Assembly: GCA_937931205.1 (NCBI GenBank) | Contig: CALHBF010000019.1 | Location: 79,550 to 143,549 of the forward strand | Direction of reading: 5' to 3' | Source: an uncultured Bacteriovoracaceae bacterium | GTDB taxonomy: Bacteria; Bdellovibrionota; Bacteriovoracia; Bacteriovoracales; Bacteriovoracaceae | DNA: 64,000 nucleotides | Shown: positions 1-64,000 of the stretch, piece after piece | Position numbering within the stretch: position 1 is the first letter of the stretch | Layout: every line of letters starts with the position of its first letter | The notes under the pieces: model-generated | Seen by the model: only the letters and a program-made list of their open reading frames with translations | Database searches by the model: none | What the model was told of the DNA's origin: nothing | Made by a program: the position numbers and the translations under genes

Positions 1-114
1 TTTTAGTTCCTTAAAATCAACCGAGTTCATTGCTCAACTTTTGAAAGAATGTTTTTGATTTTGCACATCTTTATCGGATTCATTAGAATTAAGATTAAGC
101 CGAAGGAGGACTGG

Positions 115-438
115 ATGACTACCACGGAAGGGGTATGGCTATCAATATCTGACTACTCTCGATATAAAAACGTTTCGATTTCAACAATTCGTCGTCATAT
201 CAAAAGTAAAATACTCAAACATAGAGAGGAAAATGGAAAATATTTCATTTATGTTCCCTCTGTGGAGAGAGTTAAAGTTAAAGAAGAAGAAGAGATTCTA
301 CGCGCACGCTTAGAAATTGAACTTCTTCGAACACAAATTAGACAACTCAAAGAAGAAAACAGCGAATTAAAGATGCTGGTTGAACTGTATGAAGGTCCAC
401 AAAACCTTCCGCCAAGTTTACCTCAAATAAATTTATGA
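115..438 (+). CDS. Small HTH DNA-binding protein with C-terminal coiled coil
   Basis: GGAGGA RBS before ATG at 115 (ORF track start 49 is likely too long). WLSISDYSRYKNVSISTIRRHIK is a MerR/excisionase-like HTH; LRTQIRQLKEENSELK is a heptad repeat. Confidence 0.65.
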   Translation: MTTTEGVWLSISDYSRYKNVSISTIRRHIKSKILKHREENGKYFIYVPSVERVKVKEEEEILRARLEIELLRTQIRQLKEENSELKMLVELYEGPQNLPPSLPQINL

Positions 439-1883
439 AGATTTTAATCATCCTCGTCCTTTCTCTCTTCTCAGTGCAGGCCTTTTCACAGGCTTCCATG
501 AAGCGCTGTACTCTTCTTCCAATGACCGATGAGCTCAATGGTGCAATTGCCAACCCTGTGTTCATTGAAGTTGAAAGAAAGATTAAAGGCAGTCAGATCT
601 GTACTTATGTTTCTAACTCCGATCTTCTTCATATCTTTAGTCGTTATAAGAATAATCTTTCGACTCACTTAAAAACACCCGAGGTTGTTCGTCTTGTTGC
701 TGACAAGCTTGGAGTAGGCTCACTAATTCGTGTAAATATTAAGAATGAAGTGGGTGGTGTTGAACTTGAAATGCAAGTTTATGGTGAAAATGGTTCAGAC
801 ACATATTTTTATGAGATTGAAAGTCTTCCCAATGACAACGTAGATGAAATTTCATTGAAGGTTAGTCGCTGGATAAATGAATACTATAAAAATATGCCTT
901 ATGATGCGCTCGTGTTGGGAGTTATTGGTGATCAGGTAACAGTTGATATGCCTCGTGATCTTCCGGTTAAAGTTGGTCAAGAATTTGTTGTGAAAAAGCT
1001 TCATAATAAAAAGAAACATCCACTTCTTAAAAAGATCGTAGAGTGGGATGCCGAAGTTATTGCTCAAGGAGCAGTTAATTCCATTTCAGAGAATCAATTT
1101 TTAGGTGAAATTCGTCACTACCGAAATAACGGAAGAATTGATGCTGGTGATTGGGTTAAGATGCTTCCGGTGAAAGAGCCAAAGACTCCTGTTGAAAGTG
1201 CCAAGAAAATTGAACCAGGCAAACTTGGTGTTTTCTCAGCTGCTCTAACGATGGATTCTTTAGCAACGAAGAATAAAACTCCTCAAGGCTCAAATAGTCT
1301 CTCTGGCATTCAGGCCGGTGCAGATTTAAATATGGAAGCGTGGATTACCAGAATGTATTTTGCCAAAGTCGCTTATGCACGCTCTGTAGGAAGTGTGGGA
1401 AGAGATTCTGGTAAAGTTGATAGTCGTCTTGGAATGAACTACTCACATCTTAAAGTGATGGGGGGATATAAGTTTCTGCCGATGGGATTCTTCTATGGAC
1501 CTCAGATTAACTTCTATGGTGGTTATGGAAGTTTTACTTATGACGCGGATGATGATTCGGAGCACGGCTATGCCGAGCATCGCTTCTCGGGCTTTATGCT
1601 AGGTGTTTCTGGCAACGTGCCGATCAATAACCAATATAGACTCTATGCTGGTTTTGAAATCATGGCATTGCCAAGTTTTACGGATAGCTCGGATAAGTTT
1701 GAAGATAAAAAATCAGCAAGCTCATTTGAGTTAGAGTTCGGAATGAGATATCAATATACATCGAGAATGAGCTTTGATGCGGGAATGGTTTTTGCTGCAC
1801 GAAAAGCGACATTTGATGATGACTACAAAGAAATCAACTATCGCAATAATAAGCTGAAAGTTGGTGCTTCTTTTACTTTCTAA
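435..1883 (+). CDS. Outer-membrane beta-barrel protein with N-terminal periplasmic (FlgT-like) domains
   Basis: Sec signal peptide (VQA-FSQA); C-terminal half has alternating beta-strands and ends ..GASFTF (terminal Phe). Confidence 0.6.
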   Translation: MKILIILVLSLFSVQAFSQASMKRCTLLPMTDELNGAIANPVFIEVERKIKGSQICTYVSNSDLLHIFSRYKNNLSTHLKTPEVVRLVADKLGVGSLIRVNIKNEVGGVELEMQVYGENGSDTYFYEIESLPNDNVDEISLKVSRWINEYYKNMPYDALVLGVIGDQVTVDMPRDLPVKVGQEFVVKKLHNKKKHPLLKKIVEWDAEVIAQGAVNSISENQFLGEIRHYRNNGRIDAGDWVKMLPVKEPKTPVESAKKIEPGKLGVFSAALTMDSLATKNKTPQGSNSLSGIQAGADLNMEAWITRMYFAKVAYARSVGSVGRDSGKVDSRLGMNYSHLKVMGGYKFLPMGFFYGPQINFYGGYGSFTYDADDDSEHGYAEHRFSGFMLGVSGNVPINNQYRLYAGFEIMALPSFTDSSDKFEDKKSASSFELEFGMRYQYTSRMSFDAGMVFAARKATFDDDYKEINYRNNKLKVGASFTF

Positions 1884-1904
1884 AACGATCTATTGGAATA
1901 AATT

Positions 1905-3791
1905 ATGTCTCAATATTCGGTGAAGGAGCTTGAAAAGCTCCTTCTTTATCATAAAGAACTTTATTATAAGGGTAAGCCTGAAATCAGTGATGAGGCCTAT
2001 GATGCTCTGGAGAGGGATTTAAAAAGATTAGATCCAGAAAATCCTGTCCTAGATGTTATTGGCTCTCTTTTTGAATCAAGCACTGATAAAGTTCCCCATC
2101 AACGTAAAATGCTCTCTCTTGATAAAACCTATGAAGAAAAAGATCTTCTCAAGTGGAGAGGCAAAGAGGATGTCATTTCTGTTTTTAAAATTGATGGATC
2201 AAGCTGTTCATTAATTTATGAAGATGGAAAACTTGTGATGGCCAAGACTCGCGGTGATGGCTCTTTCGGAGAGAATGTAACGGCGAAGGCAATGTTTATT
2301 GAAAGTATTCCTGCCCATGTGGGAAGCGGAAACTTTGAGGTCAGAGGGGAAATCTATTGTACGGAATCAGGCTTTTCACATCTTGCCGAAGAAATGAAAA
2401 GTCGAGGACTAGAAACTCCCAACTCTCAGAGAAATATTGTTGCGGGACTCTTGGGTAGAAAAGAAAATATTCATCTGGCAAAACACCTAAGCTTCAAGGC
2501 CTTTGATTATATTTCTGAAGCTCCGTTTAAATTTGAGCATGAGAAACTAGATAAATTAGAGAAGCTTGGATTCAAAATTCCTGATTACGTTATTCATAAA
2601 ACTGAAGCAAGCATTAAAGAAGTCATTGCAGAAGCTCAGGACTTTATGTCCAAAGGTGACTATCTTATTGATGGACTTGTTTTTGTCTTTGATAAAATTC
2701 TTCTGCATGATGAGTTGGGCGAAACAGCTCATCATCCTCGCTACAAAATTGCTTTTAAGTTTGCCGGTGAAACTAAAAATACCATAATCAATTCGATTGA
2801 ATGGGGCGTTTCACGCAATGGTAGATTAACCCCTGTCGCTCACGTGGAACCAGTGGAACTATCTGGGGCCATGATTTCAAGGGTTACTCTTCATAATTAT
2901 GGGATTGTAAAAAACTTTGATCTGAAAGCGGGAGATGAAATTGAAATCATTCGCTCCGGTGAAGTTATCCCAAAATTTTTGAGTGTGGTAAAAAAAGCAC
3001 AAGGAAGTTTCACTGCTCCTAATTTCTGTCCTAGCTGTGAAAGCAAGCTTGTGACTGAAGATATCTGGCTTAATTGCACAAACCCAGCATGTCCCAGCAA
3101 AATAAAAGAAGAGATTCTTAACTATATTCAGAAAGCGGGAATTGATGACCTCTCTGATAAGAGACTCGATGAAATGATTCGCAAAGGACTGGTTAAGTAT
3201 ATTCCCGATCTTTATAAGTTAAAAATTGAGCAGTTTTTTGAGCTAGATAAGGTAAAAGAAAAACTAGCATCTAAGATGTTTGAGAATATTCAAAAAACAA
3301 AAACTCAAACACTCACTAAGTTTATTACAGCAATTGGAGTAGAGGGCGTTTCAACGACTAAGTGTGAAAAAATTATTAGTGCCGGTTTCTCAACACTTGA
3401 GAAAATGTTGTCGATGACGGCCCTTGATTTACAGCAAGTCGAGGGTTTCGCTGAGAAGTCTTCTAATGATATTGTTAATTCTCTTCAATCAAAAAAACCT
3501 CTTATAGATGATTTACTAAAACTTGGCTTAGAAATTAAATCAGAAGAAATTCATCTGGGAGAAGGTGTTTTAGGTGGAAAGAAAATTTGCATCACCGGTG
3601 AATTAAGTATGCCAAGAAATGATATGGCAAAACTCATTAAAGAAAATGGTGGATTAATTGTTAGTTCAGTATCGAAAAATACTGATTACCTTCTCACAAA
3701 TGAAACAGATAGCACGAGCTCAAAGTTTGTTAAGGCCAAGAGTTTAGGAATAGCTGTAATAACTGAAGAAGAATTCTTAAAACTCATTTAA
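1905..3791 (+). CDS. ligA: NAD-dependent DNA ligase
   Basis: KIDG adenylation motif, TRGDG, EVRGE, CPSC..C..C zinc finger, HhH repeats, C-terminal BRCT (ICITGEL..R, SVSKNTDYL). Confidence 0.97.
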   Translation: MSQYSVKELEKLLLYHKELYYKGKPEISDEAYDALERDLKRLDPENPVLDVIGSLFESSTDKVPHQRKMLSLDKTYEEKDLLKWRGKEDVISVFKIDGSSCSLIYEDGKLVMAKTRGDGSFGENVTAKAMFIESIPAHVGSGNFEVRGEIYCTESGFSHLAEEMKSRGLETPNSQRNIVAGLLGRKENIHLAKHLSFKAFDYISEAPFKFEHEKLDKLEKLGFKIPDYVIHKTEASIKEVIAEAQDFMSKGDYLIDGLVFVFDKILLHDELGETAHHPRYKIAFKFAGETKNTIINSIEWGVSRNGRLTPVAHVEPVELSGAMISRVTLHNYGIVKNFDLKAGDEIEIIRSGEVIPKFLSVVKKAQGSFTAPNFCPSCESKLVTEDIWLNCTNPACPSKIKEEILNYIQKAGIDDLSDKRLDEMIRKGLVKYIPDLYKLKIEQFFELDKVKEKLASKMFENIQKTKTQTLTKFITAIGVEGVSTTKCEKIISAGFSTLEKMLSMTALDLQQVEGFAEKSSNDIVNSLQSKKPLIDDLLKLGLEIKSEEIHLGEGVLGGKKICITGELSMPRNDMAKLIKENGGLIVSSVSKNTDYLLTNETDSTSSKFVKAKSLGIAVITEEEFLKLI

Positions 3792-3799
3792 AGGTATTT

Positions 3800-5182
3800 A
3801 TGGCCAAGGCAAAATCGGTTTTTACATGTCAGGATTGCGGATATCAAACTGCAAAATGGATGGGTAAGTGCCCTGAGTGCGGCCAGTGGAATAGTTTTAG
3901 TGAAGAAGCTCTCATCAAAGAATCCAAGGCGCAGGCCAAGTCCATTACCGGACGAATTTCAAAGCCTAAGACGATTAATGAAATTGAAGAAGAAACTTTT
4001 GAGCGTTACCAGACAGGAATCAGTGAATTTGATCGAGTCATGGGGGGCGGAGTAACGAAAGGTTCGTTAACTCTTATTGGAGGAGAGCCTGGTATTGGTA
4101 AGTCGACACTACTGATGGAAGTCTGTGGAAAACTTGTTAATAATAATCCTGGTGAAAAAATCCTTTATGTTTCCGGAGAGGAATCTGAATCACAGGTTGC
4201 CAACAGATCAAAACGCCTTGGTGTGAACAACTCGAACTTTTATATTTTTAATGAAACCAATTGGGAAAAAATCTTAGAGCAAGTTAAATTGCTTAATCCT
4301 AAATTCCTAGTTGTTGACTCCATTCAGACAACTCACTCCAGCCAAGTTGAGTCGGCCGCGGGAACTTTAAGTCAGATTCGTGAAGTGACCTATGAGTTAA
4401 TGAACTATGCTAAGGCCTATGGGCTAACTTGTTTTATCATTGGTCATGTGACTAAAGAAGGTCAGATTGCTGGACCTAAGATTTTAGAACATATGGTTGA
4501 TACCGTTGTTTATTTTGAGGGTGACCAGCTAGGTCAGTACCGATTACTGCGTGTGATGAAGAACAGATTTGGAAATACTAACGAAGTTGGCATTTTCGAA
4601 ATGCAGGAAACAGGTCTGGTTGAAATTAAAAATCCTTCTCAGTATTTCTTAGAACAATCCATTCCTGGTTCATTTGGGAAATCTCTAACTTGTGTATTAG
4701 AAGGCACTCGCTCTCTCTTTGTAGAAATTCAAGCACTGGTTGTTGAAAATAAATTTGCTGTGGGCAGAAGAACAACGCAAGGTCTGGACTCCAACAGAGT
4801 TGCTTTGTTGGTGGCAGTAATTGATAAGTATTTCGGCATTCCTCTTTCTTACAATGATATTTACGTCAATGTCGTGGGTGGCATGAAGTTAACGACGCGT
4901 GAAAGTGATCTTTCCATCATGGCTTCACTTCTTAGTTCTTATTACGCTCAAGCTTTGGATGAGAGAACTGTTTTCTTGGGGGAAGTTGGTCTCACTGGTG
5001 AGGTTCGTTCAATTCCGATGATGGAGATCAGGCTCAAAGAAATTGCTCAGATGAATTATAAAAGAGTCATTACTTCCAAGCGCGCGGCCAGTGATTTTAA
5101 AGATAAATTTAAGCTCGAAATCCTAGGGGTGACCAAGGCTAGCGAGCTTAAAAATTTATTGTTTAAGACAGATAAAGCTTAG
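3800..5182 (+). CDS. radA: DNA repair protein RadA/Sms
   Basis: C4 zinc finger CQDCG..KCPEC, Walker A GEPGIGKS, KNRFG motif, Lon-like C-terminal domain. Confidence 0.97.
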   Translation: MAKAKSVFTCQDCGYQTAKWMGKCPECGQWNSFSEEALIKESKAQAKSITGRISKPKTINEIEEETFERYQTGISEFDRVMGGGVTKGSLTLIGGEPGIGKSTLLMEVCGKLVNNNPGEKILYVSGEESESQVANRSKRLGVNNSNFYIFNETNWEKILEQVKLLNPKFLVVDSIQTTHSSQVESAAGTLSQIREVTYELMNYAKAYGLTCFIIGHVTKEGQIAGPKILEHMVDTVVYFEGDQLGQYRLLRVMKNRFGNTNEVGIFEMQETGLVEIKNPSQYFLEQSIPGSFGKSLTCVLEGTRSLFVEIQALVVENKFAVGRRTTQGLDSNRVALLVAVIDKYFGIPLSYNDIYVNVVGGMKLTTRESDLSIMASLLSSYYAQALDERTVFLGEVGLTGEVRSIPMMEIRLKEIAQMNYKRVITSKRAASDFKDKFKLEILGVTKASELKNLLFKTDKA

Positions 5183-6644
5183 CGATAGTATTGTCCCAAA
5201 GTTTTTTCTTCTCAGGATAATAAGAGTTTTTTTCTGGGTTGAACTCTTTTTCTAGCTTCCAGAATTTTGGCATTTCTTCGATGGTAATTTTTCCTAATGC
5301 TACCAAACAGCCCATGGCCACTCCATAAGCAGTGGTATCAATAACTTTCGGTCGAAGTATTTTTTGATCAGAGAAGTTTGCCTGCATTTGCATAAGAAGA
5401 TCATTGGCAGCGGCACCGCCATCAACTTTGATGGCATTTAGATTGGGAAAGTCTTTTTTAAAGCTTGAAACAGAGTCGTTGAGTGATAAGGCAATTCCTT
5501 CAAGACAAGCACGAGCAATGTGAGAATTATCTGTTCCACGGGTAATTCCAATGATGGCCGCTTTGGCATCACTATTCCAATAAGGAGTTCCGATTCCTGT
5601 GAAGAATGGCATAAAAAGCAGAGGCTTCATCTGATCAAGGTCACTTGCTTTATTTGCAAGAGTCTCAACTTCGGGGCTGGTGATAATTGATTTTAAGTTA
5701 TCACGAAGCCACTGTACCGCCGCACCCGCAATATAAGCACTTCCTTCTAGAGCAAAAATAGTTTTTCCCTGATGAGTGTAGGCAATCGTTGAAAGAAGAC
5801 CAGTTTTAGAGCGAATAAGCTCCGTACCAGTGTTAAGAACAAGGAAAGCACCTGTTCCATAAGTAGATTTTAAATCACCGACATTAATGCAGGCCTGTCC
5901 AAAAAGGGCCGCTTGCTGATCACCTAAGATCGACAGAATGGGAATTCCATCAGGAAGAAAATGAACATTCTTCGTCTTTCCAAATTCGGTGAATGAGTCT
6001 TTTACCTCTGGAAGAAAATCTTTTGAGATACCAAAAAAAGAAAGAAGGCCAGTATCCCATTTCTGAGTAGCAAGATTCATCAGCATGGTGCGAGAAGCAT
6101 TGGAAGGCTCAGTAACGAATGAAGCTCCATTGGTAAGTTTATGTACAAGGAAAGTATCAATAGTTGAAAGACAAAGATCATTTTTATCAGCAGCATCTTT
6201 GACTGCTTCTACATGATCCAACATCCAGCGCATTTTTGTCCCAGAAAAATACGGATCTAAGGGAAGTCCTGTTTTTTCACGACAGTGCTTTTCATAATCA
6301 GCACGTCGCTCGTCACAATAAGCCGCTGTTCTTCTATCTTGCCAAACGATAGCGTGAGTCAGAGGTTTGCCGCTTTTCGTATAAGCACAAGTCGTCTCAC
6401 GCTGATTGGTGATACCGATGGCAATAATCTGTTTAGGATTAACTTTCGCTTCATGAAAAAGTTTATCAAGCGAGTCTTCTACACTTTTCCAAATATCATT
6501 GAGATCGTGCTCAACTAAACCAGGCTTAGGGTAAATCTGGCGGTAGTCCTGTTTATTCTTGGCCTTGATTTCTAAAGTTTTAGCATCCAAAAGAAGCGAA
6601 GTGGTCCCTGTGGTCCCTTGGTCAATGGCAATGAGGTAGCTCAT
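5163..6644 (-). CDS. glpK: Glycerol kinase
   Basis: IDQGTTGT, GITNQRET, VWQDRRT, DPYFSGTK, GDQQAALFG, TYGTGAF, VDGGA. Confidence 0.95.
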   Translation of the reverse strand: MSYLIAIDQGTTGTTSLLLDAKTLEIKAKNKQDYRQIYPKPGLVEHDLNDIWKSVEDSLDKLFHEAKVNPKQIIAIGITNQRETTCAYTKSGKPLTHAIVWQDRRTAAYCDERRADYEKHCREKTGLPLDPYFSGTKMRWMLDHVEAVKDAADKNDLCLSTIDTFLVHKLTNGASFVTEPSNASRTMLMNLATQKWDTGLLSFFGISKDFLPEVKDSFTEFGKTKNVHFLPDGIPILSILGDQQAALFGQACINVGDLKSTYGTGAFLVLNTGTELIRSKTGLLSTIAYTHQGKTIFALEGSAYIAGAAVQWLRDNLKSIITSPEVETLANKASDLDQMKPLLFMPFFTGIGTPYWNSDAKAAIIGITRGTDNSHIARACLEGIALSLNDSVSSFKKDFPNLNAIKVDGGAAANDLLMQMQANFSDQKILRPKVIDTTAYGVAMGCLVALGKITIEEMPKFWKLEKEFNPEKNSYYPEKKKLWDNTIAKLYLS

Positions 6645-6656
6645 GATCAAATATCC

Positions 6657-6869
6657 TTATTCGAGTTTAACTGTCTTTTCACCGGGTTTATCATTAATGA
6701 TGAGATTGGCCGAATACTCCCAATACTTGGCGAGATTGCGGTTCATAAAATAAACAAAGCCATAGGTAATTAGCGTCAAAACGGCCAACAAGAGTACAAA
6801 CTCAATAATTGCCTGACCTTTCTGCTTCTTCTTGCCCAATAACTGGACAAACTTTACCCTGAACTTCAT
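6657..6869 (-). CDS. TadE/Flp-like pilin with class III (prepilin) signal
   Basis: Basic leader KKKQKG followed by QAIIEF and a hydrophobic helix. Confidence 0.7.
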   Translation of the reverse strand: MKFRVKFVQLLGKKKQKGQAIIEFVLLLAVLTLITYGFVYFMNRNLAKYWEYSANLIINDKPGEKTVKLE

Positions 6870-6902
6870 ATATCCTTATTTTTAAGCTATGATAGGGGCA
6901 CT

Positions 6903-7451
6903 ATGAAAAAGATCCTTCCTATCATTATTTTTATTATGGCCTTCTTTGGATTTCTTTCCAGCCAAATAATATGGGACACCTTTAATCTTAATGCGGAAAT
7001 GGTGAAAGAGGATAAGCAAAAATATACCCTTTATGAGGGGCAGTTTCAGGCACTTAAAATCACGTCATTAGAAAAAGAAACAATTGAACTCAAGAATATG
7101 GAAGCTCCCATTGTGGTGCTCAACTTCTGGGCATCTTGGTGTCGCCCTTGTCTGGAGGAGTTTCCAAGTCTAGTTGAGTTTCAAGAAAAGTATAAGGGCA
7201 AAGTGGCCGTTATTGGTGTTAACGGGGATGAAGAAAATGCTCTGGAGAATGCGCTTAAAGCTCAGAAAAAGTATAAACTTAATTTCCCATCAACTCTTGA
7301 TGCTCAAGGAAAAATTGGTGAGAAGTTTTTAATCAATACTTATCCCGTTTCTATTGTTTTCCATAAAGGCAAAGTTGTTTATGTTTCAAAAAAACTTCAC
7401 AACTTTATGGATGATGATTTTCTAAAATTAATTGAAACACAACTTAAGTAA
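6903..7451 (+). CDS. TlpA/ResA-family thiol-disulfide oxidoreductase
   Basis: N-terminal TM anchor; VLNFWASWCRPC..EFP motif. Confidence 0.9.
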   Translation: MKKILPIIIFIMAFFGFLSSQIIWDTFNLNAEMVKEDKQKYTLYEGQFQALKITSLEKETIELKNMEAPIVVLNFWASWCRPCLEEFPSLVEFQEKYKGKVAVIGVNGDEENALENALKAQKKYKLNFPSTLDAQGKIGEKFLINTYPVSIVFHKGKVVYVSKKLHNFMDDDFLKLIETQLK

Positions 7452-8655
7452 GTTTCACGCTGAAATTGTGTCCCCAGTGATAACTAATGTGGGATAAGCT
7501 TTCTGCTTTAAATATAGAGAAGCGCGAGCTCATACCAACTACTAAAGCACCTTGATTTTTAAGACCTAAGGCATGAGCAGCATTAAGAGTAATCCCACAC
7601 CATGTTTGCGCAATATTCATTTTAAACTGTGCTGCCGAGATCGATGCTACTAAAAGAACATTATCACAATGACAACTTCCCGGGTTGTAGTCAGAAGCAA
7701 TAGCTACCTTCACACCTGCATCAAGAAGCTTTTTAGCAGGGGCAAGAGGTTTACCTAAAAAGAAAGCAGTTCCGGGTAGCAGTGTTGCCACGGTTTGAGA
7801 ATTTTTGAGAACTTCAATTCCTGCATCTGAAATTTTGAGGAGATGATCACAACTTAAAGAGCCAAGTTTAGCTCCTAGAGTGGCACCATTGTTATCATTT
7901 AGTTCATCAGCATGCATTTTACCGGGAATGCCCAGGCGCTTGGCCGTCTCAAAAAGAAGTGTGGTATCAGCATAATCAAAATAATTCTTTTCGTGAAAGA
8001 TATCGACGGCATCAATGATCTTAAGAGGAGCAAGTTTCTCTAGAAGTGGGATAACTACTTCTTTCATATACTCATGCGAACTTTTAAAAGTCTTAGGAAC
8101 ATCATGAGCGGCCATATAGGTATTGAGAATTTTAACATGAGGTGCAAATTCTTTTTTTAGACGATCAATAATCAGAGATAGTTCGTACTCTTTTTCAAAG
8201 TTGAGTCCATAGCCTGATTTGACTTCAATAGTGCCGACTCCATAAGAGGCGATGGTCTGAATGCGTTTTTTGGCCGTCTGGTAGAGTTCATCACTTGAAG
8301 CGGCGTTGGTTTGATTCATAGTGAGAAGAATACCTCCACCACGACGAGCGATATCTTCATACGATACACCATTTAGGCGTTCAACATATTCATTCGCGCG
8401 ATCTCCGCCAAAAATTGCATGTGTATGTGAGTCGACAACCTCAGGTGTGAGCACATGTCCTGCTAAAGAGATTGCTTTTGCTTGATACTGCTCAGGAAGG
8501 TGTTTGGTTTCACCAACCCAAAGAATTTTATGTTCATCAAAAACGATGGCACCATCCTTAATGATCGAGAGATCATCGGGATTGAGATTTCTCCCATCTT
8601 TGGCGTGTGCGCTTGAAAGAGTGACTAGTTCATTGATGTTTTTAAAAATCTTCAT
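7444..8655 (-). CDS. hutI: Imidazolonepropionase
   Basis: DSHTH, GGGIL, EVKSGYGL, HADEL, ASDYNPGS. Confidence 0.95.
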   Translation of the reverse strand: MKIFKNINELVTLSSAHAKDGRNLNPDDLSIIKDGAIVFDEHKILWVGETKHLPEQYQAKAISLAGHVLTPEVVDSHTHAIFGGDRANEYVERLNGVSYEDIARRGGGILLTMNQTNAASSDELYQTAKKRIQTIASYGVGTIEVKSGYGLNFEKEYELSLIIDRLKKEFAPHVKILNTYMAAHDVPKTFKSSHEYMKEVVIPLLEKLAPLKIIDAVDIFHEKNYFDYADTTLLFETAKRLGIPGKMHADELNDNNGATLGAKLGSLSCDHLLKISDAGIEVLKNSQTVATLLPGTAFFLGKPLAPAKKLLDAGVKVAIASDYNPGSCHCDNVLLVASISAAQFKMNIAQTWCGITLNAAHALGLKNQGALVVGMSSRFSIFKAESLSHISYHWGHNFSVKLT

Positions 8656-8682
8656 GTCATACCATTGGGGTTAATCAGTTAT

Positions 8683-8713
8683 AAAAAAGCAAGGCCCACT
8701 TAAGTGGGCCTTG
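8683..8713 (-). terminator. Rho-independent terminator between hutU and hutI
   Basis: Palindrome CAAGGCCCACTTAAGTGGGCCTTG followed on the minus strand by CTTTTTT. Confidence 0.75.
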
Positions 8714-8720
8714 GCATGTT

Positions 8721-10379
8721 TTAAAGAGAAGGAAACTTAATTTTAGTCGTTGGCTTCTTAGCGATATCAAGAGCGATATCATAACCAGCATCTGCGTGTC
8801 TTACAATTCCCATACCAGAATCAGAGTTCAGAACGCGAGAAAGACGTACATCCATTTCAGGAGTACCGTCACAAAGAATGACCATTCCTGAGTGCTGAGA
8901 GTAACCCATACCAACACCACCACCGTGGTGAAGAGAAATCCAGCTCGCACCATTGTTGATGTTAATCATGGCATTAAGTAGCGGCCAATCTGAAACAGCG
9001 TCACTGCCATCTTTCATCGATTCAGTTTCTCTGTTAGGACTTGCCACCGATCCACAGTCAAGGTGGTCACGGCCAATGATGATCGGAGCTTTTACTTTTC
9101 CTTCACGAACAAGTTTGTTGAAAAGAAGAGCTGCTTTTTCACGGTCCCCATATTTTAACCAACAAATACGTGATGGAAGACCTTGGAACTTAATCATTTT
9201 CTGAGCTTTGTTAAGCCAGTTAATCATTGATTTATTCTCTGGGAATAATTCTTTAAGAGCTTCATCAGTTACACGAATATCTTCAGGATCCCCTGAAAGA
9301 GCAACCCAACGGAATGGGCCTGAGCCTTCGCAGAAAAGAGGGCGAATATAGGCCGGAACAAATCCAGGGAAATCAAAAGCGTTCTTCACTCCTACTGACT
9401 CTGCTCCAGCACGAAGGTTGTTACCGTAATCAAATACGAATGAACCCTTCTTTTGGAAAGCAAGCATGGCCTCAACATGACGACCCATAGTCTCATATGA
9501 GAGTTTTGTGTATTTCGCAGGATCAGAACTACGAAGTGCTACAGCAGCTTCTAGAGTCATACCATCTGGTACATAACCATTAAGAGGGTCATGTGCTGAA
9601 GTCTGATCTGTTACGAGATCTGGAACAATGCCTTTATCTAAAACGTATTTGAAGAATTCTGAAGCGTTTCCAACCACACCGATTGAAGTTGCAACACTAT
9701 CTTTTTTCGCTTTAAGGGCAAGTTCAATGGCCTCATCAAAGTTTGAAGCGAGTACATCAAGATATTTTGTATCAAGACGTTTTTGAATTCTTGAAGGATC
9801 AACGTCACAGCAAAGACAAACACCATCTGCCATTTTCACAGCTAGTGGTTGAGCTCCACCCATTCCGCCAATTCCACCGGTAAGAACAAGTCGACCTTTG
9901 AGGTTATCTTGGTTCCAGTGCTTTTTACCTGCACTCATGAATGTTTCATAAGTTCCTTGGATGATTCCTTGTGAACCAATATAAATCCAAGAACCGGCAG
10001 TCATCTGACCATACATCATCAGACCTTCAGCATTTAATTTATTGAAGTGATCCCATGTTGCCCATTTAGGAACAAGATTTGAGTTCGCAAGAAGTACTCT
10101 TGGACCTTGAGGGTTAGAAGGGAAAACGGCTACGGGTTTTCCTGACTGAACAATTAGTGTTTCGTCATTCTCAAGATTTTGAAGTGTGCGAATAAGATCA
10201 TCTAGTGCTTTGTGGTTTCTTGCTGCTTGACCGTTACCACCATAGACAATTAAGTTGTCACGATCTTCAGCTACTTCAGGGTGAAGGTTATTAAGAAGAC
10301 ATCTAAGAGCGGCTTCTTGGTGCCAGCCCTTGCATGTAAGTTTGTTACCAGTAGGAGGTAGAGGGATTTGTTTTTTCAT
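8721..10379 (-). CDS. hutU: Urocanate hydratase
   Basis: [48 protein letters not shown]. Confidence 0.98.
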
Positions 10380-10388
10380 CTTTAATCC

Positions 10389-11933
10389 TTAAGCTAATTT
10401 ACCAATAGTGCTTTCAACTGTTTTTACCATTTCTTCGCTGATGATTAGGTCAGCAAGGGCCTGGATATCAGTATGGAAAACACGATCATTTTCAATTGTT
10501 GCTACATCACGACGAATAAGAGCGTGAACTTTTTCAAGTGCAGGAGATGTTTTCAGCGGACGTAGGAAGTCGAGTCCTTGTGAGTTACACAGAAGTTCGA
10601 TCGCTAGACCGTGTTCAAGGTTAGCAATAACTTCGTGAAGCTTTCTTCCAGAAGTTACACCCATAGAAACGTGATCTTCTTTATCTGTTGAAGTCGGGAT
10701 TGAATCAACAGAAGCAGGGTGACAAAGATATTTGTTCTCAGAGGCCAGAGCTGCAATTGTTACATGAGCAATCATAAGACCTGAGTTAAGGCCTGAATTC
10801 TTAGTTAGGAAAGCTGGTAGATCAGAGAAAGAAGGGTTCATCATTTTCTCAACTCTACGTTCAGCAATGTTACAGATTTCACTTAAACCCATAGCAAGGT
10901 AGTCCATACAAAGAGCAAGAGCTTCTCCATGGAAGTTACCGCCAGAGATAACGTCTCCCGTTTCGATGAATACGAGTGGGTTATCTGTTACAGAGTTTAA
11001 TTCAATTGTTAGAACTTCTTCAGCATGTCTCAATGTCTGTCTACAAGCTCCGTGAACTTGTGGAATACAACGAAGAGAATAAGGGTCTTGAACCTTACCA
11101 TCATCTGGGTGAGAGTTCACAATTCCGCTTCCCTTGAGAAGACTTAGTAGATTTTGTGAAACAGCTAATTGACCCGGCTGAGGCTTAAGCTGAGAAATAC
11201 GAATATCGTAAGCGGCTGCCGTTCCACGAACTGCATCTAAAGTTAATGCTGCATTGATATCTGCTTGCTTCATTAAGTTGTGAGCTTTCTTAACTGCTAG
11301 AGCACCAAGAGCAAGCATCACACTTGTTCCATTAATAAGAGCAAGACCATCTTTGGCACCAAGAACAGCAGGAGTTTTTCCAATCGCTGCAATCGCGTCT
11401 TTTGAAGGCATCACTTTGCCTTTGAACTCAACAGTTCCTTCACCGATAAGAGCAAGGGCCACATGTGAAAGAGGAGCAAGGTCACCAGAAGCACCTACAG
11501 AACCCTTTTCAGGAATTACTGGATGAATGCCGTAATTAATGAAATCAAAAAGAAGTGCAATTGTTTCAGGTGTAACACCTGAGAAGCCTTGGATAAGGCA
11601 ATTAGCACGAGAGAGCATAATGGCACGAGTGATTTCGCGAGAAAACGGACGGCCAACACCTGTACAATGCGAGCGAATAAGATTGTATTGAAGTTGCTCA
11701 AGATCTTCTTCGGCAATTTGTTTTGAAGCAAGAGCGCCGAATCCAGTATTGATACCATAAACAGGTTTACCTTTTTTTACGATATCAAGAACAACTTTGC
11801 GGGAAGCGTGCATACGCGACCAAGCATTAGATTCAATTTTAAGTTCAACATCACCCACCTTGGCATTAGCAATATTAGCTAGATCATCAAGAGTAAGGTT
11901 TGTTCCATTTAGTTCATAAACTTTAGCTGTCAT
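10389..11933 (-). CDS. hutH: Histidine ammonia-lyase
   Basis: YGINTGFG, MIO-forming GSVGASGDLAPL, QDPYSLRC.PQVHG, EDHVSMG. Confidence 0.97.
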   Translation of the reverse strand: MTAKVYELNGTNLTLDDLANIANAKVGDVELKIESNAWSRMHASRKVVLDIVKKGKPVYGINTGFGALASKQIAEEDLEQLQYNLIRSHCTGVGRPFSREITRAIMLSRANCLIQGFSGVTPETIALLFDFINYGIHPVIPEKGSVGASGDLAPLSHVALALIGEGTVEFKGKVMPSKDAIAAIGKTPAVLGAKDGLALINGTSVMLALGALAVKKAHNLMKQADINAALTLDAVRGTAAAYDIRISQLKPQPGQLAVSQNLLSLLKGSGIVNSHPDDGKVQDPYSLRCIPQVHGACRQTLRHAEEVLTIELNSVTDNPLVFIETGDVISGGNFHGEALALCMDYLAMGLSEICNIAERRVEKMMNPSFSDLPAFLTKNSGLNSGLMIAHVTIAALASENKYLCHPASVDSIPTSTDKEDHVSMGVTSGRKLHEVIANLEHGLAIELLCNSQGLDFLRPLKTSPALEKVHALIRRDVATIENDRVFHTDIQALADLIISEEMVKTVESTIGKLA

Positions 11934-11942
11934 ATTTTACCT

Positions 11943-12593
11943 TTAGCGAAGAGATTCAATGCGTTTAGTATAGTCTTTCTGAGGGTGTGAAAAAACATAA
12001 GAGCCGGCCACAAGATTATTAGCACCTGCCGCAATCAGATCAGGGGCCGTTTGATCAGTTACCCCGCCGTCAACTTGAATAACAAAGTTAAGACCGAGTT
12101 TCTTTTTAAGAGCATCAAGGTCACGAACTTTTTGAGTAACTTCTGGAATAAATTTTTGACCGCCAAACCCAGGGTTAACGCTCATAATGAGAACAAGATC
12201 AATTTTTGAAAAGATATATTCTGGAATAACAGAAATAGGGGTCGATGGATTAAGAGAGATTCCCACACTTGGATAAAGCTCTTTCGCACGTTGGATGAAG
12301 CGATCATGATGGGTGAGGGCTTCCCAGTGGAAACTGAAATTATATAATCCGACATCTTTAAAGTTTTCTATAAAGAATTCTGGATTCGTTACCATGAAAT
12401 GTGCATCAAGTTTATGCTCGGTAACATGCTTAAGATTTTTTACAACAACTTCGCCAAAAGTGAGATTAGGAACAAAGTGAGAGTCCATGATATCTAGGTG
12501 GAGCCAGATATTAGAGGCATGATTTAAACGCTCTATCTCGCTTCTCAAATCAAGAAAATCAGCGGCCAGCAGACTGGGAGAAATCGTTGTCAT
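11943..12593 (-). CDS. rpe: Ribulose-phosphate 3-epimerase
   Basis: SPSLLAADF, HLDIMDSHFVPNLTFG, MSVNPGFGGQ, VDGG; start adjusted to MTTIS. Confidence 0.95.
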   Translation of the reverse strand: MTTISPSLLAADFLDLRSEIERLNHASNIWLHLDIMDSHFVPNLTFGEVVVKNLKHVTEHKLDAHFMVTNPEFFIENFKDVGLYNFSFHWEALTHHDRFIQRAKELYPSVGISLNPSTPISVIPEYIFSKIDLVLIMSVNPGFGGQKFIPEVTQKVRDLDALKKKLGLNFVIQVDGGVTDQTAPDLIAAGANNLVAGSYVFSHPQKDYTKRIESLR

Positions 12594-12603
12594 AAACCTT
12601 TCC

Positions 12604-13536
12604 TTAGTTTTTAAGTTCCAAATCACCCTTGAGTCCGTTCAATAATTCTTTATCTGAACAGACTTTCTTACCTTCCAGTTGAACTTCATAAAGATGAAGA
12701 GAGCGGTCCTGAGTCCCAACAATAAGTGAGCCCAGATCGTTTTTAATTTTTCCAGGAGCGATATTGGTATGATAAACGCGAGCTTTAAGAACTTTAAGTC
12801 GTTTGCCATTTAAGAAGCAGTAAGTTCCAGGCCAAGGATCAAGTGCACGAATACGATTGAGAATACTGGCCGCATTTTGGTTAGCAAAATCCAGGAAGCC
12901 ATCTTCTTTTTTTAACGTTGGTGCAAAAGAGACTTGCAACTCATCTTGAGGAGTATAAGTAATTTTATTTTCTTTAATTTTCACAATGAAATCATTTAAA
13001 GCAAGGGCCGCTTGAAACTTCAAGCGAGTGTAAAGCTGGCCACCAGTCTCATTGTCTTCGATTTTTACAGTATGAAAATGAACCAGATCTCCTGCATCCA
13101 TTTTTTTAACCATCTTCTGGATAGACACACCAGTCTCTTTATCACCATGAAGAAGAGCATACTGAATAGGAGCAGCTCCACGATATTTAGGAAGAATAGA
13201 TGTATGAATGTTAAAACATCCCAAACGAGACATAGCAAGAAGACGTGAACCTAAGAATTGAGCAAAGGCCAGAACCACCATAGCATCTAGTTTCATCTCT
13301 TCTAATGTTTTAAGAAATTCTTCTTCCTTGTTGATATTCTCAGTTTGGAAGAAAGGGATCTTATGTTTTTTGGCGTATTCAATAACTTCAGGAGATTTTA
13401 ATTCCATCCCACGTCCTGCTGGACGATCTGGCATGGAGATAACCATGGCCAGTTCAATGTCAGGATGTTGATGAAGCATTTCCAAAGCGGGGACAGAAAA
13501 ATCCGGTGTTCCGAAATAAGCGACTTTCAATTTCAT
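12604..13536 (-). CDS. fmt: Methionyl-tRNA formyltransferase
   Basis: FGTPDF, PDRPAGRG, NIHTSILPKYRGAAPIQ, MDAGD. Confidence 0.97.
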   Translation of the reverse strand: MKLKVAYFGTPDFSVPALEMLHQHPDIELAMVISMPDRPAGRGMELKSPEVIEYAKKHKIPFFQTENINKEEEFLKTLEEMKLDAMVVLAFAQFLGSRLLAMSRLGCFNIHTSILPKYRGAAPIQYALLHGDKETGVSIQKMVKKMDAGDLVHFHTVKIEDNETGGQLYTRLKFQAALALNDFIVKIKENKITYTPQDELQVSFAPTLKKEDGFLDFANQNAASILNRIRALDPWPGTYCFLNGKRLKVLKARVYHTNIAPGKIKNDLGSLIVGTQDRSLHLYEVQLEGKKVCSDKELLNGLKGDLELKN

Positions 13537-14105
13537 CTTACTTTCTCTTTAACCATTTTTTTCTTATAGAAGTTTTTCTTTAAATTACTCAATCTTTCGA
13601 TGAAAACAATTCCATCGAGGTGATCGTTTTCATGTTGAAGACAAATTGAGAGAAGTTCGTTGGCATTGATTTCGTGTTCTTTGCCGTCCATATCTTGATA
13701 CTTAACATTGATTGAATCAAAACGTTTCACTTCTTCATAAACACCTGGAACTGAAAGACAGCCTTCTTCGTAAGTTGTTGCCCCACTTGTTCCAGTGATA
13801 ACTGGGTTAACAAAAACCATCGGCTCCAGATCTGAGTATTGGTATTCCGCCTTACCTTCAGCGTTTTTAGTGATTTCTCTATCGTAATTGACATCAATGA
13901 CAAAAAGTCTGATTGATTTTCCGATCTGAGGAGCTGCAAGGCCAATGCCCGGTGCATGGTACATCGTATAGAGCATATCTCTCACAAGTTCTTTAAGCGG
14001 CTCACCAAATTCGGTAACCGGTTTTGCTACAGTAGAAAGTACTGGATCAGGATAGGTAACGATGGGAAGTTTTTTTCCACTAAGAATATAATTTTCTAAT
14101 TTCAT
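13533..14105 (-). CDS. def: Peptide deformylase
   Basis: GIGLAAPQIG, EGCLSVPG, QHENDHLDG. Confidence 0.98.
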   Translation of the reverse strand: MKLENYILSGKKLPIVTYPDPVLSTVAKPVTEFGEPLKELVRDMLYTMYHAPGIGLAAPQIGKSIRLFVIDVNYDREITKNAEGKAEYQYSDLEPMVFVNPVITGTSGATTYEEGCLSVPGVYEEVKRFDSINVKYQDMDGKEHEINANELLSICLQHENDHLDGIVFIERLSNLKKNFYKKKMVKEKVR

Positions 14106-14135
14106 AGGTTTCCTTATAGCACGTGAGCGTTTGTT

Positions 14136-15233
14136 TTAAAACGAGAGTTTCCTGTTCTTGTGGAAGTTCCATGCCACATAGCAAAGTAAAACAAAGGGGA
14201 TTATTCCAGTCGCAAGTACTGGCGGAAGTGTCCCAGAATTCCCGAGGGCCACACACGAAGTGTAGAGAACCCAGAAAATCACAGTAGTTAGCAAGGTGAA
14301 AACCACGTTTTTCCCAAAAGATGAAGAACGGCGATTGGGATTAAAGATAGTTGATACCGGAATAAGGGCGAAAATCAGACAGGTGATACTTAAAAAGACT
14401 TTGTTATAAAGTATGATTTCATACTCACTAATATTAAGACCTGTTTTAGATAGACGAGAGACGAAGCGGAAGAGACTAACAAAGCTGAGTGTTGTTAAAT
14501 CTGCCTCAAATTCTCCGAAATCTTCAGGTACCTCTTTTAAGGAAAGCAGCTGATCACCGCGCAGTTTTTCTTGTGGGAAGTTGGGAATAGCGAGATCACT
14601 TAATTCCCTGACTTCAGTTAGTTGCCATTTTTTCTGATCATCCAGATAAGTGGCATTGCGGCTTTGAATAATTTTGGCCCCTTGAAAATCGGGAGAAAAA
14701 TAGTAGATCTCAAGATCTTTAAGAGACTTGGTTCTGCGATCAAAAAAAGTGAAAGAGGCAAAGTAGTCATTTGTTTTATACCAAAACTTTCCGCCATCAA
14801 TAGAGCTACGAGTGAGGTATCTGCCTTCTGACGTTTTACTTTTTTCAATCTCTTGGCGCTTTATTTTATTCGCGTAAGGCTCGATATAACCCAAGTTTAT
14901 AAATTGAACGAACACCATCACCAGAGCACTGCTGCCGATAAGAGCATAAATTCTTTGATAGGAGTATCCAGCGGCAAGAATAGCGATCAGCTCTGAATGT
15001 GACTTTAAATTATTAAGGGAGAAGAGTGAGGCAACTAAGCAACAGATGGGAAACATCTTTCCCATGAGGTCTGGCATTTTGAGGGAGTATTCTAATAAAA
15101 CTCTGAGACCATCTTTACCTTGAAGAAATCCATTAATGAGGTCAGCGGTTGTTATTAAAAGAAAAAGAACAACAACGGCCCCAATTAGGCTTTTAAACCA
15201 TTGTTTAAAGAGAATTTTTGAAAGGATTAACAT
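14136..15233 (-). CDS. lptG: LptF/LptG-family LPS export permease
   Basis: 3+3 TM layout around a periplasmic domain; HSELIAILAAGYS motif. LptF versus LptG is not certain. Confidence 0.8.
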   Translation of the reverse strand: MLILSKILFKQWFKSLIGAVVVLFLLITTADLINGFLQGKDGLRVLLEYSLKMPDLMGKMFPICCLVASLFSLNNLKSHSELIAILAAGYSYQRIYALIGSSALVMVFVQFINLGYIEPYANKIKRQEIEKSKTSEGRYLTRSSIDGGKFWYKTNDYFASFTFFDRRTKSLKDLEIYYFSPDFQGAKIIQSRNATYLDDQKKWQLTEVRELSDLAIPNFPQEKLRGDQLLSLKEVPEDFGEFEADLTTLSFVSLFRFVSRLSKTGLNISEYEIILYNKVFLSITCLIFALIPVSTIFNPNRRSSSFGKNVVFTLLTTVIFWVLYTSCVALGNSGTLPPVLATGIIPFVLLCYVAWNFHKNRKLSF

Positions 15234-15958
15234 TACTTAATAATACGTCTCAAGAGTGTTTTTGAAAACAGCTTTAGGAGAGGAGAAAAAAGGTATCTTC
15301 CTAGAAAATGCATGGCAGGGTGGTCTTGCCACTTTTCAACCAAAGATGAGCTATGAAGATAATAGAAGCGTACAAATTCTTGTCCCAGACGGTAGTTGAG
15401 TAACCATTCCTTGAGTGCGCGATATTCAAGAGTAACAGGGTGATCTGTGCCGTAGCAAAAGGTTACGATGTAGCATTTCTTAGACTGGATGGCGATTTGT
15501 TGATAGCACCCGCTGAAAATTTCGAAGTTTTTTAGGTTTGAACGCTTGATATGCTTACGAAGCAGTTCCGAGTTAATGACCTGATAAGGCTGGTTGGTCG
15601 TGAAGTGTAGGAACTGGTCCATACATTTCTGTACCTCTTCACGATACTTAGGGACAGCATCAAAGATACGGGCAAGCTCCAGGTAGATCTGTGAGATCAT
15701 CAGCATTTCAGTAAGGTCTTGTTCTGGGATAAAGTGGCCCGTTTTCAGGGAATAAATATCTTCGCCACTCTCTTTGAAATCAACAACAACTTGGAGATAT
15801 TCTTTGTATCTACTTAAGGCCACGGCGTAATCGGCATTATCAAAAGCTTCTTTTCCAAAACGCGTGATGGTAATACGATTTTCGTATTTATGCAGAAGAA
15901 GCGCGTCTTTCTCGCGCTTCTCTTGAGCTTCTTTGTTTACACTGGAAATAATGGCCAT
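15233..15958 (-). CDS. Helical (TPR-like) protein with C-terminal CFI-box-CTERM domain
   Basis: KCYIVTFCYGTDHP...LLNYRLGQEFVRFYY resembles the CFIATA..G...R..RD..L....G..FV..YY pattern. Confidence 0.7.
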   Translation of the reverse strand: MAIISSVNKEAQEKREKDALLLHKYENRITITRFGKEAFDNADYAVALSRYKEYLQVVVDFKESGEDIYSLKTGHFIPEQDLTEMLMISQIYLELARIFDAVPKYREEVQKCMDQFLHFTTNQPYQVINSELLRKHIKRSNLKNFEIFSGCYQQIAIQSKKCYIVTFCYGTDHPVTLEYRALKEWLLNYRLGQEFVRFYYLHSSSLVEKWQDHPAMHFLGRYLFSPLLKLFSKTLLRRIIK

Positions 15959-15964
15959 AACTCT

Positions 15965-15992
15965 CTATCGCCAAAATTTCTCAAAACATTAG
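15965..15992 (-). promoter_or_regulatory. Putative sigma28 (FliA)-type promoter
   Basis: Minus strand CTAATGTT-N12-GGCGATAG just upstream of the 15958 start; weak -35 and very short leader. Confidence 0.35.
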
Positions 15993-16876
15993 AATCGAAT
16001 GATGAATGAGAAGCTGGTGTCGATGATTTTTTCACCGTTATAAACGTAAAATCCTTTATCAGTTTGCTCGGAAAACCTTTGAGCAAACTCTACACCCATG
16101 CGAGGACCAACCCAAGAAGCACCCCAAGAATAACCCTTAAAATATTGCATCTGATCCTCGAACAGACCCCCACGTACAAAGAAATCTTTGAAGAGTGTCA
16201 GCTGAGTTCCCACCGCCCAAGAAAAACGTTTATTGTAGGCCTTGGTATAGAGGAAAGAGTAATCGGCGATGAGATTAATTTTTTCAGTGAGTGAGTATTG
16301 AAGACCGACGATCGCCTTTTCTTCATTGTTAAGAGTGCGAGTAAGGTCACGCGCCACTAATCCCAAAATAAGGTCTTCGGATAGAATATAAGTAAAACCA
16401 GCATTCACCACATGGGAGAAGTCACGGCGTGGTGAAACCCCTGGGGCCAAGGTATCTTGGATATACTGATAGTTAATCCCCATCGCCATTTTTTTGCCCA
16501 TCATCGAGGCAGCATGCATTCCCATTCTTTCGCGTTTAAGATTATTCTCTTTTTGAGTAATATAGCTCAAACCGCCTTTAACTGGACCATTATTGTCAGT
16601 TATAAAGTACCCTTGATGCTGAGCACTTTTGGGGAACTCTGAAGTACGGGCGTCCGACTCCTTACTCAAAGAAGGGGTAAAGAATTGAGCACTAGCAGTA
16701 TTCTCTTCAAAAAAAGCGGCGGATGATGGGTTCAAAATCGCTGCTTCTGTTGATAGCACACTGGCCACACCTGCACCTGAAGTTGAAAGCAGGCGAGTCG
16801 TTTGATAATCACGAATTTGGGCCCAGGACGACTGGCCCATGAATAAAACAATAGCTATGATGGAGATCTTCTTCAT
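15989..16876 (-). CDS. FadL/PorV-like outer-membrane beta-barrel
   Basis: Signal peptide; N-terminal GAGVA...AAILNPS plug-like motif; terminal Phe. Confidence 0.6.
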   Translation of the reverse strand: MKKISIIAIVLFMGQSSWAQIRDYQTTRLLSTSGAGVASVLSTEAAILNPSSAAFFEENTASAQFFTPSLSKESDARTSEFPKSAQHQGYFITDNNGPVKGGLSYITQKENNLKRERMGMHAASMMGKKMAMGINYQYIQDTLAPGVSPRRDFSHVVNAGFTYILSEDLILGLVARDLTRTLNNEEKAIVGLQYSLTEKINLIADYSFLYTKAYNKRFSWAVGTQLTLFKDFFVRGGLFEDQMQYFKGYSWGASWVGPRMGVEFAQRFSEQTDKGFYVYNGEKIIDTSFSFIIRF

Positions 16877-16921
16877 AACAAAAACTTTAAAGAAATAAAG
16901 TCTAGATAACAAGAGGCAAAT

Positions 16922-17806
16922 ATGAAAATTAAAAAAGCGATTATCCCTATTGCAGGTAAAGGCACTCGTTTTTTACCGGCCACTAAAGAAATCGCCAAAG
17001 AAATCATTCCGATTATCAATGTTCCAATGATTCACTATATAGTGAAAGAAGCGGTAGAAGCAGGAATCGAACAAATTATTTTTGTCACCGCTTCTGGAAA
17101 ATATGCAGTGGAAGATTACTTTGATCGTAACCAAGAATTGGAAGCCTTTCTTGAAAAGAATAATAAACTTAAAGAACTGGAACTGATTAAAGAAATTGGC
17201 TCTATGGTGAGTGTGACTTCTGTTCGTCAGAAAGAGCAACTTGGTCTTGGTCATGCTGTTTTAATGGCCAAGGATATGATTGGTTATGAGCCGTTCGCAG
17301 TTATTTTAGGTGATGACATCGTCGTTAACGATGTTCCAGCAATTAAACAATTGATGGATGTCTCGGTTGCTCATAACGGCGCCAGTGTTATTGGGGTAAT
17401 GGAAGTTCCTAAGGAAGACACTAAAAAATACGGAATCGTGAAGGGTGAGTTTATCAATAATACCACCCTAAAGATGACTGGAATGGTTGAGAAACCAAAT
17501 CCGGAGGATGCACCAACCAATCTGGCGACTCCGGGAAGATACATTCTTACTCGTGAAATTTTTGATATTCTGGAAAATATTCCCAGAGGTGCAGGCAATG
17601 AGTATCAGTTGACTGATGCGATCAATGTTTTATGTCGTAATAAAACAGTCATGGCCCATAAATTTATTGGAGAAAGATTTGATACAGGTTCGGTTCCTGG
17701 CTATCTTGATGCTACAATTGATTTCGCACTAAAAGATCCAGCAACGAGAGAACATTTAATCGAAGCTGTTAAAAAAAGATTTAACAAATACGGAATCACT
17801 CTATGA
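16922..17806 (+). CDS. galU: UTP--glucose-1-phosphate uridylyltransferase
   Basis: KAIIPIAGKGTRFLPATK, RQKEQLGLGHAV, VEKP, EYQLTDAI. Confidence 0.96.
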   Translation: MKIKKAIIPIAGKGTRFLPATKEIAKEIIPIINVPMIHYIVKEAVEAGIEQIIFVTASGKYAVEDYFDRNQELEAFLEKNNKLKELELIKEIGSMVSVTSVRQKEQLGLGHAVLMAKDMIGYEPFAVILGDDIVVNDVPAIKQLMDVSVAHNGASVIGVMEVPKEDTKKYGIVKGEFINNTTLKMTGMVEKPNPEDAPTNLATPGRYILTREIFDILENIPRGAGNEYQLTDAINVLCRNKTVMAHKFIGERFDTGSVPGYLDATIDFALKDPATREHLIEAVKKRFNKYGITL

Positions 17807-18774
17807 AATTTTTGTTATTGTTTTTTGCTCTTTCACAGACTGCTTGGTCATACGTTCCAACGGTAGAGTCACTTTTCAGAAATGGCAGTAATCCAGACAT
17901 GGGCGGAAATGTCGCTATCGTAAATCTTAAAGTGACTAAGGTTGATCCGAGTGGAATCGTTCAAGACGAAAAGAACTCGCATTCAGAATATTTTCGTATC
18001 TACTACACAAGAACATCAGACGACGTGGTAAAACTTAATCAGTTTAAGTTTCCAGACCAGTCGTTTAATGAAGATGATTTTGTTCATCGTGCTTACTACT
18101 CAAACTTCAATGCTTTCACCCTGGCCAACCAGCCAGCTTCTGTGGAAAAGTCACTATTTTACGGAGTCATGCAGTCACTGGCATTACAAGATGGCCAATA
18201 TCTTGTTAATTATCTCAAATCCAAAGGGCTCCCAGTAAAGCTCAACAAAGAGATTATCAATAGAGAGAAAATCAATCTCCTTGCTCAATATAAGCAATAC
18301 TTAGTCACGATCAATCAAGATAAAGAAGCACGAAAAACACTTGAGAATCCGCTTCGCCCAAATGCTGCTGATAAAAGAGAGCATGTAGAGAAAGTGATGA
18401 ATGAATCAATGTATGTTGATACTCAGCATGTCGTTCTGGCCAAAGAAGGCTCTGATATGTCTTGGAAGGTGAATGCCGGTGGCTTTGATGCTTCCGTTTC
18501 ATATGATAAGAGATATCTTCAGAAGGTAAGCTTCAAGGGTGAGAGTGGAGATATTGAGTTTATTTTCAAAGACTACGGTCTCGTTAATGCAACCCATGTT
18601 TTACCGCGCTTTATTCTTATCCGCGACTTTAATGGAGACAACTATCAGGTTGAGGTTATGAATCTCAGATATGCTTCATTAAATGATGCTTCTTTTGTTA
18701 AAAAATTAAGAGAGTGGGATCAAAAGGCGAAAGCTAGAAACGTAGAAGTTCTTCGCCCAAGTTTTTTATTGTAA
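17803..18774 (+). CDS. Exported hypothetical protein
   Basis: Signal peptide (TAWS-Y); 323-aa ORF overlapping the galU stop (ATGA) and abutting priA. Confidence 0.6.
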   Translation: MKFLLLFFALSQTAWSYVPTVESLFRNGSNPDMGGNVAIVNLKVTKVDPSGIVQDEKNSHSEYFRIYYTRTSDDVVKLNQFKFPDQSFNEDDFVHRAYYSNFNAFTLANQPASVEKSLFYGVMQSLALQDGQYLVNYLKSKGLPVKLNKEIINREKINLLAQYKQYLVTINQDKEARKTLENPLRPNAADKREHVEKVMNESMYVDTQHVVLAKEGSDMSWKVNAGGFDASVSYDKRYLQKVSFKGESGDIEFIFKDYGLVNATHVLPRFILIRDFNGDNYQVEVMNLRYASLNDASFVKKLREWDQKAKARNVEVLRPSFLL

Positions 18775-20757
18775 ATGAATCTCGTCCGAATCGCAGTTAA
18801 CTTTCCTCACAGAAATGATGGGTTTCACTATAAAAGTGAAACCCCGTTAAATGTGGGTGACCTTGTGCTTGTTCCCCTGGGAAAGCGCAAGGAGTATGGC
18901 TGTGTTATTGCGATCAATGAATCCCTTGATCAATTGTCTTTAGATGAATCCAAAATTAAAAATGTGATTGAAGCTCTTCCCGTAAGACTAACTTCAGAAG
19001 AATTAAGTTTTTATACGTGGATTGCTCAGTATTACCATTATCCGCTCGGGCAACTCATCTTCGACTGTCTTCCTCATCACATGAAGAGGCCAAGACCTTT
19101 AGAATTAACATTGGGTGAGGGGTGTGATTTTGAGTTTTCACCCAATGAAGATCAGGCACGCGCCATTGAAGCAATCTTACCTCTGAATCACTTTGAAAGA
19201 TTTTTGATTCACGGAGTGACAGGAAGTGGGAAGACTCTTGTTTATTTAAAACTTATCCAAGAAAAATTGGCCCAGGGTAAGAGTGTTCTTTTTCTTCTTC
19301 CAGAAATTAACCTGACACCACAATTTGTTTCTACCTTTTCAAAATATATCGACGGTACAGTTGTCTCGTATCATTCAGAAGTTTCAGACTCGCAGAAATT
19401 TCAAATCTTTGAGAAAGCAAGAAAGAATACGGAGCCAATGCTTATTCTAGGAGTAAGGAGTTCTATCTTTATTCCATTGAATAATTTGGGCCTGATTATT
19501 ATCGATGAAGAGCACGATACATCTTTTAAGCAAGATGATCGTTGTCCTTACAATGCTCGTGATGTGGCCAGTAAGAAGGCGCAGATTCATAATGTGCCTA
19601 TCGTGCTGGGATCAGCAACTCCGAGTATGGAAACCTATCACCATTTCCATTCAATCAGGAAAGGTAATTTTTTTGAACTCAGAAAAAGGGCCGGTGGTGC
19701 ATTCTTGCCAAGTGTGGAGTTAGTCGATGCCAGAGATAATTCTCCTAAAGAGGATGATATCTGGCCATTTACACAAAAATCAATTGATGCCGTCAGAAGT
19801 TCACTCTCAAAAGATGAGCAGGTTCTGGTTTTTGTCAATCGTCTTGGGTTTGCCAGCTATGTGCAATGTCGCTCATGTGGTGAACAGTTTAAGTGTCCTA
19901 ATTGTTCTGTTGCTCTGAGATTTTTTAAAAAGAAAAATGAACTGCAATGCCAGCACTGTGAATATAAAGAACCGATGGTTCAAAGTTGTAATAACTGCGG
20001 TTGTATGACGTTACAGCAGAAAGGATTTGGAACAGAAAGATTGTCACAAGTTTTGACCAATGTTTTTCCCGAGAAAAAAATTGAACGCTTTGATAGAGAT
20101 GAAATTAAAACCTTCAACCAGCTGCAAACTCGTTTAGATGAATTTCATAAAGGCGAGGTGGATGTTTTAGTGGGCACACAGATGCTTTCTAAAGGCCATA
20201 ACTTTGAAAAAGTGAAGTTAGTAGTCATTCTAGGAATTGATAATCAATTGAACTTTCCAGACTTCAGATCAAGTGAGCGTGTTTATCAAACACTTACTCA
20301 AGTCGCGGGACGGGCCGGACGTTATTCACAAGATGGTAAAGTGATGATCCAAACACTGGCGCCTGAAAATCCGCTTTTTGAAACAATCACGACTCACTCT
20401 TTTGATGGCTTCTATGAAGGTGAGTCGACCATGAGAGATATTTGTCAAAGTCCTCCTTATTTTAAGATCGCTTTGATTCACTTCACTTCTCGTTTCCAGG
20501 ATAAGGTCATTGCTCATTCCAGAGAAATGGCCAATAAATTTCGCTATCTCATTGAAAATCATTTCCCAGAAGTGGTGATCTTAGGGCCTCGTCAGGCGAT
20601 GATTGAAAAGAAGATGAACCAGTTTAGCTGGAGTATTCTTCTCAAGACTCAACGTCCAGATCAATTACATAACCTTTTAAAATCATTTGAGCTTAACTAT
20701 AAATCAGAAAGCTCAGTGAGTATCAAAATCGACGTCGATCCTTATACCTTGATTTAA
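18775..20757 (+). CDS. priA: Primosomal protein N' (replication restart helicase)
   Basis: HGVTGSGKT, LLPEINLTPQ, IIDEEHD.SFKQ, GSATPS, four CxxC pairs, QVAGRAGR. Confidence 0.97.
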   Translation: MNLVRIAVNFPHRNDGFHYKSETPLNVGDLVLVPLGKRKEYGCVIAINESLDQLSLDESKIKNVIEALPVRLTSEELSFYTWIAQYYHYPLGQLIFDCLPHHMKRPRPLELTLGEGCDFEFSPNEDQARAIEAILPLNHFERFLIHGVTGSGKTLVYLKLIQEKLAQGKSVLFLLPEINLTPQFVSTFSKYIDGTVVSYHSEVSDSQKFQIFEKARKNTEPMLILGVRSSIFIPLNNLGLIIIDEEHDTSFKQDDRCPYNARDVASKKAQIHNVPIVLGSATPSMETYHHFHSIRKGNFFELRKRAGGAFLPSVELVDARDNSPKEDDIWPFTQKSIDAVRSSLSKDEQVLVFVNRLGFASYVQCRSCGEQFKCPNCSVALRFFKKKNELQCQHCEYKEPMVQSCNNCGCMTLQQKGFGTERLSQVLTNVFPEKKIERFDRDEIKTFNQLQTRLDEFHKGEVDVLVGTQMLSKGHNFEKVKLVVILGIDNQLNFPDFRSSERVYQTLTQVAGRAGRYSQDGKVMIQTLAPENPLFETITTHSFDGFYEGESTMRDICQSPPYFKIALIHFTSRFQDKVIAHSREMANKFRYLIENHFPEVVILGPRQAMIEKKMNQFSWSILLKTQRPDQLHNLLKSFELNYKSESSVSIKIDVDPYTLI

Positions 20758-20758
20758 T

Positions 20759-20786
20759 TAAAGTAAACCCCTGTATCTTCCGAATA
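20759..20786 (+). promoter_or_regulatory. Putative sigma28 (FliA)-type promoter
   Basis: TAAAGTAA-N12-TCCGAATA upstream of the 20809 gene. Confidence 0.55.
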
Positions 20787-20808
20787 GCCTTATTAGAAAG
20801 GTCAATTT

Positions 20809-22833
20809 ATGGGGCAATTTATGAAGAAAAGTTACCTAATGTTATTCGTCTTAATGTCACAGCAACTCGCGGCGAGTAGCACATTAGGGAGTTTGACAGA
20901 TTTTCAAGGTAGCTATGAAGAGAAAGTTGAAGGTAAAACGGATGCTTCCTCGCAGGTGAGAAATAAATCTGAAACTTCTTCAGAAGAAAATGGTCGATGT
21001 GAAGAGAATGATCAAACTTCCATGCCTCTTGCTTTCGCAACTTCTCTCATCATCGGAAAGAATGCAAAATTTGATGTTGATTATAGTCCACGAAACGCGA
21101 AGTTAAGTGTTGGTGCCAATTCGATGATTTCCAACTGTTCTTCAATGATGGATTGGAAACTAAAAGAGCAAGAAATCAAAGGTCAAAAAACATACGTCGT
21201 TGAGGCGAAATTTCGTGAAGGTGATAAGTGTGTTGATGGCATCTGTACTTATAAAGTGGCCAAAGTCTCAGGCGGAGAATTTCAGCAGTACGAAGAAATG
21301 CAGTTCGCTCCTACCCTTAAAGGTTTTGAATCATGTCTAAAAGCTTCGGGTGTTATTAAAGATGGGAAAGTTGATCAGAAGGCCATCTACTCAGCACCAC
21401 TAAAACAAACTTTTAACAATGTGAAAGATACAGGGAAACTACTTTTTGTTTCTCACGGACCTCAGTCCGCGATGATTAAAGGAAAGTACGGTGACTTTGA
21501 ATTAATCAATCGTTGTGATCATTACGAAGCTATTCACCCAGAAATTAAGCAGCTTCTTTCTTATGAAGATGAGTCTCGTATAAAACTTGATGAAGAGGCA
21601 AATAAACTTAAAGATTGCGGTGTTGACGAGTACCATAAATTGATTGGTTTCATTGAGCGTTATGAGGAGTATGCCTCAATTCTTGGTGCTGTAAGAGATA
21701 ATCTTATTATTGAAGCTGCTAAGAAAACCGCTAAGAAAATTGAAGAAGGAAAGTACACAGATGAAGATCTGAAAGTGCTGGCCGATTTTGAGCAATATAT
21801 TGTTACTCCTAAGGTCAATCACGCCATTCGCCTTTATCAGCAGATGGAGAATCTTGAAGGTGATGCAAAACGAGCTAAGCAAGCAGAGTTGAAAGAATCT
21901 CTTAATGAGCTAGCTGTTCTTAATAATAAGCCTTATTTCTCATCAACTCATACTCAAAAGCTATTGAATGATGGCCGCTTTGAAGATGCTGAGAAAGTAA
22001 ACGGCATCAAGATCACTCTTGATACCTATAGAAAACTTGGAACAAAACAGAATAATGTACTGATCACTCCTGAAGTTGCCATGATTAGCATGGTGAATGC
22101 TAAAGATGAGTTTGCGAAGTCATCAATTGTTGCTCAGGAAAGATACCAAATCAGAACAGGCCAACTAACTGGTCAGGCCGATCACTACAATAATCTGGTG
22201 AGAAAACTTCAGAATTCAATTCAAGTCAGAACTCAGAACTATCAGGCCGAGCTGCAAGCTGAATATCAGCGAATCGTACCTGGGGGTTACTGTTACGCTT
22301 ACTATCGTAATACTCAGAAATGTATTCAAGATTCAATGGAGCGAATGCAAGAGCTCCAAAATCTATTAGCTCATTATAACAAAATCGATAATGAGAGAAT
22401 TGCTGAGTATAAGCAGTCAGCTGAAGAATATGGAAAACTAGAAGCTGAAGGAAGACGTTACGTCGCTCAACAAAATGGCGAGACTGTAGAAGAAGCGCCT
22501 CAAGCTGGAAGAAATATTGCCACCGATACAACTGCACCTCCTCAAAGAAATGCTCAAGGAACTGCAACAGTTCAAGCTGATCTTTCAGGAAACACTAATA
22601 TGGTTCAGATGGCCAATCAGTTGGCACAAATGTATCAGCAACAGCAACAACAGCAGATGGGCGGTCAAAATCAAATGGGCGGCCAGTGGTGGAACCAGCA
22701 GGGAATGGGTCAGCAGAATCAGATGATGATGGGCGGATCTATGAATGTGAATATGGGGATGGGTGCCCAGTATGGTTCAAACTATATGTCGAATCCACAC
22801 CAGGCCTATAACTATCAATATCGCGGATTTTAG
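20809..22833 (+). CDS. Secreted Cys-containing helical protein with Q/M/G/N-rich low-complexity tail
   Basis: Signal peptide MKKSYLMLFVLMSQQLAA (start may be 20821); paired Cys; coiled coils; tail QQQQQQMGGQNQMGGQWWNQQGMGQQNQMMMGG. Confidence 0.7.
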   Translation: MGQFMKKSYLMLFVLMSQQLAASSTLGSLTDFQGSYEEKVEGKTDASSQVRNKSETSSEENGRCEENDQTSMPLAFATSLIIGKNAKFDVDYSPRNAKLSVGANSMISNCSSMMDWKLKEQEIKGQKTYVVEAKFREGDKCVDGICTYKVAKVSGGEFQQYEEMQFAPTLKGFESCLKASGVIKDGKVDQKAIYSAPLKQTFNNVKDTGKLLFVSHGPQSAMIKGKYGDFELINRCDHYEAIHPEIKQLLSYEDESRIKLDEEANKLKDCGVDEYHKLIGFIERYEEYASILGAVRDNLIIEAAKKTAKKIEEGKYTDEDLKVLADFEQYIVTPKVNHAIRLYQQMENLEGDAKRAKQAELKESLNELAVLNNKPYFSSTHTQKLLNDGRFEDAEKVNGIKITLDTYRKLGTKQNNVLITPEVAMISMVNAKDEFAKSSIVAQERYQIRTGQLTGQADHYNNLVRKLQNSIQVRTQNYQAELQAEYQRIVPGGYCYAYYRNTQKCIQDSMERMQELQNLLAHYNKIDNERIAEYKQSAEEYGKLEAEGRRYVAQQNGETVEEAPQAGRNIATDTTAPPQRNAQGTATVQADLSGNTNMVQMANQLAQMYQQQQQQQMGGQNQMGGQWWNQQGMGQQNQMMMGGSMNVNMGMGAQYGSNYMSNPHQAYNYQYRGF

Positions 22834-24284
22834 AAACCAACTGTCACTCGGAAACCTCCACCATGGACGTTTGCGAGTGACTGCTCTTTAGCAGCATTTG
22901 TGAAAGCATAATAATCTCCCACAAACCAGTAACCGTAGTAACCACTTACCATCACGTTTGGATTCCACATGTAATCGAATCCAAGATCAACCTCAAAACC
23001 TAGGTCTTTTGATTGTTTGTTATTTGCCATGAAAGCGTAATTTCTTTCGTGGTGATAAGATGTTTTACCAGCTTTTGCTGTTTCCATGGCATTGGCAAAA
23101 ATGAAAGCAGCTTTCCAGTTCCATTTATCAGTTTTGTATGTCCCGTGAAGACGAGCAAACTGAGCATTTGAGATAGGTGAGTTGAAGATATTTCTGCCAC
23201 CTTCTGTGAAACCAGGGTAGTAGTAGCGGAACATAAGTTCAGCAATCTGGAAGTTCGGGTGAAGATAAGCTGCTTCAAATTTATTATTACCAGATTTATC
23301 ACCTGATACTTGTCCAGCTTTGAAACCAACATCCCATTTAGGATTAATTTCGTACTTTGAATCTAGAATGTAAGCTGAAGCAGAAACTTTTGATTTACCA
23401 GAACCAAGAATATTTCCGTAGTCACCTGTGATCATCGGAGCTTCAAAAGCTACAGTAAGTTTATTCCATTTTTTCTCGATGTAAGGATCGATGATTGTAA
23501 CAGAAGTTTTTCCTCTGTTTGTTGTAACGTTACCTGTTGAGTCTGCACCATTATAGAAAGCGGAATCAGGTTCACTGGTTCTTTTGGCATAAAGCACACT
23601 TACAGTTAGATCACGGTTTTTATTCTGGTACTGAGCAACAGTACCGATTTCGCTAACGTTACCTTGGCCAGAAGCATCGACTCTTCTATTCGCCCCATCA
23701 TTTCGAATGCTTGAAATTTTCGCCCAGTAAGGAGTTACCGAGAAATTACCGATCTTAATTTCAGCTTCAATCCCGTCATACATGGTGAAAAAACGATCCC
23801 ATGCATCTGTTCCACCATCGTACACAGCACCTAGACCGTATTGTTTTGCCTTACGACCGATTTTAATCAGAGCTGTATCTGCATAAAGCTCGGCATAAAG
23901 TTGGTTGAAGTTAAGTTGAGAACTCTGAGAAGGAGAAGTGTAGAAATAAGAATTATTATTCTCATTTTGTCCTTCAGCACCTGCAAATCCACCACGCATT
24001 GAACCAGTTGATAATTCACCTTTTAAGGTAACGGCATCATTGATGATGATGGTTGGGTTGAGTTTGAAAATATATGTCTGGAAGCTAGTTCCTTTTTTGC
24101 TGCCCTCAATTTCCTGCGAACCATCTGCCGGAGCTGTTACCGATTTAGTTGTTCTGCGCATATTTGATAAATAATGGCTATCGACGCCAAAAGATCCTGA
24201 CCAATCAATGGGAAGGGCCTGGGCGTGGTTAATGCCGAGCATTGAAACCGCGGCAAGAGCAAGTGGACGAATTTTAGTGGTCAT
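22830..24284 (-). CDS. Porin-like outer-membrane beta-barrel
   Basis: Signal peptide (AQA-LP); amphipathic strands; KDLGFEVDLGFDY; ends RVTVGF. Confidence 0.75.
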   Translation of the reverse strand: MTTKIRPLALAAVSMLGINHAQALPIDWSGSFGVDSHYLSNMRRTTKSVTAPADGSQEIEGSKKGTSFQTYIFKLNPTIIINDAVTLKGELSTGSMRGGFAGAEGQNENNNSYFYTSPSQSSQLNFNQLYAELYADTALIKIGRKAKQYGLGAVYDGGTDAWDRFFTMYDGIEAEIKIGNFSVTPYWAKISSIRNDGANRRVDASGQGNVSEIGTVAQYQNKNRDLTVSVLYAKRTSEPDSAFYNGADSTGNVTTNRGKTSVTIIDPYIEKKWNKLTVAFEAPMITGDYGNILGSGKSKVSASAYILDSKYEINPKWDVGFKAGQVSGDKSGNNKFEAAYLHPNFQIAELMFRYYYPGFTEGGRNIFNSPISNAQFARLHGTYKTDKWNWKAAFIFANAMETAKAGKTSYHHERNYAFMANNKQSKDLGFEVDLGFDYMWNPNVMVSGYYGYWFVGDYYAFTNAAKEQSLANVHGGGFRVTVGF

Positions 24285-24395
24285 CAGGGCCTCTAGTGTT
24301 AGTTAAAAAAAGAATAGTAAAACTATAGAAAAGTGTTCAGGAAGTGGAAAGCCCTAAGAAGTTATAAAAATAAACAGATAACTTGAACTGATGAC

Positions 24396-24424
24396 TTGCA
24401 AAATTTAGTTGAATCCCTTATATT
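24396..24424 (+). promoter_or_regulatory. Sigma70-type promoter of the tRNA-Gln-prs operon
   Basis: TTGCAA-N17-TATATT, 21 nt upstream of the tRNA. Confidence 0.6.
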
Positions 24425-24445
24425 CGATGGAATTAAAAGTTCTGT

Positions 24446-24520
24446 AGGGGTGTCGACAAGTGGTAAGTCAGCAGATTTTGATTCTGCCATTCGTAGGTTC
24501 GATCCCTGCCACCCCTACCA
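24446..24520 (+). tRNA. tRNA-Gln (UUG)
   Basis: Acceptor stem AGGGGTG/CACCCCT, D-arm GAC..GTC, anticodon arm GCAGA-TTTTGAT-TCTGC, T-arm GTAGG-TTCGATC-CCTGC, encoded CCA; classic position before prs. Confidence 0.95.
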
Positions 24521-24545
24521 CCTCTTTTTCTTTAAGGAGTCATGA

Positions 24546-25490
24546 GTGAGACGTATAGTGCTTGTCTCAGGTACCTCAAACCCGACCCTCTCCAAGAAGA
24601 TCTCTGAATTTCTCGATGTTCCTCTCGTTAATCCTCAAATCAGGCGTTTTGCTAATGGTGAAATCTATTGTGAGATAGAGAAGAATGTTCGTGGAGCGGA
24701 TGTTTTTGTTTTGCAGAGTACTTGTGCGCCTGTGAATGAGAATATTATGGAGCTTTTAATAATGATCGATGCACTTAAACGTGCTTCGGCCAATACGATC
24801 ACGGCAGTACTTCCGCATTACGGATATTCACGCCAAGACCGTAAGAGTGCCCCTAGAACTCCTATTACTGGGAAACTAGTGGCCGATATGCTGACAGTGG
24901 CAGGTGCTACACGCGTGATGACGATGGATCTTCATGCCGGTCAGATTCAAGGTTTCTTTAATATCCCTTTCGACAATATTTTCGCGACACCTGTTCTCTT
25001 GGATTATATGAGTAAGAGCCTTGATCCAAGTAACTTAATGGCCGTGTCCCCAGATGCGGGCGGGGTAGAGCGTGCTCGTTTCTATGCTAAGAAATTGAAC
25101 ATCGAAATGGCGCTAATTGATAAGAGAAGAACTGGTCCGAACGTTGCTCAAGCAATGAACGTGATCGGTGATGTAAAAGATAAAGATTGTATCATCCTTG
25201 ATGACATGATCGATACGGCAGGAACTCTGGTTCAAGCCGCGAAAGCACTTCGCAAGAATGGGGCAAAGAGAATTTTTGCAGCTGCGACTCACCCCGTGTT
25301 TTCAGATCCTGCGATCGCAAGAATTCGTGATTGTGAGGAACTTGAAGCAGTAATCGTTACCGATACGATCCCTTTAAGTGATGAAGCGAAGAAATTGAAC
25401 AAGATCAAGGTTGTATCAACTGCTGAAATCTTGGCCAAGTCAATTCACAGAACCTTCAACGACGATTCAGTAAGTTCGTTGTTCACTTAG
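24546..25490 (+). CDS. prs: Ribose-phosphate pyrophosphokinase
   Basis: FANGEI, YGYSRQDRK, DLHAGQIQGFF, VSPDAGGVERAR, DDMIDTAGT. Confidence 0.98.
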   Translation: MRRIVLVSGTSNPTLSKKISEFLDVPLVNPQIRRFANGEIYCEIEKNVRGADVFVLQSTCAPVNENIMELLIMIDALKRASANTITAVLPHYGYSRQDRKSAPRTPITGKLVADMLTVAGATRVMTMDLHAGQIQGFFNIPFDNIFATPVLLDYMSKSLDPSNLMAVSPDAGGVERARFYAKKLNIEMALIDKRRTGPNVAQAMNVIGDVKDKDCIILDDMIDTAGTLVQAAKALRKNGAKRIFAAATHPVFSDPAIARIRDCEELEAVIVTDTIPLSDEAKKLNKIKVVSTAEILAKSIHRTFNDDSVSSLFT

Positions 25491-25491
25491 T

Positions 25492-26061
25492 ATGTTTGAT
25501 CTAGTCGTTGGTGTAGGAAATCCTGGTTCTGAATATGCTCAAACGAGACACAATGTAGCGTGGCTCTTTTTGGATTACCTCAAAGAGATCAATCACAGCA
25601 ATTGGAAATCAAAGTTTAAGGGCCTTTATTCAGAAGGGACTTTCCAAGGTCAGAAGTTTTATGCTTTAAAGCCACAAACCTATATGAATCTATCTGGAGA
25701 ATCAGTTCAGCCGATGGCCGCTTTTTTTAAAGTACCGCCTGCAAGAATTTTGGTGATTCATGATGAGGTTGATCTGCCGTTTGGTCAGGTTCACTTTAAG
25801 ATGGGTGGCGGGTTTGCTGGCCATAATGGATTAAAATCTATTGGCGCGACTCTTGGAACAGATCAGTATGCTAGACTTCGCATTGGTATTGGTCGTCCGG
25901 TTCATGGGGCCATGAGTAACTGGGTATTAGGTAACTTCACTCAGGACGAGAAGGCCCAATTAGAGATTATTTTTGAGAAACTAAGGACTCCTTTCTATGA
26001 ATGCCTAAAATCTGGCGTTGCAAAAGTGGGTCCGTATAATAAAAAGAATTTTTTAGCTTAG
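25492..26061 (+). CDS. pth: Peptidyl-tRNA hydrolase
   Basis: GNPG..Y..TRHNV, KPQTYMNLSG, HDEVD, GHNGLKSI. Confidence 0.97.
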   Translation: MFDLVVGVGNPGSEYAQTRHNVAWLFLDYLKEINHSNWKSKFKGLYSEGTFQGQKFYALKPQTYMNLSGESVQPMAAFFKVPPARILVIHDEVDLPFGQVHFKMGGGFAGHNGLKSIGATLGTDQYARLRIGIGRPVHGAMSNWVLGNFTQDEKAQLEIIFEKLRTPFYECLKSGVAKVGPYNKKNFLA

Positions 26062-26071
26062 GAGAATATGT

Positions 26072-27181
26072 ATGGGTATGAATTGTGGAATCGTGGGTCT
26101 ACCAAACGTAGGGAAATCTACTATTTTTTCAGCGTTAACGAGTGCACCTGCAGAAGCTGCAAACTATCCGTTTTGTACAATTGAACCTAACGTAGGGATC
26201 GTTCATATTCCTGATGAGCGTATGGAAAAAATCGCAAAGCTTATCGGACCTGAAAGAGTTATTCCTGCTGTAACTGAATTCGTAGATATCGCGGGCCTAG
26301 TAAAAGGTGCTTCAAAAGGTGAAGGTCTTGGTAACCAATTCCTTGGTCACATTCGTCAGGTGGGAGCTATCTGTCACGTTGTTCGTTGTTTTGAAGACGG
26401 AGATATCGTTCACGTTGCAGGGAAAATTGATCCGGTAAGTGATATGGAAGTGATTAACCTTGAGCTTGCTTTTGCTGATCTTGAATCTGTTCAAAAGCGT
26501 CTGCAAACTCTTGATAAATACATTAAGTCTCAGGATAAAAAAGTTTCTGATAAAGCAAAAATTGCTAAGCCAATCCTTGAGCGTCTGGTTAAAGCTCTAG
26601 AGGATGGTCTTCCTGCTCGCTCACTTGATCTTGATGAAGATGAGAAAGATTCAATCTCTGATCTTCACCTTATTACCATGAAGAAAATGCTTTATGTTTG
26701 TAACGTAGATGAAGCTTCTATCCTTGAAGACAATGAGCACGTTAAAAAGGTGAGAGAGATTGCTGCGAAAGAAGGCGCAGGAGTTATTACGATCTGCGGA
26801 AAAATCGAATCAGAAATTGCTGCTCTTGAAACAGCTGAAGAAAAAGCAGAATTCCTAAAAGATATCGGTATTGAAGAATCAGGTTTATCAAAAATGATTA
26901 AAGCTGGTTATAACATGCTTGGAATGAAAACATACTTTACTGCTGGTGTTAAAGAAGTTCGTGCTTGGACTTTCCCTGATGGTGCTAAAGCGCCTCAAGC
27001 TGCAGGTGTGATCCACTCTGATTTTGAGCGTGGATTCATTAAGGCAGAAGTATTTCACTGTGATGATCTTTTCCAATACGGCTCAGAAGCTAAAGTGAAA
27101 GAAGCTGGAAAATTCCGTATGGAAGGTAAAGAGTACGTTGTGAAGGACGGAGATGTTATTCACTTCCGCTTCAACGTGTAA
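26072..27181 (+). CDS. ychF: Redox-regulated ATPase YchF
   Basis: GIVGLPNVGKST, NYPFCTIEPN, DIAGLVKGASKGEGLGN, TGS domain. Confidence 0.98.
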   Translation: MGMNCGIVGLPNVGKSTIFSALTSAPAEAANYPFCTIEPNVGIVHIPDERMEKIAKLIGPERVIPAVTEFVDIAGLVKGASKGEGLGNQFLGHIRQVGAICHVVRCFEDGDIVHVAGKIDPVSDMEVINLELAFADLESVQKRLQTLDKYIKSQDKKVSDKAKIAKPILERLVKALEDGLPARSLDLDEDEKDSISDLHLITMKKMLYVCNVDEASILEDNEHVKKVREIAAKEGAGVITICGKIESEIAALETAEEKAEFLKDIGIEESGLSKMIKAGYNMLGMKTYFTAGVKEVRAWTFPDGAKAPQAAGVIHSDFERGFIKAEVFHCDDLFQYGSEAKVKEAGKFRMEGKEYVVKDGDVIHFRFNV

Positions 27182-27200
27182 TTTAAAATGCTGTTAAAAT

Positions 27201-27230
27201 AAAAAAGGGACTCTTTCGAGTCCCTTTTTT
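27201..27230. terminator. Bidirectional rho-independent terminator
   Basis: AAAAAAGGGACTC-TTTC-GAGTCCCTTTTTT between convergent genes. Confidence 0.9.
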
Positions 27231-27231
27231 A

Positions 27232-29295
27232 TTAGTGCTTGTAACCAAGAGTTACATTAAAGATTTTATTGTTTTCTGGATTATCAACCAATTCATCGCT
27301 TGTTAGAAGCTTGTAGAAGAAAAGGTTTCTAAAAATAAGTTTTACGTAGGTTCTTGTTTCTTTGAATGGAATCGTTTCAATATTTCTGACGATCGTTTCA
27401 TCTTCATCAAAATACTGCTTTTTCCAACGCTCAACTCTTGTTTCACCGGCATTGTAGGCCGAAAGAACATGAACAAGATTATTGTCATATCTCTTCATCA
27501 GGCCTTCGAAGTATTTTGTTCCTAGCTCGATGTTTACTTTCGGGTTTGAAAGCTGAGCAACGCTGACACTTTTTCTCATGCGTTTTGCTGTCATCGGCAT
27601 TAACTGCATAAGTCCGCGAGCTCCCACTGGAGATCTTGCTTCTGGGTTGAACACTGATTCCTGACGAATGAGTGAGAGAACAAGCAATGAATCATGATTC
27701 TTGAGATTCTTTTTAAGAAGATCAAGATAGAGGCGAGGGTAAAGCAGCTCAAGAACATTACGAGAAAATCTGATCTCTTGGTTATCAAGAAGATTATAGA
27801 TGTATCTGAAGGTCATCAAATAGTTCTGAGAAGTCTGAATGATGTTGGCCTGAATAAGGTGAACAATCTCTTTATAGTCAGTATGCGACTCCATCGGCTT
27901 TTTACCCAGTAGCAGTGGGAGAGAGTACTGATTAAGTCTGCGAAGTTCCAGATCGATCATTGAAGCGTTATCAATTTTTGACCAAGCAAGAAGTCTTACA
28001 AAAGAAGCTTGGTGGTCTTGATCAAAATCATTCATGGTGGCAATTTGATTCACTCCACGTCTGGCTTCAATGTGATAGAAGCTTGCAACTGTTGAATCAG
28101 GCTTTAAATTATGTAGTCGCTTTGAGGCCATGATCGCGTAATAGCTCAAAGGACTATCAGCTACAATCTTTTCATAAATCTTTGTAGCGTCGTCTTTCTT
28201 GTCATCTTTTTCAAACACATAGGCAACCCAATATCTGAGCTGAGCATCTTTGTTTTTTTCAACTTTGGTAGCAAGGTCATCACGCTTAATGTACTTCATT
28301 GCATTCTTAAAATCGCCGGACTGGACATATGTCCAAAGGTAGAAGAAGCGGGCATCAAATTCAACTTCGCTATCTTTTTTAGAAATAACATAAGTAAGAA
28401 TTTTTCTCGATAAATCAGCATGGCCAAGTCGGTAAACAGCTTTGGCAAAGTCATTTAAACGAGTAAGGCAAAGATTTGTCGGCAAATAGCTGTAGTTGAG
28501 CTCAAGGTAGTTCTTCAAAAACTCAGTATGTTTTTTCAACTTTCCTTCATCAGGCTTATCGGCATTAAGAACTTTATATCCTTCTTCAATCAATCTGCCG
28601 TATTCAGAATAAAATACGTTTTTAAACTCTAATGGTTTGAGACCATTATTTTGAACGAGAGAAGTGATCTTATCATCGATAAGAATATCCTGAAGGATTT
28701 CGTGTGAGGGTGTTACTTGGCTTTTTAAAGAATGCTCAGTAATTTCGGCCGAAAGCTTCTGCAGAATATCGGGACGTTGATTCTGGCTTTGTAAAAAATA
28801 ACTGAAACTCTTCTGGTGAGGTTTTTGAAGATAGAACTTCAAATTGTTTTTGATAAAGAGATCAGCATACTCAGCAAGTTTATTAGTTTTATCAATTTCA
28901 CGTCCAATAAGATCAATGGCCTTTTCACGACAGAAAAAACTGAGTTTTTGATCCAGTAGTTTTTCAAGTGGAATCTCCGAAATCTTCATTGAGAGTTCGC
29001 TGCAGTGTTGAGCAAGTTCAGCTGGGTTCTTTTTCAGTGAAACAACTTCTAGACCATCAACCCATTTAATAAAAGGAGCATAGTTTTTAGATTTGGTAAT
29101 TTCAGTTTTGACCTGTTTGGTTAATGTCGGGTTATAGTTACCCTCATCACTCATTTTAAGAAGTGCCGTGATTTTTTCAGCGATAATGAGGTCAGCACGA
29201 GATAATTTAATTTCTTTGACCAGATTTTCCTGGGCATAGAGAGTGTGCGAAAACAGAGCAAAAGATAGAATAAAAAATTTCATAATGATCTTCAA
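27232..29295 (-). CDS. Slt-family soluble lytic transglycosylase
   Basis: Signal peptide; helical/TPR region; catalytic IRQES.FNP.ARS.VGARGLMQLM, AYNAG, ETRTYV. Confidence 0.9.
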   Translation of the reverse strand: MKIIMKFFILSFALFSHTLYAQENLVKEIKLSRADLIIAEKITALLKMSDEGNYNPTLTKQVKTEITKSKNYAPFIKWVDGLEVVSLKKNPAELAQHCSELSMKISEIPLEKLLDQKLSFFCREKAIDLIGREIDKTNKLAEYADLFIKNNLKFYLQKPHQKSFSYFLQSQNQRPDILQKLSAEITEHSLKSQVTPSHEILQDILIDDKITSLVQNNGLKPLEFKNVFYSEYGRLIEEGYKVLNADKPDEGKLKKHTEFLKNYLELNYSYLPTNLCLTRLNDFAKAVYRLGHADLSRKILTYVISKKDSEVEFDARFFYLWTYVQSGDFKNAMKYIKRDDLATKVEKNKDAQLRYWVAYVFEKDDKKDDATKIYEKIVADSPLSYYAIMASKRLHNLKPDSTVASFYHIEARRGVNQIATMNDFDQDHQASFVRLLAWSKIDNASMIDLELRRLNQYSLPLLLGKKPMESHTDYKEIVHLIQANIIQTSQNYLMTFRYIYNLLDNQEIRFSRNVLELLYPRLYLDLLKKNLKNHDSLLVLSLIRQESVFNPEARSPVGARGLMQLMPMTAKRMRKSVSVAQLSNPKVNIELGTKYFEGLMKRYDNNLVHVLSAYNAGETRVERWKKQYFDEDETIVRNIETIPFKETRTYVKLIFRNLFFYKLLTSDELVDNPENNKIFNVTLGYKH

Positions 29296-29351
29296 GGTTT
29301 GAGCTATTGTAACACTTTTTGAAGAATCTTCTAGCGAAGAAGGGGTAATGT

Positions 29352-29900
29352 TTATCGATATCTACTTTGGATCTCTGACAAACGTGTACTGATTTCTCTG
29401 AGCACCGGCTTTTTATCCTCCGGTATTACTCCACTTAAGTTATCGAGATAGATTTTGACTTCATCAATAAATTTAAAATCGGATTCTTGATTCATGGCAA
29501 CACTATCTAAAAACTCAGATATTTCTTCTGCCACATCATGAAAATAGTCACCATTGCGAAAAGTAAGGGGCGAAATTTCTGCTCCTTCACGGATTTGCTG
29601 AAGGTGCCCTTTAAGTTTAAAAAGAGGGCCGGCAATCTTGTGAGTGAAGAAAATGAAGAGAATAAGAATAACAAGGCTGAAAATAAGCTGAATGGCCACG
29701 AGGTATAAAACAAATTGTTCTTGGGATTGGGCCAATGTATCACTTAACTCAGGGTGATTCATTCGTAATTCTTGGAAAAAATCTAAAAAAATTAAAGGAT
29801 AGATCAAACTAGAAAGAAAAATGAGCGAGCCAATGAGCAAGCTGAATTTGATTTGGAAAGATGGATTTACAAGAAAGATGGATCGTTTATAAAATGCCAA
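29352..29900 (-). CDS. Two-TM membrane protein with HAMP-like linker
   Basis: Two TM helices followed by THKIAGPLFKL...FRNGDYF. Confidence 0.6.
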   Translation of the reverse strand: MAFYKRSIFLVNPSFQIKFSLLIGSLIFLSSLIYPLIFLDFFQELRMNHPELSDTLAQSQEQFVLYLVAIQLIFSLVILILFIFFTHKIAGPLFKLKGHLQQIREGAEISPLTFRNGDYFHDVAEEISEFLDSVAMNQESDFKFIDEVKIYLDNLSGVIPEDKKPVLREISTRLSEIQSRYR

Positions 29901-30005
29901 CGCTTATTCCCTGTTCAAAGATATTTATCCCATCATAAGATGAGATTGATAATTTCAACAGGAATTTTTGATTTCAGACTAGTTAGATCAACAATAGGTG
30001 AAGAG

Positions 30006-31181
30006 ATGGAAAAAATGAAAGAATTATTGGATCAGATCAAAAATCCACAGACGAATAATACCCTGACAGCAGAGAAAAGATGGCAACAGATTGATCTGAA
30101 AGATGGTATTTTGACCGTACAGTATCAGAGAGATGGAATTTCTCCTCAAGATAAGCGAATTATTGAAACTAATATTGAAGAGTCTTTGAAGGGTTTAGAG
30201 GAAGTAAAAGAGATCATCGTTAAAACGACGTCTTCACAATCTCAGGATGTTTTTAAGGCCCTCGATAACCAGCCCAAAGAAGCCGCTAAACCAGCTGCTC
30301 AGCCCGCAGCTCTTAAAACAGGTCACGCTCCAGCTGCTAACAAACGTCCTGTTCCGGGTGTTAAAAAAGTAATCGCAGTTGGTTCTGGTAAAGGTGGCGT
30401 AGGTAAATCTACTGTTACTGCTAACCTGGCCCTGTCGTTGGCCAACCTTGGAAATAAAGTGGGAATTATTGATGCCGATATTTATGGGCCTTCAATGCCA
30501 ATGATCTTCGGAATGAGAGAGGGAAAACCTCATGCAACTGAAGCCAAGAAGATTGTTCCAATGGAATCTTATGGCATTAAGTTTATAAGCTTCGGCCTAT
30601 TCATCAATGAGAATGATCCTGTTATTTGGCGTGGTCCAATGCTCGGTGGTGTACTTAATCAATTTCTCTTTGATGTTGATTGGGGTGAGTTAGATTATCT
30701 TCTTATCGACCTTCCGCCAGGTACTGGTGATATTCAACTTTCAATGGTTCAAAACACTCACGTGGATGGAACTGTTGTCATTTCAACGCCACAAGATATT
30801 GCACTTCTTGATGCAACAAAGGGTCTTGAGATGTTTAAAAAACTCAACATTCCTGTAATTGGGATGGTTGAGAATATGAGCTCATTTATCTGCACTGATT
30901 GTGGAAAAGAGCACCATATCTTCGGTAATGCCGGCGTTGAGAAAGCATCAGCTAAGTTAGGTGTTAATCTTCTTGGTAAAGTGCCTCTCGAGATGGAGCT
31001 TCGTACTGGTTCAGATAACGGTGTTCCTTATATGTCGCAGAATCAGTATGAAGGCAGAGCCGTATGGAATGCTTTCGTAGAAATTGCAGGTAAAGTAGAC
31101 TCATTTTTCTACCCAGTGAATCCAACAGCGAATGACAATAAACCAGGATTCTTTTCTAAAATTTTAGGTCTAGGAAAATAG
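30006..31181 (+). CDS. mrp: Mrp/ApbC/NBP35 Fe-S cluster carrier ATPase
   Basis: GKGGVGKST, DADIYGPS, WRGPM, DLPPGTGD, ENMS.FIC..C; start adjusted to 30006. Confidence 0.93.
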   Translation: MEKMKELLDQIKNPQTNNTLTAEKRWQQIDLKDGILTVQYQRDGISPQDKRIIETNIEESLKGLEEVKEIIVKTTSSQSQDVFKALDNQPKEAAKPAAQPAALKTGHAPAANKRPVPGVKKVIAVGSGKGGVGKSTVTANLALSLANLGNKVGIIDADIYGPSMPMIFGMREGKPHATEAKKIVPMESYGIKFISFGLFINENDPVIWRGPMLGGVLNQFLFDVDWGELDYLLIDLPPGTGDIQLSMVQNTHVDGTVVISTPQDIALLDATKGLEMFKKLNIPVIGMVENMSSFICTDCGKEHHIFGNAGVEKASAKLGVNLLGKVPLEMELRTGSDNGVPYMSQNQYEGRAVWNAFVEIAGKVDSFFYPVNPTANDNKPGFFSKILGLGK

Positions 31182-31185
31182 ATTC

Positions 31186-31728
31186 ATGGCCATTAAGTTT
31201 TTACCAGTAATTGAAGAGCAAATGAGTGTTGGTTTTACCGGCAAGGTAAATATTCTCTCTCCGTTTAATCATCAATTTCTAGGTTTTCTACTTTTTAAAG
31301 ATGGCCAAGTAATCAATACCAGATACCAGAATAAAGAAGGCTTAAGGGCTTTTTATCACCTAGGTATCCGCGAATATTATCTGGAAAAACACCAGTATAT
31401 TGTCGAGCCTGAGATTGTTAATGAAGATGAAAAACGAATTCATTATCCGTTCTCAGTCCTAAAAACAAAACTAGATCAGCAAATAAAAATATCTGAGGGG
31501 GTTGAGAAACTCAGGCCTCCTCAGAACCTGAGAATTATTGTTGAGCCACAGGTTATTTCAAAAGACTTTGAGTGTACCCCAGAAGAGTTTAAAGTTCTGG
31601 GCACTTTGACAGAGTGGAATAAAGTCGAAGAGATTTATGATCACTGCTCTTTGCTTGAGCATGAAGTTACTAACGCATTAGTGACTTTAAGAAAAAAGGG
31701 CGCATTAAAAACGATCGGTATGAAATAA
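31186..31728 (+). CDS. Hypothetical protein (PATAN/DUF4388-like N-terminus, wHTH-like C-terminus)
   Basis: FTGKVNI...GFLLFKDGQVI pattern; C-terminal EVTNALVTLRKKGAL. Confidence 0.45.
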   Translation: MAIKFLPVIEEQMSVGFTGKVNILSPFNHQFLGFLLFKDGQVINTRYQNKEGLRAFYHLGIREYYLEKHQYIVEPEIVNEDEKRIHYPFSVLKTKLDQQIKISEGVEKLRPPQNLRIIVEPQVISKDFECTPEEFKVLGTLTEWNKVEEIYDHCSLLEHEVTNALVTLRKKGALKTIGMK

Positions 31729-31737
31729 AGGAGTTTT

Positions 31738-31914
31738 ATGAAAACACAGAAACACAATGAAGGTGAACTAAAAGAACTCAAAGTAAGTATCGAAAAACAA
31801 GTCGTAGATAATGTTCAATTAATGTCAAAAAATACAGGAATGAGTGCCGATGAACTGGTTGTCATTGCCCTGAAAAGATTCTGCTCTTCACATTCAGATT
31901 ATTTAAAAAAGTAA
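31738..31914 (+). CDS. 58-aa ribbon-helix-helix-like small protein (absent from ORF track)
   Basis: AAGGAG RBS then ATG; MKTQKHNEGELKELKVSIEKQVVDNVQLMSKNTGMSADELVVIALKRFCSSHSDYLKK*. Confidence 0.7.
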   Translation: MKTQKHNEGELKELKVSIEKQVVDNVQLMSKNTGMSADELVVIALKRFCSSHSDYLKK

Positions 31915-32003
31915 AAAAAATCGACTAGGTCCAAGAAATTTTTATTTTCTTCCTCCGTCTTGATGTTGTAGAAATATTGCCATTAATCACCTTAAAGGAT
32001 TTT

Positions 32004-32486
32004 ATGAAAGTTCTATGCTGGTCACTGGTTTTACTTTTTTCATCAGGAGTCTTTGCTGGACACCCAACTGAAGATAGCTATATCAAAGACCTGAGAGCGA
32101 GATTTCAAAATGCTCAAAAACCACTTGAGGATGATCTCTATGAGGTTGTCTTTAATTGTGAAGGCCGAAATGCAACGAAGGGAGATTTTAAATCTGACTT
32201 TATTGTTGATGATTTAAGGTTCTTTCGCACTATTGGTTATTTGCCTTTTGCCGATGCCCGTAATTTTAGATTGGATGACCATGCTTTAGTAAGCTTGAAC
32301 TCATCATATGTTGGATATGTTCGCACGAAAGAGAGCGAAGAATACATTGCTTTAAGAGTTGGTTCAAGAGGTGAGTTACTTGTTGAATCCTCTATCCGTT
32401 CAGATGATGTTAATGGCCTTAAACCAATTGTTCGTTACCCACAAAATTATTCCGTAAAATCTTACGGAGTCTGCTACCCCCGCTAA
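32004..32486 (+). CDS. Secreted hypothetical protein
   Basis: AAGGA RBS; signal peptide MKVLCWSLVLLFSSGVFA; terminal C-Y-P-R. Confidence 0.7.
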   Translation: MKVLCWSLVLLFSSGVFAGHPTEDSYIKDLRARFQNAQKPLEDDLYEVVFNCEGRNATKGDFKSDFIVDDLRFFRTIGYLPFADARNFRLDDHALVSLNSSYVGYVRTKESEEYIALRVGSRGELLVESSIRSDDVNGLKPIVRYPQNYSVKSYGVCYPR

Positions 32487-32495
32487 ATCCCCAAT

Positions 32496-32522
32496 GCCAA
32501 AAGGTATGCCGTACCTTTTGGC
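32496..32522. repeat. Palindromic hairpin repeat, copy 1 (REP-like)
   Basis: GCCAAAAGGTA-TGCCG-TACCTTTTGGC; 26 nt identical to 34007-34032. Confidence 0.85.
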
Positions 32523-32622
32523 CTGAATGTCTAAAAGTTGTACAGGTCAGATAGTTGTTTCAAGTCCTCTGGTGAAAAATCTGCTTTTCGTCGATTATTC
32601 TTAAAAATAGAAAGGATAAAAA

Positions 32623-33132
32623 ATGAAAAAAATATTCTCTGTTGCAGTTCTCCTTGTTGTTCTTAGTGCTAATGCTATGGAGTTGCCTCAATATGAGAAT
32701 GGTAAAAAGATCACTGGTTCTGATAAGAAAACCTATGTTGATGCCATCAGTGTTGCTTTTGAAAATAAAAAAATAGACTGCGAAATGAATTATCGACCGA
32801 TTCAGGAAAAGGCCCGCCAAAATATGCTAAAGACGGTGGGTGATCGTCTGACACTTATTTATCAGAACAAAAGTGATCTCGCGACGATGTATCAGATGGA
32901 GAACAATAATCCTGGAATTGTTATTGCGACATCATTTAAGAATAACGGTAAGTCATACTTTGATGAGTTAAGTTTTCATCTATCTCCAGATTCAACAGAA
33001 ATTAGAAGCTTTGAGTTTAACTATTATGAAGTCAATCTTGTGCGGGTAAACGAAGGCTCTATCTTAAATCCCCAAGTGGTGCAGAAGCAAAAGTTATCAC
33101 AAATCAGTGCCGTGAGATGTACCCTCGATTAA
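32623..33132 (+). CDS. Secreted hypothetical protein
   Basis: AAGGA RBS; signal peptide (ANA-M); two Cys, one near the C-terminus. Confidence 0.7.
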   Translation: MKKIFSVAVLLVVLSANAMELPQYENGKKITGSDKKTYVDAISVAFENKKIDCEMNYRPIQEKARQNMLKTVGDRLTLIYQNKSDLATMYQMENNNPGIVIATSFKNNGKSYFDELSFHLSPDSTEIRSFEFNYYEVNLVRVNEGSILNPQVVQKQKLSQISAVRCTLD

Positions 33133-33138
33133 CAGAAC

Positions 33139-33176
33139 TGTCTAAAGGTTAGACACCCCTGTAAATTACTTAGACA
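33139..33176. promoter_or_regulatory. Tandem TGT-N11-ACA palindromes (putative activator/enhancer sites)
   Basis: TGTCTAAAGGTTAGACA (33139-33155) and TGTAAATTACTTAGACA (33160-33176), 21 bp apart. Confidence 0.6.
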
Positions 33177-33214
33177 TACACCAATGTAAGTCCATAAATT
33201 TTCATTCTTTTTCT

Positions 33215-33230
33215 TGGCATTCTGCTTGCT
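33215..33230 (+). promoter_or_regulatory. Sigma54 (-24/-12) promoter
   Basis: TGGCATTCTGCTTGCT = TGGCA..TTGCT with GG-N10-GC spacing. Confidence 0.75.
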
Positions 33231-33256
33231 TATATAAAGGCATCAGGAGTCAGAGT

Positions 33257-33994
33257 ATGAGTAAGAAAAATTGGACAATTTGGGGAACAGCTTTTCTTTT
33301 CACCGTTATCGGTACTTACAACTCTGTTGTTATCGATTCAAAATCAGTTCTTGATAATGCTCACCATTCACTAGTTAAGCGACTTGATCACGAAGGAGTT
33401 AATCGTCCTGCTCGTATGGTTGCTTCAACTGTTAAATGGCAAAAAATTCGTCCTGTGGCCCCACAAAAACAAGTGGCCATTATTCGCCAAGAATTAACTC
33501 CAGCTCAAAACAGTATTGCTGCTGAGGCAGTAGTTTCAGAAGATCTTAATCTTGTTTTAGTTGAAGTGATTAACCCAGAAAAATTTAAAGATGGTCTAGC
33601 TTCGACAGACTTCTCAGGAATGCTGACAACCAATGGCGGTCAGATTGAAACTCTTGAAGTTTCACTTCCAGAAGGTCTTGGTGTTTCGGTTTCTTACTCT
33701 GAAATTAGCGGTAACGTTTTTGAATATGAATCAAATGGTGAAACACAAAGTGGAATGGTTTATCAGGTAGATCAGAATGCTTATATGGTAAGCTTTACTG
33801 CTGGAGCGATGGCGGGAACACGTCTTCGTTTCCAATCTACAGAAGCTATTCAAACAGAAACTCAAAATACTGAACTTGCTGATGCTTCATCTGATGTTGG
33901 TCAATTTGGACAAGAAGGTTATGATGCTGAACAGATGGCCAATCTTGACCGTGATCTTCAAAAACAAGCATTAGATGAAGGTTTTAAATTCTAA
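33257..33994 (+). CDS. Membrane-anchored/exported hypothetical protein
   Basis: AGGAG RBS; N-terminal hydrophobic segment; beta-rich core; acidic tail. Confidence 0.7.
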   Translation: MSKKNWTIWGTAFLFTVIGTYNSVVIDSKSVLDNAHHSLVKRLDHEGVNRPARMVASTVKWQKIRPVAPQKQVAIIRQELTPAQNSIAAEAVVSEDLNLVLVEVINPEKFKDGLASTDFSGMLTTNGGQIETLEVSLPEGLGVSVSYSEISGNVFEYESNGETQSGMVYQVDQNAYMVSFTAGAMAGTRLRFQSTEAIQTETQNTELADASSDVGQFGQEGYDAEQMANLDRDLQKQALDEGFKF

Positions 33995-34006
33995 TATCAC
34001 AAACGT

Positions 34007-34032
34007 CCAAAAGGTATGCCGTACCTTTTGGC
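34007..34032. repeat. Palindromic hairpin repeat, copy 2 (REP-like)
   Basis: CCAAAAGGTATGCCGTACCTTTTGGC, identical to 32497-32522; lies between convergent genes. Confidence 0.85.
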
Positions 34033-34034
34033 AT

Positions 34035-34649
34035 TTATTTTAGGCCTATCATTTTTTCTTCGAGCTCAGTTGTTGAATAAAACCCTACTTTCCCAATCAC
34101 AATTTTAATTTTGGTAAAAGGCATCGGAAGAGTCGCTTTGTTCCAGCTTTTCTCAAAGATCTTGGCACGTGAAACAATCGCTTTTACTGGAACAATGGGG
34201 CGTCCCGTTTTATCAGCGACGTTGGTGATACCTTCCTTTACTTTGTAGATCGGGCCTTTAGGTCCATCCACCGCAATCGTTAGGCTATAACCCTCCTTGC
34301 ACTTCTTCATCAGTGCCAGGAGCCCAGCGACTCCACCACGATGGCTTGATCCACGAACGGTATCGTAACCCATATGTTCAACGGCAGAAGCAAGAATTTG
34401 GCCGTCTTTGGACTGAGAAATAAGGATGACAATCTTTTTACCTGAAAAATAGGGAAGACAGCTTAAATCATCTTGATGAAAACAAGCATAGATAAGATTT
34501 TTGCCTAAATGAGGTTTAGGAGTTGAGAGATCTTCAAAAACAATTTTTCGATCAGCTTCATTTTCAAACTGAAGCTCATATCGGAATGTTGAAGAATAGG
34601 TTTTATAAAGAAAGCCGGCCAAAAGGCCGGCGAATTTTTGAAGTAGCAA
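34035..34649 (-). CDS. DUF374 / lysophospholipid acyltransferase-family protein
   Basis: LISQSKDGQ, VRGSSHRGG, AVDGPKGP, SWNK..LPMPF. Confidence 0.85.
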   Translation of the reverse strand: MLLQKFAGLLAGFLYKTYSSTFRYELQFENEADRKIVFEDLSTPKPHLGKNLIYACFHQDDLSCLPYFSGKKIVILISQSKDGQILASAVEHMGYDTVRGSSHRGGVAGLLALMKKCKEGYSLTIAVDGPKGPIYKVKEGITNVADKTGRPIVPVKAIVSRAKIFEKSWNKATLPMPFTKIKIVIGKVGFYSTTELEEKMIGLK

Positions 34650-35612
34650 TTATTTTCCTAAAAGCTTCTTGAATTCTTCTTTCATGATCGGAACGATTGT
34701 GAACAAGTCACCAACGATACCGTAATCAGCTTTTGTGAAGATCGGAGCATCTGGATCAGTATTGATGGCAACGATTACTTTAGAAGTTCTCATACCAGCA
34801 AGGTGTTGAATTGCTCCAGAGATACCACAAGCAATGTAGAGAGAAGGAGCAACTGTTTTACCAGTTTGTCCAACTTGCATAGCGTGTGGAGCAAATCCTG
34901 AATCTACAGCTGCACGAGATGCACCAACTGTTGCACCGATTGTATCAGCAAGCTCTTCAAGAATTTTGAAGTTTTCAGCAGATTTCATAGCACGGCCACC
35001 AGAAACAATAATGTTTGCTTCTGTTAAATCTACTTTTGAACTTGCAGCTTTTACGATTTCAGCAATCGCAGCACGGATATTTCCAGCATCAGCAGCAACA
35101 TCGTGAGCAGCACCTGCACCAGCAGTTAATCCTTCAGTCATACCAAGAGCGTTTGGACGAATTGATACGAAGTGAGGCTTAGGTCCTGTTAGTTCAACTT
35201 TAGCAAGACACTTACCTGCAAATAGTGGACGAGTTCCTGCGAACACTCCGCCATCCATTGTGAAGTTAACAACGTCTGAAGCAAGACCAGCATCAAACTG
35301 AGTTGCTAGACGTGGAAGAAGATCTTTACCCATAGAAGTAGCTCCACCGAAAACGTAGTCATAAGACTTCGATTTGATGAAGTTAGCTAGAGCATTAGCG
35401 TAACCTTCTGGAGAATACTTATCTAGGTTTGAACCTTTAAGTTTATGAACGTTTGCAGCTCCGTGCTTTGCAAGAACGGCAACTTCCTCACTTGAAAGAT
35501 CACCAATTACTGCAACGTCTGTTGTTTGACCAGCTAGTTTTCCTAGGATTTCTAGAGTAACAGGCTTTACTTTTCCATCATGTAATTCTGTAAATACTAA
35601 TACGTTTGCCAT
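34650..35612 (-). CDS. etfA: Electron transfer flavoprotein alpha subunit
   Basis: VSGGR, GASRAAVD, QVGQTGK, GISGAIQHLAG. Confidence 0.97.
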   Translation of the reverse strand: MANVLVFTELHDGKVKPVTLEILGKLAGQTTDVAVIGDLSSEEVAVLAKHGAANVHKLKGSNLDKYSPEGYANALANFIKSKSYDYVFGGATSMGKDLLPRLATQFDAGLASDVVNFTMDGGVFAGTRPLFAGKCLAKVELTGPKPHFVSIRPNALGMTEGLTAGAGAAHDVAADAGNIRAAIAEIVKAASSKVDLTEANIIVSGGRAMKSAENFKILEELADTIGATVGASRAAVDSGFAPHAMQVGQTGKTVAPSLYIACGISGAIQHLAGMRTSKVIVAINTDPDAPIFTKADYGIVGDLFTIVPIMKEEFKKLLGK

Positions 35613-35630
35613 AACGCGATTCCTTTTAAA

Positions 35631-36419
35631 TTAGATTACTTTTGCTTCTGTACGAAGAAGTCCAACAACCTGAGCTACAACTTCTTTTTGTTTTGCAGCG
35701 TCAGTTGCATCAAATTTCTTACCAGCTGGTTTTTCAGGTGGAAGACGGAAGCCAGAGTACTTCACACGTCTGTCAGCGTCTGTTACACCAACATCACTAA
35801 GTGAGTACTGAGCAAGAGGTTTTTTCTTCGCTTTCATAATTCCTGGAAGAGAAGCATATCTTGGAGTGTTAAGACCTTTGTTAGCAGCAAGAAGACATGG
35901 AGTATTTACTGCGTAAACTTCTAGAGCTCCACCTTCAATTTCTCTTTTTACTTTTACAGTTGAACCGCTTAGTTCAAAACCAACGATTACAGAAACAGAA
36001 GGAAGGTCAAGCATTTGAGCTAGAACTTGTGGAACTTGAAGAGCATCATCATCAATAGCTTGCTTACCAGTCAGAATCATATCTGGTTTTTTACCAGACT
36101 TTTCAATAGCACCTTTGAGAGCTTTTGCAATTGAGTAAGAGTCAAGGTTGTCTTGAGCTTCTACTAGAATGGCATCATCTGCACCCATCGCCATAGCTGT
36201 TCTAAGAGCTTCAGTATCTTTTACTGAACCAACACGAACAACAGTTACGTTAGCAGCAGGATTTGAAGCTTTAACCAGAAGAGCTTGCTCAACAGCGAAC
36301 TCATCATAAGGGTTCATAATCCATTTAATAGAATTTGTTTCAATGAAACTACCATCAGCTGTTGGAGTGATTTTAGTTTCTGTGTCTGGAACTTGTTTCA
36401 CGCACACAAAAATATTCAT
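35631..36419 (-). CDS. etfB: Electron transfer flavoprotein beta subunit
   Basis: VCVKQVPD, NPYDEFAVE, GKQAIDDD, NTPRYASL. Confidence 0.97.
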   Translation of the reverse strand: MNIFVCVKQVPDTETKITPTADGSFIETNSIKWIMNPYDEFAVEQALLVKASNPAANVTVVRVGSVKDTEALRTAMAMGADDAILVEAQDNLDSYSIAKALKGAIEKSGKKPDMILTGKQAIDDDALQVPQVLAQMLDLPSVSVIVGFELSGSTVKVKREIEGGALEVYAVNTPCLLAANKGLNTPRYASLPGIMKAKKKPLAQYSLSDVGVTDADRRVKYSGFRLPPEKPAGKKFDATDAAKQKEVVAQVVGLLRTEAKVI

Positions 36420-36441
36420 AGTTGCTCCTTTTACGAGTCGA

Positions 36442-37578
36442 TTATTTCAATAATTCACGGGCCATCACCAGACGTTGAATCTGAGAAGTCCCTTCATAGA
36501 TTTGGATGAGTTTTGCATCCCTCATGAGCTTTTCAACAGGGTACTCTTTTGAGTAACCGTAACCTCCATAAATTTGTACTGCATCTGTCGTGATTTGCAT
36601 ACAAGAGTCAGAGGCAAAAGCCTTGGCATAAGAGGCGATTTCAGTATTTCGGATTCCCTGGTCACACAACCAAGCTGCTTTGTGGATAAGAAGTCTTGAT
36701 GCTTCAATTTTCATACCCATTTCAGCAATCATAAATTGAATGGCCTGATGTTTTGCGAGAGGAACTCCAAATTGGATTCGTTCTTTTGAGTATTGGATCG
36801 ATAAATCCATCGCTCTTTGGGCCCCACCAAGTGCGCTTGATGCGACTAATGGGCGAGAGTGGTCTAGCGTATTCATAGCAATGGACCAGCCGTCTCCTGG
36901 ATTGCCAAGCATGTTTTCTTTAGGAACTTTCACATTATTAAAACGAACGCCGCGAGTATCGCTTGAGCGGTGTCCCATTTTATCTTCTTTTTTGCCAAGA
37001 ACAATGCCTTCCGTTTTGCCATCAACTACCAGAGCACAAATCCCTTTGTGCTTTAAGGCCGGATCAAGTGTGGCATAAACAACGAAAAGATCGGCATAGC
37101 CTGCATTGGTGATCCACATCTTCTCACCGTTAATAATCCAATGATCTCCACCATCTTTTACTGAGGTTTTAATACCAGCAGCATCAGAACCATTACCTGG
37201 CTCTGTTAAGCAGAATGAGGCCACTCGAAACTCAGTAGTGAACGGAGTAAGGAATTTTTTCTTTTGTTCGTCATTGCCTCCTAAAACAATTGGAAGGAGA
37301 GCAAGATCATTGGCCATAAATGAAGTATTAAACCCCATACAACCATAAGAGAGAGCTTCAGAAATGATAACGGAATCGAGAGCAGAAAAACCAGCACCGC
37401 CATACTCAGCAGGAATGCAGGTGTTGATAAGCCCTAATTCCCAAGCCTTTTTGAAAATATCTTTTGGGAATTTTCCTTCTTCATCAAATTGAGCTGCTAC
37501 CGGAATAATTTCGTTGCGGGAAAATTTCAGGGCAAGCTCTTTAATCTCAATCTGTTCTTGAGTTAATCCGAATTCCAT
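36442..37578 (-). CDS. Acyl-CoA dehydrogenase
   Basis: CLTEPGNGSD, NGEKMWITN, ERIQFG, QIYGGYGY, QIYEGTSQIQ. Confidence 0.95.
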   Translation of the reverse strand: MEFGLTQEQIEIKELALKFSRNEIIPVAAQFDEEGKFPKDIFKKAWELGLINTCIPAEYGGAGFSALDSVIISEALSYGCMGFNTSFMANDLALLPIVLGGNDEQKKKFLTPFTTEFRVASFCLTEPGNGSDAAGIKTSVKDGGDHWIINGEKMWITNAGYADLFVVYATLDPALKHKGICALVVDGKTEGIVLGKKEDKMGHRSSDTRGVRFNNVKVPKENMLGNPGDGWSIAMNTLDHSRPLVASSALGGAQRAMDLSIQYSKERIQFGVPLAKHQAIQFMIAEMGMKIEASRLLIHKAAWLCDQGIRNTEIASYAKAFASDSCMQITTDAVQIYGGYGYSKEYPVEKLMRDAKLIQIYEGTSQIQRLVMARELLK

Positions 37579-37600
37579 AAATCAATCCTTGAATCTTGTT

Positions 37601-38062
37601 TTAAACTGGAACCGCTTCTATTGTAAAAGAAGTTGGAATTTTATGCCATGATGAAATTTGTTCAAAGACAGGAAGCTCTTGTAGCGGGCGAACTACGAAG
37701 CTGCGCTCCATCCAGCGCGGATGTGGGATTGTAATATGATCGGAATTTAATTCCACCTTGTCCCAGAAAATAATGTCGATATCAATCGTTCTTGGGCCGC
37801 GTAAAATCTGACGAGTTCGCCCCAGATTCTTTTCAATGGCCAAACAGAGATCCATCGACTGACCGGGCGTTAGGTTGGTTGGAGTCTTAAACTCCAGTAC
37901 TTGGTTATAAAAATCAGGCTGATTAAGATAATCGACGGCCGGTGACTTATAAATTCGTGATTGGGCCACTAGTTCAAAATGCTGGGCTAGTTCATCTTTG
38001 GCATTTTGAAGATGCTTAATTGATTCTCCGACATTAGAACCGAGAGCAATAATGAGAGACAT
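37601..38062 (-). CDS. folK: 2-amino-4-hydroxy-6-hydroxymethyldihydropteridine pyrophosphokinase
   Basis: IALGSNVG, QPDFYN, GPRTIDIDII, IPHPR..ERSFV..PL. Confidence 0.95.
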   Translation of the reverse strand: MSLIIALGSNVGESIKHLQNAKDELAQHFELVAQSRIYKSPAVDYLNQPDFYNQVLEFKTPTNLTPGQSMDLCLAIEKNLGRTRQILRGPRTIDIDIIFWDKVELNSDHITIPHPRWMERSFVVRPLQELPVFEQISSWHKIPTSFTIEAVPV

Positions 38063-38223
38063 TACCTAAAGGCCTTCTCTACACTTTTTTCATTATCAAT
38101 ATGTGTATCTGGATAGTTTTGCATGAAAGAGGGAAGTGTCTTGCCCTTAGGGGCAGCAGGTGGTCCTTTCACTCCGCAAGCGGAAACAAGAAATACAAAG
38201 AAGAAAATTATTTTAAAATTCAA
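38062..38223 (-). CDS. 53-aa lipoprotein, LptM/YifL-like (absent from ORF track)
   Basis: TTG start; MNFKIIFFFVFLVSA-CGVKGPPAAP...; stop overlaps the folK ATG (TAATG). Confidence 0.7.
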   Translation of the reverse strand: MNFKIIFFFVFLVSACGVKGPPAAPKGKTLPSFMQNYPDTHIDNEKSVEKAFR

Positions 38224-39178
38224 TGCTAAATCCTAGATCTATGATGTCTGACCCCACGTTAGCTTTTACAAACCAACCTGGTACTAAACGTCTTAATACA
38301 GTTACACCGAAAACGGCACCACTTTTTTCAAGTTTACTGATGGCTTCGTCTTCTTGAGCTGCAATAGAAAGATCTGCTGTCTTACCTGCGTCAGGAGAAG
38401 AGACTGACTGCATACGAAAACCAACATAAGGCTGGAAATATGTATAAAGAGGTCCCTTGATATTATATTTCAAACGTCCAACAAGATTATTAACAACCGT
38501 TGATTTTCCTTCATTGGGAAAATCGTTAAAACTTGCTCGAGAGTAAACGCCTTCTACATAGTAGTTATCAGCAAACTGATAACCCCATGAAAGACCAATC
38601 ATCATAGATCTTCTATTAGAACCTTGAGAGGCGATTTCTGCAGCATCAAGATAAGATCCATGCAACCCAACAAGGTTATCAGGTTTAATGTGACGGTTTT
38701 TATTTTCATCGAAGACTGAAAGATCGTCCTCAATCATAACGTCACCAGTATAAAGATCATCTTCGTTTTTAATTTTGTTTTCTGTCGGGGCCTGAGGAAT
38801 GGCCTGTCTTTCAAATTGTGAATCATCTCCACGAATAATTTGAACTTCTTGATCACGACGTAACTTTGTCCACTGGGCCATTGAATAGATCTTGAGGATT
38901 TTCACACCAACCTGACCTTGATGAATTTTGGCCACCACCGCACGGGCCGCAAGTTTATCCTCTAAAGCGATGGAAATGAAATCTCCGACTGTCAGAACTT
39001 GGTTGTTATTGGTAATAACAAAAATTCTTTTAGAGCCAGAAATAATTTTTATTGTTTCTAATATAACATTACTTTGATCCCCGCCTCTATAGAGGTTAGC
39101 GTCATCAACTAGGGACTGGGCCTTTGTAAACGAGGGGATAAGAAGAATAAAGCATAATAAAACGATAAATTTACTCAT
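38213..39178 (-). CDS. Outer-membrane beta-barrel protein with N-terminal beta domain
   Basis: Signal peptide; C-terminal OmpA-like strands (YFQPYVG); ends LGFSIEF. Confidence 0.65.
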   Translation of the reverse strand: MSKFIVLLCFILLIPSFTKAQSLVDDANLYRGGDQSNVILETIKIISGSKRIFVITNNNQVLTVGDFISIALEDKLAARAVVAKIHQGQVGVKILKIYSMAQWTKLRRDQEVQIIRGDDSQFERQAIPQAPTENKIKNEDDLYTGDVMIEDDLSVFDENKNRHIKPDNLVGLHGSYLDAAEIASQGSNRRSMMIGLSWGYQFADNYYVEGVYSRASFNDFPNEGKSTVVNNLVGRLKYNIKGPLYTYFQPYVGFRMQSVSSPDAGKTADLSIAAQEDEAISKLEKSGAVFGVTVLRRLVPGWFVKANVGSDIIDLGFSIEF

Positions 39179-39300
39179 GATCAGATTATTCTAAATGATT
39201 TTGACAAAAGACGTAAGTTGAACACCGAAAAATATAAATTGATAGATTGAGTCAGGCTTTATAAAACATTATCCCTATCCAGAAACTTTGGGAGTTCGAC

Positions 39301-39975
39301 ATGTCTGAATTGGCCTATCAGCAGCTTGCTAATACCTCTAACCGCCTTTTTGTGGTGGTTGCGGGTAATATCGGGAGCGGCAAAACAACGCTAACTAAAA
39401 AGCTATCTGAGCAGTTGGGCTGGAAACCTCATTTTGAATCAGTGCAGGACAATCCGTATCTTGCCGATTTCTACGATGATATGAGCCGCTGGTCATTCCC
39501 ATTACAAGTTTATTTCCTTAATCACCGCTTTAATACTCATAAAGAAATTGAATCGATGCAGGCAAGTTCGGTGCAGGATCGCTCTATCTATGAAGACGCC
39601 AATATTTTTGCTCGTTCGCTTTATGAGCAAGGGAAACTGGATGAGCGTGATTATTTAAATTATAAAAACCTCTATGATTCCATGATTAAATATCTTAGTC
39701 CGCCGACGCTGATGGTTTTCCTTCGTCGTTCAGTTCCTAAACTTCAAGAACGTATTAAACTTCGCGGCCGCGATTATGAACAAGCTATTCCTGAAGAATA
39801 TCTGAGCAGTCTTAATCACTATTACGATGAATGGTATAAGAGTTATAATCTAGGAAAATCATTGATTGTCGATACTGATGAGTTGGATTTCCTCGACAAT
39901 GAAGAACATTTCAATCGCCTGGTGAAAAGAATTTGGGATTCAATTGACCAAAAAGATATGTTTTTTCATTTCTAA
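39301..39975 (+). CDS. Deoxynucleoside kinase (dAK/dCK/dGK family)
   Basis: AGNIGSGKTT, NPYLADFY, QDRSIYED, RGRDYE. Confidence 0.93.
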   Translation: MSELAYQQLANTSNRLFVVVAGNIGSGKTTLTKKLSEQLGWKPHFESVQDNPYLADFYDDMSRWSFPLQVYFLNHRFNTHKEIESMQASSVQDRSIYEDANIFARSLYEQGKLDERDYLNYKNLYDSMIKYLSPPTLMVFLRRSVPKLQERIKLRGRDYEQAIPEEYLSSLNHYYDEWYKSYNLGKSLIVDTDELDFLDNEEHFNRLVKRIWDSIDQKDMFFHF

Positions 39976-39993
39976 TTTTTTAATAAGAACTAG

Positions 39994-40021
39994 TTAATTT
40001 TTTCTCACTCCCTGACGATAA
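39994..40021 (+). promoter_or_regulatory. Putative sigma28-type promoter
   Basis: TTAATTTT-N12-GACGATAA upstream of the LysM lipoprotein gene. Confidence 0.45.
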
Positions 40022-40058
40022 ACACTTAGAATATAATCTGTTTATACAAGTACAGGGA

Positions 40059-40685
40059 GTGTATATGAAATATTCAGTAGTAATTGCCCTTGCAAGCTTA
40101 ATGTTGGTTGCATGTTCAGGCTCTAAATCAGCTCAAAAAGTAAACGAAGACGTAGCTCAAATTGAGTTAACAGAAGCAGATGAAATGATGGGCGATGATA
40201 TGGGCATGACAGATGATGCAAACGATCCTGTTATGGTTGAAATGATGGGTGGAACATTGCCTGCAGAAGAAGGCGCTCCGGTAATTTCAGAAGCACACGG
40301 CATGGGAGCTGTTTCAGAATATACTGTTGGTAAAAATGAAACACTAATGATCATCGCTTTCAAAATTTATGGTGATTACGGCCAGTGGAAAGAGATTGCG
40401 AATCTGAACAGAGATGTTCTAAAGAGTAATTCACCTAGAGAAGGGATGAAGCTAAAGTATCATGCTCCTGCTCAGGCATTTGTTTGGAATCCAGAAGGTA
40501 ATCCTTATTTGATCAAAACTGGTGATACTCTAGGTACAATTTCTCACGAAGTTTACCAAACTAACCAAAAATGGAAAATTTTGTGGGATAACAATAGACC
40601 ACTGATCAAAGATCCGAATAAGATCTTTGCTGGTTTTACAATTTATTACCCAGATTTAAATCGTGATGTTGCTTCAGAACTTTAA
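40059..40685 (+). CDS. Lipoprotein with two LysM domains
   Basis: Lipobox LVAC; YTVGKNETLMIIA..IYGD and YLIKTGDTLGTIS..VY...W..L...N..LI.DPNKI. Confidence 0.85.
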   Translation: MYMKYSVVIALASLMLVACSGSKSAQKVNEDVAQIELTEADEMMGDDMGMTDDANDPVMVEMMGGTLPAEEGAPVISEAHGMGAVSEYTVGKNETLMIIAFKIYGDYGQWKEIANLNRDVLKSNSPREGMKLKYHAPAQAFVWNPEGNPYLIKTGDTLGTISHEVYQTNQKWKILWDNNRPLIKDPNKIFAGFTIYYPDLNRDVASEL

Positions 40686-40704
40686 GAAATTAATCTCTCA
40701 AATT

Positions 40705-41475
40705 GTGAAACCCTCGCTACTTGCGGGGGTTTCTTGTTTTATAATGGGCTGTTCCAGCTCTCAGGACTCCAAGCCGAATATCAGTTTGCAAGGCTATTCC
40801 GATATGAGCGAAAAGGATTTTTCGGACCATCTAGGAACATTGAAGCAATCTTTTCTCGCCCAGCCAGAAATCAAGATTGTTCCAGTAAATAATCTGCTGA
40901 AAACTTATTTTAGCGAGTTGACGACTGAGATCCTTGGAAAGAATGAGATTTTTTATCGAAAGCTTGAACGGGCCCAAGTAACAATCCTAGATACAGAGAT
41001 CCCTCTGCATTTCTCCCTCCCGGGGGGAGAAATTTTTTTAAGCAAAGGTTTAGTTACCAAGTATCTTAAACACGAGAGTATTCTAGTCAGTATTATCGCT
41101 TTTGAGCTGATTAAAAGTGAAAAGAATCTTTATCCTAAAAAAAGTTATATCCCCACTGGTTATTTTTCATTGGAAAGAATGGTTTCTCTGAATAGACTAA
41201 ATTTAGAAGAAAAAATGGAACTCCATAAGTGGGCCTATTACATGACTATTCGAACGGGACACAATGGTGAATATTATTTGTCTTGGTTACAGACCATGAA
41301 TAGAAACACTGCGGACTTTGTTTTTTTAGTTGGAGATATTAACCAGATTCCAAGAGAGGAATCTTTATTTAAAGCATTCCTCATTAAGAATGCCAACGAG
41401 GACATCGTTATTTCTAAGCAAGGTTCTTCTAAGGAATTTTACAGAGTCCTCAATTATCTAAGAGAGATAAGATGA
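40705..41475 (+). CDS. M48-peptidase-like lipoprotein lacking HExxH
   Basis: GTG start with IMG-C lipobox; FSLPGGEIFLSKGL..L.HESIL.SIIAFELIK aligns with NAFALPGG...ELAAVLAHExxH, but both His are lost. Confidence 0.6.
   Translation: MKPSLLAGVSCFIMGCSSSQDSKPNISLQGYSDMSEKDFSDHLGTLKQSFLAQPEIKIVPVNNLLKTYFSELTTEILGKNEIFYRKLERAQVTILDTEIPLHFSLPGGEIFLSKGLVTKYLKHESILVSIIAFELIKSEKNLYPKKSYIPTGYFSLERMVSLNRLNLEEKMELHKWAYYMTIRTGHNGEYYLSWLQTMNRNTADFVFLVGDINQIPREESLFKAFLIKNANEDIVISKQGSSKEFYRVLNYLREIR
40707..40740 (+). terminator. Terminator-like hairpin after the LysM gene
   Basis: GAAACCCTCGC-TACTT-GCGGGGGTTTC followed by TTGTTTT. Confidence 0.65.
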
Positions 41476-42503
41476 AACCAGAACAGTCAGAACAATTTTT
41501 AATCGAAGAACTTTTTTCAAGATCAATTGAAAGAAACGCCGTTTCTCATGAGAGTCTTGTTGAAATAGATAAGCTAACAGGGGATGCTTCTACCAGAAGA
41601 TACTATCGTGCTTTCTGTGAGAAAACGAGTTTCGTTGTATGTTTAGATAACCCTTATGAAAAGGAAGTGGAATCTCATCCCTTCTTATCGGTTCAGGAAT
41701 TCTTAAATTCTAAAGGAATTCGAGTTCCTAAGATTTATGATCATCATTTAAGAAAAGGTTATATCTTACAGGAGGATCTGGGAGATGTGACACTGATTCA
41801 GCATCTATCAGACAATACTTGTGAAAAAAATGAGTTCGAAACTTATCGCAAAGTGATTGATCAATTGGTGAGATTGCACAAGATTAATGCATCAGAAGTT
41901 CAGAATCCTCATCTCTTCAAACTTAAATTTGATTATGAAAAGTTTATGGATGAGACTCGTTTTACTTTTAAGTATTTCATTAATTTCTTTCTTAAGAATA
42001 AGAATGAGGCTTTTACTGACGAGCTGGATGCCCTGTTTAGGCCAATCATGGAGAACATTTCATCTCGACCAATGGTAATAACTCATCGTGATTTCCATTC
42101 AAGAAACCTAATGGTTAAAGATGGCGAGCTGATCTTTATCGATTTCCAAGATGCTCGCTGGGGACTTCCACAGTACGATCTCGTTTCTCTTCTTGAGGAC
42201 TGTTATTACGATTTGTCACCGAGTAACAGAGAAAATCTGAAGAAATATTATTTTGATCAAATGAAGATGAGTGATCTTGGGCAAAAGACTTATGAAGAGT
42301 TCTTAAGTCTTTACGATGATATGCTGATTCAACGTGTGTTCAAGGCGGTTGGTAGCTTCTGTTATATTTATAACTGGAGAAAAGACGAGAGATATCTAAA
42401 GTATATTGGATTTGCGATGGAGAAAATTCGTCGTACCATGAGCAAGAATCCAAAGTATAAAGAGCTCTCTGAAAAACTTTTCAAATACTATTATGCAAAT
42501 TGA
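41472..42503 (+). CDS. amgK: Anomeric MurNAc/GlcNAc kinase (APH fold)
   Basis: GDASTRRYYR, QEDLGD, HRDFHSRNLM, IDFQDA..G..YDLVSLL; coupled to a nucleotidyltransferase. Confidence 0.8.
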   Translation: MKPEQSEQFLIEELFSRSIERNAVSHESLVEIDKLTGDASTRRYYRAFCEKTSFVVCLDNPYEKEVESHPFLSVQEFLNSKGIRVPKIYDHHLRKGYILQEDLGDVTLIQHLSDNTCEKNEFETYRKVIDQLVRLHKINASEVQNPHLFKLKFDYEKFMDETRFTFKYFINFFLKNKNEAFTDELDALFRPIMENISSRPMVITHRDFHSRNLMVKDGELIFIDFQDARWGLPQYDLVSLLEDCYYDLSPSNRENLKKYYFDQMKMSDLGQKTYEEFLSLYDDMLIQRVFKAVGSFCYIYNWRKDERYLKYIGFAMEKIRRTMSKNPKYKELSEKLFKYYYAN

Positions 42504-43440
42504 TTACTGCTTAATTCTCGCTGCTGGGTTTGGAACAAGAATGGGTGAAATCGGTAAAAGCCTTCCGAAGGTTTTATGGCCGGTTTTTGAGAGAAGCTTG
42601 CTGGAGCTGCAGGTTGAATATGCCAAGTCGCTTGGAATTCAGAAAATCTTTATTAACCTTCATCATCAGAAAGATATCATCCTCGATTATGTTCAGGGGA
42701 AATCCGTTTTTGAAGGCGTTACTTTTTTACTGGAAGATAAAATTCTTGATATCGGCGGAGGGATTCATAATCTAGCCCGTAAAGTCGGTTATGAGGGAAA
42801 TCTTCTTGTTCTTAATGCCGATCAATTCTTTTTAATGTCAAAAGAGTTCATTGTTGATTCTGCAAAAAGCTTAAAAGATCACCCATCAGTACTTTTTAGT
42901 TTTGAAGTTGATCCAAGGCTTGGCTACAACTGTCTAAAGACTGATGCCAATAACCTTTTAACAGAAATTATCCCTGCTAAAGAACTGACACAAACAAGTG
43001 TCGGTATGACCTATACTGGAAACAGTCTGGTGAATTTAGGGGCGATTGAACCGGTTGAAGGAGTCAGTTCTTTCTTTGATTCAGTTGCGATTTATAAGGA
43101 AGAAAAGATTGCTGTTAAGAGTGTGGGAAATCTTTCTTATTGGGATTTTGGGACGGCCAAAAGATATTGGCTTAGCATGAGAAAAATTCTTGAAACCTAC
43201 CGCGCTCATTCAACTCATCCTTTCATAAGATTTTTGGTGCAATCTCGAGCTTTAAAAACCTGGAAGATAGAACTGACTCGCTTAAGTTACCATGCCAAGG
43301 GAAATGAGGTTATTCATCTGGGGAATAATGCTGATGAATCGCTTTCATCACAAATCATTTCACTAAGTGAAAGATCGCAATCAATTGTTCAAGGCCCCTC
43401 AATAATTTATAAAGAATTCGAAGAAAAAATTAATCTTTAG
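42493..43440 (+). CDS. murU: MurU-like sugar-phosphate nucleotidyltransferase
   Basis: LILAAGFGTRM....PK, INLHH, ILDIGGGI, LNAD; follows amgK. Confidence 0.7.
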   Translation: MQIDYCLILAAGFGTRMGEIGKSLPKVLWPVFERSLLELQVEYAKSLGIQKIFINLHHQKDIILDYVQGKSVFEGVTFLLEDKILDIGGGIHNLARKVGYEGNLLVLNADQFFLMSKEFIVDSAKSLKDHPSVLFSFEVDPRLGYNCLKTDANNLLTEIIPAKELTQTSVGMTYTGNSLVNLGAIEPVEGVSSFFDSVAIYKEEKIAVKSVGNLSYWDFGTAKRYWLSMRKILETYRAHSTHPFIRFLVQSRALKTWKIELTRLSYHAKGNEVIHLGNNADESLSSQIISLSERSQSIVQGPSIIYKEFEEKINL

Positions 43441-43618
43441 TAATTTCTCTTATACAATCAATGGGACAGACCTCCTGACAGAGACTGCATAGGGTACAGC
43501 TCCACGTATCGATGAGGTACGTTTGCCCATCGGTAAGAATGGCCTTTTCCGGACAGATCAGGCGGCAGTTATCGCAACTGACACAGATGGAGGTAATCTC
43601 TAAGCGTGTTTGGTTCAT
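43430..43618 (-). CDS. 2x[4Fe-4S] ferredoxin
   Basis: CVSCDNCRLICP and CTLCSLCQEVCP. Confidence 0.9.
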   Translation of the reverse strand: MNQTRLEITSICVSCDNCRLICPEKAILTDGQTYLIDTWSCTLCSLCQEVCPIDCIREITKD

Positions 43619-43637
43619 AAAGTTATTATAAGGCAAA

Positions 43638-44381
43638 TTGCATATGGAACAATTGAAAGTAAGAAAGAAAGGTATGATTGTTTTGAATTGTATCTTTTAT
43701 CTCGTCTTATCCTTTTTCTTTTTATATCTCCAGTACGCCTATCGTTCTCATGTAACTCCTTTTTCGGTTCTCTATTTGCAAAAGAGCATTGAACTATTTT
43801 GGTATATTGTTCTTCCGCTTATCGTGAGTATGGGCCTTTTATGGAAACACCATCGTTATTGTTCAGCAGCTTTTGTTGTTTCGACAGTTTTGATCGGATT
43901 TAAAATCCTGGAAGGTCTGTTTATTGAATTTAACAAGATGATTGTATTGAGCCTTTTCTTCTATGTGGTGATTTCTTATTTTCTTCATCAGCTTCTCAAT
44001 CAATATCTGTCACTGGCAGAGCTTAATTCAAATTATTCTGAGAATGATCTTTTTAAACCACTGCTTACTGAAATTCATTGTAGTCTTCAGTTAAATAATG
44101 GGAAGCATGAATACGCCGGGGTATTAACTAACTGGGATGCTGAGGGGTGTTTTGTTCGTCTTAATGATTGGCCGGCAGAAAAAATGAAGAAAGTAAGCTT
44201 GGTCATTCACTTTGGGGGAAGGGACTTCGTGGAGCATGGGGAAGTTGTTGCTCAGTCTACTTCATTGAAAGGAGTTGGCCTAAAATTGAAATACAGTTCA
44301 AAAGATTTGAAAGTATTCAACTGGGTCGAGTTTGTAGAGCTAGTCGAAGAATTAGGGTTCGATCCGAAAAGGTTAAGATGA
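43638..44381 (+). CDS. Multi-TM membrane protein with C-terminal PilZ-like domain
   Basis: About four TM helices; GVLTNWDAEGCFV...GEVV...GVGLK is PilZ-like. Start is uncertain. Confidence 0.6.
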   Translation: MHMEQLKVRKKGMIVLNCIFYLVLSFFFLYLQYAYRSHVTPFSVLYLQKSIELFWYIVLPLIVSMGLLWKHHRYCSAAFVVSTVLIGFKILEGLFIEFNKMIVLSLFFYVVISYFLHQLLNQYLSLAELNSNYSENDLFKPLLTEIHCSLQLNNGKHEYAGVLTNWDAEGCFVRLNDWPAEKMKKVSLVIHFGGRDFVEHGEVVAQSTSLKGVGLKLKYSSKDLKVFNWVEFVELVEELGFDPKRLR

Positions 44382-44812
44382 AAAAGCTTCTTACTTATAT
44401 TTTATTATCACTCATGATTGTTGCCTGTACTGAAGAAGATAAGACTCCAGAGGGAGCATTGAAAACTTTTGTAGAAGCACGCTTTGAAAAAGTAGTTACT
44501 CGTGAGTTTATTGCCGAGAGAGTTTCTGGGAAAATGAAGGAGAGCTTTGATGCTCTTACGGATGAAGATTTCCTAAAATTCAGTGATCTTCGTAATGTGA
44601 AACGTAATAGCTTTAAAATTCTTTCTAAGTCGTGTCATGAGAACAAATGCTTCCTGACTTATTTAGTAGGTTTTAATACCAATAATCAGTTTAATTCTGA
44701 AGTTAAGAAAATTGCCGAGATGGTTCAGGTTGGAGAGAAATGGCTTATAGAAGATGTTTCAAACTTAAAAACCTATCACGAAGGCAACGAAGCTATTAAT
44801 CCTCTCGAGTAA
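44378..44812 (+). CDS. Lipoprotein (NTF2/DUF4878-like)
   Basis: MKKLL..IVA-C lipobox; TPEGALKTFV ... MVQVGEKWLI. Real start 44378, overlapping the upstream stop. Confidence 0.7.
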   Translation: MKKLLTYILLSLMIVACTEEDKTPEGALKTFVEARFEKVVTREFIAERVSGKMKESFDALTDEDFLKFSDLRNVKRNSFKILSKSCHENKCFLTYLVGFNTNNQFNSEVKKIAEMVQVGEKWLIEDVSNLKTYHEGNEAINPLE

Positions 44813-44823
44813 TATGTCGATAA
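44796..44823 (+). promoter_or_regulatory. Putative sigma28-type promoter
   Basis: TTAATCCT-N12-GTCGATAA upstream of 44840. Confidence 0.45.
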
Positions 44824-44839
44824 GGAAATTGGAGGCATT

Positions 44840-45262
44840 ATGCAAAAATCCAATTTCCTAAACTTTCTGGTAGATGAAACCTTTCGTATTCAGGAAAAAA
44901 GTCATAATGAACTTTGGAGTCTAGAGCGTAAGCTTACTGACTATAAAATTAATTTTCTTAGAGGAGAATTCATTCCTCAAACTCAACTTTTACGCTTTAA
45001 AACACCTCTTGGTCTTCTGGATATTCCGATTAACTGGTCTTGTTTTGCCCCTGAAATTGGCAGGGATTTTACGCATCTAAGAGGGGATAACGATCCGGAA
45101 TCTCTTTTGGCAATTCTTAAAGCTTCATGGGACAAAAATGTGAGTTCACTCCTGATCACTCAGGCGCAAGGCTACTGTTACATCATTGGTCTGAGTAAGA
45201 CTGATGAGCAACATTTTGAAGATCTGATAAATCCACAGGAAATTTTCATTCGAGCAGCATAA
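44840..45262 (+). CDS. Hypothetical protein
   Basis: GGAGG RBS; 140-aa ORF ending at a terminator. Confidence 0.65.
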   Translation: MQKSNFLNFLVDETFRIQEKSHNELWSLERKLTDYKINFLRGEFIPQTQLLRFKTPLGLLDIPINWSCFAPEIGRDFTHLRGDNDPESLLAILKASWDKNVSSLLITQAQGYCYIIGLSKTDEQHFEDLINPQEIFIRAA

Positions 45263-45292
45263 AAAAAGCCCTCAATTCTGAGGGCTTTTTTT
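45261..45292. terminator. Bidirectional rho-independent terminator
   Basis: A-run, GCCCTCA-ATTC-TGAGGGC, T-run. Confidence 0.9.
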
Positions 45293-45313
45293 GTGTGTTG
45301 TGTGTGCAAATAA

Positions 45314-46150
45314 TTAAAGTGCCATGTAATACTGCTTAAGCATCTGAGCATCAACTTCAAGGTTTGGTGAGTTACAAACCACGTATCCTTTACAGTCCAT
45401 ATCCTTAAGCGCTTTCATCAGGTCTTTCCAATTGAACTTTGATTTCTCTAGGTTCAAGTGTTTTAAGTCACCTTTAGAGTTTGAGCTGATCCCTGAAATG
45501 TGAATGTGCATTTCATCAAGTGATTTAGGACCTAGTTCATTTTTTAGTGTTTCAAGAGTTTCACAGAAACCTTTGTAGTCATTCACTGTACCTGTACGAG
45601 CGTATAGGTGAGAGAAGTCCATACATGGTTTACAGCTCATCACTGATTTTGAAAGGCTGATTAGCTCCTCAAGAGAACCGAACTGAGATGTTTTCCCAGT
45701 AAGCTCAGGACGAAGTTCAATTTCAATATCAAGACGAGAAAGTCTTTCTTCAATTACGTTTAAAGACTTTTCTACCAGATCGAATACATCATAAGGCGAA
45801 TCTTTCATGTAGAAAGCCGCGTGGAAAGTCATCGATTCAGCACCGCAAAGATCAGAGATTTTTGCAGTTTGGATGATGCGTTCAACAGATGAGTCAATTT
45901 TATCTTGCTCACGAGCATTTAAGTTAATGTAGTAAGGGCCATGAGACGTTAGGGGAATTCCTAGCTCATAAGACACTTTTCTTAGAGATGAAGAAACTTC
46001 TTCTTTCATACGCACACCATGAGCGAACTCAAGTTGCATACAATCCAGATTTAGTTCGTGAATTCGTCTTACACCTTCAACAGGATTGTTCTTTTTTGCA
46101 GTACTGTTTGGAACACCAGCAGTACCAAATAATAAACGATCAAAGGCCAT
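45314..46150 (-). CDS. Endonuclease IV-like (archaeal-type Nfo) TIM-barrel protein
   Basis: FGTAGVP, HGPYYINLN, RPELTGKTSQFGSLEEL, DFSHLYAR, HIHISG; start adjusted to MAFDR (GGAG RBS). Confidence 0.8.
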   Translation of the reverse strand: MAFDRLLFGTAGVPNSTAKKNNPVEGVRRIHELNLDCMQLEFAHGVRMKEEVSSSLRKVSYELGIPLTSHGPYYINLNAREQDKIDSSVERIIQTAKISDLCGAESMTFHAAFYMKDSPYDVFDLVEKSLNVIEERLSRLDIEIELRPELTGKTSQFGSLEELISLSKSVMSCKPCMDFSHLYARTGTVNDYKGFCETLETLKNELGPKSLDEMHIHISGISSNSKGDLKHLNLEKSKFNWKDLMKALKDMDCKGYVVCNSPNLEVDAQMLKQYYMAL

Positions 46151-46178
46151 GTAGAGTCTCCTATTGGAAGAAAACAAA

Positions 46179-46415
46179 CTAAAAAATTTTATCTACCCAA
46201 TCATTTCTTTTTAAACAACTTTGACAACCTTGACCCATCCCATAGGCTTCCGCCAGGGCAACAAGATCAACAGATCTTGTTTCATCAAAGAAGTCGCGAA
46301 TGTCGCGGGCGCTTACACAAAAACATTCACAAATCAAAAAGTCATCATCTAGTAAGTCATTTGGACTTAATAGGTCAGCTATTTCATCGATCTGTTGTAT
46401 GAAGTCTTTATCCAT
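46179..46415 (-). CDS. BFD-like [2Fe-2S] protein
   Basis: LICECFCVS ... GQGCQSC. Confidence 0.75.
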   Translation of the reverse strand: MDKDFIQQIDEIADLLSPNDLLDDDFLICECFCVSARDIRDFFDETRSVDLVALAEAYGMGQGCQSCLKRNDWVDKIF

Positions 46416-46586
46416 TTTTTAAGCGCTTGGCGTCAAAAGCTTTTCTCAAAGCAAACGTGCGTCAGACTTATAACTTGATGGGCCGTCTATGTCCATGAAG
46501 AAAGTTTGGGAGTGTAATAAAGTAATACAAATAAGTTTTATGAAGTGGTAAAATAGTGAAAATATTCATGAATATACGGTTTTTCC

Positions 46587-47426
46587 ATGCTACCAAATTT
46601 CGTCCTTATATGTAGTTTTTTGTTCCTTACTTTGGCCTGTTGGCTCTTCCTAAGTGGTCTAATTCTCGTGACCGCCCTGTTGCTATTGGTGGTACTGGCC
46701 TTAGTGGTCTGGAATTATGCTGATAAGGCCATTCTCTACTTCCTTGGGGCGCGCGAAATCATGAGTAGTGATGAGCCGAATTTCTTTCAAGAGGCCACTC
46801 AGCAGGCCTATAAGCTCTCGATCAAAACTCCCAGCCTCTATTTCTATAACGGACTATTTGAACGTGCCTTTGTTTTACAAAATGGTGAGGATGTCTCATT
46901 AGTTCTTTCGCGCTCACTGCTTGATCGTGCAGGGAAGAATGAATTATCTGTGATCTGCTTTTCACTTTTATTGCAGGTAAAGAAAAAGATGGCGCCAACT
47001 CGTACGAAGGCCATGCTTGTTTTAGGACTAATCACTTGGCTGGTGCATGGCCTTGGAAGTGTCGTCGCGATTTTGATTCCATCAAAAAATGTTAAAGAAG
47101 CTGTTTTCCTACTTCTTAACTTCTTTCTTCATCCTTGGTTAAGGCTCAATTTTAAATTTTTGATCGGAGAGAGATATTTTAAAAAGTTGGGAATTTATCT
47201 GGCCGATTTTCCACAGGAAAATAACGAGCTGACCCATTTCTATTTAAAAATAAGACATCCAAGCGAGATCTCTTCACATCCGTCACGAAGACTGATTGAA
47301 CTTTTCTCAAGTCAGCGTTCTTCACATTATCAGAACGTATTGAGCCTAGAGCTCTTACCCCACGAATGGGATTATTATCAACAACACCAGGAAGGTTTAA
47401 GTGATAAGGAAACTGCGAGAGCTTGA
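46587..47426 (+). CDS. HtpX/M48-like membrane protein lacking HExxH
   Basis: N-terminal TMs; W..ADK.IL...GAR, P.LY, VLSRSLL.....ELSVI follow the HtpX layout, with FSLLLQ in place of HExxH. Confidence 0.6.
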   Translation: MLPNFVLICSFLFLTLACWLFLSGLILVTALLLLVVLALVVWNYADKAILYFLGAREIMSSDEPNFFQEATQQAYKLSIKTPSLYFYNGLFERAFVLQNGEDVSLVLSRSLLDRAGKNELSVICFSLLLQVKKKMAPTRTKAMLVLGLITWLVHGLGSVVAILIPSKNVKEAVFLLLNFFLHPWLRLNFKFLIGERYFKKLGIYLADFPQENNELTHFYLKIRHPSEISSHPSRRLIELFSSQRSSHYQNVLSLELLPHEWDYYQQHQEGLSDKETARA

Positions 47427-49272
47427 GTTAAGTAAGTTTGCGCCTTTACTGGTAACGCTCTCTTTTATTTTTATTCTGATCCAATACTCATTCCATCCTC
47501 TGGAATCAGTCTTTCATGATTTCTGGATCAAGTCAGATTTCATGAGCTCAAAAATTGAGTCTCCTATTGTGATCATTCATATGGATGAAGAAAGTGATCA
47601 GTTCCTTGGGGATTCTTATCCTTATACTTACGCCACTCATTCACGTTTTTTAAAAAGACTTATTCAGGATGGGCCGAGCCAGCTTATCTATTTTATGAAC
47701 TTGCAGGACCCTTCAATTAAAGAAGAGGAAACCCATCTCTCTATCGTTCATGAACTTATCAATCAGTATGATCCTGATAAAACTAAATTTAGATTTGGAA
47801 CTGAGCTGGATGTTTTTGGTGAAACACTGCCGCCAGCTGAGTTAAAAGATTTAGGATATAGCTTTTCACAAATTTATAAAGATCAGTTGATTTTTGCCAA
47901 AGATGAAGTTGTTCGTCGTGCGATTCTCAATGTTAGTGGCGATGACTCACTTCATCTGGCCAGTGCTAAGGAATTGAGAAAAAAATTAGGCGAAGAAATT
48001 CTCAATGCTTCAAGCTATCCGGGCTCTTACTACAGCCCTGAGGCTGAAGCTCATTTCGCTCTTTTCAAATATGCTAGTAACCCGATGTCAGATAGTGTTT
48101 CTTCGATTGCCTTTCACAAAGTTGCCGTAGGTAATTTTCCGAAAGGCTTTTTTAAAGATAAGATCGTTTTAGTTGGACCTCGCTACCTTGCTAATTCTTC
48201 TGACTTCGTTTTCACTCCCTTTAGCAAAGAAAACTTCAAGACTCCGAAGTTAGCTGTTCATGCTGAAATCATTAATGCACTGGCCTTGAAGCGAACGATT
48301 ATTGATGTCCCAGAGATATTCTCACAAGTGCTGGCCTTATTAATTGCGGTTTTCTTATCTCTCATCATCTCTCGCGTTCAGCCGGTGAAAGGGCTGATGG
48401 TTACCATTTCCCTGATTGGTGGGATTCTTCTACTCAGCTATCTGTCATTTTGCTTATGGGGAGTTTGGTTTAAGCTCTCACACATTGTACTGAGTATTTT
48501 CATTGTTTATTATATTTGGGTTCCCTTTCGTGCAATTGAAGAATATCAGACTCGTTATGCCATTCAGGAAGAAACAAAACTTCTTAAACAAGTGGATAAT
48601 CTAAAGCAGAACTTTATCTCGCTTATGAGTCACGATCTTAAAACACCGGTTGCCAAGATCGCAGGAATTGTTGATCTTCTGAAAATGAAACTGGGCCCGC
48701 AGAATGAGGCAACCGATCTGGTGCATAAGATTTCTGATTCCACTAAAGAACTAAACAGTTTCATTAACTCGATTCTTGATTTAACTAAAATTGAGTCGCA
48801 AAACCTGACGATCAGAAAAGAGTCAAAAGACTTAAATAAAATCATTGAGGCAACTGTTGAGAAACTTCAGTTTGAGGCCAATGCTAAAAACATTGAGCTG
48901 TCGGAAGAATTATCACCTCTGTATCCCATCCAGATTGATGTCATCCTGATGAATCGGGTAATTTCCAACCTCATTGAAAATGCCATAAAGTACTCCGGAG
49001 AGGGCAAAAGCGTCTGGATTAAAACTTGGGATGATGCTGATTGGGTTTATGTTGAAATCAAGGATAATGGGCCTGGAATCAAAGAAGAAGATATCAATCA
49101 CATCTTTGATAAATTTTATCGGGTAAAAAATGATTCAACTCACGTGATAAAAGGTTCAGGACTTGGGTTATACTTAGTTAAATACTTTATTGAGCTTCAT
49201 AGTGGTACAATTACAGCGACCTCAAAGCTTGGTGAAGGAACGTCTTTTATTATAAAATTAAGGAACGAATAG
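47401..49272 (+). CDS. CHASE2-domain sensor histidine kinase
   Basis: IVIIHMDEES, FKDKIVLVG, VHAEII, three TMs; H-box SHDLKTP, NLIENAIKY, DNGPGI, GSGLGL. Confidence 0.92.
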   Translation: MIRKLRELELSKFAPLLVTLSFIFILIQYSFHPLESVFHDFWIKSDFMSSKIESPIVIIHMDEESDQFLGDSYPYTYATHSRFLKRLIQDGPSQLIYFMNLQDPSIKEEETHLSIVHELINQYDPDKTKFRFGTELDVFGETLPPAELKDLGYSFSQIYKDQLIFAKDEVVRRAILNVSGDDSLHLASAKELRKKLGEEILNASSYPGSYYSPEAEAHFALFKYASNPMSDSVSSIAFHKVAVGNFPKGFFKDKIVLVGPRYLANSSDFVFTPFSKENFKTPKLAVHAEIINALALKRTIIDVPEIFSQVLALLIAVFLSLIISRVQPVKGLMVTISLIGGILLLSYLSFCLWGVWFKLSHIVLSIFIVYYIWVPFRAIEEYQTRYAIQEETKLLKQVDNLKQNFISLMSHDLKTPVAKIAGIVDLLKMKLGPQNEATDLVHKISDSTKELNSFINSILDLTKIESQNLTIRKESKDLNKIIEATVEKLQFEANAKNIELSEELSPLYPIQIDVILMNRVISNLIENAIKYSGEGKSVWIKTWDDADWVYVEIKDNGPGIKEEDINHIFDKFYRVKNDSTHVIKGSGLGLYLVKYFIELHSGTITATSKLGEGTSFIIKLRNE

Positions 49273-49282
49273 GAGCCTTTTT

Positions 49283-50767
49283 ATGCATAAGGTATTGGTT
49301 GTCGACGATGATAAAGTTCTTCAACAGAACGTTAAGCAAGCGTTAGAGTTTCATCACTTTGTAGTTGATGTTGCTGACAACGGAAAAGAAGCAGTAACAA
49401 AGGTTTATGGCCAGAAATATGATCTGGTGGTGATGGATGTGAACATGCCAGAAATGGATGGGATCGAAGCCTTAACCGAAATTAAAAAACATGATCCTTC
49501 AGTTATCGTGCTTATTTTAACTGCTTATTCCAATGTCTCTGATGCTGTGAAAGTAGTTAAAGAAGGTGCGTACAACTATCTAGAAAAGCCGATCAGCTCT
49601 GATAACTTGGTGGCTCTTATTAAGAGAGCATTGAAAGCAAGATCAATGGTTGAAACGGTTGGTTTCTCTTCTCCAACTCTTTCTATTGGTGATTCAGGTT
49701 CAGATAAGTTTGTTGGTGAATCTAATGCCATGAAAAAGGTATTTGATGTTATCTCTAAACTGGCCAAGGTTTATACTCCTGTTCTTATTCGTGGAGAATC
49801 TGGTACTGGTAAAGAATTAGTGGCAAAGGCCATTCACTACAACTCACCAAGAAAAGATGAAAAGTTTGTTACGATTAACTGTGGAGCAATTCCAGAGAAC
49901 TTAATTGAGTCAGAACTTTTTGGTCACGAGAAAGGTGCTTTCACCGGTGCTGATCAAAGAAAGATCGGGAAATTCCAATACGCTGAAGGCGGCACGATCT
50001 TTTTAGATGAGATTGGAGATGTATCAGGTGCCATGCAGGTAAAGCTTCTGCGTGTACTTCAGGAAAAAACATTTACTCCCGTGGGCTCTAACAGAGAGAT
50101 CAAGGTAGATGTGAGAATTATTGCTGCTTCTCATAAGCCCTTTGAAGAAATGATTAAAGAAGGTACATTCCGCGAAGATTTATTCTACCGTCTAAATGTT
50201 CTTCCTGTTTATCTTCCACCACTTCGTGAGAGAAAATCGGATATTCCACATCTAGTGAATCACTATATTAATTATTTTAATAATGTTCATAATCTCCAAA
50301 TCAAGGGTGTTGAAGCGAAGGCCATGGATGCATTAAGTAACTATGCTTGGCCAGGTAACATCAGAGAATTGAGAAACATTATTGAACATTGTTTTATTAT
50401 GGAATCGGCCGACACGATCCATCTTTCATCACTTCCTTCAATTGTGCTTAAAGGTAAAAATCACCATACGGAAGAAGCGAGTCATGAAGAGACGATGATT
50501 GATTTAGAAGAAATTCAAAAATCAGTTCTCGATCACGCCCCAATGCCGGCCAGTGACAATTCGCATTTTAGTTTTGGTGCAAACTTTAACGATGGAAAAC
50601 TTGATTTTGCTATTGCCAAAGACCAGTTTGAAAGAGAATTTATCGTTCATGCATTGAAGATGAATAAGGGAAGAATTAACCAAACCGCCTTAAATGCGAA
50701 TATCCCTAAGAAAACTCTTCTTCGTAAGATTGAAAAATACGAAATTAATCCAAAGGATTATTACTAA
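49283..50767 (+). CDS. Sigma54-dependent response regulator (NtrC family)
   Basis: REC domain (VVDDD, DVNMP), GESGTGKE, ESELFGHEKGAFTGA, FREDLFYRL, C-terminal Fis-type HTH. Confidence 0.96.
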   Translation: MHKVLVVDDDKVLQQNVKQALEFHHFVVDVADNGKEAVTKVYGQKYDLVVMDVNMPEMDGIEALTEIKKHDPSVIVLILTAYSNVSDAVKVVKEGAYNYLEKPISSDNLVALIKRALKARSMVETVGFSSPTLSIGDSGSDKFVGESNAMKKVFDVISKLAKVYTPVLIRGESGTGKELVAKAIHYNSPRKDEKFVTINCGAIPENLIESELFGHEKGAFTGADQRKIGKFQYAEGGTIFLDEIGDVSGAMQVKLLRVLQEKTFTPVGSNREIKVDVRIIAASHKPFEEMIKEGTFREDLFYRLNVLPVYLPPLRERKSDIPHLVNHYINYFNNVHNLQIKGVEAKAMDALSNYAWPGNIRELRNIIEHCFIMESADTIHLSSLPSIVLKGKNHHTEEASHEETMIDLEEIQKSVLDHAPMPASDNSHFSFGANFNDGKLDFAIAKDQFEREFIVHALKMNKGRINQTALNANIPKKTLLRKIEKYEINPKDYY

Positions 50768-51297
50768 TGAATCGTTTCTGGACTCTTTGTCTTATTATGG
50801 CCGCCCTTATTCTTGTTGATCAGTTCACTAAAGGGGCCATCCAATCAAGTCTCCAATGGGGTCAGTCGATTCCAGTGATCGACGGCTTTTTTAGCATTGC
50901 CTATGTTAAAAATACGGGGGCAGCTTTTGGATTTGGAGCTGGCGGCCCGGAATGGTTTCGCATCATTTTCTTCCTCGCTCTACCAGTGATCTTTTGTGGC
51001 TGGATTTTTTATATGCTGGTTAAAACGATCTCAGGCCCTTACTACTTGTCATTGGCCTATGGATTGATTCTTGCGGGGGCGATTGGGAACCTCATTGATA
51101 GATTCTATCTTGGTTACGTCGTGGACTTTCTTCTTTTCTACTGGAAAGACGAAAGAAATCATTTTCCGGCATTCAACGTAGCTGACAGCTGCATTACGAT
51201 TGCTGCATTTCTTCTTATCTATGACTTCTTTGTTCAAGCGAAGCTAAGCAAAGAGAAAGGTCAGGGTAATGTTTCCGATCCTACTGCAAACAAGTAA
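50767..51297 (+). CDS. lspA: Lipoprotein signal peptidase II
   Basis: DQFTK, NTGAAFG, GAIGNLIDR, VVDF, FNVAD. Confidence 0.96.
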   Translation: MNRFWTLCLIMAALILVDQFTKGAIQSSLQWGQSIPVIDGFFSIAYVKNTGAAFGFGAGGPEWFRIIFFLALPVIFCGWIFYMLVKTISGPYYLSLAYGLILAGAIGNLIDRFYLGYVVDFLLFYWKDERNHFPAFNVADSCITIAAFLLIYDFFVQAKLSKEKGQGNVSDPTANK

Positions 51298-51997
51298 TTT
51301 CATTCTTTATTCCTACCCCCTGTTAATGGGACTTGCCTGGGGGGTAGGATATCAAATTTTTCTAGCTCACATTGAAGAAGAACAACGATCACGAGCTCAA
51401 ATTCTTTTTTGGGGATCGTTCATCAGCGCATGGTTAGGTGCGAAGATTTTTTTTATTATCACATCAGGAAGTTCACTCTCTCCTGAGTTTTTACAAAGTT
51501 CTAGCTTCTGGATGGGCGGAGGTTTTGTTTTTTACGGCGGCTTTCTTGCCGGAGCTCTGTTTTATCTGCTCTTCTACTTAAAATTTCGCTTTTCCACTCA
51601 ATGGATTAAGTGGACAGTCGTTTCGATTTGTTTTGCTCACGCTATAGGTAGAATCGGTTGTTTGCTGGCCGGTTGCTGTTATGGGAAAGTTACTGAAGCA
51701 TGGTGGGGAATTCATCTCCATGGCCAGTATCGCCATCCGACACAAATTTTAGAGGCCCTCTCTCTTATCATTCTTGGTTTTATCCTTATCCGCATTAAGC
51801 ATATTCCTTTGGTGCTCGCCAGTTATCTCGCCGGTTACGGATTAATTAGATTTATGATTGAAATCTTAAGAGGGGATCTCCTACGTGGCTCTTGGGCCTG
51901 GGGGCTAACGCCTTCGCAATGGGTTTCCATTCTGCTGATATTTTCAGGAGTTAGCATTAAAATTGCCGATCGCCTGCTATCCGCTAAAACAAAGTAG
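51269..51997 (+). CDS. lgt: Prolipoprotein diacylglyceryl transferase
   Basis: GGFVFYGG, AIGRIGC...GCCYG, HPTQILE, RFMIEILRGD. Confidence 0.88.
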   Translation: MFPILLQTSNFILYSYPLLMGLAWGVGYQIFLAHIEEEQRSRAQILFWGSFISAWLGAKIFFIITSGSSLSPEFLQSSSFWMGGGFVFYGGFLAGALFYLLFYLKFRFSTQWIKWTVVSICFAHAIGRIGCLLAGCCYGKVTEAWWGIHLHGQYRHPTQILEALSLIILGFILIRIKHIPLVLASYLAGYGLIRFMIEILRGDLLRGSWAWGLTPSQWVSILLIFSGVSIKIADRLLSAKTK

Positions 51998-52025
51998 TCA
52001 AGTTTTTAGTTGATCACTCCGATAG
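51998..52025 (+). promoter_or_regulatory. Putative sigma28-type promoter
   Basis: TCAAGTTT-N12-TCCGATAG; the best match in the window. Confidence 0.65.
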
Positions 52026-52049
52026 GGAACTTGAGGAGAATCAATATTT

Positions 52050-53267
52050 ATGAACACACCATTGGGAAGCATTCCACCAAGACTACTTAAATTCAGACAC
52101 CAGTATGTGGTCTATTTTCGAGTACTGGGCCTTGTCGCTTTATCCCTATTATGTTTTTGGCCGGGTCTCATCTTTTCTTACGGATGGGAATCAGTTAGTT
52201 CAAGGTATCCTTTGGAGATGGCATTCTCGGGGATGTATCTCATGGCATTTAGCGTAGGGTATGTTTGCTGGTGGAGATTAAAATTACGCCAGACAATTCA
52301 AGTTTTCTCCGATCATCTTCTTATTCACCGTAAAGGTAAAAAGACAGAAGTTCGCTTTGAGAATATCGAAGCAGTTCAAGCTGTTTGTTGGTCACTTTTT
52401 TATGTAAAAATGAAGAATGGTGAAAAACATTATTTTAACTCAACTCTAGAGCGAGTGGATTACATCTGGGAAGGTGTTTACTCACATCGCCCTGAATTGT
52501 TTAAAAAAGAAGAGTATGAATCATTCAGAATCAAACTGGTTCAATATGATCACCATCAAAAAAGAAAAGAGTGGTTCTTCCGTCACAGATTTTTAGATGT
52601 TCTCAATTGGTGTTTTTTACCAATGGTTTTTATGTCGACTATTTACTGGTATCAATCTCAAGAAGTTCAGATTTACCAGCCCGTCTATTATTTCTTCCGT
52701 CTTACGATGTATTCGGCCCTGACTTTACTGTCGACGGCATTCGTTTACATGATCATCATTAAGAAGTTGGTTTTTGATAAAAAAGTTGAAGAACAGCTTG
52801 AAGCAGAGCCAAGTGATAAGCTTCGTGATTTGGATTATGAAAATGTCATTATTCAAAGAACTAAGTTTTTCCAAACGGTTTCCGTTGTTGCTTTATTCAC
52901 GATGATTATTCAGAGTGACTTTAATATGTATACGCTGACTAAACTCAGAGGGAATGTCGCTAACTTTCATCTAATTGAAGGCAAGACCATGTTGGTGGAT
53001 AATCGTTATAACTGCAGCAGTTGTAAGTACTCCATCCAAGATGGCGATGTGGTTGTGTACTCCAAAGGTCAAATTGGTCAAGTAATCGCTCGTGGGGGTG
53101 ATGTTATTGGCCAAGTTTCAGAGAATAAAACCGGCAGAAGTATTGCTTCCATCAACACTGAAACGGTGATGATGGTTCCTAAGGGTAAAGTGGCGCTAAG
53201 ACTTGCTGGTGATGATGAAATGATCATCATTGAAGAGTCTGACCTTGTTGGTAAGTTACAAAATTAA
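52050..53267 (+). CDS. Membrane protein with bPH-like domain and degenerate signal-peptidase-I-like C-terminal domain
   Basis: About five TMs; C-terminal GKTMLVDN..GDVVVY..IGQVIA.GGD..VPKG..LVGK resembles the S26 boxes. Confidence 0.5.
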   Translation: MNTPLGSIPPRLLKFRHQYVVYFRVLGLVALSLLCFWPGLIFSYGWESVSSRYPLEMAFSGMYLMAFSVGYVCWWRLKLRQTIQVFSDHLLIHRKGKKTEVRFENIEAVQAVCWSLFYVKMKNGEKHYFNSTLERVDYIWEGVYSHRPELFKKEEYESFRIKLVQYDHHQKRKEWFFRHRFLDVLNWCFLPMVFMSTIYWYQSQEVQIYQPVYYFFRLTMYSALTLLSTAFVYMIIIKKLVFDKKVEEQLEAEPSDKLRDLDYENVIIQRTKFFQTVSVVALFTMIIQSDFNMYTLTKLRGNVANFHLIEGKTMLVDNRYNCSSCKYSIQDGDVVVYSKGQIGQVIARGGDVIGQVSENKTGRSIASINTETVMMVPKGKVALRLAGDDEMIIIEESDLVGKLQN

Positions 53268-53317
53268 TGTAAAATTTCCAAAACCCTCTATTATGTTTAA
53301 GTAATGGAGGGTTATCT

Positions 53318-53860
53318 ATGAAATCAATTTTTAAATTAGTTGCCTTGGTTCTTGTTCTTGCAACAACTTCAGCGCAAGCAGGACTTCTTGTTGAACCAGT
53401 TCTTGGTTTTAATGTTAATAGCAAATTAGAACAAGATAGCTTTGATACAAAAGGTATCGGAGCTTCTTATGGTGGACGTCTTGGTTACCAGAATTTTGGT
53501 TTTCAAATTGGTCTAGACTACCTTAAATCAAGCATTGATATGGATGAGGATAGTTTCAAAAACAATGTCAAACAAACCGATTGGGGTGCATTTGTAGGTT
53601 TTGAATTCCCAATTCTTGTTCGTGTTTATGCAGGTTACATCTTCTCTGCTAAAGGTGAAGTAAGCACTGATTTTGGTAAGGCCAAAATGGAAGGTAATGG
53701 AACAAAAGTAGGTGTTGGTTTTACTGGCCTACCATTTGTTGATATCAACGTTGAATACCGTCGTGGAACATATGATGACGTAAAAATTGGCGGCGTAAGT
53801 AGTGATGATACAGATTTTTCATCTCTTATGCTTGGTGTTTCACTCCCACTCAATCTCTAG
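53318..53860 (+). CDS. Small (OmpA/OmpW-like) outer-membrane beta-barrel
   Basis: GGAGG RBS; signal peptide (AQA-G); about eight amphipathic strands. Confidence 0.75.
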   Translation: MKSIFKLVALVLVLATTSAQAGLLVEPVLGFNVNSKLEQDSFDTKGIGASYGGRLGYQNFGFQIGLDYLKSSIDMDEDSFKNNVKQTDWGAFVGFEFPILVRVYAGYIFSAKGEVSTDFGKAKMEGNGTKVGVGFTGLPFVDINVEYRRGTYDDVKIGGVSSDDTDFSSLMLGVSLPLNL

Positions 53861-53874
53861 TTCTTATCATGATT

Positions 53875-53896
53875 GGCCTCAGTTTGTACTGGGGCC
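53875..53896 (+). terminator. Hairpin after the beta-barrel gene
   Basis: GGCCTCAGT-TTGT-ACTGGGGCC; no clear U-tract. Confidence 0.45.
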
Positions 53897-53968
53897 TATC
53901 ACTCTTCTTTCGTTGCTGGATAATTTTGCTCACTGGTCTATCTTTAAGAAAATTTTAAAATATGAGTA

Positions 53969-54970
53969 ATGAAAACATTTTTTATTCTCTTATTCATCAC
54001 TTCACAATTTTTCACTGCCGTTAGTGCTAGCGATGAATACGTAGTTAAAAAGGGCGATGTTGTCTCAAGAGTGGTCAAAGACCATTACCCGAACGATCAA
54101 CTTTATGGGCCACGCGGTAAGATTATTGAGATTCTCAAAAACAATCCGCATATTAAAAATGCTGATCTTGTTTTTCCAAAACAGAAAATTAAACTTAATA
54201 CGGCCAGCGACAGCTCCCTTGAGAGAGTTGTCATTCTTGATCATGCCGAAGATCCAATAGCGGATGTTGATCCTTCTGAAACTATTCAAACAACGGATGA
54301 GAAAAGTGATGGTAACTGGAAAGTTTCTCTCTACTACGGAGCAAAAGACTTATCGGTAAATCAGAAAGGTGTGTTGGGTAAAGGTGAAGTGGGTGTTTTA
54401 TACTTCAATTACTTGAGACTTCATACTGAGTATCAAGTGAACAAGTGGGCCTGGGGTTTTCAGTATGACACTTTCAATCTCCGTTATAGAGCTCTTGGTG
54501 AAACGAGAACTAATAGGATGAATGGACTCTTCCTCTATGGAAGTTATAATTGGCTATTGGCCGGTCTGCATTTTGATCAGACGCCACTTTTTAAAAATTC
54601 TGGTACAGAAGTTGATTTTTATAAAGTGACTCCGGCCTATTTATCTTTAGGAGCACGTAAAGATTTTGATTTGAAGTGGAACAGGCCTGCAACAATTGCT
54701 CTTAAAGGATGGTTTGGTTATCCGCTAAAGGTATTTAGTGAGAGCAGTAATGTAGATGTATTAAGCAGCCAAGGTTACAGTTTAAATGCACAGATGGAAC
54801 TTAATTATCAAATCTGGGAGCGTCCCAATTATTCTATGTATGCCACTTGGTATACAGGTGTGGCCCATAAAAACTTAGATCAAAAAGTGGAGTCTGGTAC
54901 TTCGAAAGGGTCTGTCGAAACGAGGATTTTAGACGTTTCAACTAATTTGGGATTACTCTTTAAATTTTAG
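53969..54970 (+). CDS. LysM-domain outer-membrane beta-barrel protein
   Basis: Signal peptide; YVVKKGDVVS...NPHIKNADLVFPKQKI (LysM); barrel ending LGLLFKF. Confidence 0.75.
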   Translation: MKTFFILLFITSQFFTAVSASDEYVVKKGDVVSRVVKDHYPNDQLYGPRGKIIEILKNNPHIKNADLVFPKQKIKLNTASDSSLERVVILDHAEDPIADVDPSETIQTTDEKSDGNWKVSLYYGAKDLSVNQKGVLGKGEVGVLYFNYLRLHTEYQVNKWAWGFQYDTFNLRYRALGETRTNRMNGLFLYGSYNWLLAGLHFDQTPLFKNSGTEVDFYKVTPAYLSLGARKDFDLKWNRPATIALKGWFGYPLKVFSESSNVDVLSSQGYSLNAQMELNYQIWERPNYSMYATWYTGVAHKNLDQKVESGTSKGSVETRILDVSTNLGLLFKF

Positions 54971-54972
54971 GC

Positions 54973-55003
54973 AAAAAAAAAGCTCCCTAAGGGAGCTTTT
55001 TTT
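54973..55003. terminator. Bidirectional rho-independent terminator
   Basis: A-run, GCTCCC-TAA-GGGAGC, T-run between convergent genes. Confidence 0.9.
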
Positions 55004-55382
55004 ATTCATTGGCGGCTGGTTTTTCTAGTTCGCTGGCATCGACATAAAGACGAGAGGCGAGAGTTTCATTACCCCAAGCGATGAAAGCATCATCGTGCTG
55101 GTACATTGTAATAGTTTCCCAAGGACAATCTTGAGAACAGTTCTGACAACCGATACAACGGGCCAGGTCAATTTCCACCATTTGTTGGTAGCTTGGATTA
55201 AGTGGATCTGGTCCTGGAACTAGTTCAATTGAGTCAACTGGACAGCCAGCAATACACACTTCACAACCGGTACAACCTGATTGGTGAACGATAGCGAGTA
55301 GTTTAGGTGGTTTTTTACCCTTACGTGGTGCCTTAAAACGGGCACTGTGTAGTGGGTTTTCAACTTTAATTTCTTCACTCAT
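55002..55382 (-). CDS. 2x[4Fe-4S] ferredoxin-like protein
   Basis: CTGCEVCIAGCP and CIGCQNCSQDCP; start adjusted to MSEEIK (GAGG RBS). Confidence 0.88.
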   Translation of the reverse strand: MSEEIKVENPLHSARFKAPRKGKKPPKLLAIVHQSGCTGCEVCIAGCPVDSIELVPGPDPLNPSYQQMVEIDLARCIGCQNCSQDCPWETITMYQHDDAFIAWGNETLASRLYVDASELEKPAANE

Positions 55383-55520
55383 TGATAAATTCCTCAAAAT
55401 ATAGCGTTGCCTAGTATACACCTAAGGGTATAAGGCATAAAGCATTTCCTTATAATATTCTGACAGCTATAATGTATGGCAATCATAGCATAAATATAGG
55501 TTATTTCATAGGACGTAATT

Positions 55521-58500
55521 ATGGACTCTAGAAGACTTCGATTTGTAACAGCGGCCTCACTTTTTGACGGGCACGACGCAAGTATTAATATTTTCAGAAG
55601 ATTACTGCAATCCAAGGGGGCGGAAGTTATCCACCTTGGACATAACCGCTCTGCTCAAGAAGTGGTAGAAGCGGCTTTGGCCGAAGATGCGCATGGAATT
55701 GCCCTGTCTAGTTATCAGGGTGGGCATATGGAATATTTCACTTATGTGAGAGAACTTCTCGATCAAAATGGTGGAAAAAATGTTCGTATCTTTGGTGGTG
55801 GTGGTGGAGTTATTACTCCTCCAGAAATTGAAGAGCTTCATAAACGTGGTATCACTCGTATCTACCACCCAAATGATGGGATGAGGATGGGTCTGAATGG
55901 AATCATTGAAGATCAGATTGAAAAAGGTACGTATTCAACTATTGAAGGAGTTGATTTTAAGGCCCTTTCTCAAAAAACAAAACTAACTGATTATGAGATC
56001 GCGAAAGTGATCACTTACATTGAAGATAATCGTCAGTTCCCATTTGAAGTTACTGCCAAAAAAGTTCCCGTTCTAGGTATTACTGGAACAGGCGGTGCCG
56101 GTAAGTCATCTTTGATTGATGAAGTTCTTCTTCGTTTTCATAGATACTATGGTGAAAAGAGAATCGCTCTGGTGTCAGTTGATCCAACAAAAAAGAAAAA
56201 TCAAGGAGCTCTTTTAGGAGATAGAATTCGTCTCGGAAGTGCGAGTTACCATAATATTTACGTCCGCTCACTTGCGACTCGTGATTCAAATAATGAGTTA
56301 AGCCCTGAAATCGAAAAAGTGGTTAAATTCTTAAAGTCACAGGACTTCGATTTAATTCTTGTTGAAACTTCTGGTATTGGTCAGGCCAGTGATGAGATTA
56401 CAAAAGTTGCTGATAAAACAATGTATGTGATGACTCCGGAATATGGTGCTTCAACTCAGCTTGAAAAAATTGAAATGCTTGAAGTTGCTGATTTCATCGC
56501 TCTTAATAAGTATGAAAAACCTCGTTCAGAAGATGCTCTTCGTGATATCAGAAAGCAGTACCGCAGAAATAAAAATCTTTTTGCTGGTCATCCAGGCAGT
56601 CCAGAGGATCATGAGCTTCCTGTTTATGGAACAATGGCCTCAAAGTTCAATGATGTTGGTGTGAATGCTCTTTTTAAAGACATCATGAAATCATTTGATC
56701 TTAAAATTTCAGCTGACCTGGAAAACCTGGCCGCTGATCGCGCTCCAACGAAGAAAGCTTCGATTATTCCTGCAAATCGCATTAACTACCTTCGTGATAT
56801 TGCTGAAACACTTCAAAACTACAACAAGCGTGCAGTCGCTTCTGTGGAAAAGTTAAGAAATTACGAAGCTCTTAAAGCGGCAAGCGCACTTATTTCTGAC
56901 TCAAAAGAAATTAAAGAAAAAGTAGCAAGCTATGAATCTGAACTTAGCAATGAACTAAAAGAAGTGGCCGAGTATGATGCAGTTGTTGATCAGTATCTTA
57001 AAGGTGAATTCACTTACGTGGTTCGCGGAAAAGATATTAAAGTTCCAACTAAACACATTTCACTTTCAGGCTCTAAAATTTCAAAAGTAGGATTCCCAAG
57101 ATTCCACTATGCTTCTGATAAATTGAAATTTATTCGTGCGCAAAACTTGCCTGGATTCTACCCATTTGCGGCAGGAGTGTTCCCGTTCAAGCGTGCTGAC
57201 GAAGATCCGAAGCGCCAGTTTGCCGGAGAGGGCGGACCGCTTAGAACGAATGCTCGTTTCCATTATCTTTCTAAAAGTGATTCGGCCAAGAGACTTTCGA
57301 CAGCTTTCGATTCAGTAACTTTATATGGTGAAGATCCGGCAACTCGTCCTGATATTTACGGAAAAGTCGGTGAGTCAGGTGTATCAATCGCTACTCTTGA
57401 TGACATGATGGATCTGTATAAAGGTTTTGATCTGACATCACCTTCAACATCAGTATCAATGACAATTAATGGTCCAGCTCCGATTATTCTAGCGATGTTT
57501 ATGAACACTGCTATTAATCGCACGTTAGCAGAAAATGAGCAGATGAACCGTGAGAAGATGGTTGAAGTTATGAGACAGGTTCGTGGAACTGTTCAGGCCG
57601 ATATTCTAAAAGAAGATCAGGCGCAAAACACTTGTATTTTCTCACTAGAGTTTGCTCTGAAGATGATGGGGGACGTGCAAGAGTTCTTCTGTCTTAACAA
57701 AATTAAAAATTACTACACAGTTTCTATCTCTGGTTACCATATTGCTGAAGCAGGGGCGAACCCAATTACTCAGTTGGCCCTCACTCTTTCAAATGGTTTC
57801 ACATACGTTGAGTACTACCTGTCTCGCGGTATGAATATTGACGATTTCTGTGAGAACCTTTCATTCTTCTTCTCAAACGGACTTGATCCTGAGTACACAG
57901 TACTTGGTCGAGTTGCTCGCAAAATTTGGGCAGTAGCAATGAAAGAGAAGTATGGTGCGAGCGATAAGTCGCAAAAATTAAAGTACCATATTCAAACTTC
58001 TGGTCGCTCTCTTCACGCACAGGAAATTGATTTCAACGATATTAGAACAACGTTACAGGCCTTCTTAGCTTTAAGTGATAACTGTAACTCGCTTCACACC
58101 AATGCTTATGATGAAGCGATTACAACTCCGACTGAAGAATCAGTTCGTCGTGCAATGGCGATTCAATTGATTATTAATCGCGAATACGGTCTGAATAAAA
58201 CGGACAATCCGCTTCAAGGTTCATACATCGTTGATGAGCTTGCTGATATTGTGGAAGAAGCAGTTCTTGCTGAATTCGAGAGGATTTCAGACAAGGGCGG
58301 TGTGCTTGGTTCAATGGAATCAATGTATCAGCGTGGAAAAATTCAAGATGAGTCACTTTACTATGAATCTCTTAAAGATTCTGGTGAGTACCCAATTATC
58401 GGTGTTAACACATTCCTTCCTGAGAAAATTGAAGAATGGAAACCGATTGAGCTTTCACGAGCTTCTAGTGAAGAGAAGAATGCTCAGATTGACAGGCTTA

Positions 58501-58679
58501 ATAACTTCCAAAACAGACATGGGGCCAAGAATGCTGAGTGCTTAAAGCGCTTGCGTGACGTAGCTCTTTCTGGTGGAAATATTTTTGAAGAGTTACTGAC
58601 TACTGTTCGTTACTGCTCACTTGGACAGATTACCAATGTTCTTTATGAAGTTGGTGGTAAGTACCGCAGGAATATGTAA
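55521..58679 (+). CDS. icmF: Fused isobutyryl-CoA mutase / MeaB-type GTPase
   Basis: N-terminal B12-binding domain FDGHDASIN; GTPase GITGTGGAGKSS/ETSGIGQ; mutase domain RQFAGEG, QADILKE, ISGYHIAEAGA, QTSGRSL. Confidence 0.95.
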   Translation: MDSRRLRFVTAASLFDGHDASINIFRRLLQSKGAEVIHLGHNRSAQEVVEAALAEDAHGIALSSYQGGHMEYFTYVRELLDQNGGKNVRIFGGGGGVITPPEIEELHKRGITRIYHPNDGMRMGLNGIIEDQIEKGTYSTIEGVDFKALSQKTKLTDYEIAKVITYIEDNRQFPFEVTAKKVPVLGITGTGGAGKSSLIDEVLLRFHRYYGEKRIALVSVDPTKKKNQGALLGDRIRLGSASYHNIYVRSLATRDSNNELSPEIEKVVKFLKSQDFDLILVETSGIGQASDEITKVADKTMYVMTPEYGASTQLEKIEMLEVADFIALNKYEKPRSEDALRDIRKQYRRNKNLFAGHPGSPEDHELPVYGTMASKFNDVGVNALFKDIMKSFDLKISADLENLAADRAPTKKASIIPANRINYLRDIAETLQNYNKRAVASVEKLRNYEALKAASALISDSKEIKEKVASYESELSNELKEVAEYDAVVDQYLKGEFTYVVRGKDIKVPTKHISLSGSKISKVGFPRFHYASDKLKFIRAQNLPGFYPFAAGVFPFKRADEDPKRQFAGEGGPLRTNARFHYLSKSDSAKRLSTAFDSVTLYGEDPATRPDIYGKVGESGVSIATLDDMMDLYKGFDLTSPSTSVSMTINGPAPIILAMFMNTAINRTLAENEQMNREKMVEVMRQVRGTVQADILKEDQAQNTCIFSLEFALKMMGDVQEFFCLNKIKNYYTVSISGYHIAEAGANPITQLALTLSNGFTYVEYYLSRGMNIDDFCENLSFFFSNGLDPEYTVLGRVARKIWAVAMKEKYGASDKSQKLKYHIQTSGRSLHAQEIDFNDIRTTLQAFLALSDNCNSLHTNAYDEAITTPTEESVRRAMAIQLIINREYGLNKTDNPLQGSYIVDELADIVEEAVLAEFERISDKGGVLGSMESMYQRGKIQDESLYYESLKDSGEYPIIGVNTFLPEKIEEWKPIELSRASSEEKNAQIDRLNNFQNRHGAKNAECLKRLRDVALSGGNIFEELLTTVRYCSLGQITNVLYEVGGKYRRNM

Positions 58680-59257
58680 TGAAAAAATCTAAGGTTTACA
58701 CAAAAACTGGAGATAAGGGGACCACTGCACTTGTGAGTGGTGCCCGTATTTCTAAAGCTGATTTACGCATTGATCTCTATGGCCAAGTTGATGAACTCAA
58801 CTCGCGCACAGGAATGCTGGTTAGTTTTATGAATGAATTGGGTGGATTTGATATCGAGATCCAATTTCTTCATCGCCTGCAATCTGTCTTCTTCGATTTA
58901 GGAAGTCAGCTAGCAACGGAAGTGGAAAACCGCCAAAAATATCAACTTCCCCAAATTAAAGAAGAGTTTGTTCGTGAAATGGAAGAACAAATTGATGTGA
59001 TGGATTCACAGCTTGAACCATTAAAAACATTTATTCTTCCAGGTGGTTGCAAGGCCGCCAGTGTTGCTCACTTATGTCGAACAAGCTCACGCCAGGTAGA
59101 AAGATTATTGATTGGTTACTTAGAAAAGACTCAAGAAGAGCTGCCTCTTAACTCTCAGATTCTTCTAAATAGATCGAGCGATTACTTTTTTGTATTGGCC
59201 CGCTTTATTGAAAAGCGAGTGGATGGAAAAGAAATTTTCTGGATTCCTCATTCTTAA
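58679..59257 (+). CDS. PduO-type cob(I)alamin adenosyltransferase
   Basis: KVYTKTGDKGTT, YGQVDELNS, FILPGG, LNRSSDYFF..AR; TAATG coupling to icmF. Confidence 0.93.
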   Translation: MKKSKVYTKTGDKGTTALVSGARISKADLRIDLYGQVDELNSRTGMLVSFMNELGGFDIEIQFLHRLQSVFFDLGSQLATEVENRQKYQLPQIKEEFVREMEEQIDVMDSQLEPLKTFILPGGCKAASVAHLCRTSSRQVERLLIGYLEKTQEELPLNSQILLNRSSDYFFVLARFIEKRVDGKEIFWIPHS

Positions 59258-59637
59258 AAAACATCATATTTTAAAGGGACTGTGTGGCCCAACCACATGG
59301 CCCCTTGAGTATGATCAAAATGATCATCACCTGTTAATTCATGCACTAAAACATTTAAGTCTTTGCGATGATGAAGAAGCCATAGAGTAACCTCTTGAAA
59401 GAGACTTCTTGGAAAATTCACTTCAAACATCGGAAGCGTATGAGGTCCAACTGGTTTTGGGATGAGATCACCAACAAACACTTGAGCATTTTTGAATTTA
59501 GTTAAAATTTCCTCTCTAAGAGCTTGAGCTTTTTCTTGTTCTCCAAGTTCAAAATAAATATGGGCGTCAAACTCTCGTGGGAATTCTTGAGGGAGGTGCT
59601 GACTATTTAATCGATAAGCTGGTTTATTCATAGGCAA
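59254..59637 (-). CDS. DOPA 4,5-dioxygenase-family protein
   Basis: FDAHIYF, PVGPH..PMF, LVH.LTGD...DHT..AMWLG. Confidence 0.9.
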   Translation of the reverse strand: MPMNKPAYRLNSQHLPQEFPREFDAHIYFELGEQEKAQALREEILTKFKNAQVFVGDLIPKPVGPHTLPMFEVNFPRSLFQEVTLWLLHHRKDLNVLVHELTGDDHFDHTQGAMWLGHTVPLKYDVF

Positions 59638-60282
59638 CTAATACCAAGCTTCCCCAAGGTAATCAAACTTAGTGAGCTTTTTAATCTTCTGTAAGTAGTT
59701 ATGAAGCTTAGGACTAAATTGCCATTCAGGAACAACGTAGAGTCCCCATAGGTGACTAGCGAGCATGATATCTTTAATGTGCAGATTTTTTTCATTTACA
59801 TCGTGAACCATTTTCTCCACTTCCAGCATGACTTCGCTCGCTCGGGCCATGTTGATATCTTTGTTTTTTACAAGGTCTTTGAAGGGACCCCGTTTAACTG
59901 ATTTTTTCTTCTCAAAGTACTCACGCGCTTCTGGCGAGAATTCCTTGGTATAAATCCACCATGGCATTGCCAGATCATGAACGACGCCACCGATCATATT
60001 TAGTACTTCAGTAAAGCTCTTATGGTCGACACCATTGATGAAATGGAGGGTTTCGAGTCGATTCTCAACGTCTAATTTCGCAATAATATCCAGACTCTCA
60101 TTCATGGGTTTTCCGTCAATTACCATGATCGGAAGCATTTTAGTTCCACAGAGCTCGACCGGAGTCTTCTCATCTTCATAGCTTACGACTCTCGACTCAT
60201 AAGATAGCCCTAAATAGCCTAAGCTCATCCGTACACGAACACAAAAAGGGCAGTGTAAATAGTGGTAAAATGTGAGTTGCAT
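59638..60282 (-). CDS. grxB: Glutaredoxin 2
   Basis: Y.HCPFCVRVRM, G.KMLPI, MNESLDII; start adjusted to MQLTF (GAGG RBS). Confidence 0.85.
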   Translation of the reverse strand: MQLTFYHYLHCPFCVRVRMSLGYLGLSYESRVVSYEDEKTPVELCGTKMLPIMVIDGKPMNESLDIIAKLDVENRLETLHFINGVDHKSFTEVLNMIGGVVHDLAMPWWIYTKEFSPEAREYFEKKKSVKRGPFKDLVKNKDINMARASEVMLEVEKMVHDVNEKNLHIKDIMLASHLWGLYVVPEWQFSPKLHNYLQKIKKLTKFDYLGEAWY

Positions 60283-60365
60283 ATATCCTCGCGAGTCTGG
60301 TGGATGTTTAACGAACTTAATGGTAAAATAGTTATCAGACAAGTTGAATACTGGAGTCACAAATT

Positions 60366-60698
60366 ATGGAAAAACTCATTGAGATAACAGATAAGGCCTT
60401 AGTACAAATTGATACAATTGCTCAAACGGATAATCCAGATGGGACCAAAGGTCTACGACTGGCCGTTACAGGAGGCGGTTGTTCGGGCTTGTCATACAAA
60501 ATCGAATTTGGAGAGCGCAAAGAGAAAGATAATATCTTAGAGTTCGGTGCGCTTAGAGTTTTTATAGATCCTAAATCAAGCATCTACCTTAAGGGCGTTG
60601 TTCTTGATTTCAAAGATGGTCTTCAGGGCAAAGGATTTGTGTTTGAAAATCCAAATGCGAAGAATACTTGTGGCTGTGGCGAATCATTCTCAATTTAA
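60366..60698 (+). CDS. A-type Fe-S carrier (IscA/ErpA)
   Basis: GGGCSGLSY, FENPNAKNTCGCGESF. Confidence 0.95.
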   Translation: MEKLIEITDKALVQIDTIAQTDNPDGTKGLRLAVTGGGCSGLSYKIEFGERKEKDNILEFGALRVFIDPKSSIYLKGVVLDFKDGLQGKGFVFENPNAKNTCGCGESFSI

Positions 60699-60701
60699 TT
60701 T

Positions 60702-62222
60702 ATGAGTTTAGAAGAAAATCGTTTTTCATATTCTCAAGTTCAGACTAATCTAGAGCTCATCAATATTTTAGGCAGTGACGCTAAAACTTTCATTGGAAGT
60801 CAGTCCACCTTCGATATTAATAAACTCAATGCTAATGAGTTTCATTTAATTTCTTTTCTTGACCCTCAGGGAAGAATTCAGAGCTACGGATGGCTTCTTT
60901 TTAAAGACAATACTTATTCTTATCTTGTCCCTAAATCTCTTAAAGATATTTCCATTGAGAGATTAAATAAGTTTCTTATCAGTGAGGATGCAGAAGTTGT
61001 AGCTGAAGGTGTTAAGACAGTGTTCTTTACTTTCAATGATGATACTTCATCTGCGCCTGCTGGATTACTTTTTGATCAAGAAGCAAAGATTCACTTTACT
61101 GACCCACAAGCTTATAAGCTCAGTGATGATGAAGTAGAAGCTTATCGCATTCTTACTGGTAGTCCTTCATTTGATGCTAGTGGTTTTTCTACTGAAATTA
61201 TCAATAACACTCACCTCTTTGATCTTGCTCTAAGCCGCAATAAAGGCTGCTACCCTGGTCAGGAGACAGTGAATAAGATTGCCAATAATCGAGGTGCAGC
61301 TTATGCACCATTACTACTCAAAGGTGATACTCCCTTTGTTGTTGGACAGATGAAATCCTTTGATAAAAAGATTGGCGAAATTACTTCAACTACTAAATTT
61401 GAGGGGAGCTATTTTGCTGAAGCAAAACTTCTTCGAGATTTTAGAGTAGAAGGACTAGCACTTAATTTTTCTGTTGAAGAGAGAGAGTTTAGCGCGCACG
61501 TTTTTAATCTTCCTTATTTGAAGGGAGACAAGAAAACAAAGAGTGATGATCTCTTTTTATCTGCCACACTTCATTTTCAAAAAGGTGATATCAAGTTAGC
61601 TGAAGAATTATTTCATCAGTCTATTCGTATGAATCCACTAAATGCCGATGCTTATGAAGCCTTAGGGGTGATGCTTGGTCGTGAGAGTCGATTTGATGAG
61701 GCCATCTCTTGGATGCAAAAACTTGCTGAGCTTGATAGCTCTTCCGTTCTTGCTCATACCAATCTTTCGATGTTTTTTATGAAGAAAGGTGAGATTGAGA
61801 AGGCCGAGGAACATAAATCTCAGGCAACTTTAAAATCATTCGCTCAATTTGGTCGTGAAGCTCAAGAGAAAGAAAAGAAAGCTCAAGAGCAGCAACAAAA
61901 ACAATCTGAGTGGGCACGTCGTGAAGAAATGTTTCATCAGGTTCTAGAAATTGATGCTGAAGATACTTTGGCCAATTTCGGTCTAGGAACCCTAAGTGTT
62001 GAGCGCGAAGAGTATGACAAGGCAATAGGACATCTTGAAGCAGTGATTCGAGCTGACGCTAAATACTCTGCGGCTTATCTCCCACTAGGGCAGGCCTATC
62101 TTGGGGCCAAAAGAAAAAATGATGCCTTAAAGATCTGGAAAGAAGGTATCGCTATTGCTGCTGCTAAGGGAGACCTGATGCCGGCCAATCAAATGCAAGC
62201 ACTCCTTAATCAAAATACCTAA
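60702..62222 (+). CDS. ygfZ: YgfZ/GcvT-family folate-binding protein fused to TPR repeats
   Basis: GSDA..F...Q.T.D, L.PQGRI, signature KGCYPGQE; C-terminal TPRs. Confidence 0.85.
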   Translation: MSLEENRFSYSQVQTNLELINILGSDAKTFIGSQSTFDINKLNANEFHLISFLDPQGRIQSYGWLLFKDNTYSYLVPKSLKDISIERLNKFLISEDAEVVAEGVKTVFFTFNDDTSSAPAGLLFDQEAKIHFTDPQAYKLSDDEVEAYRILTGSPSFDASGFSTEIINNTHLFDLALSRNKGCYPGQETVNKIANNRGAAYAPLLLKGDTPFVVGQMKSFDKKIGEITSTTKFEGSYFAEAKLLRDFRVEGLALNFSVEEREFSAHVFNLPYLKGDKKTKSDDLFLSATLHFQKGDIKLAEELFHQSIRMNPLNADAYEALGVMLGRESRFDEAISWMQKLAELDSSSVLAHTNLSMFFMKKGEIEKAEEHKSQATLKSFAQFGREAQEKEKKAQEQQQKQSEWARREEMFHQVLEIDAEDTLANFGLGTLSVEREEYDKAIGHLEAVIRADAKYSAAYLPLGQAYLGAKRKNDALKIWKEGIAIAAAKGDLMPANQMQALLNQNT

Positions 62223-62333
62223 AAGTACTACAGACTTTCATTCCTGAACTTTATGTGCTCCTTTGAAGTCTCAAGTAGAATAGCTAAGTGAATCAATATT
62301 ATTTTTTCTTGTTTATGAAACACAGGAGAAAAT

Positions 62334-62804
62334 ATGACTGATGACTTTCGAATAGAAATTCCATTTGATACAAAACCACCCCGTCTAAAAGATCTTATTA
62401 ACAAACATGTCATGTGTGATGTTTGGATTAGGGATACTCCATTTGGGCCTGTCACCGATTCATTAAAAATAGCTGAGAAATTTCAGATGGAGCATAAGCA
62501 TGTTTTACGCGCCATTAAAAAATGTCTGGACGAACTTTCCACTCAGCCCAAATTTGGGCTGAGTAAAAATATTATAGAAAACAGTTACTTGGCTGGTCCT
62601 AAAGGAAAAGAAAGGAGTGTATTGAAGTATGATATCACTGAGTTTGGTTTAGCCCTTATATTGCTTTATGTTAATACTCCCAAAGCTCGCTTAATATCTG
62701 CGGAAATTCTTTATCGTTTTTTTATTCTTAAAACTTATTTATCTAATCTCAATCAGAATCAAATCGAAGTGATCCGAGGATATTATAAAAAGAAAATGAA
62801 GTAA
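62334..62804 (+). CDS. Rha-family phage regulatory protein (orphan)
   Basis: DSLKIAEKF..EHKHVLRAI ... ENSY....K....Y.ITE.G..L; AGGAG RBS. Confidence 0.8.
   Translation: MTDDFRIEIPFDTKPPRLKDLINKHVMCDVWIRDTPFGPVTDSLKIAEKFQMEHKHVLRAIKKCLDELSTQPKFGLSKNIIENSYLAGPKGKERSVLKYDITEFGLALILLYVNTPKARLISAEILYRFFILKTYLSNLNQNQIEVIRGYYKKKMK
62541..62564. repeat. Perfect 24-bp palindrome inside the Rha gene
   Basis: ACTCAGCCCAAA|TTTGGGCTGAGT. Confidence 0.95.
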
Positions 62805-62813
62805 GCTCTGCCT

Positions 62814-63998
62814 TTAAAATTCCTGGCGGGCCTCAGATAAAGCCTTTTTAAGGTTGGCCAGATCTCGCTTGCTAATCCTTGTTTCTAGTTTCGCTATCAG
62901 CTTCTTATCTTTTTTAAGGAGCTGATATTGAGCTTCAACAAGAGCAAACCCTTCTGGATGAATAAGACCTTTCCTTCTCGCTTTTTTGAGATCATCAAAG
63001 CTGTACATTAACATGTAGTATTCTTCTACTGCACGTTCATGAATCTTCTTCCATTCTGCCTTAGAGAACTGATAAAGATCTTGTTCCATTTCCTGGTTAG
63101 CAAGAAGATCGCGGAATAATTGATAGGCCCAGAAAAAAGTGAAGAAGGCGTGATAGATTCCACGCAGAGGGCGAGGTGAGTTTCTCCAAGGAGAGAAATA
63201 ATCTAGTTCCTTAGGCTCTTCGATGAGTTTACCCAAATTTAAATAATAATTTAAATGATGATGCCCATTTTCATGAAGAAGATCATCCAGCAGATCAATG
63301 AAGTCTCTGTGGTAGAGATTAATCATGGAGAAGCCAGGAAGTTCCTGATGGGAATAACTCACCAACTCTTCAGTATCAATAGGGATGATTACTTCAGTAA
63401 AAGCTGTGAAGCGCTCCCATGAAGAGGGAGAATAAAGCTTAATGAGTTTAAGAGCTAGTTCAATGCGGGCAGAAAAAGTTTTAAACTCTTTAAGTGAGTT
63501 GGCGTAAATATCAATTAACTTTTCATCAACCGTAATGATGGAATGAAGAAGTTTACGGGGCTTTTTGCTCCCTGTTTCACCGAGCGAAGTTTGAATATGG
63601 TAATCGGCATTCGTAACATCACTCGAATGCAGGAAGCGATCTAAAAGAACTCCCAAGTGAGATTTAAAGACTTTTAAAGTTGCTTCATGAGCTTCCCTAA
63701 TAGAAACTCCGCGATTTAGATTCTTGAGAAAGTCGCCACTAAATTCAGAAGCATTCCATTTCTCAAAAATGAGATCATCTAGTACTCCAAACTCCTCAGG
63801 ATCTGTTGACAGTTTTTTAGTGTGCTCCAGATAAAAGATGAGAGTTCGTAGTTGTTCTTTTAAAAAGAAGTGAACTGAGTTGAATGAACTAAAGTCAAAA
63901 TGAGAAATTGATTTAGCAAAAGTGGGGTCAAGTTTTTTGAGTTTTACTAATAAGCTTTTAGAGTCTTTAGTATGCTTTTTAGCGAGGGATTTTTTTAA
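62814..63998 (-). CDS. aKG-HExxH-domain protein (5' end outside the window)
   Basis: Frame is open from 63998 to the stop at 62814; LLHENGHHHL and YFSPWRNSPRPLRGIYHA match the HExxH...SPWR.D.RP..G..HA signature. Confidence 0.8.
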   Translation of the reverse strand, partial: LKKSLAKKHTKDSKSLLVKLKKLDPTFAKSISHFDFSSFNSVHFFLKEQLRTLIFYLEHTKKLSTDPEEFGVLDDLIFEKWNASEFSGDFLKNLNRGVSIREAHEATLKVFKSHLGVLLDRFLHSSDVTNADYHIQTSLGETGSKKPRKLLHSIITVDEKLIDIYANSLKEFKTFSARIELALKLIKLYSPSSWERFTAFTEVIIPIDTEELVSYSHQELPGFSMINLYHRDFIDLLDDLLHENGHHHLNYYLNLGKLIEEPKELDYFSPWRNSPRPLRGIYHAFFTFFWAYQLFRDLLANQEMEQDLYQFSKAEWKKIHERAVEEYYMLMYSFDDLKKARRKGLIHPEGFALVEAQYQLLKKDKKLIAKLETRISKRDLANLKKALSEARQEF

Positions 63999-64000
63999 CT

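Follow-up and report, generated by a model that had tools for sequence, protein, structure and literature searches.

Analysis of the window (the whole stretch of 64,000 nucleotides from an uncultured Bacteriovoracaceae bacterium) and of the genome to which it belongs revealed a short linear motif, with R-x-[PI]-A-S at its core, that is enriched in exported proteins of this genome and of other Bdellovibrionota. The motif would be phylum-wide in exported, mostly attack-phase proteins and would be read by a dedicated subtilase; judging from sequence, we give an even chance to the proposal that R-x-[PIV]-A|S is the cut site of one such phylum-restricted exported enzyme.

Enrichment of the motif in exported proteins

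Gene calls and export classes came from our own scripts and a heuristic rather than from standard predictors, and in this genome (G000, 86% complete) 1,064 proteins were classed as exported. R-x-[PI]-A-S was seen 37 times versus 6.5 expected in the exported class, in 34 of the 1,064 proteins, and 6 times versus 8.0 expected in cytoplasmic proteins; the enrichment is thus present in the former and absent from the latter. Local shuffles of the exported proteins gave a mean of 6.4 and a maximum of 14 matches versus the 37 real ones, and R-x-P-A-S ranked fourth among 103,153 gapped tetramers. The excess extends to other Bdellovibrionota families (22 versus 5.0 expected), with 2 versus 2.9 expected in the 52 outgroup loci, and the proposal of a lineage-specific motif of exported proteins made in the preliminary description is upheld. 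A small excess in the relatives' cytoplasmic class (21 versus 12.2) includes several proteins with doubtful starts, which were left in that class.

The motif had been defined as R-x-[IV]-A-[ST]. In that form it is above chance, with five matches versus 0.28 expected among the 24 genes of the window heuristically called exported (the fifth in a 514-aa ORF probably mis-called as such) and, across the genome, 34 versus 14.3 expected in exported and 17 versus 17.6 in cytoplasmic proteins. The definition nevertheless missed Pro, which is the commonest third residue in exported proteins (34 versus 5.2 expected) and is absent from the window sites, and it included two residues that are not enriched, Val at position 3 in bulk (12 versus 8.0) and Thr at the last position (10 versus 8.1). 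Bulk counts at the last position were 76 versus 20.6 expected for Ser, 23 versus 21.8 for Ala and 10 versus 13.6 for Asn. Variants with Thr, Leu or Lys were rejected on counts as part of the enriched core, and K-x-[IVP]-A-S is slightly raised in both protein classes. The definition needs revising, and the motif is better written R-x-[PI(V)]-A-[S>A,G,N,Q].

Coincidental matches, or a structural loop motif lacking any common reader, would be in keeping with the refinement of R-x-[PI]-A-S on the same genome in which it was counted, with the occurrence of some sites inside folded domains (ExbD-like, TonB-C-like) and with the lack of conservation of one window site, RNIAT. Against this stand P values of 2e-16 in this genome and 2e-8 in relatives outside family f1 that did not enter the first count, an excess of 5 versus 0.8 expected in a later named Bdellovibrionota set, the flat outgroups, spacing and order control patterns that were equally flat (20–30 versus about 20.6), and the distribution of the 34 motif genes over 30 unrelated families. 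Chance is thus refuted for the Pro/Ile core and as a general account is highly improbable, although single Val or Thr sites may be chance.

Window sites and their promoters

The four pentapeptides listed in the preliminary description are all present and in frame, and the proteins that carry them are otherwise unrelated, with no Pfam family common to the four and LysM as the sole recognised domain. RSIAS (53136..53150, + strand), a canonical motif, lies in a loop of the C-terminal domain of a 405-aa membrane protein without a Pfam family (52050..53267, +). R-x-[IV]-A-[ST] occupies this position in 58 of 60 aligned homologues (every second one among 120 matches listed of 247), with x free and the flanks conserved too; Pfam scans of the 405-aa family taken to E ≤ 1 were not informative. 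RDVAS (40662..40676, +) is followed by two residues (EL) and the stop codon of a 206-aa LysM lipoprotein (40065..40685, +; Pfam LysM), which is present in 119 of the 121 genomes of the order searched. Conservation at this tail is 87% for R, 73% for V, 90% for A and 40% for S (30 loci, self included), and 10 of 14 orthologues from other families carry a motif variant behind unrelated linkers of variable length. RMVAS (33413..33427, +) is located approximately 30 residues past the N-terminal hydrophobic segment of a 245-aa exported or N-anchored protein without a Pfam family (33257..33994, +). Here the values among 30 homologues are 97%, 90%, 100% and 50% for R, V, A and S, respectively, and most of a distant clade has Ala where Ser stands.

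The remaining flagged site, RNIAT (22510..22524, +), is found in the low-complexity tail of a 674-aa exported protein without a Pfam family (20809..22833, +) and in 0 of 13 orthologues; from this alignment it would be either a chance match or a recent gain. Just ahead of the variable tail, 18 residues upstream, a motif-like RYVAQ (22456..22470, +) is matched by R-[YH]-[VI]-A-small in 9 of the 13 orthologues, although this site may be structural instead. Conservation in orthologues therefore holds for three of the four flagged sites and fails for RNIAT.

The preliminary description had also placed each of the four genes behind an alternative-sigma promoter. The sigma28 (FliA)-like element TAAAG-N16-CCGAAT (20759..20785, +) ahead of the 674-aa gene passes the core pattern, and TCAAG-N16-CCGATA (51998..52024, +) ahead of the 405-aa gene is a pattern match. 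The 245-aa gene follows a sigma54-type promoter, TGGCAT-N5-TTGCT (33215..33230, +), called against the sigma54 consensus, whereas the LysM gene has only a weak sigma28-like promoter (39994..40021, +) that fits a loose pattern. Genome-wide, a TTAAG-N16-CCGATA-type element precedes 11 of the 34 motif genes versus 20 of 1,013 (p 4e-10), with 2 of 34 in the reverse-strand control, and the motif is found on 17% (21/121) of exported proteins behind FliA-like promoters compared with about 3% of exported proteins overall. This same element marks 92 of 140 attack-phase promoters in the FliA (sigma28) regulon of Bdellovibrio bacteriovorus, according to a paper that concerns transcription and whose accessible part mentions no protein motif (PMC3627812). 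The suggested link to the predation phase is accordingly supported as a prediction from promoters. FliA itself is present in 25 of 25 genomes, those of family f10 included, and is not informative for co-distribution.

Placement, conservation and a candidate reader

The motif is concentrated in lipoprotein tethers (6 versus 0.31 expected, 19-fold), after signal peptides (11 versus 1.12, 10-fold) and in the last 25 residues (11 versus 0.85, 13-fold). Most sites lie in N-terminal tethers, linkers or soluble tails, in agreement with the linker, loop or terminal placement first described, and many are only 1–8 residues from the C terminus. The motif is also kept where flanks diverge: one family at 26–49% identity retains it, frequently as two copies, in a linker that cannot be aligned and that leads to a C-terminal hydrophobic segment. 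Three copies occur in one FecR-like protein and two in many members of another family, and proteins of 43–78 residues contain little besides a signal and the motif. Such tandem copies, such minimal proteins, the indifference to position (N-terminal tether, linker or extreme C terminus) and tails too short to merit cutting would all suit an uncleaved docking ligand. R-x-[PI]-A-small in disordered regions would then be bound by a receptor in the envelope, be it a scaffold, a chaperone, part of a secretion system or the subtilase serving as a binding hub, and attack-phase proteins would be localised or sorted through this contact. In the part of the exported families scanned, however, the only receptor candidate found was the protease, whose pockets match three motif positions, and the exclusions of Pro and the Pro/beta-branched swap at position 3 follow the canonical protease-binding rule on these residues. 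We consider docking possible, though doubtful.

The exclusions and the swap are apparent from 212 sequences of six families, in which tree changes numbered 6 at R, 77 at x, 29 at position 3, 5 at A and 27 at S. Only 3 of the 29 changes at position 3 leave Pro or an aliphatic residue; Pro occurs at x in 0 of 206 sequences and, across 64 sites, neither at x nor following the Ser. R-x-aliphatic-[AS] is retained without Ser or Thr at position 5 in 39 of the 212 sequences, and the C-terminal tails REVAA-DL, RVPAA-ID and RMPAN-LNH have no hydroxyl residue at x or beyond. Most of the Ser-less variants are Val-type sites, a class without bulk enrichment that may have a structural role instead.

These figures bear on a sequon for O-glycosylation or another Ser modification, in which Ser would be the acceptor for a periplasmic transferase. 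The strong bulk preference for Ser over Thr and all else is in its favour, as is the placement of the motif, since bacterial O-glycans usually occur on lipoprotein tethers, linkers and tails. Serine-preferring PglL enzymes do exist (PMC8423747). Nevertheless, among the fixed positions that of the hydroxyl residue is conserved least, the residue can be missing, as above, and Thr is not enriched, so a sequon is disfavoured. The sole Wzy_C gene found in this 86% complete genome lies in a flippase, chain-length and glycosyltransferase cluster; given this polysaccharide setting and a single NCBIfam match, to a weak polymerase model, it was rejected as a likely PglL. A search with PF11846 matched no control and was uninformative, so that a PglL-type transferase may still be encoded. 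We regard the sequon as rather unlikely. Among the three functions offered in the preliminary description, the processing site is thus best supported, the sorting or docking tag is possible, and the Ser/Thr sequon is disfavoured.

The candidate reader is a 343-aa protein encoded outside the window (contig C5, 294880-295911) by a gene immediately upstream of lnt, of which one copy was found. It matches PF00082 above the cut-off, its residues D68, H113, N197 and S267 are invariant in 50 homologues, and Foldseek matches it to subtilisins (E 1e-17). By triad, oxyanion Asn and subtilisin fold it belongs to the S8A subtilases. Its catalytic Asp lies approximately 45 residues past the signal peptide, with no recognisable pro-domain before the core, and the protein has no membrane anchor in this genome. 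Alignment places Glu177 at Leu135 of subtilisin BPN', Tyr209 at position 166 and Gly168 at Leu126. In 108 short representatives these positions hold Glu in 108, Tyr or Phe in 103 and Gly, Ala or Ser in 108, respectively, whereas long S8 matches have Leu, Ile or Met at the Glu177 position in 31 of 42. In the published excerpts consulted, Leu135 of subtilisin shapes S4 (PMC7935941) and residue 166 forms the floor of S1 (PMC3378952). The predicted register would be Arg at P4, bound by the Glu, any residue but Pro at P3, Pro, Ile or Val at P2, Ala (Ser, Asn) at P1, with S1 narrowed to Ala by the Tyr/Phe, and Ser or a small residue at P1'. Cleavage in a stalk would detach domains from the lipid or transmembrane segment that anchors them, and in a tail would trim or expose a new C terminus.

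Another protease or register, cutting after Arg or at R-x|aliphatic with the subtilase as a bystander, would account for the high invariance of Arg; the genome encodes ten S8 proteases, and the mitochondrial R-2/R-3 motif, of the mitochondrial processing peptidase type, resembles R-x-aliphatic-[AS]-S. Few proteases, however, take Pro at P1', and Pro is the commonest third residue; moreover, among the S8 regions compared the NYSGGG...E signature occurs in the candidate subtilase only. This explanation seems to us quite unlikely.

The subtilase itself ends in R-x-[VL]-A-[NT]-x-stop, as do 118 of its 120 close homologues, and 34 of 104 distant ones have a motif in the tail; the enzyme may be no more than another motif-bearing client. 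An AlphaFold model with a mean pLDDT of 95 (a first model, at 66, was not informative) shows that this tail is not a strand, with the last residues dropping to 60. Complex prediction for the protease core and the C-terminal 67 residues of the LysM lipoprotein scored 0.46 versus 0.00 for the best control, with runs agreeing in at least 81% of contacts and a partner pLDDT of at least 80. Of 157 solved pairs, 116 attained the mark applied, as did 2 of 215 mismatched ones; 18 of those 116 and both mismatches scored 0.60 or under. The predicted complex lends weak support: no contacts come with the score, which the many solved subtilisin-inhibitor complexes may have influenced.

Thirteen of 20 Bdellovibrionota-named loci carry the subtilase subfamily signature, compared with none of the 52 outgroup loci. 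In family f10 the enzyme was detected in 0 of 10 genomes at E ≤ 1e-30, and the best S8 matches of four genomes have no Glu at the S4 position; 24 exported f10 proteins, a tiny sample, contained 0 motif sites. A TPR lipoprotein has the motif at its C-terminal end in families f1, f8 and f11 but carries it in 0 of 3 f10 genomes, and its tail motif is absent or altered in genomes G060, G016 (Lys for Arg) and G122. The co-absence in f10 represents one lineage and may be ancestral. Genome G021 was rejected as an exception to co-occurrence, its subtilase gene being cut by contig ends, and the reduced genome G001 has kept the subtilase and lost the tail of the LysM protein. Co-distribution in a TonB-like family is mixed and not informative: the site is lost in f2, f3, f4, f6 and f7, all of which have the protease, and the f10 matches may be a paralogue. 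The prey-secreted lipoprotein Bd3279 (PDB 5JP6) has a tether without the motif, which led us to reject the motif as a general release signal of prey-delivered lipoproteins; an MltA-like protein of the present genome likewise has none.

At sites 1–8 residues from the C terminus plain hydrolysis would remove almost nothing. If the subtilase were instead a sortase-like transpeptidase, it would cut R-x-[PI]-A|S and pass the new C terminus to an envelope amine on peptidoglycan, lipid or another protein. The short tails would then be leaving groups, the proteins with motif plus membrane helix classic sorted substrates, and the tiny lipoproteins anchors, with stalk sites shedding domains. Such a reaction, which we think unlikely, would amount to phylum-wide covalent sorting built on subtilisin and assembling the attack-phase envelope.

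Significance and comparison with known systems

No published description of the motif or the subtilase was found, in a search that left subscription papers and bioRxiv supplements aside. A 2026 review (PMC13689555) mentions neither motifs nor glycosylation, subtilases or a lipobox; fibre, toolbox and proteome papers on Bdellovibrio contain no relevant passage in the portions consulted, and the readable supplements (6 of 7 files) of one proteome paper contain no motif words or peptide headers. The motif of the Bd0967 preprint, in the portion available, is a flagellin C-terminal one. The motif bears on how Bdellovibrionota mature, place and release the many envelope proteins of the attack phase; for prey-delivered lipoproteins, one paper speaks of a possible 'novel secretion and targeting mechanism' (PMC10127604, excerpts). 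Whichever reader is correct, the motif picks out, across the proteome, unannotated proteins that share a reader. Should this be the subtilase, a Gram-negative phylum would possess a system of the proprotein-convertase type, and the attack proteins of these predators would undergo maturation like that of hormones by convertases. As it is often beside a terminus, the motif would also matter when proteins of these bacteria are tagged by fusion or their secretion is engineered.

One protease acting on many substrates would be analogous to site-1 protease (S1P, or SKI-1) or Plasmodium SUB1. S1P is a secretory-compartment subtilase with a P4 Arg, an acidic S4, an aliphatic P2 and stalk sites; it recognises R-x-(L/I/V)-(L/K) and cuts SPRING between membrane helix and ectodomain (PMC12067269, excerpts). 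The acidic S4 has its counterpart, by alignment, in the invariant Glu at the Leu135 position. The candidate differs in being bacterial, in its short unanchored chain, in a P2 that is often Pro and a P1 of Ala or Ser rather than Leu or Lys, and in a catalytic Asp at residue 68 that makes the self-cleaved pro-domains of S1P improbable. The best PDB matches listed for the subtilase do not include S1P, and the relationship is one of likeness, not membership.

The best NCBIfam match is mycosin of type VII secretion (TIGR03921), at 154.9 bits versus a cut-off of 278.75. Mycosin is a dedicated envelope subtilase said to cut EspB after Ala, whereas no type VII genes lie near the candidate, which would have dozens of unrelated putative substrates. 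The sorting signals LPXTG (with sortase), PEP-CTERM and GlyGly-CTERM are paralleled by the one family that combines signal peptide, domain, motif and C-terminal hydrophobic segment, and by short tails that could be leaving groups; a membrane helix after the motif was found in that family only, and the candidate belongs to the serine subtilases. SUB1 is an S8A subtilase with a defined P4–P1 consensus on several endogenous proteins (PMC3378952, excerpts) and acts at a life-cycle step (PMC4024747), and subtilisin-like protease 1 chains match the candidate's subfamily profile. The two differ at S4, which is hydrophobic in SUB1 with the motif (I/L/V/T)-x-(G/A)-polar and is predicted to be acidic in the candidate, with a motif that begins with Arg.

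Motif counts in exported proteins

The four pentapeptides singled out in the preliminary description, RNIAT in a 674-aa protein (22510–22524), RMVAS in a 245-aa protein (33413–33427), RDVAS in a LysM lipoprotein (40662–40676) and RSIAS in a 405-aa membrane protein (53136–53150), were found in frame at these positions and in mutually unrelated proteins. The genome belongs to Bdellovibrionota, judging by homologues whose source records call them Bacteriovoracaceae. Genes and export classes were called with our own scripts (3,041 proteins, of which 1,064 were classed as exported or singly anchored and 1,625 as cytoplasmic), whose class errors are expected to dilute any enrichment. The pattern first described, R-x-[IV]-A-[ST], occurred 34 times (14.3 expected) in exported and 17 times (17.6 expected) in cytoplasmic proteins, bearing out its proposed association with export. 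R-x-[IP]-A-S was found 37 times against 6.5 expected in exported proteins (34 genes, 30 families) and 6 times against 8.0 in cytoplasmic ones; for the exported set, local shuffling over 25 residues averaged 6.4 occurrences and never exceeded 14. R-x-P-A-S ranked fourth of 103,153 gapped tetramers, in the company of Cys/His/Trp patterns. A position scan of this genome and its relatives revealed only Arg at position 1, Pro (34 versus 5.2) and Ile (30 versus 7.4) at position 3, Ala at position 4 and Ser at position 5, with Val (12 versus 8.0) and Thr (18 versus 15.0) flat; control patterns with changed residue order or spacing gave 20–30 against about 20.6. These counts establish the motif.

The suggestion that the motif is lineage-specific also held, with enrichment in exported proteins across the phylum Bdellovibrionota. 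In about 2 Mb from 21 related genomes of 11 families, R-x-[IVP]-A-S occurred 30 times in exported proteins (9.9 expected), and the Pro/Ile form, leaving out the window's own family, 22 times (5.0 expected) in 550 exported proteins. A later named set of 20 Bdellovibrionota loci held 5 (0.8 expected), 52 outgroup loci, spanning 870 kb and encoding 251 exported proteins, were flat with 2 (2.9 expected), and eight loci of unclear taxon, counted separately, held 1 (0.6 expected). Small samples from families f12 (2 versus 1.4), f17 and f31 revealed no excess of the Pro/Ile form.

A core sigma28 pattern was found upstream of 11 of the 34 motif genes as compared with 20 of 1,013 exported genes without the motif (p = 4e-10), and of 2 of 34 in the reverse-strand control. 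With a looser pattern, the 121 exported genes bearing the promoter hold 21 sites (0.9 expected) and the remaining 943 hold 16 (5.6 expected). The same element is reported for 92 of 140 attack-phase promoters of B. bacteriovorus (PMC3627812). Through these predicted promoters the motif genes would be tied to the attack phase.

Placement and residue constraint

The strict motif was enriched 19-fold in lipoprotein tethers, 13-fold in the last 25 residues, 10-fold after signal peptides and 3-fold in mid-protein; no copy fell within the C-terminal 25 residues of 2,396 cytoplasmic proteins. The tether of Bd3279, a lipoprotein reported to be secreted into prey (PMC10127604), has no motif. All 29 aligned orthologues of a TPR lipoprotein end in R-x-P-A, usually 1–7 residues before the stop, and a cupredoxin-like family keeps the motif within a linker of variable length. 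A further family (26–49% identity) carries one copy, or often two, within a linker that defies alignment and precedes a C-terminal hydrophobic segment. Among deacetylase lipoproteins, 7 of 17 loci have it close behind the lipobox, and several of the rest have uncertain gene starts. RSIAS, RMVAS and RDVAS are conserved; RNIAT is not, and a site 18 residues upstream of it is conserved in 9 of 13. LysM orthologues from other families terminate in variants of the motif in 10 of 14 cases (RTPSS-K, RAPAS-K, RTPAE-Q, RSPAG, RVPNS).

Of 71 genomes searched within the order, only 14 revealed the 674-aa protein (window 21000–22833), which has a low-complexity C-terminal tail rich in Gln, Gly, Met and Asn. 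The 245-aa gene (window 33257–33994) has a second copy, 87% identical with the motif intact, on contig C2 (79542–80273) of the same genome. The 405-aa protein has a C-terminal domain (window 52900–53267) in which the motif is located in a loop and the spacing of conserved residues is reminiscent of the signal peptidase I β-domain; Pfam gave no match at E ≤ 1. Four tiny exported proteins of 43–78 residues (C21:68470–68610, C15:92137–92268, C1:231963–232124 and C1:242017–242253) lie outside the window and consist of little beyond the motif, a short tail and either a signal peptide or a lipobox; they are possibly decoys, inhibitors, anchors or peptide precursors. Four paralogous exported proteins (C11:3–1292, C11:4194–9290, C12:158–5431 and C4:61446–62795) carry RKPAS, RKPSS or RRPAS at residue 50–51, after an N-terminal hydrophobic segment; two of about 1,700 residues are possibly fibre-like, given their size.

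Parsimony on 212 sequences from six families, queries included, gave 77 changes at x, 29 at position 3 (3 leaving the Pro/aliphatic class), 27 at Ser, 6 at Arg and 5 at Ala. Pro was never observed at x in these sequences, nor directly after Ser in 64 sites. Read as P4–P1' following the canonical substrate binding of serine proteases, the pattern fits a protease site. The proposed Ser/Thr modification sequon, with Ser as glycosylation acceptor, would agree with the dominance of Ser in bulk and with the mostly Val-type character of Ser-less sites. It is disfavoured because an acceptor should be the most constrained position and Ser, far more changeable than Arg or Ala, is not; 39 of the 212 sequences keep the rest of the motif with neither Ser nor Thr at position 5, and the only Wzy_C gene found in the genome belongs to a polysaccharide cluster.

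A candidate subtilase

Ten S8 proteases were found in the genome, one of which ends in R-S-V-A-N-R-stop. This candidate reader (343 aa, with signal peptide; C5:294880–295911) is flanked by dksA and by the single lnt detected, and in 118 of 120 close homologues the tail motif is followed by exactly one more residue. Alignment with subtilisin BPN' placed Glu177 for Leu135, Tyr209 at 166 and Gly168 for Leu126. Among 108 short representatives, Glu at 177 was found in 108, an aromatic at 209 in 103 and Gly/Ala/Ser at 168 in 108; the three states are absent from most of 42 long S8 matches. Leu135 of subtilisin is reported to shape S4 (PMC7935941), residue 166 to form the floor of S1 (PMC3378952) and the Leu126 equivalent of S1P to gate S2 (PMC12067269). 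P4 Arg would be well accommodated by an acidic S4, and P1 Ala by a narrowed S1. The tail of the protease did not resolve as a bound strand in a high-confidence monomer model.

Matches at E ≤ 1e-30, generic S8 matches included, were found in 209 of 221 phylum genomes. The Glu signature was observed directly in families f1, f2, f4, f6, f7, f8, f11, f12, f13 and f21 and, among the matches listed, in 13 of 20 Bdellovibrionota-named and 0 of 52 outgroup loci. The 1.5-kb flanks of 12 loci held lnt in three, weakly in one more, and dksA in one. Lipoprotein-maturation genes adjoin both genes, the 405-aa motif gene following lspA and lgt (window 50767–53267) and the subtilase preceding lnt (C5:293335–296478). 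The region ahead of the subtilase gene (C5, upstream of 295911) contains both a sigma54-like element and a CCGATAA -10 element, and dksA is preceded by a GCCGATAA element; the two-box sigma28 patterns match neither region.

The subtilase subfamily is missing from family f10, and none of the three f10 TPR orthologues carries the motif, a co-absence seen in a single lineage. The TPR motif is present in f8 and f11, varied in f7 and f6, and absent from the end of a weak f4 orthologue. Genome G021, an apparent exception lacking the subtilase, was discounted, its gene being cut at two contig ends. Genome G001 of the same order (loci L124–L127 and L289; 0.9 Mb, 96% complete) keeps FliA, the LysM lipoprotein and a Glu-type subtilase beside dksA. 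It retains the protease, yet its LysM protein has no motif tail, and a TonB-like family has lost the site in five families that retain the protease.

When the protease core was modelled in complex with the C-terminal 67 residues of the LysM protein, the score was 0.46 against 0.00 for the best control, with at least 81% of contacts agreeing between runs and partner pLDDT at least 80; the output specified no contacts. Of 157 solved pairs 116 reached the score mark, as did 2 of 215 mismatched ones; among those reaching it, only 18 solved pairs but both mismatches scored 0.60 or less. Solved subtilisin-inhibitor complexes may underlie the score, and the prediction weakly suggests an interaction.

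Readings and known systems

A dedicated subtilase would recognise a short motif in many exported proteins and so mature them, in the manner of S1P or SUB1; this reader and the motif chemistry form a testable hypothesis that we judge about evenly balanced. Counting against it are the confinement of the f10 co-absence to one lineage, the G001 and TonB-like cases, the motif-free tether of Bd3279 and the protease tail that did not resolve as a bound strand. Simple hydrolysis of tails only 1–8 residues long would also be odd, and because of this poor fit two other readings stay alive: the motif as an uncleaved docking ligand, which is rather unlikely, and transpeptidation by the subtilase, a still less probable variant counted within the maturation hypothesis. 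A search of open-access papers, which did not extend to supplements on bioRxiv or to one supplement in scanned form, found no description of motif or subtilase.

The motif R-x-[PIV]-A-S resembles that reported for S1P, R-x-(L/I/V)-(L/K) (PMC12067269), and S1P is a dedicated subtilase with many exported clients; the candidate falls outside S1P on motif and pro-domain, and does not belong to the mycosins. The likeness to SUB1 would lie in the overall scheme, in which a dedicated subtilase acts at a short motif to mature many exported proteins.
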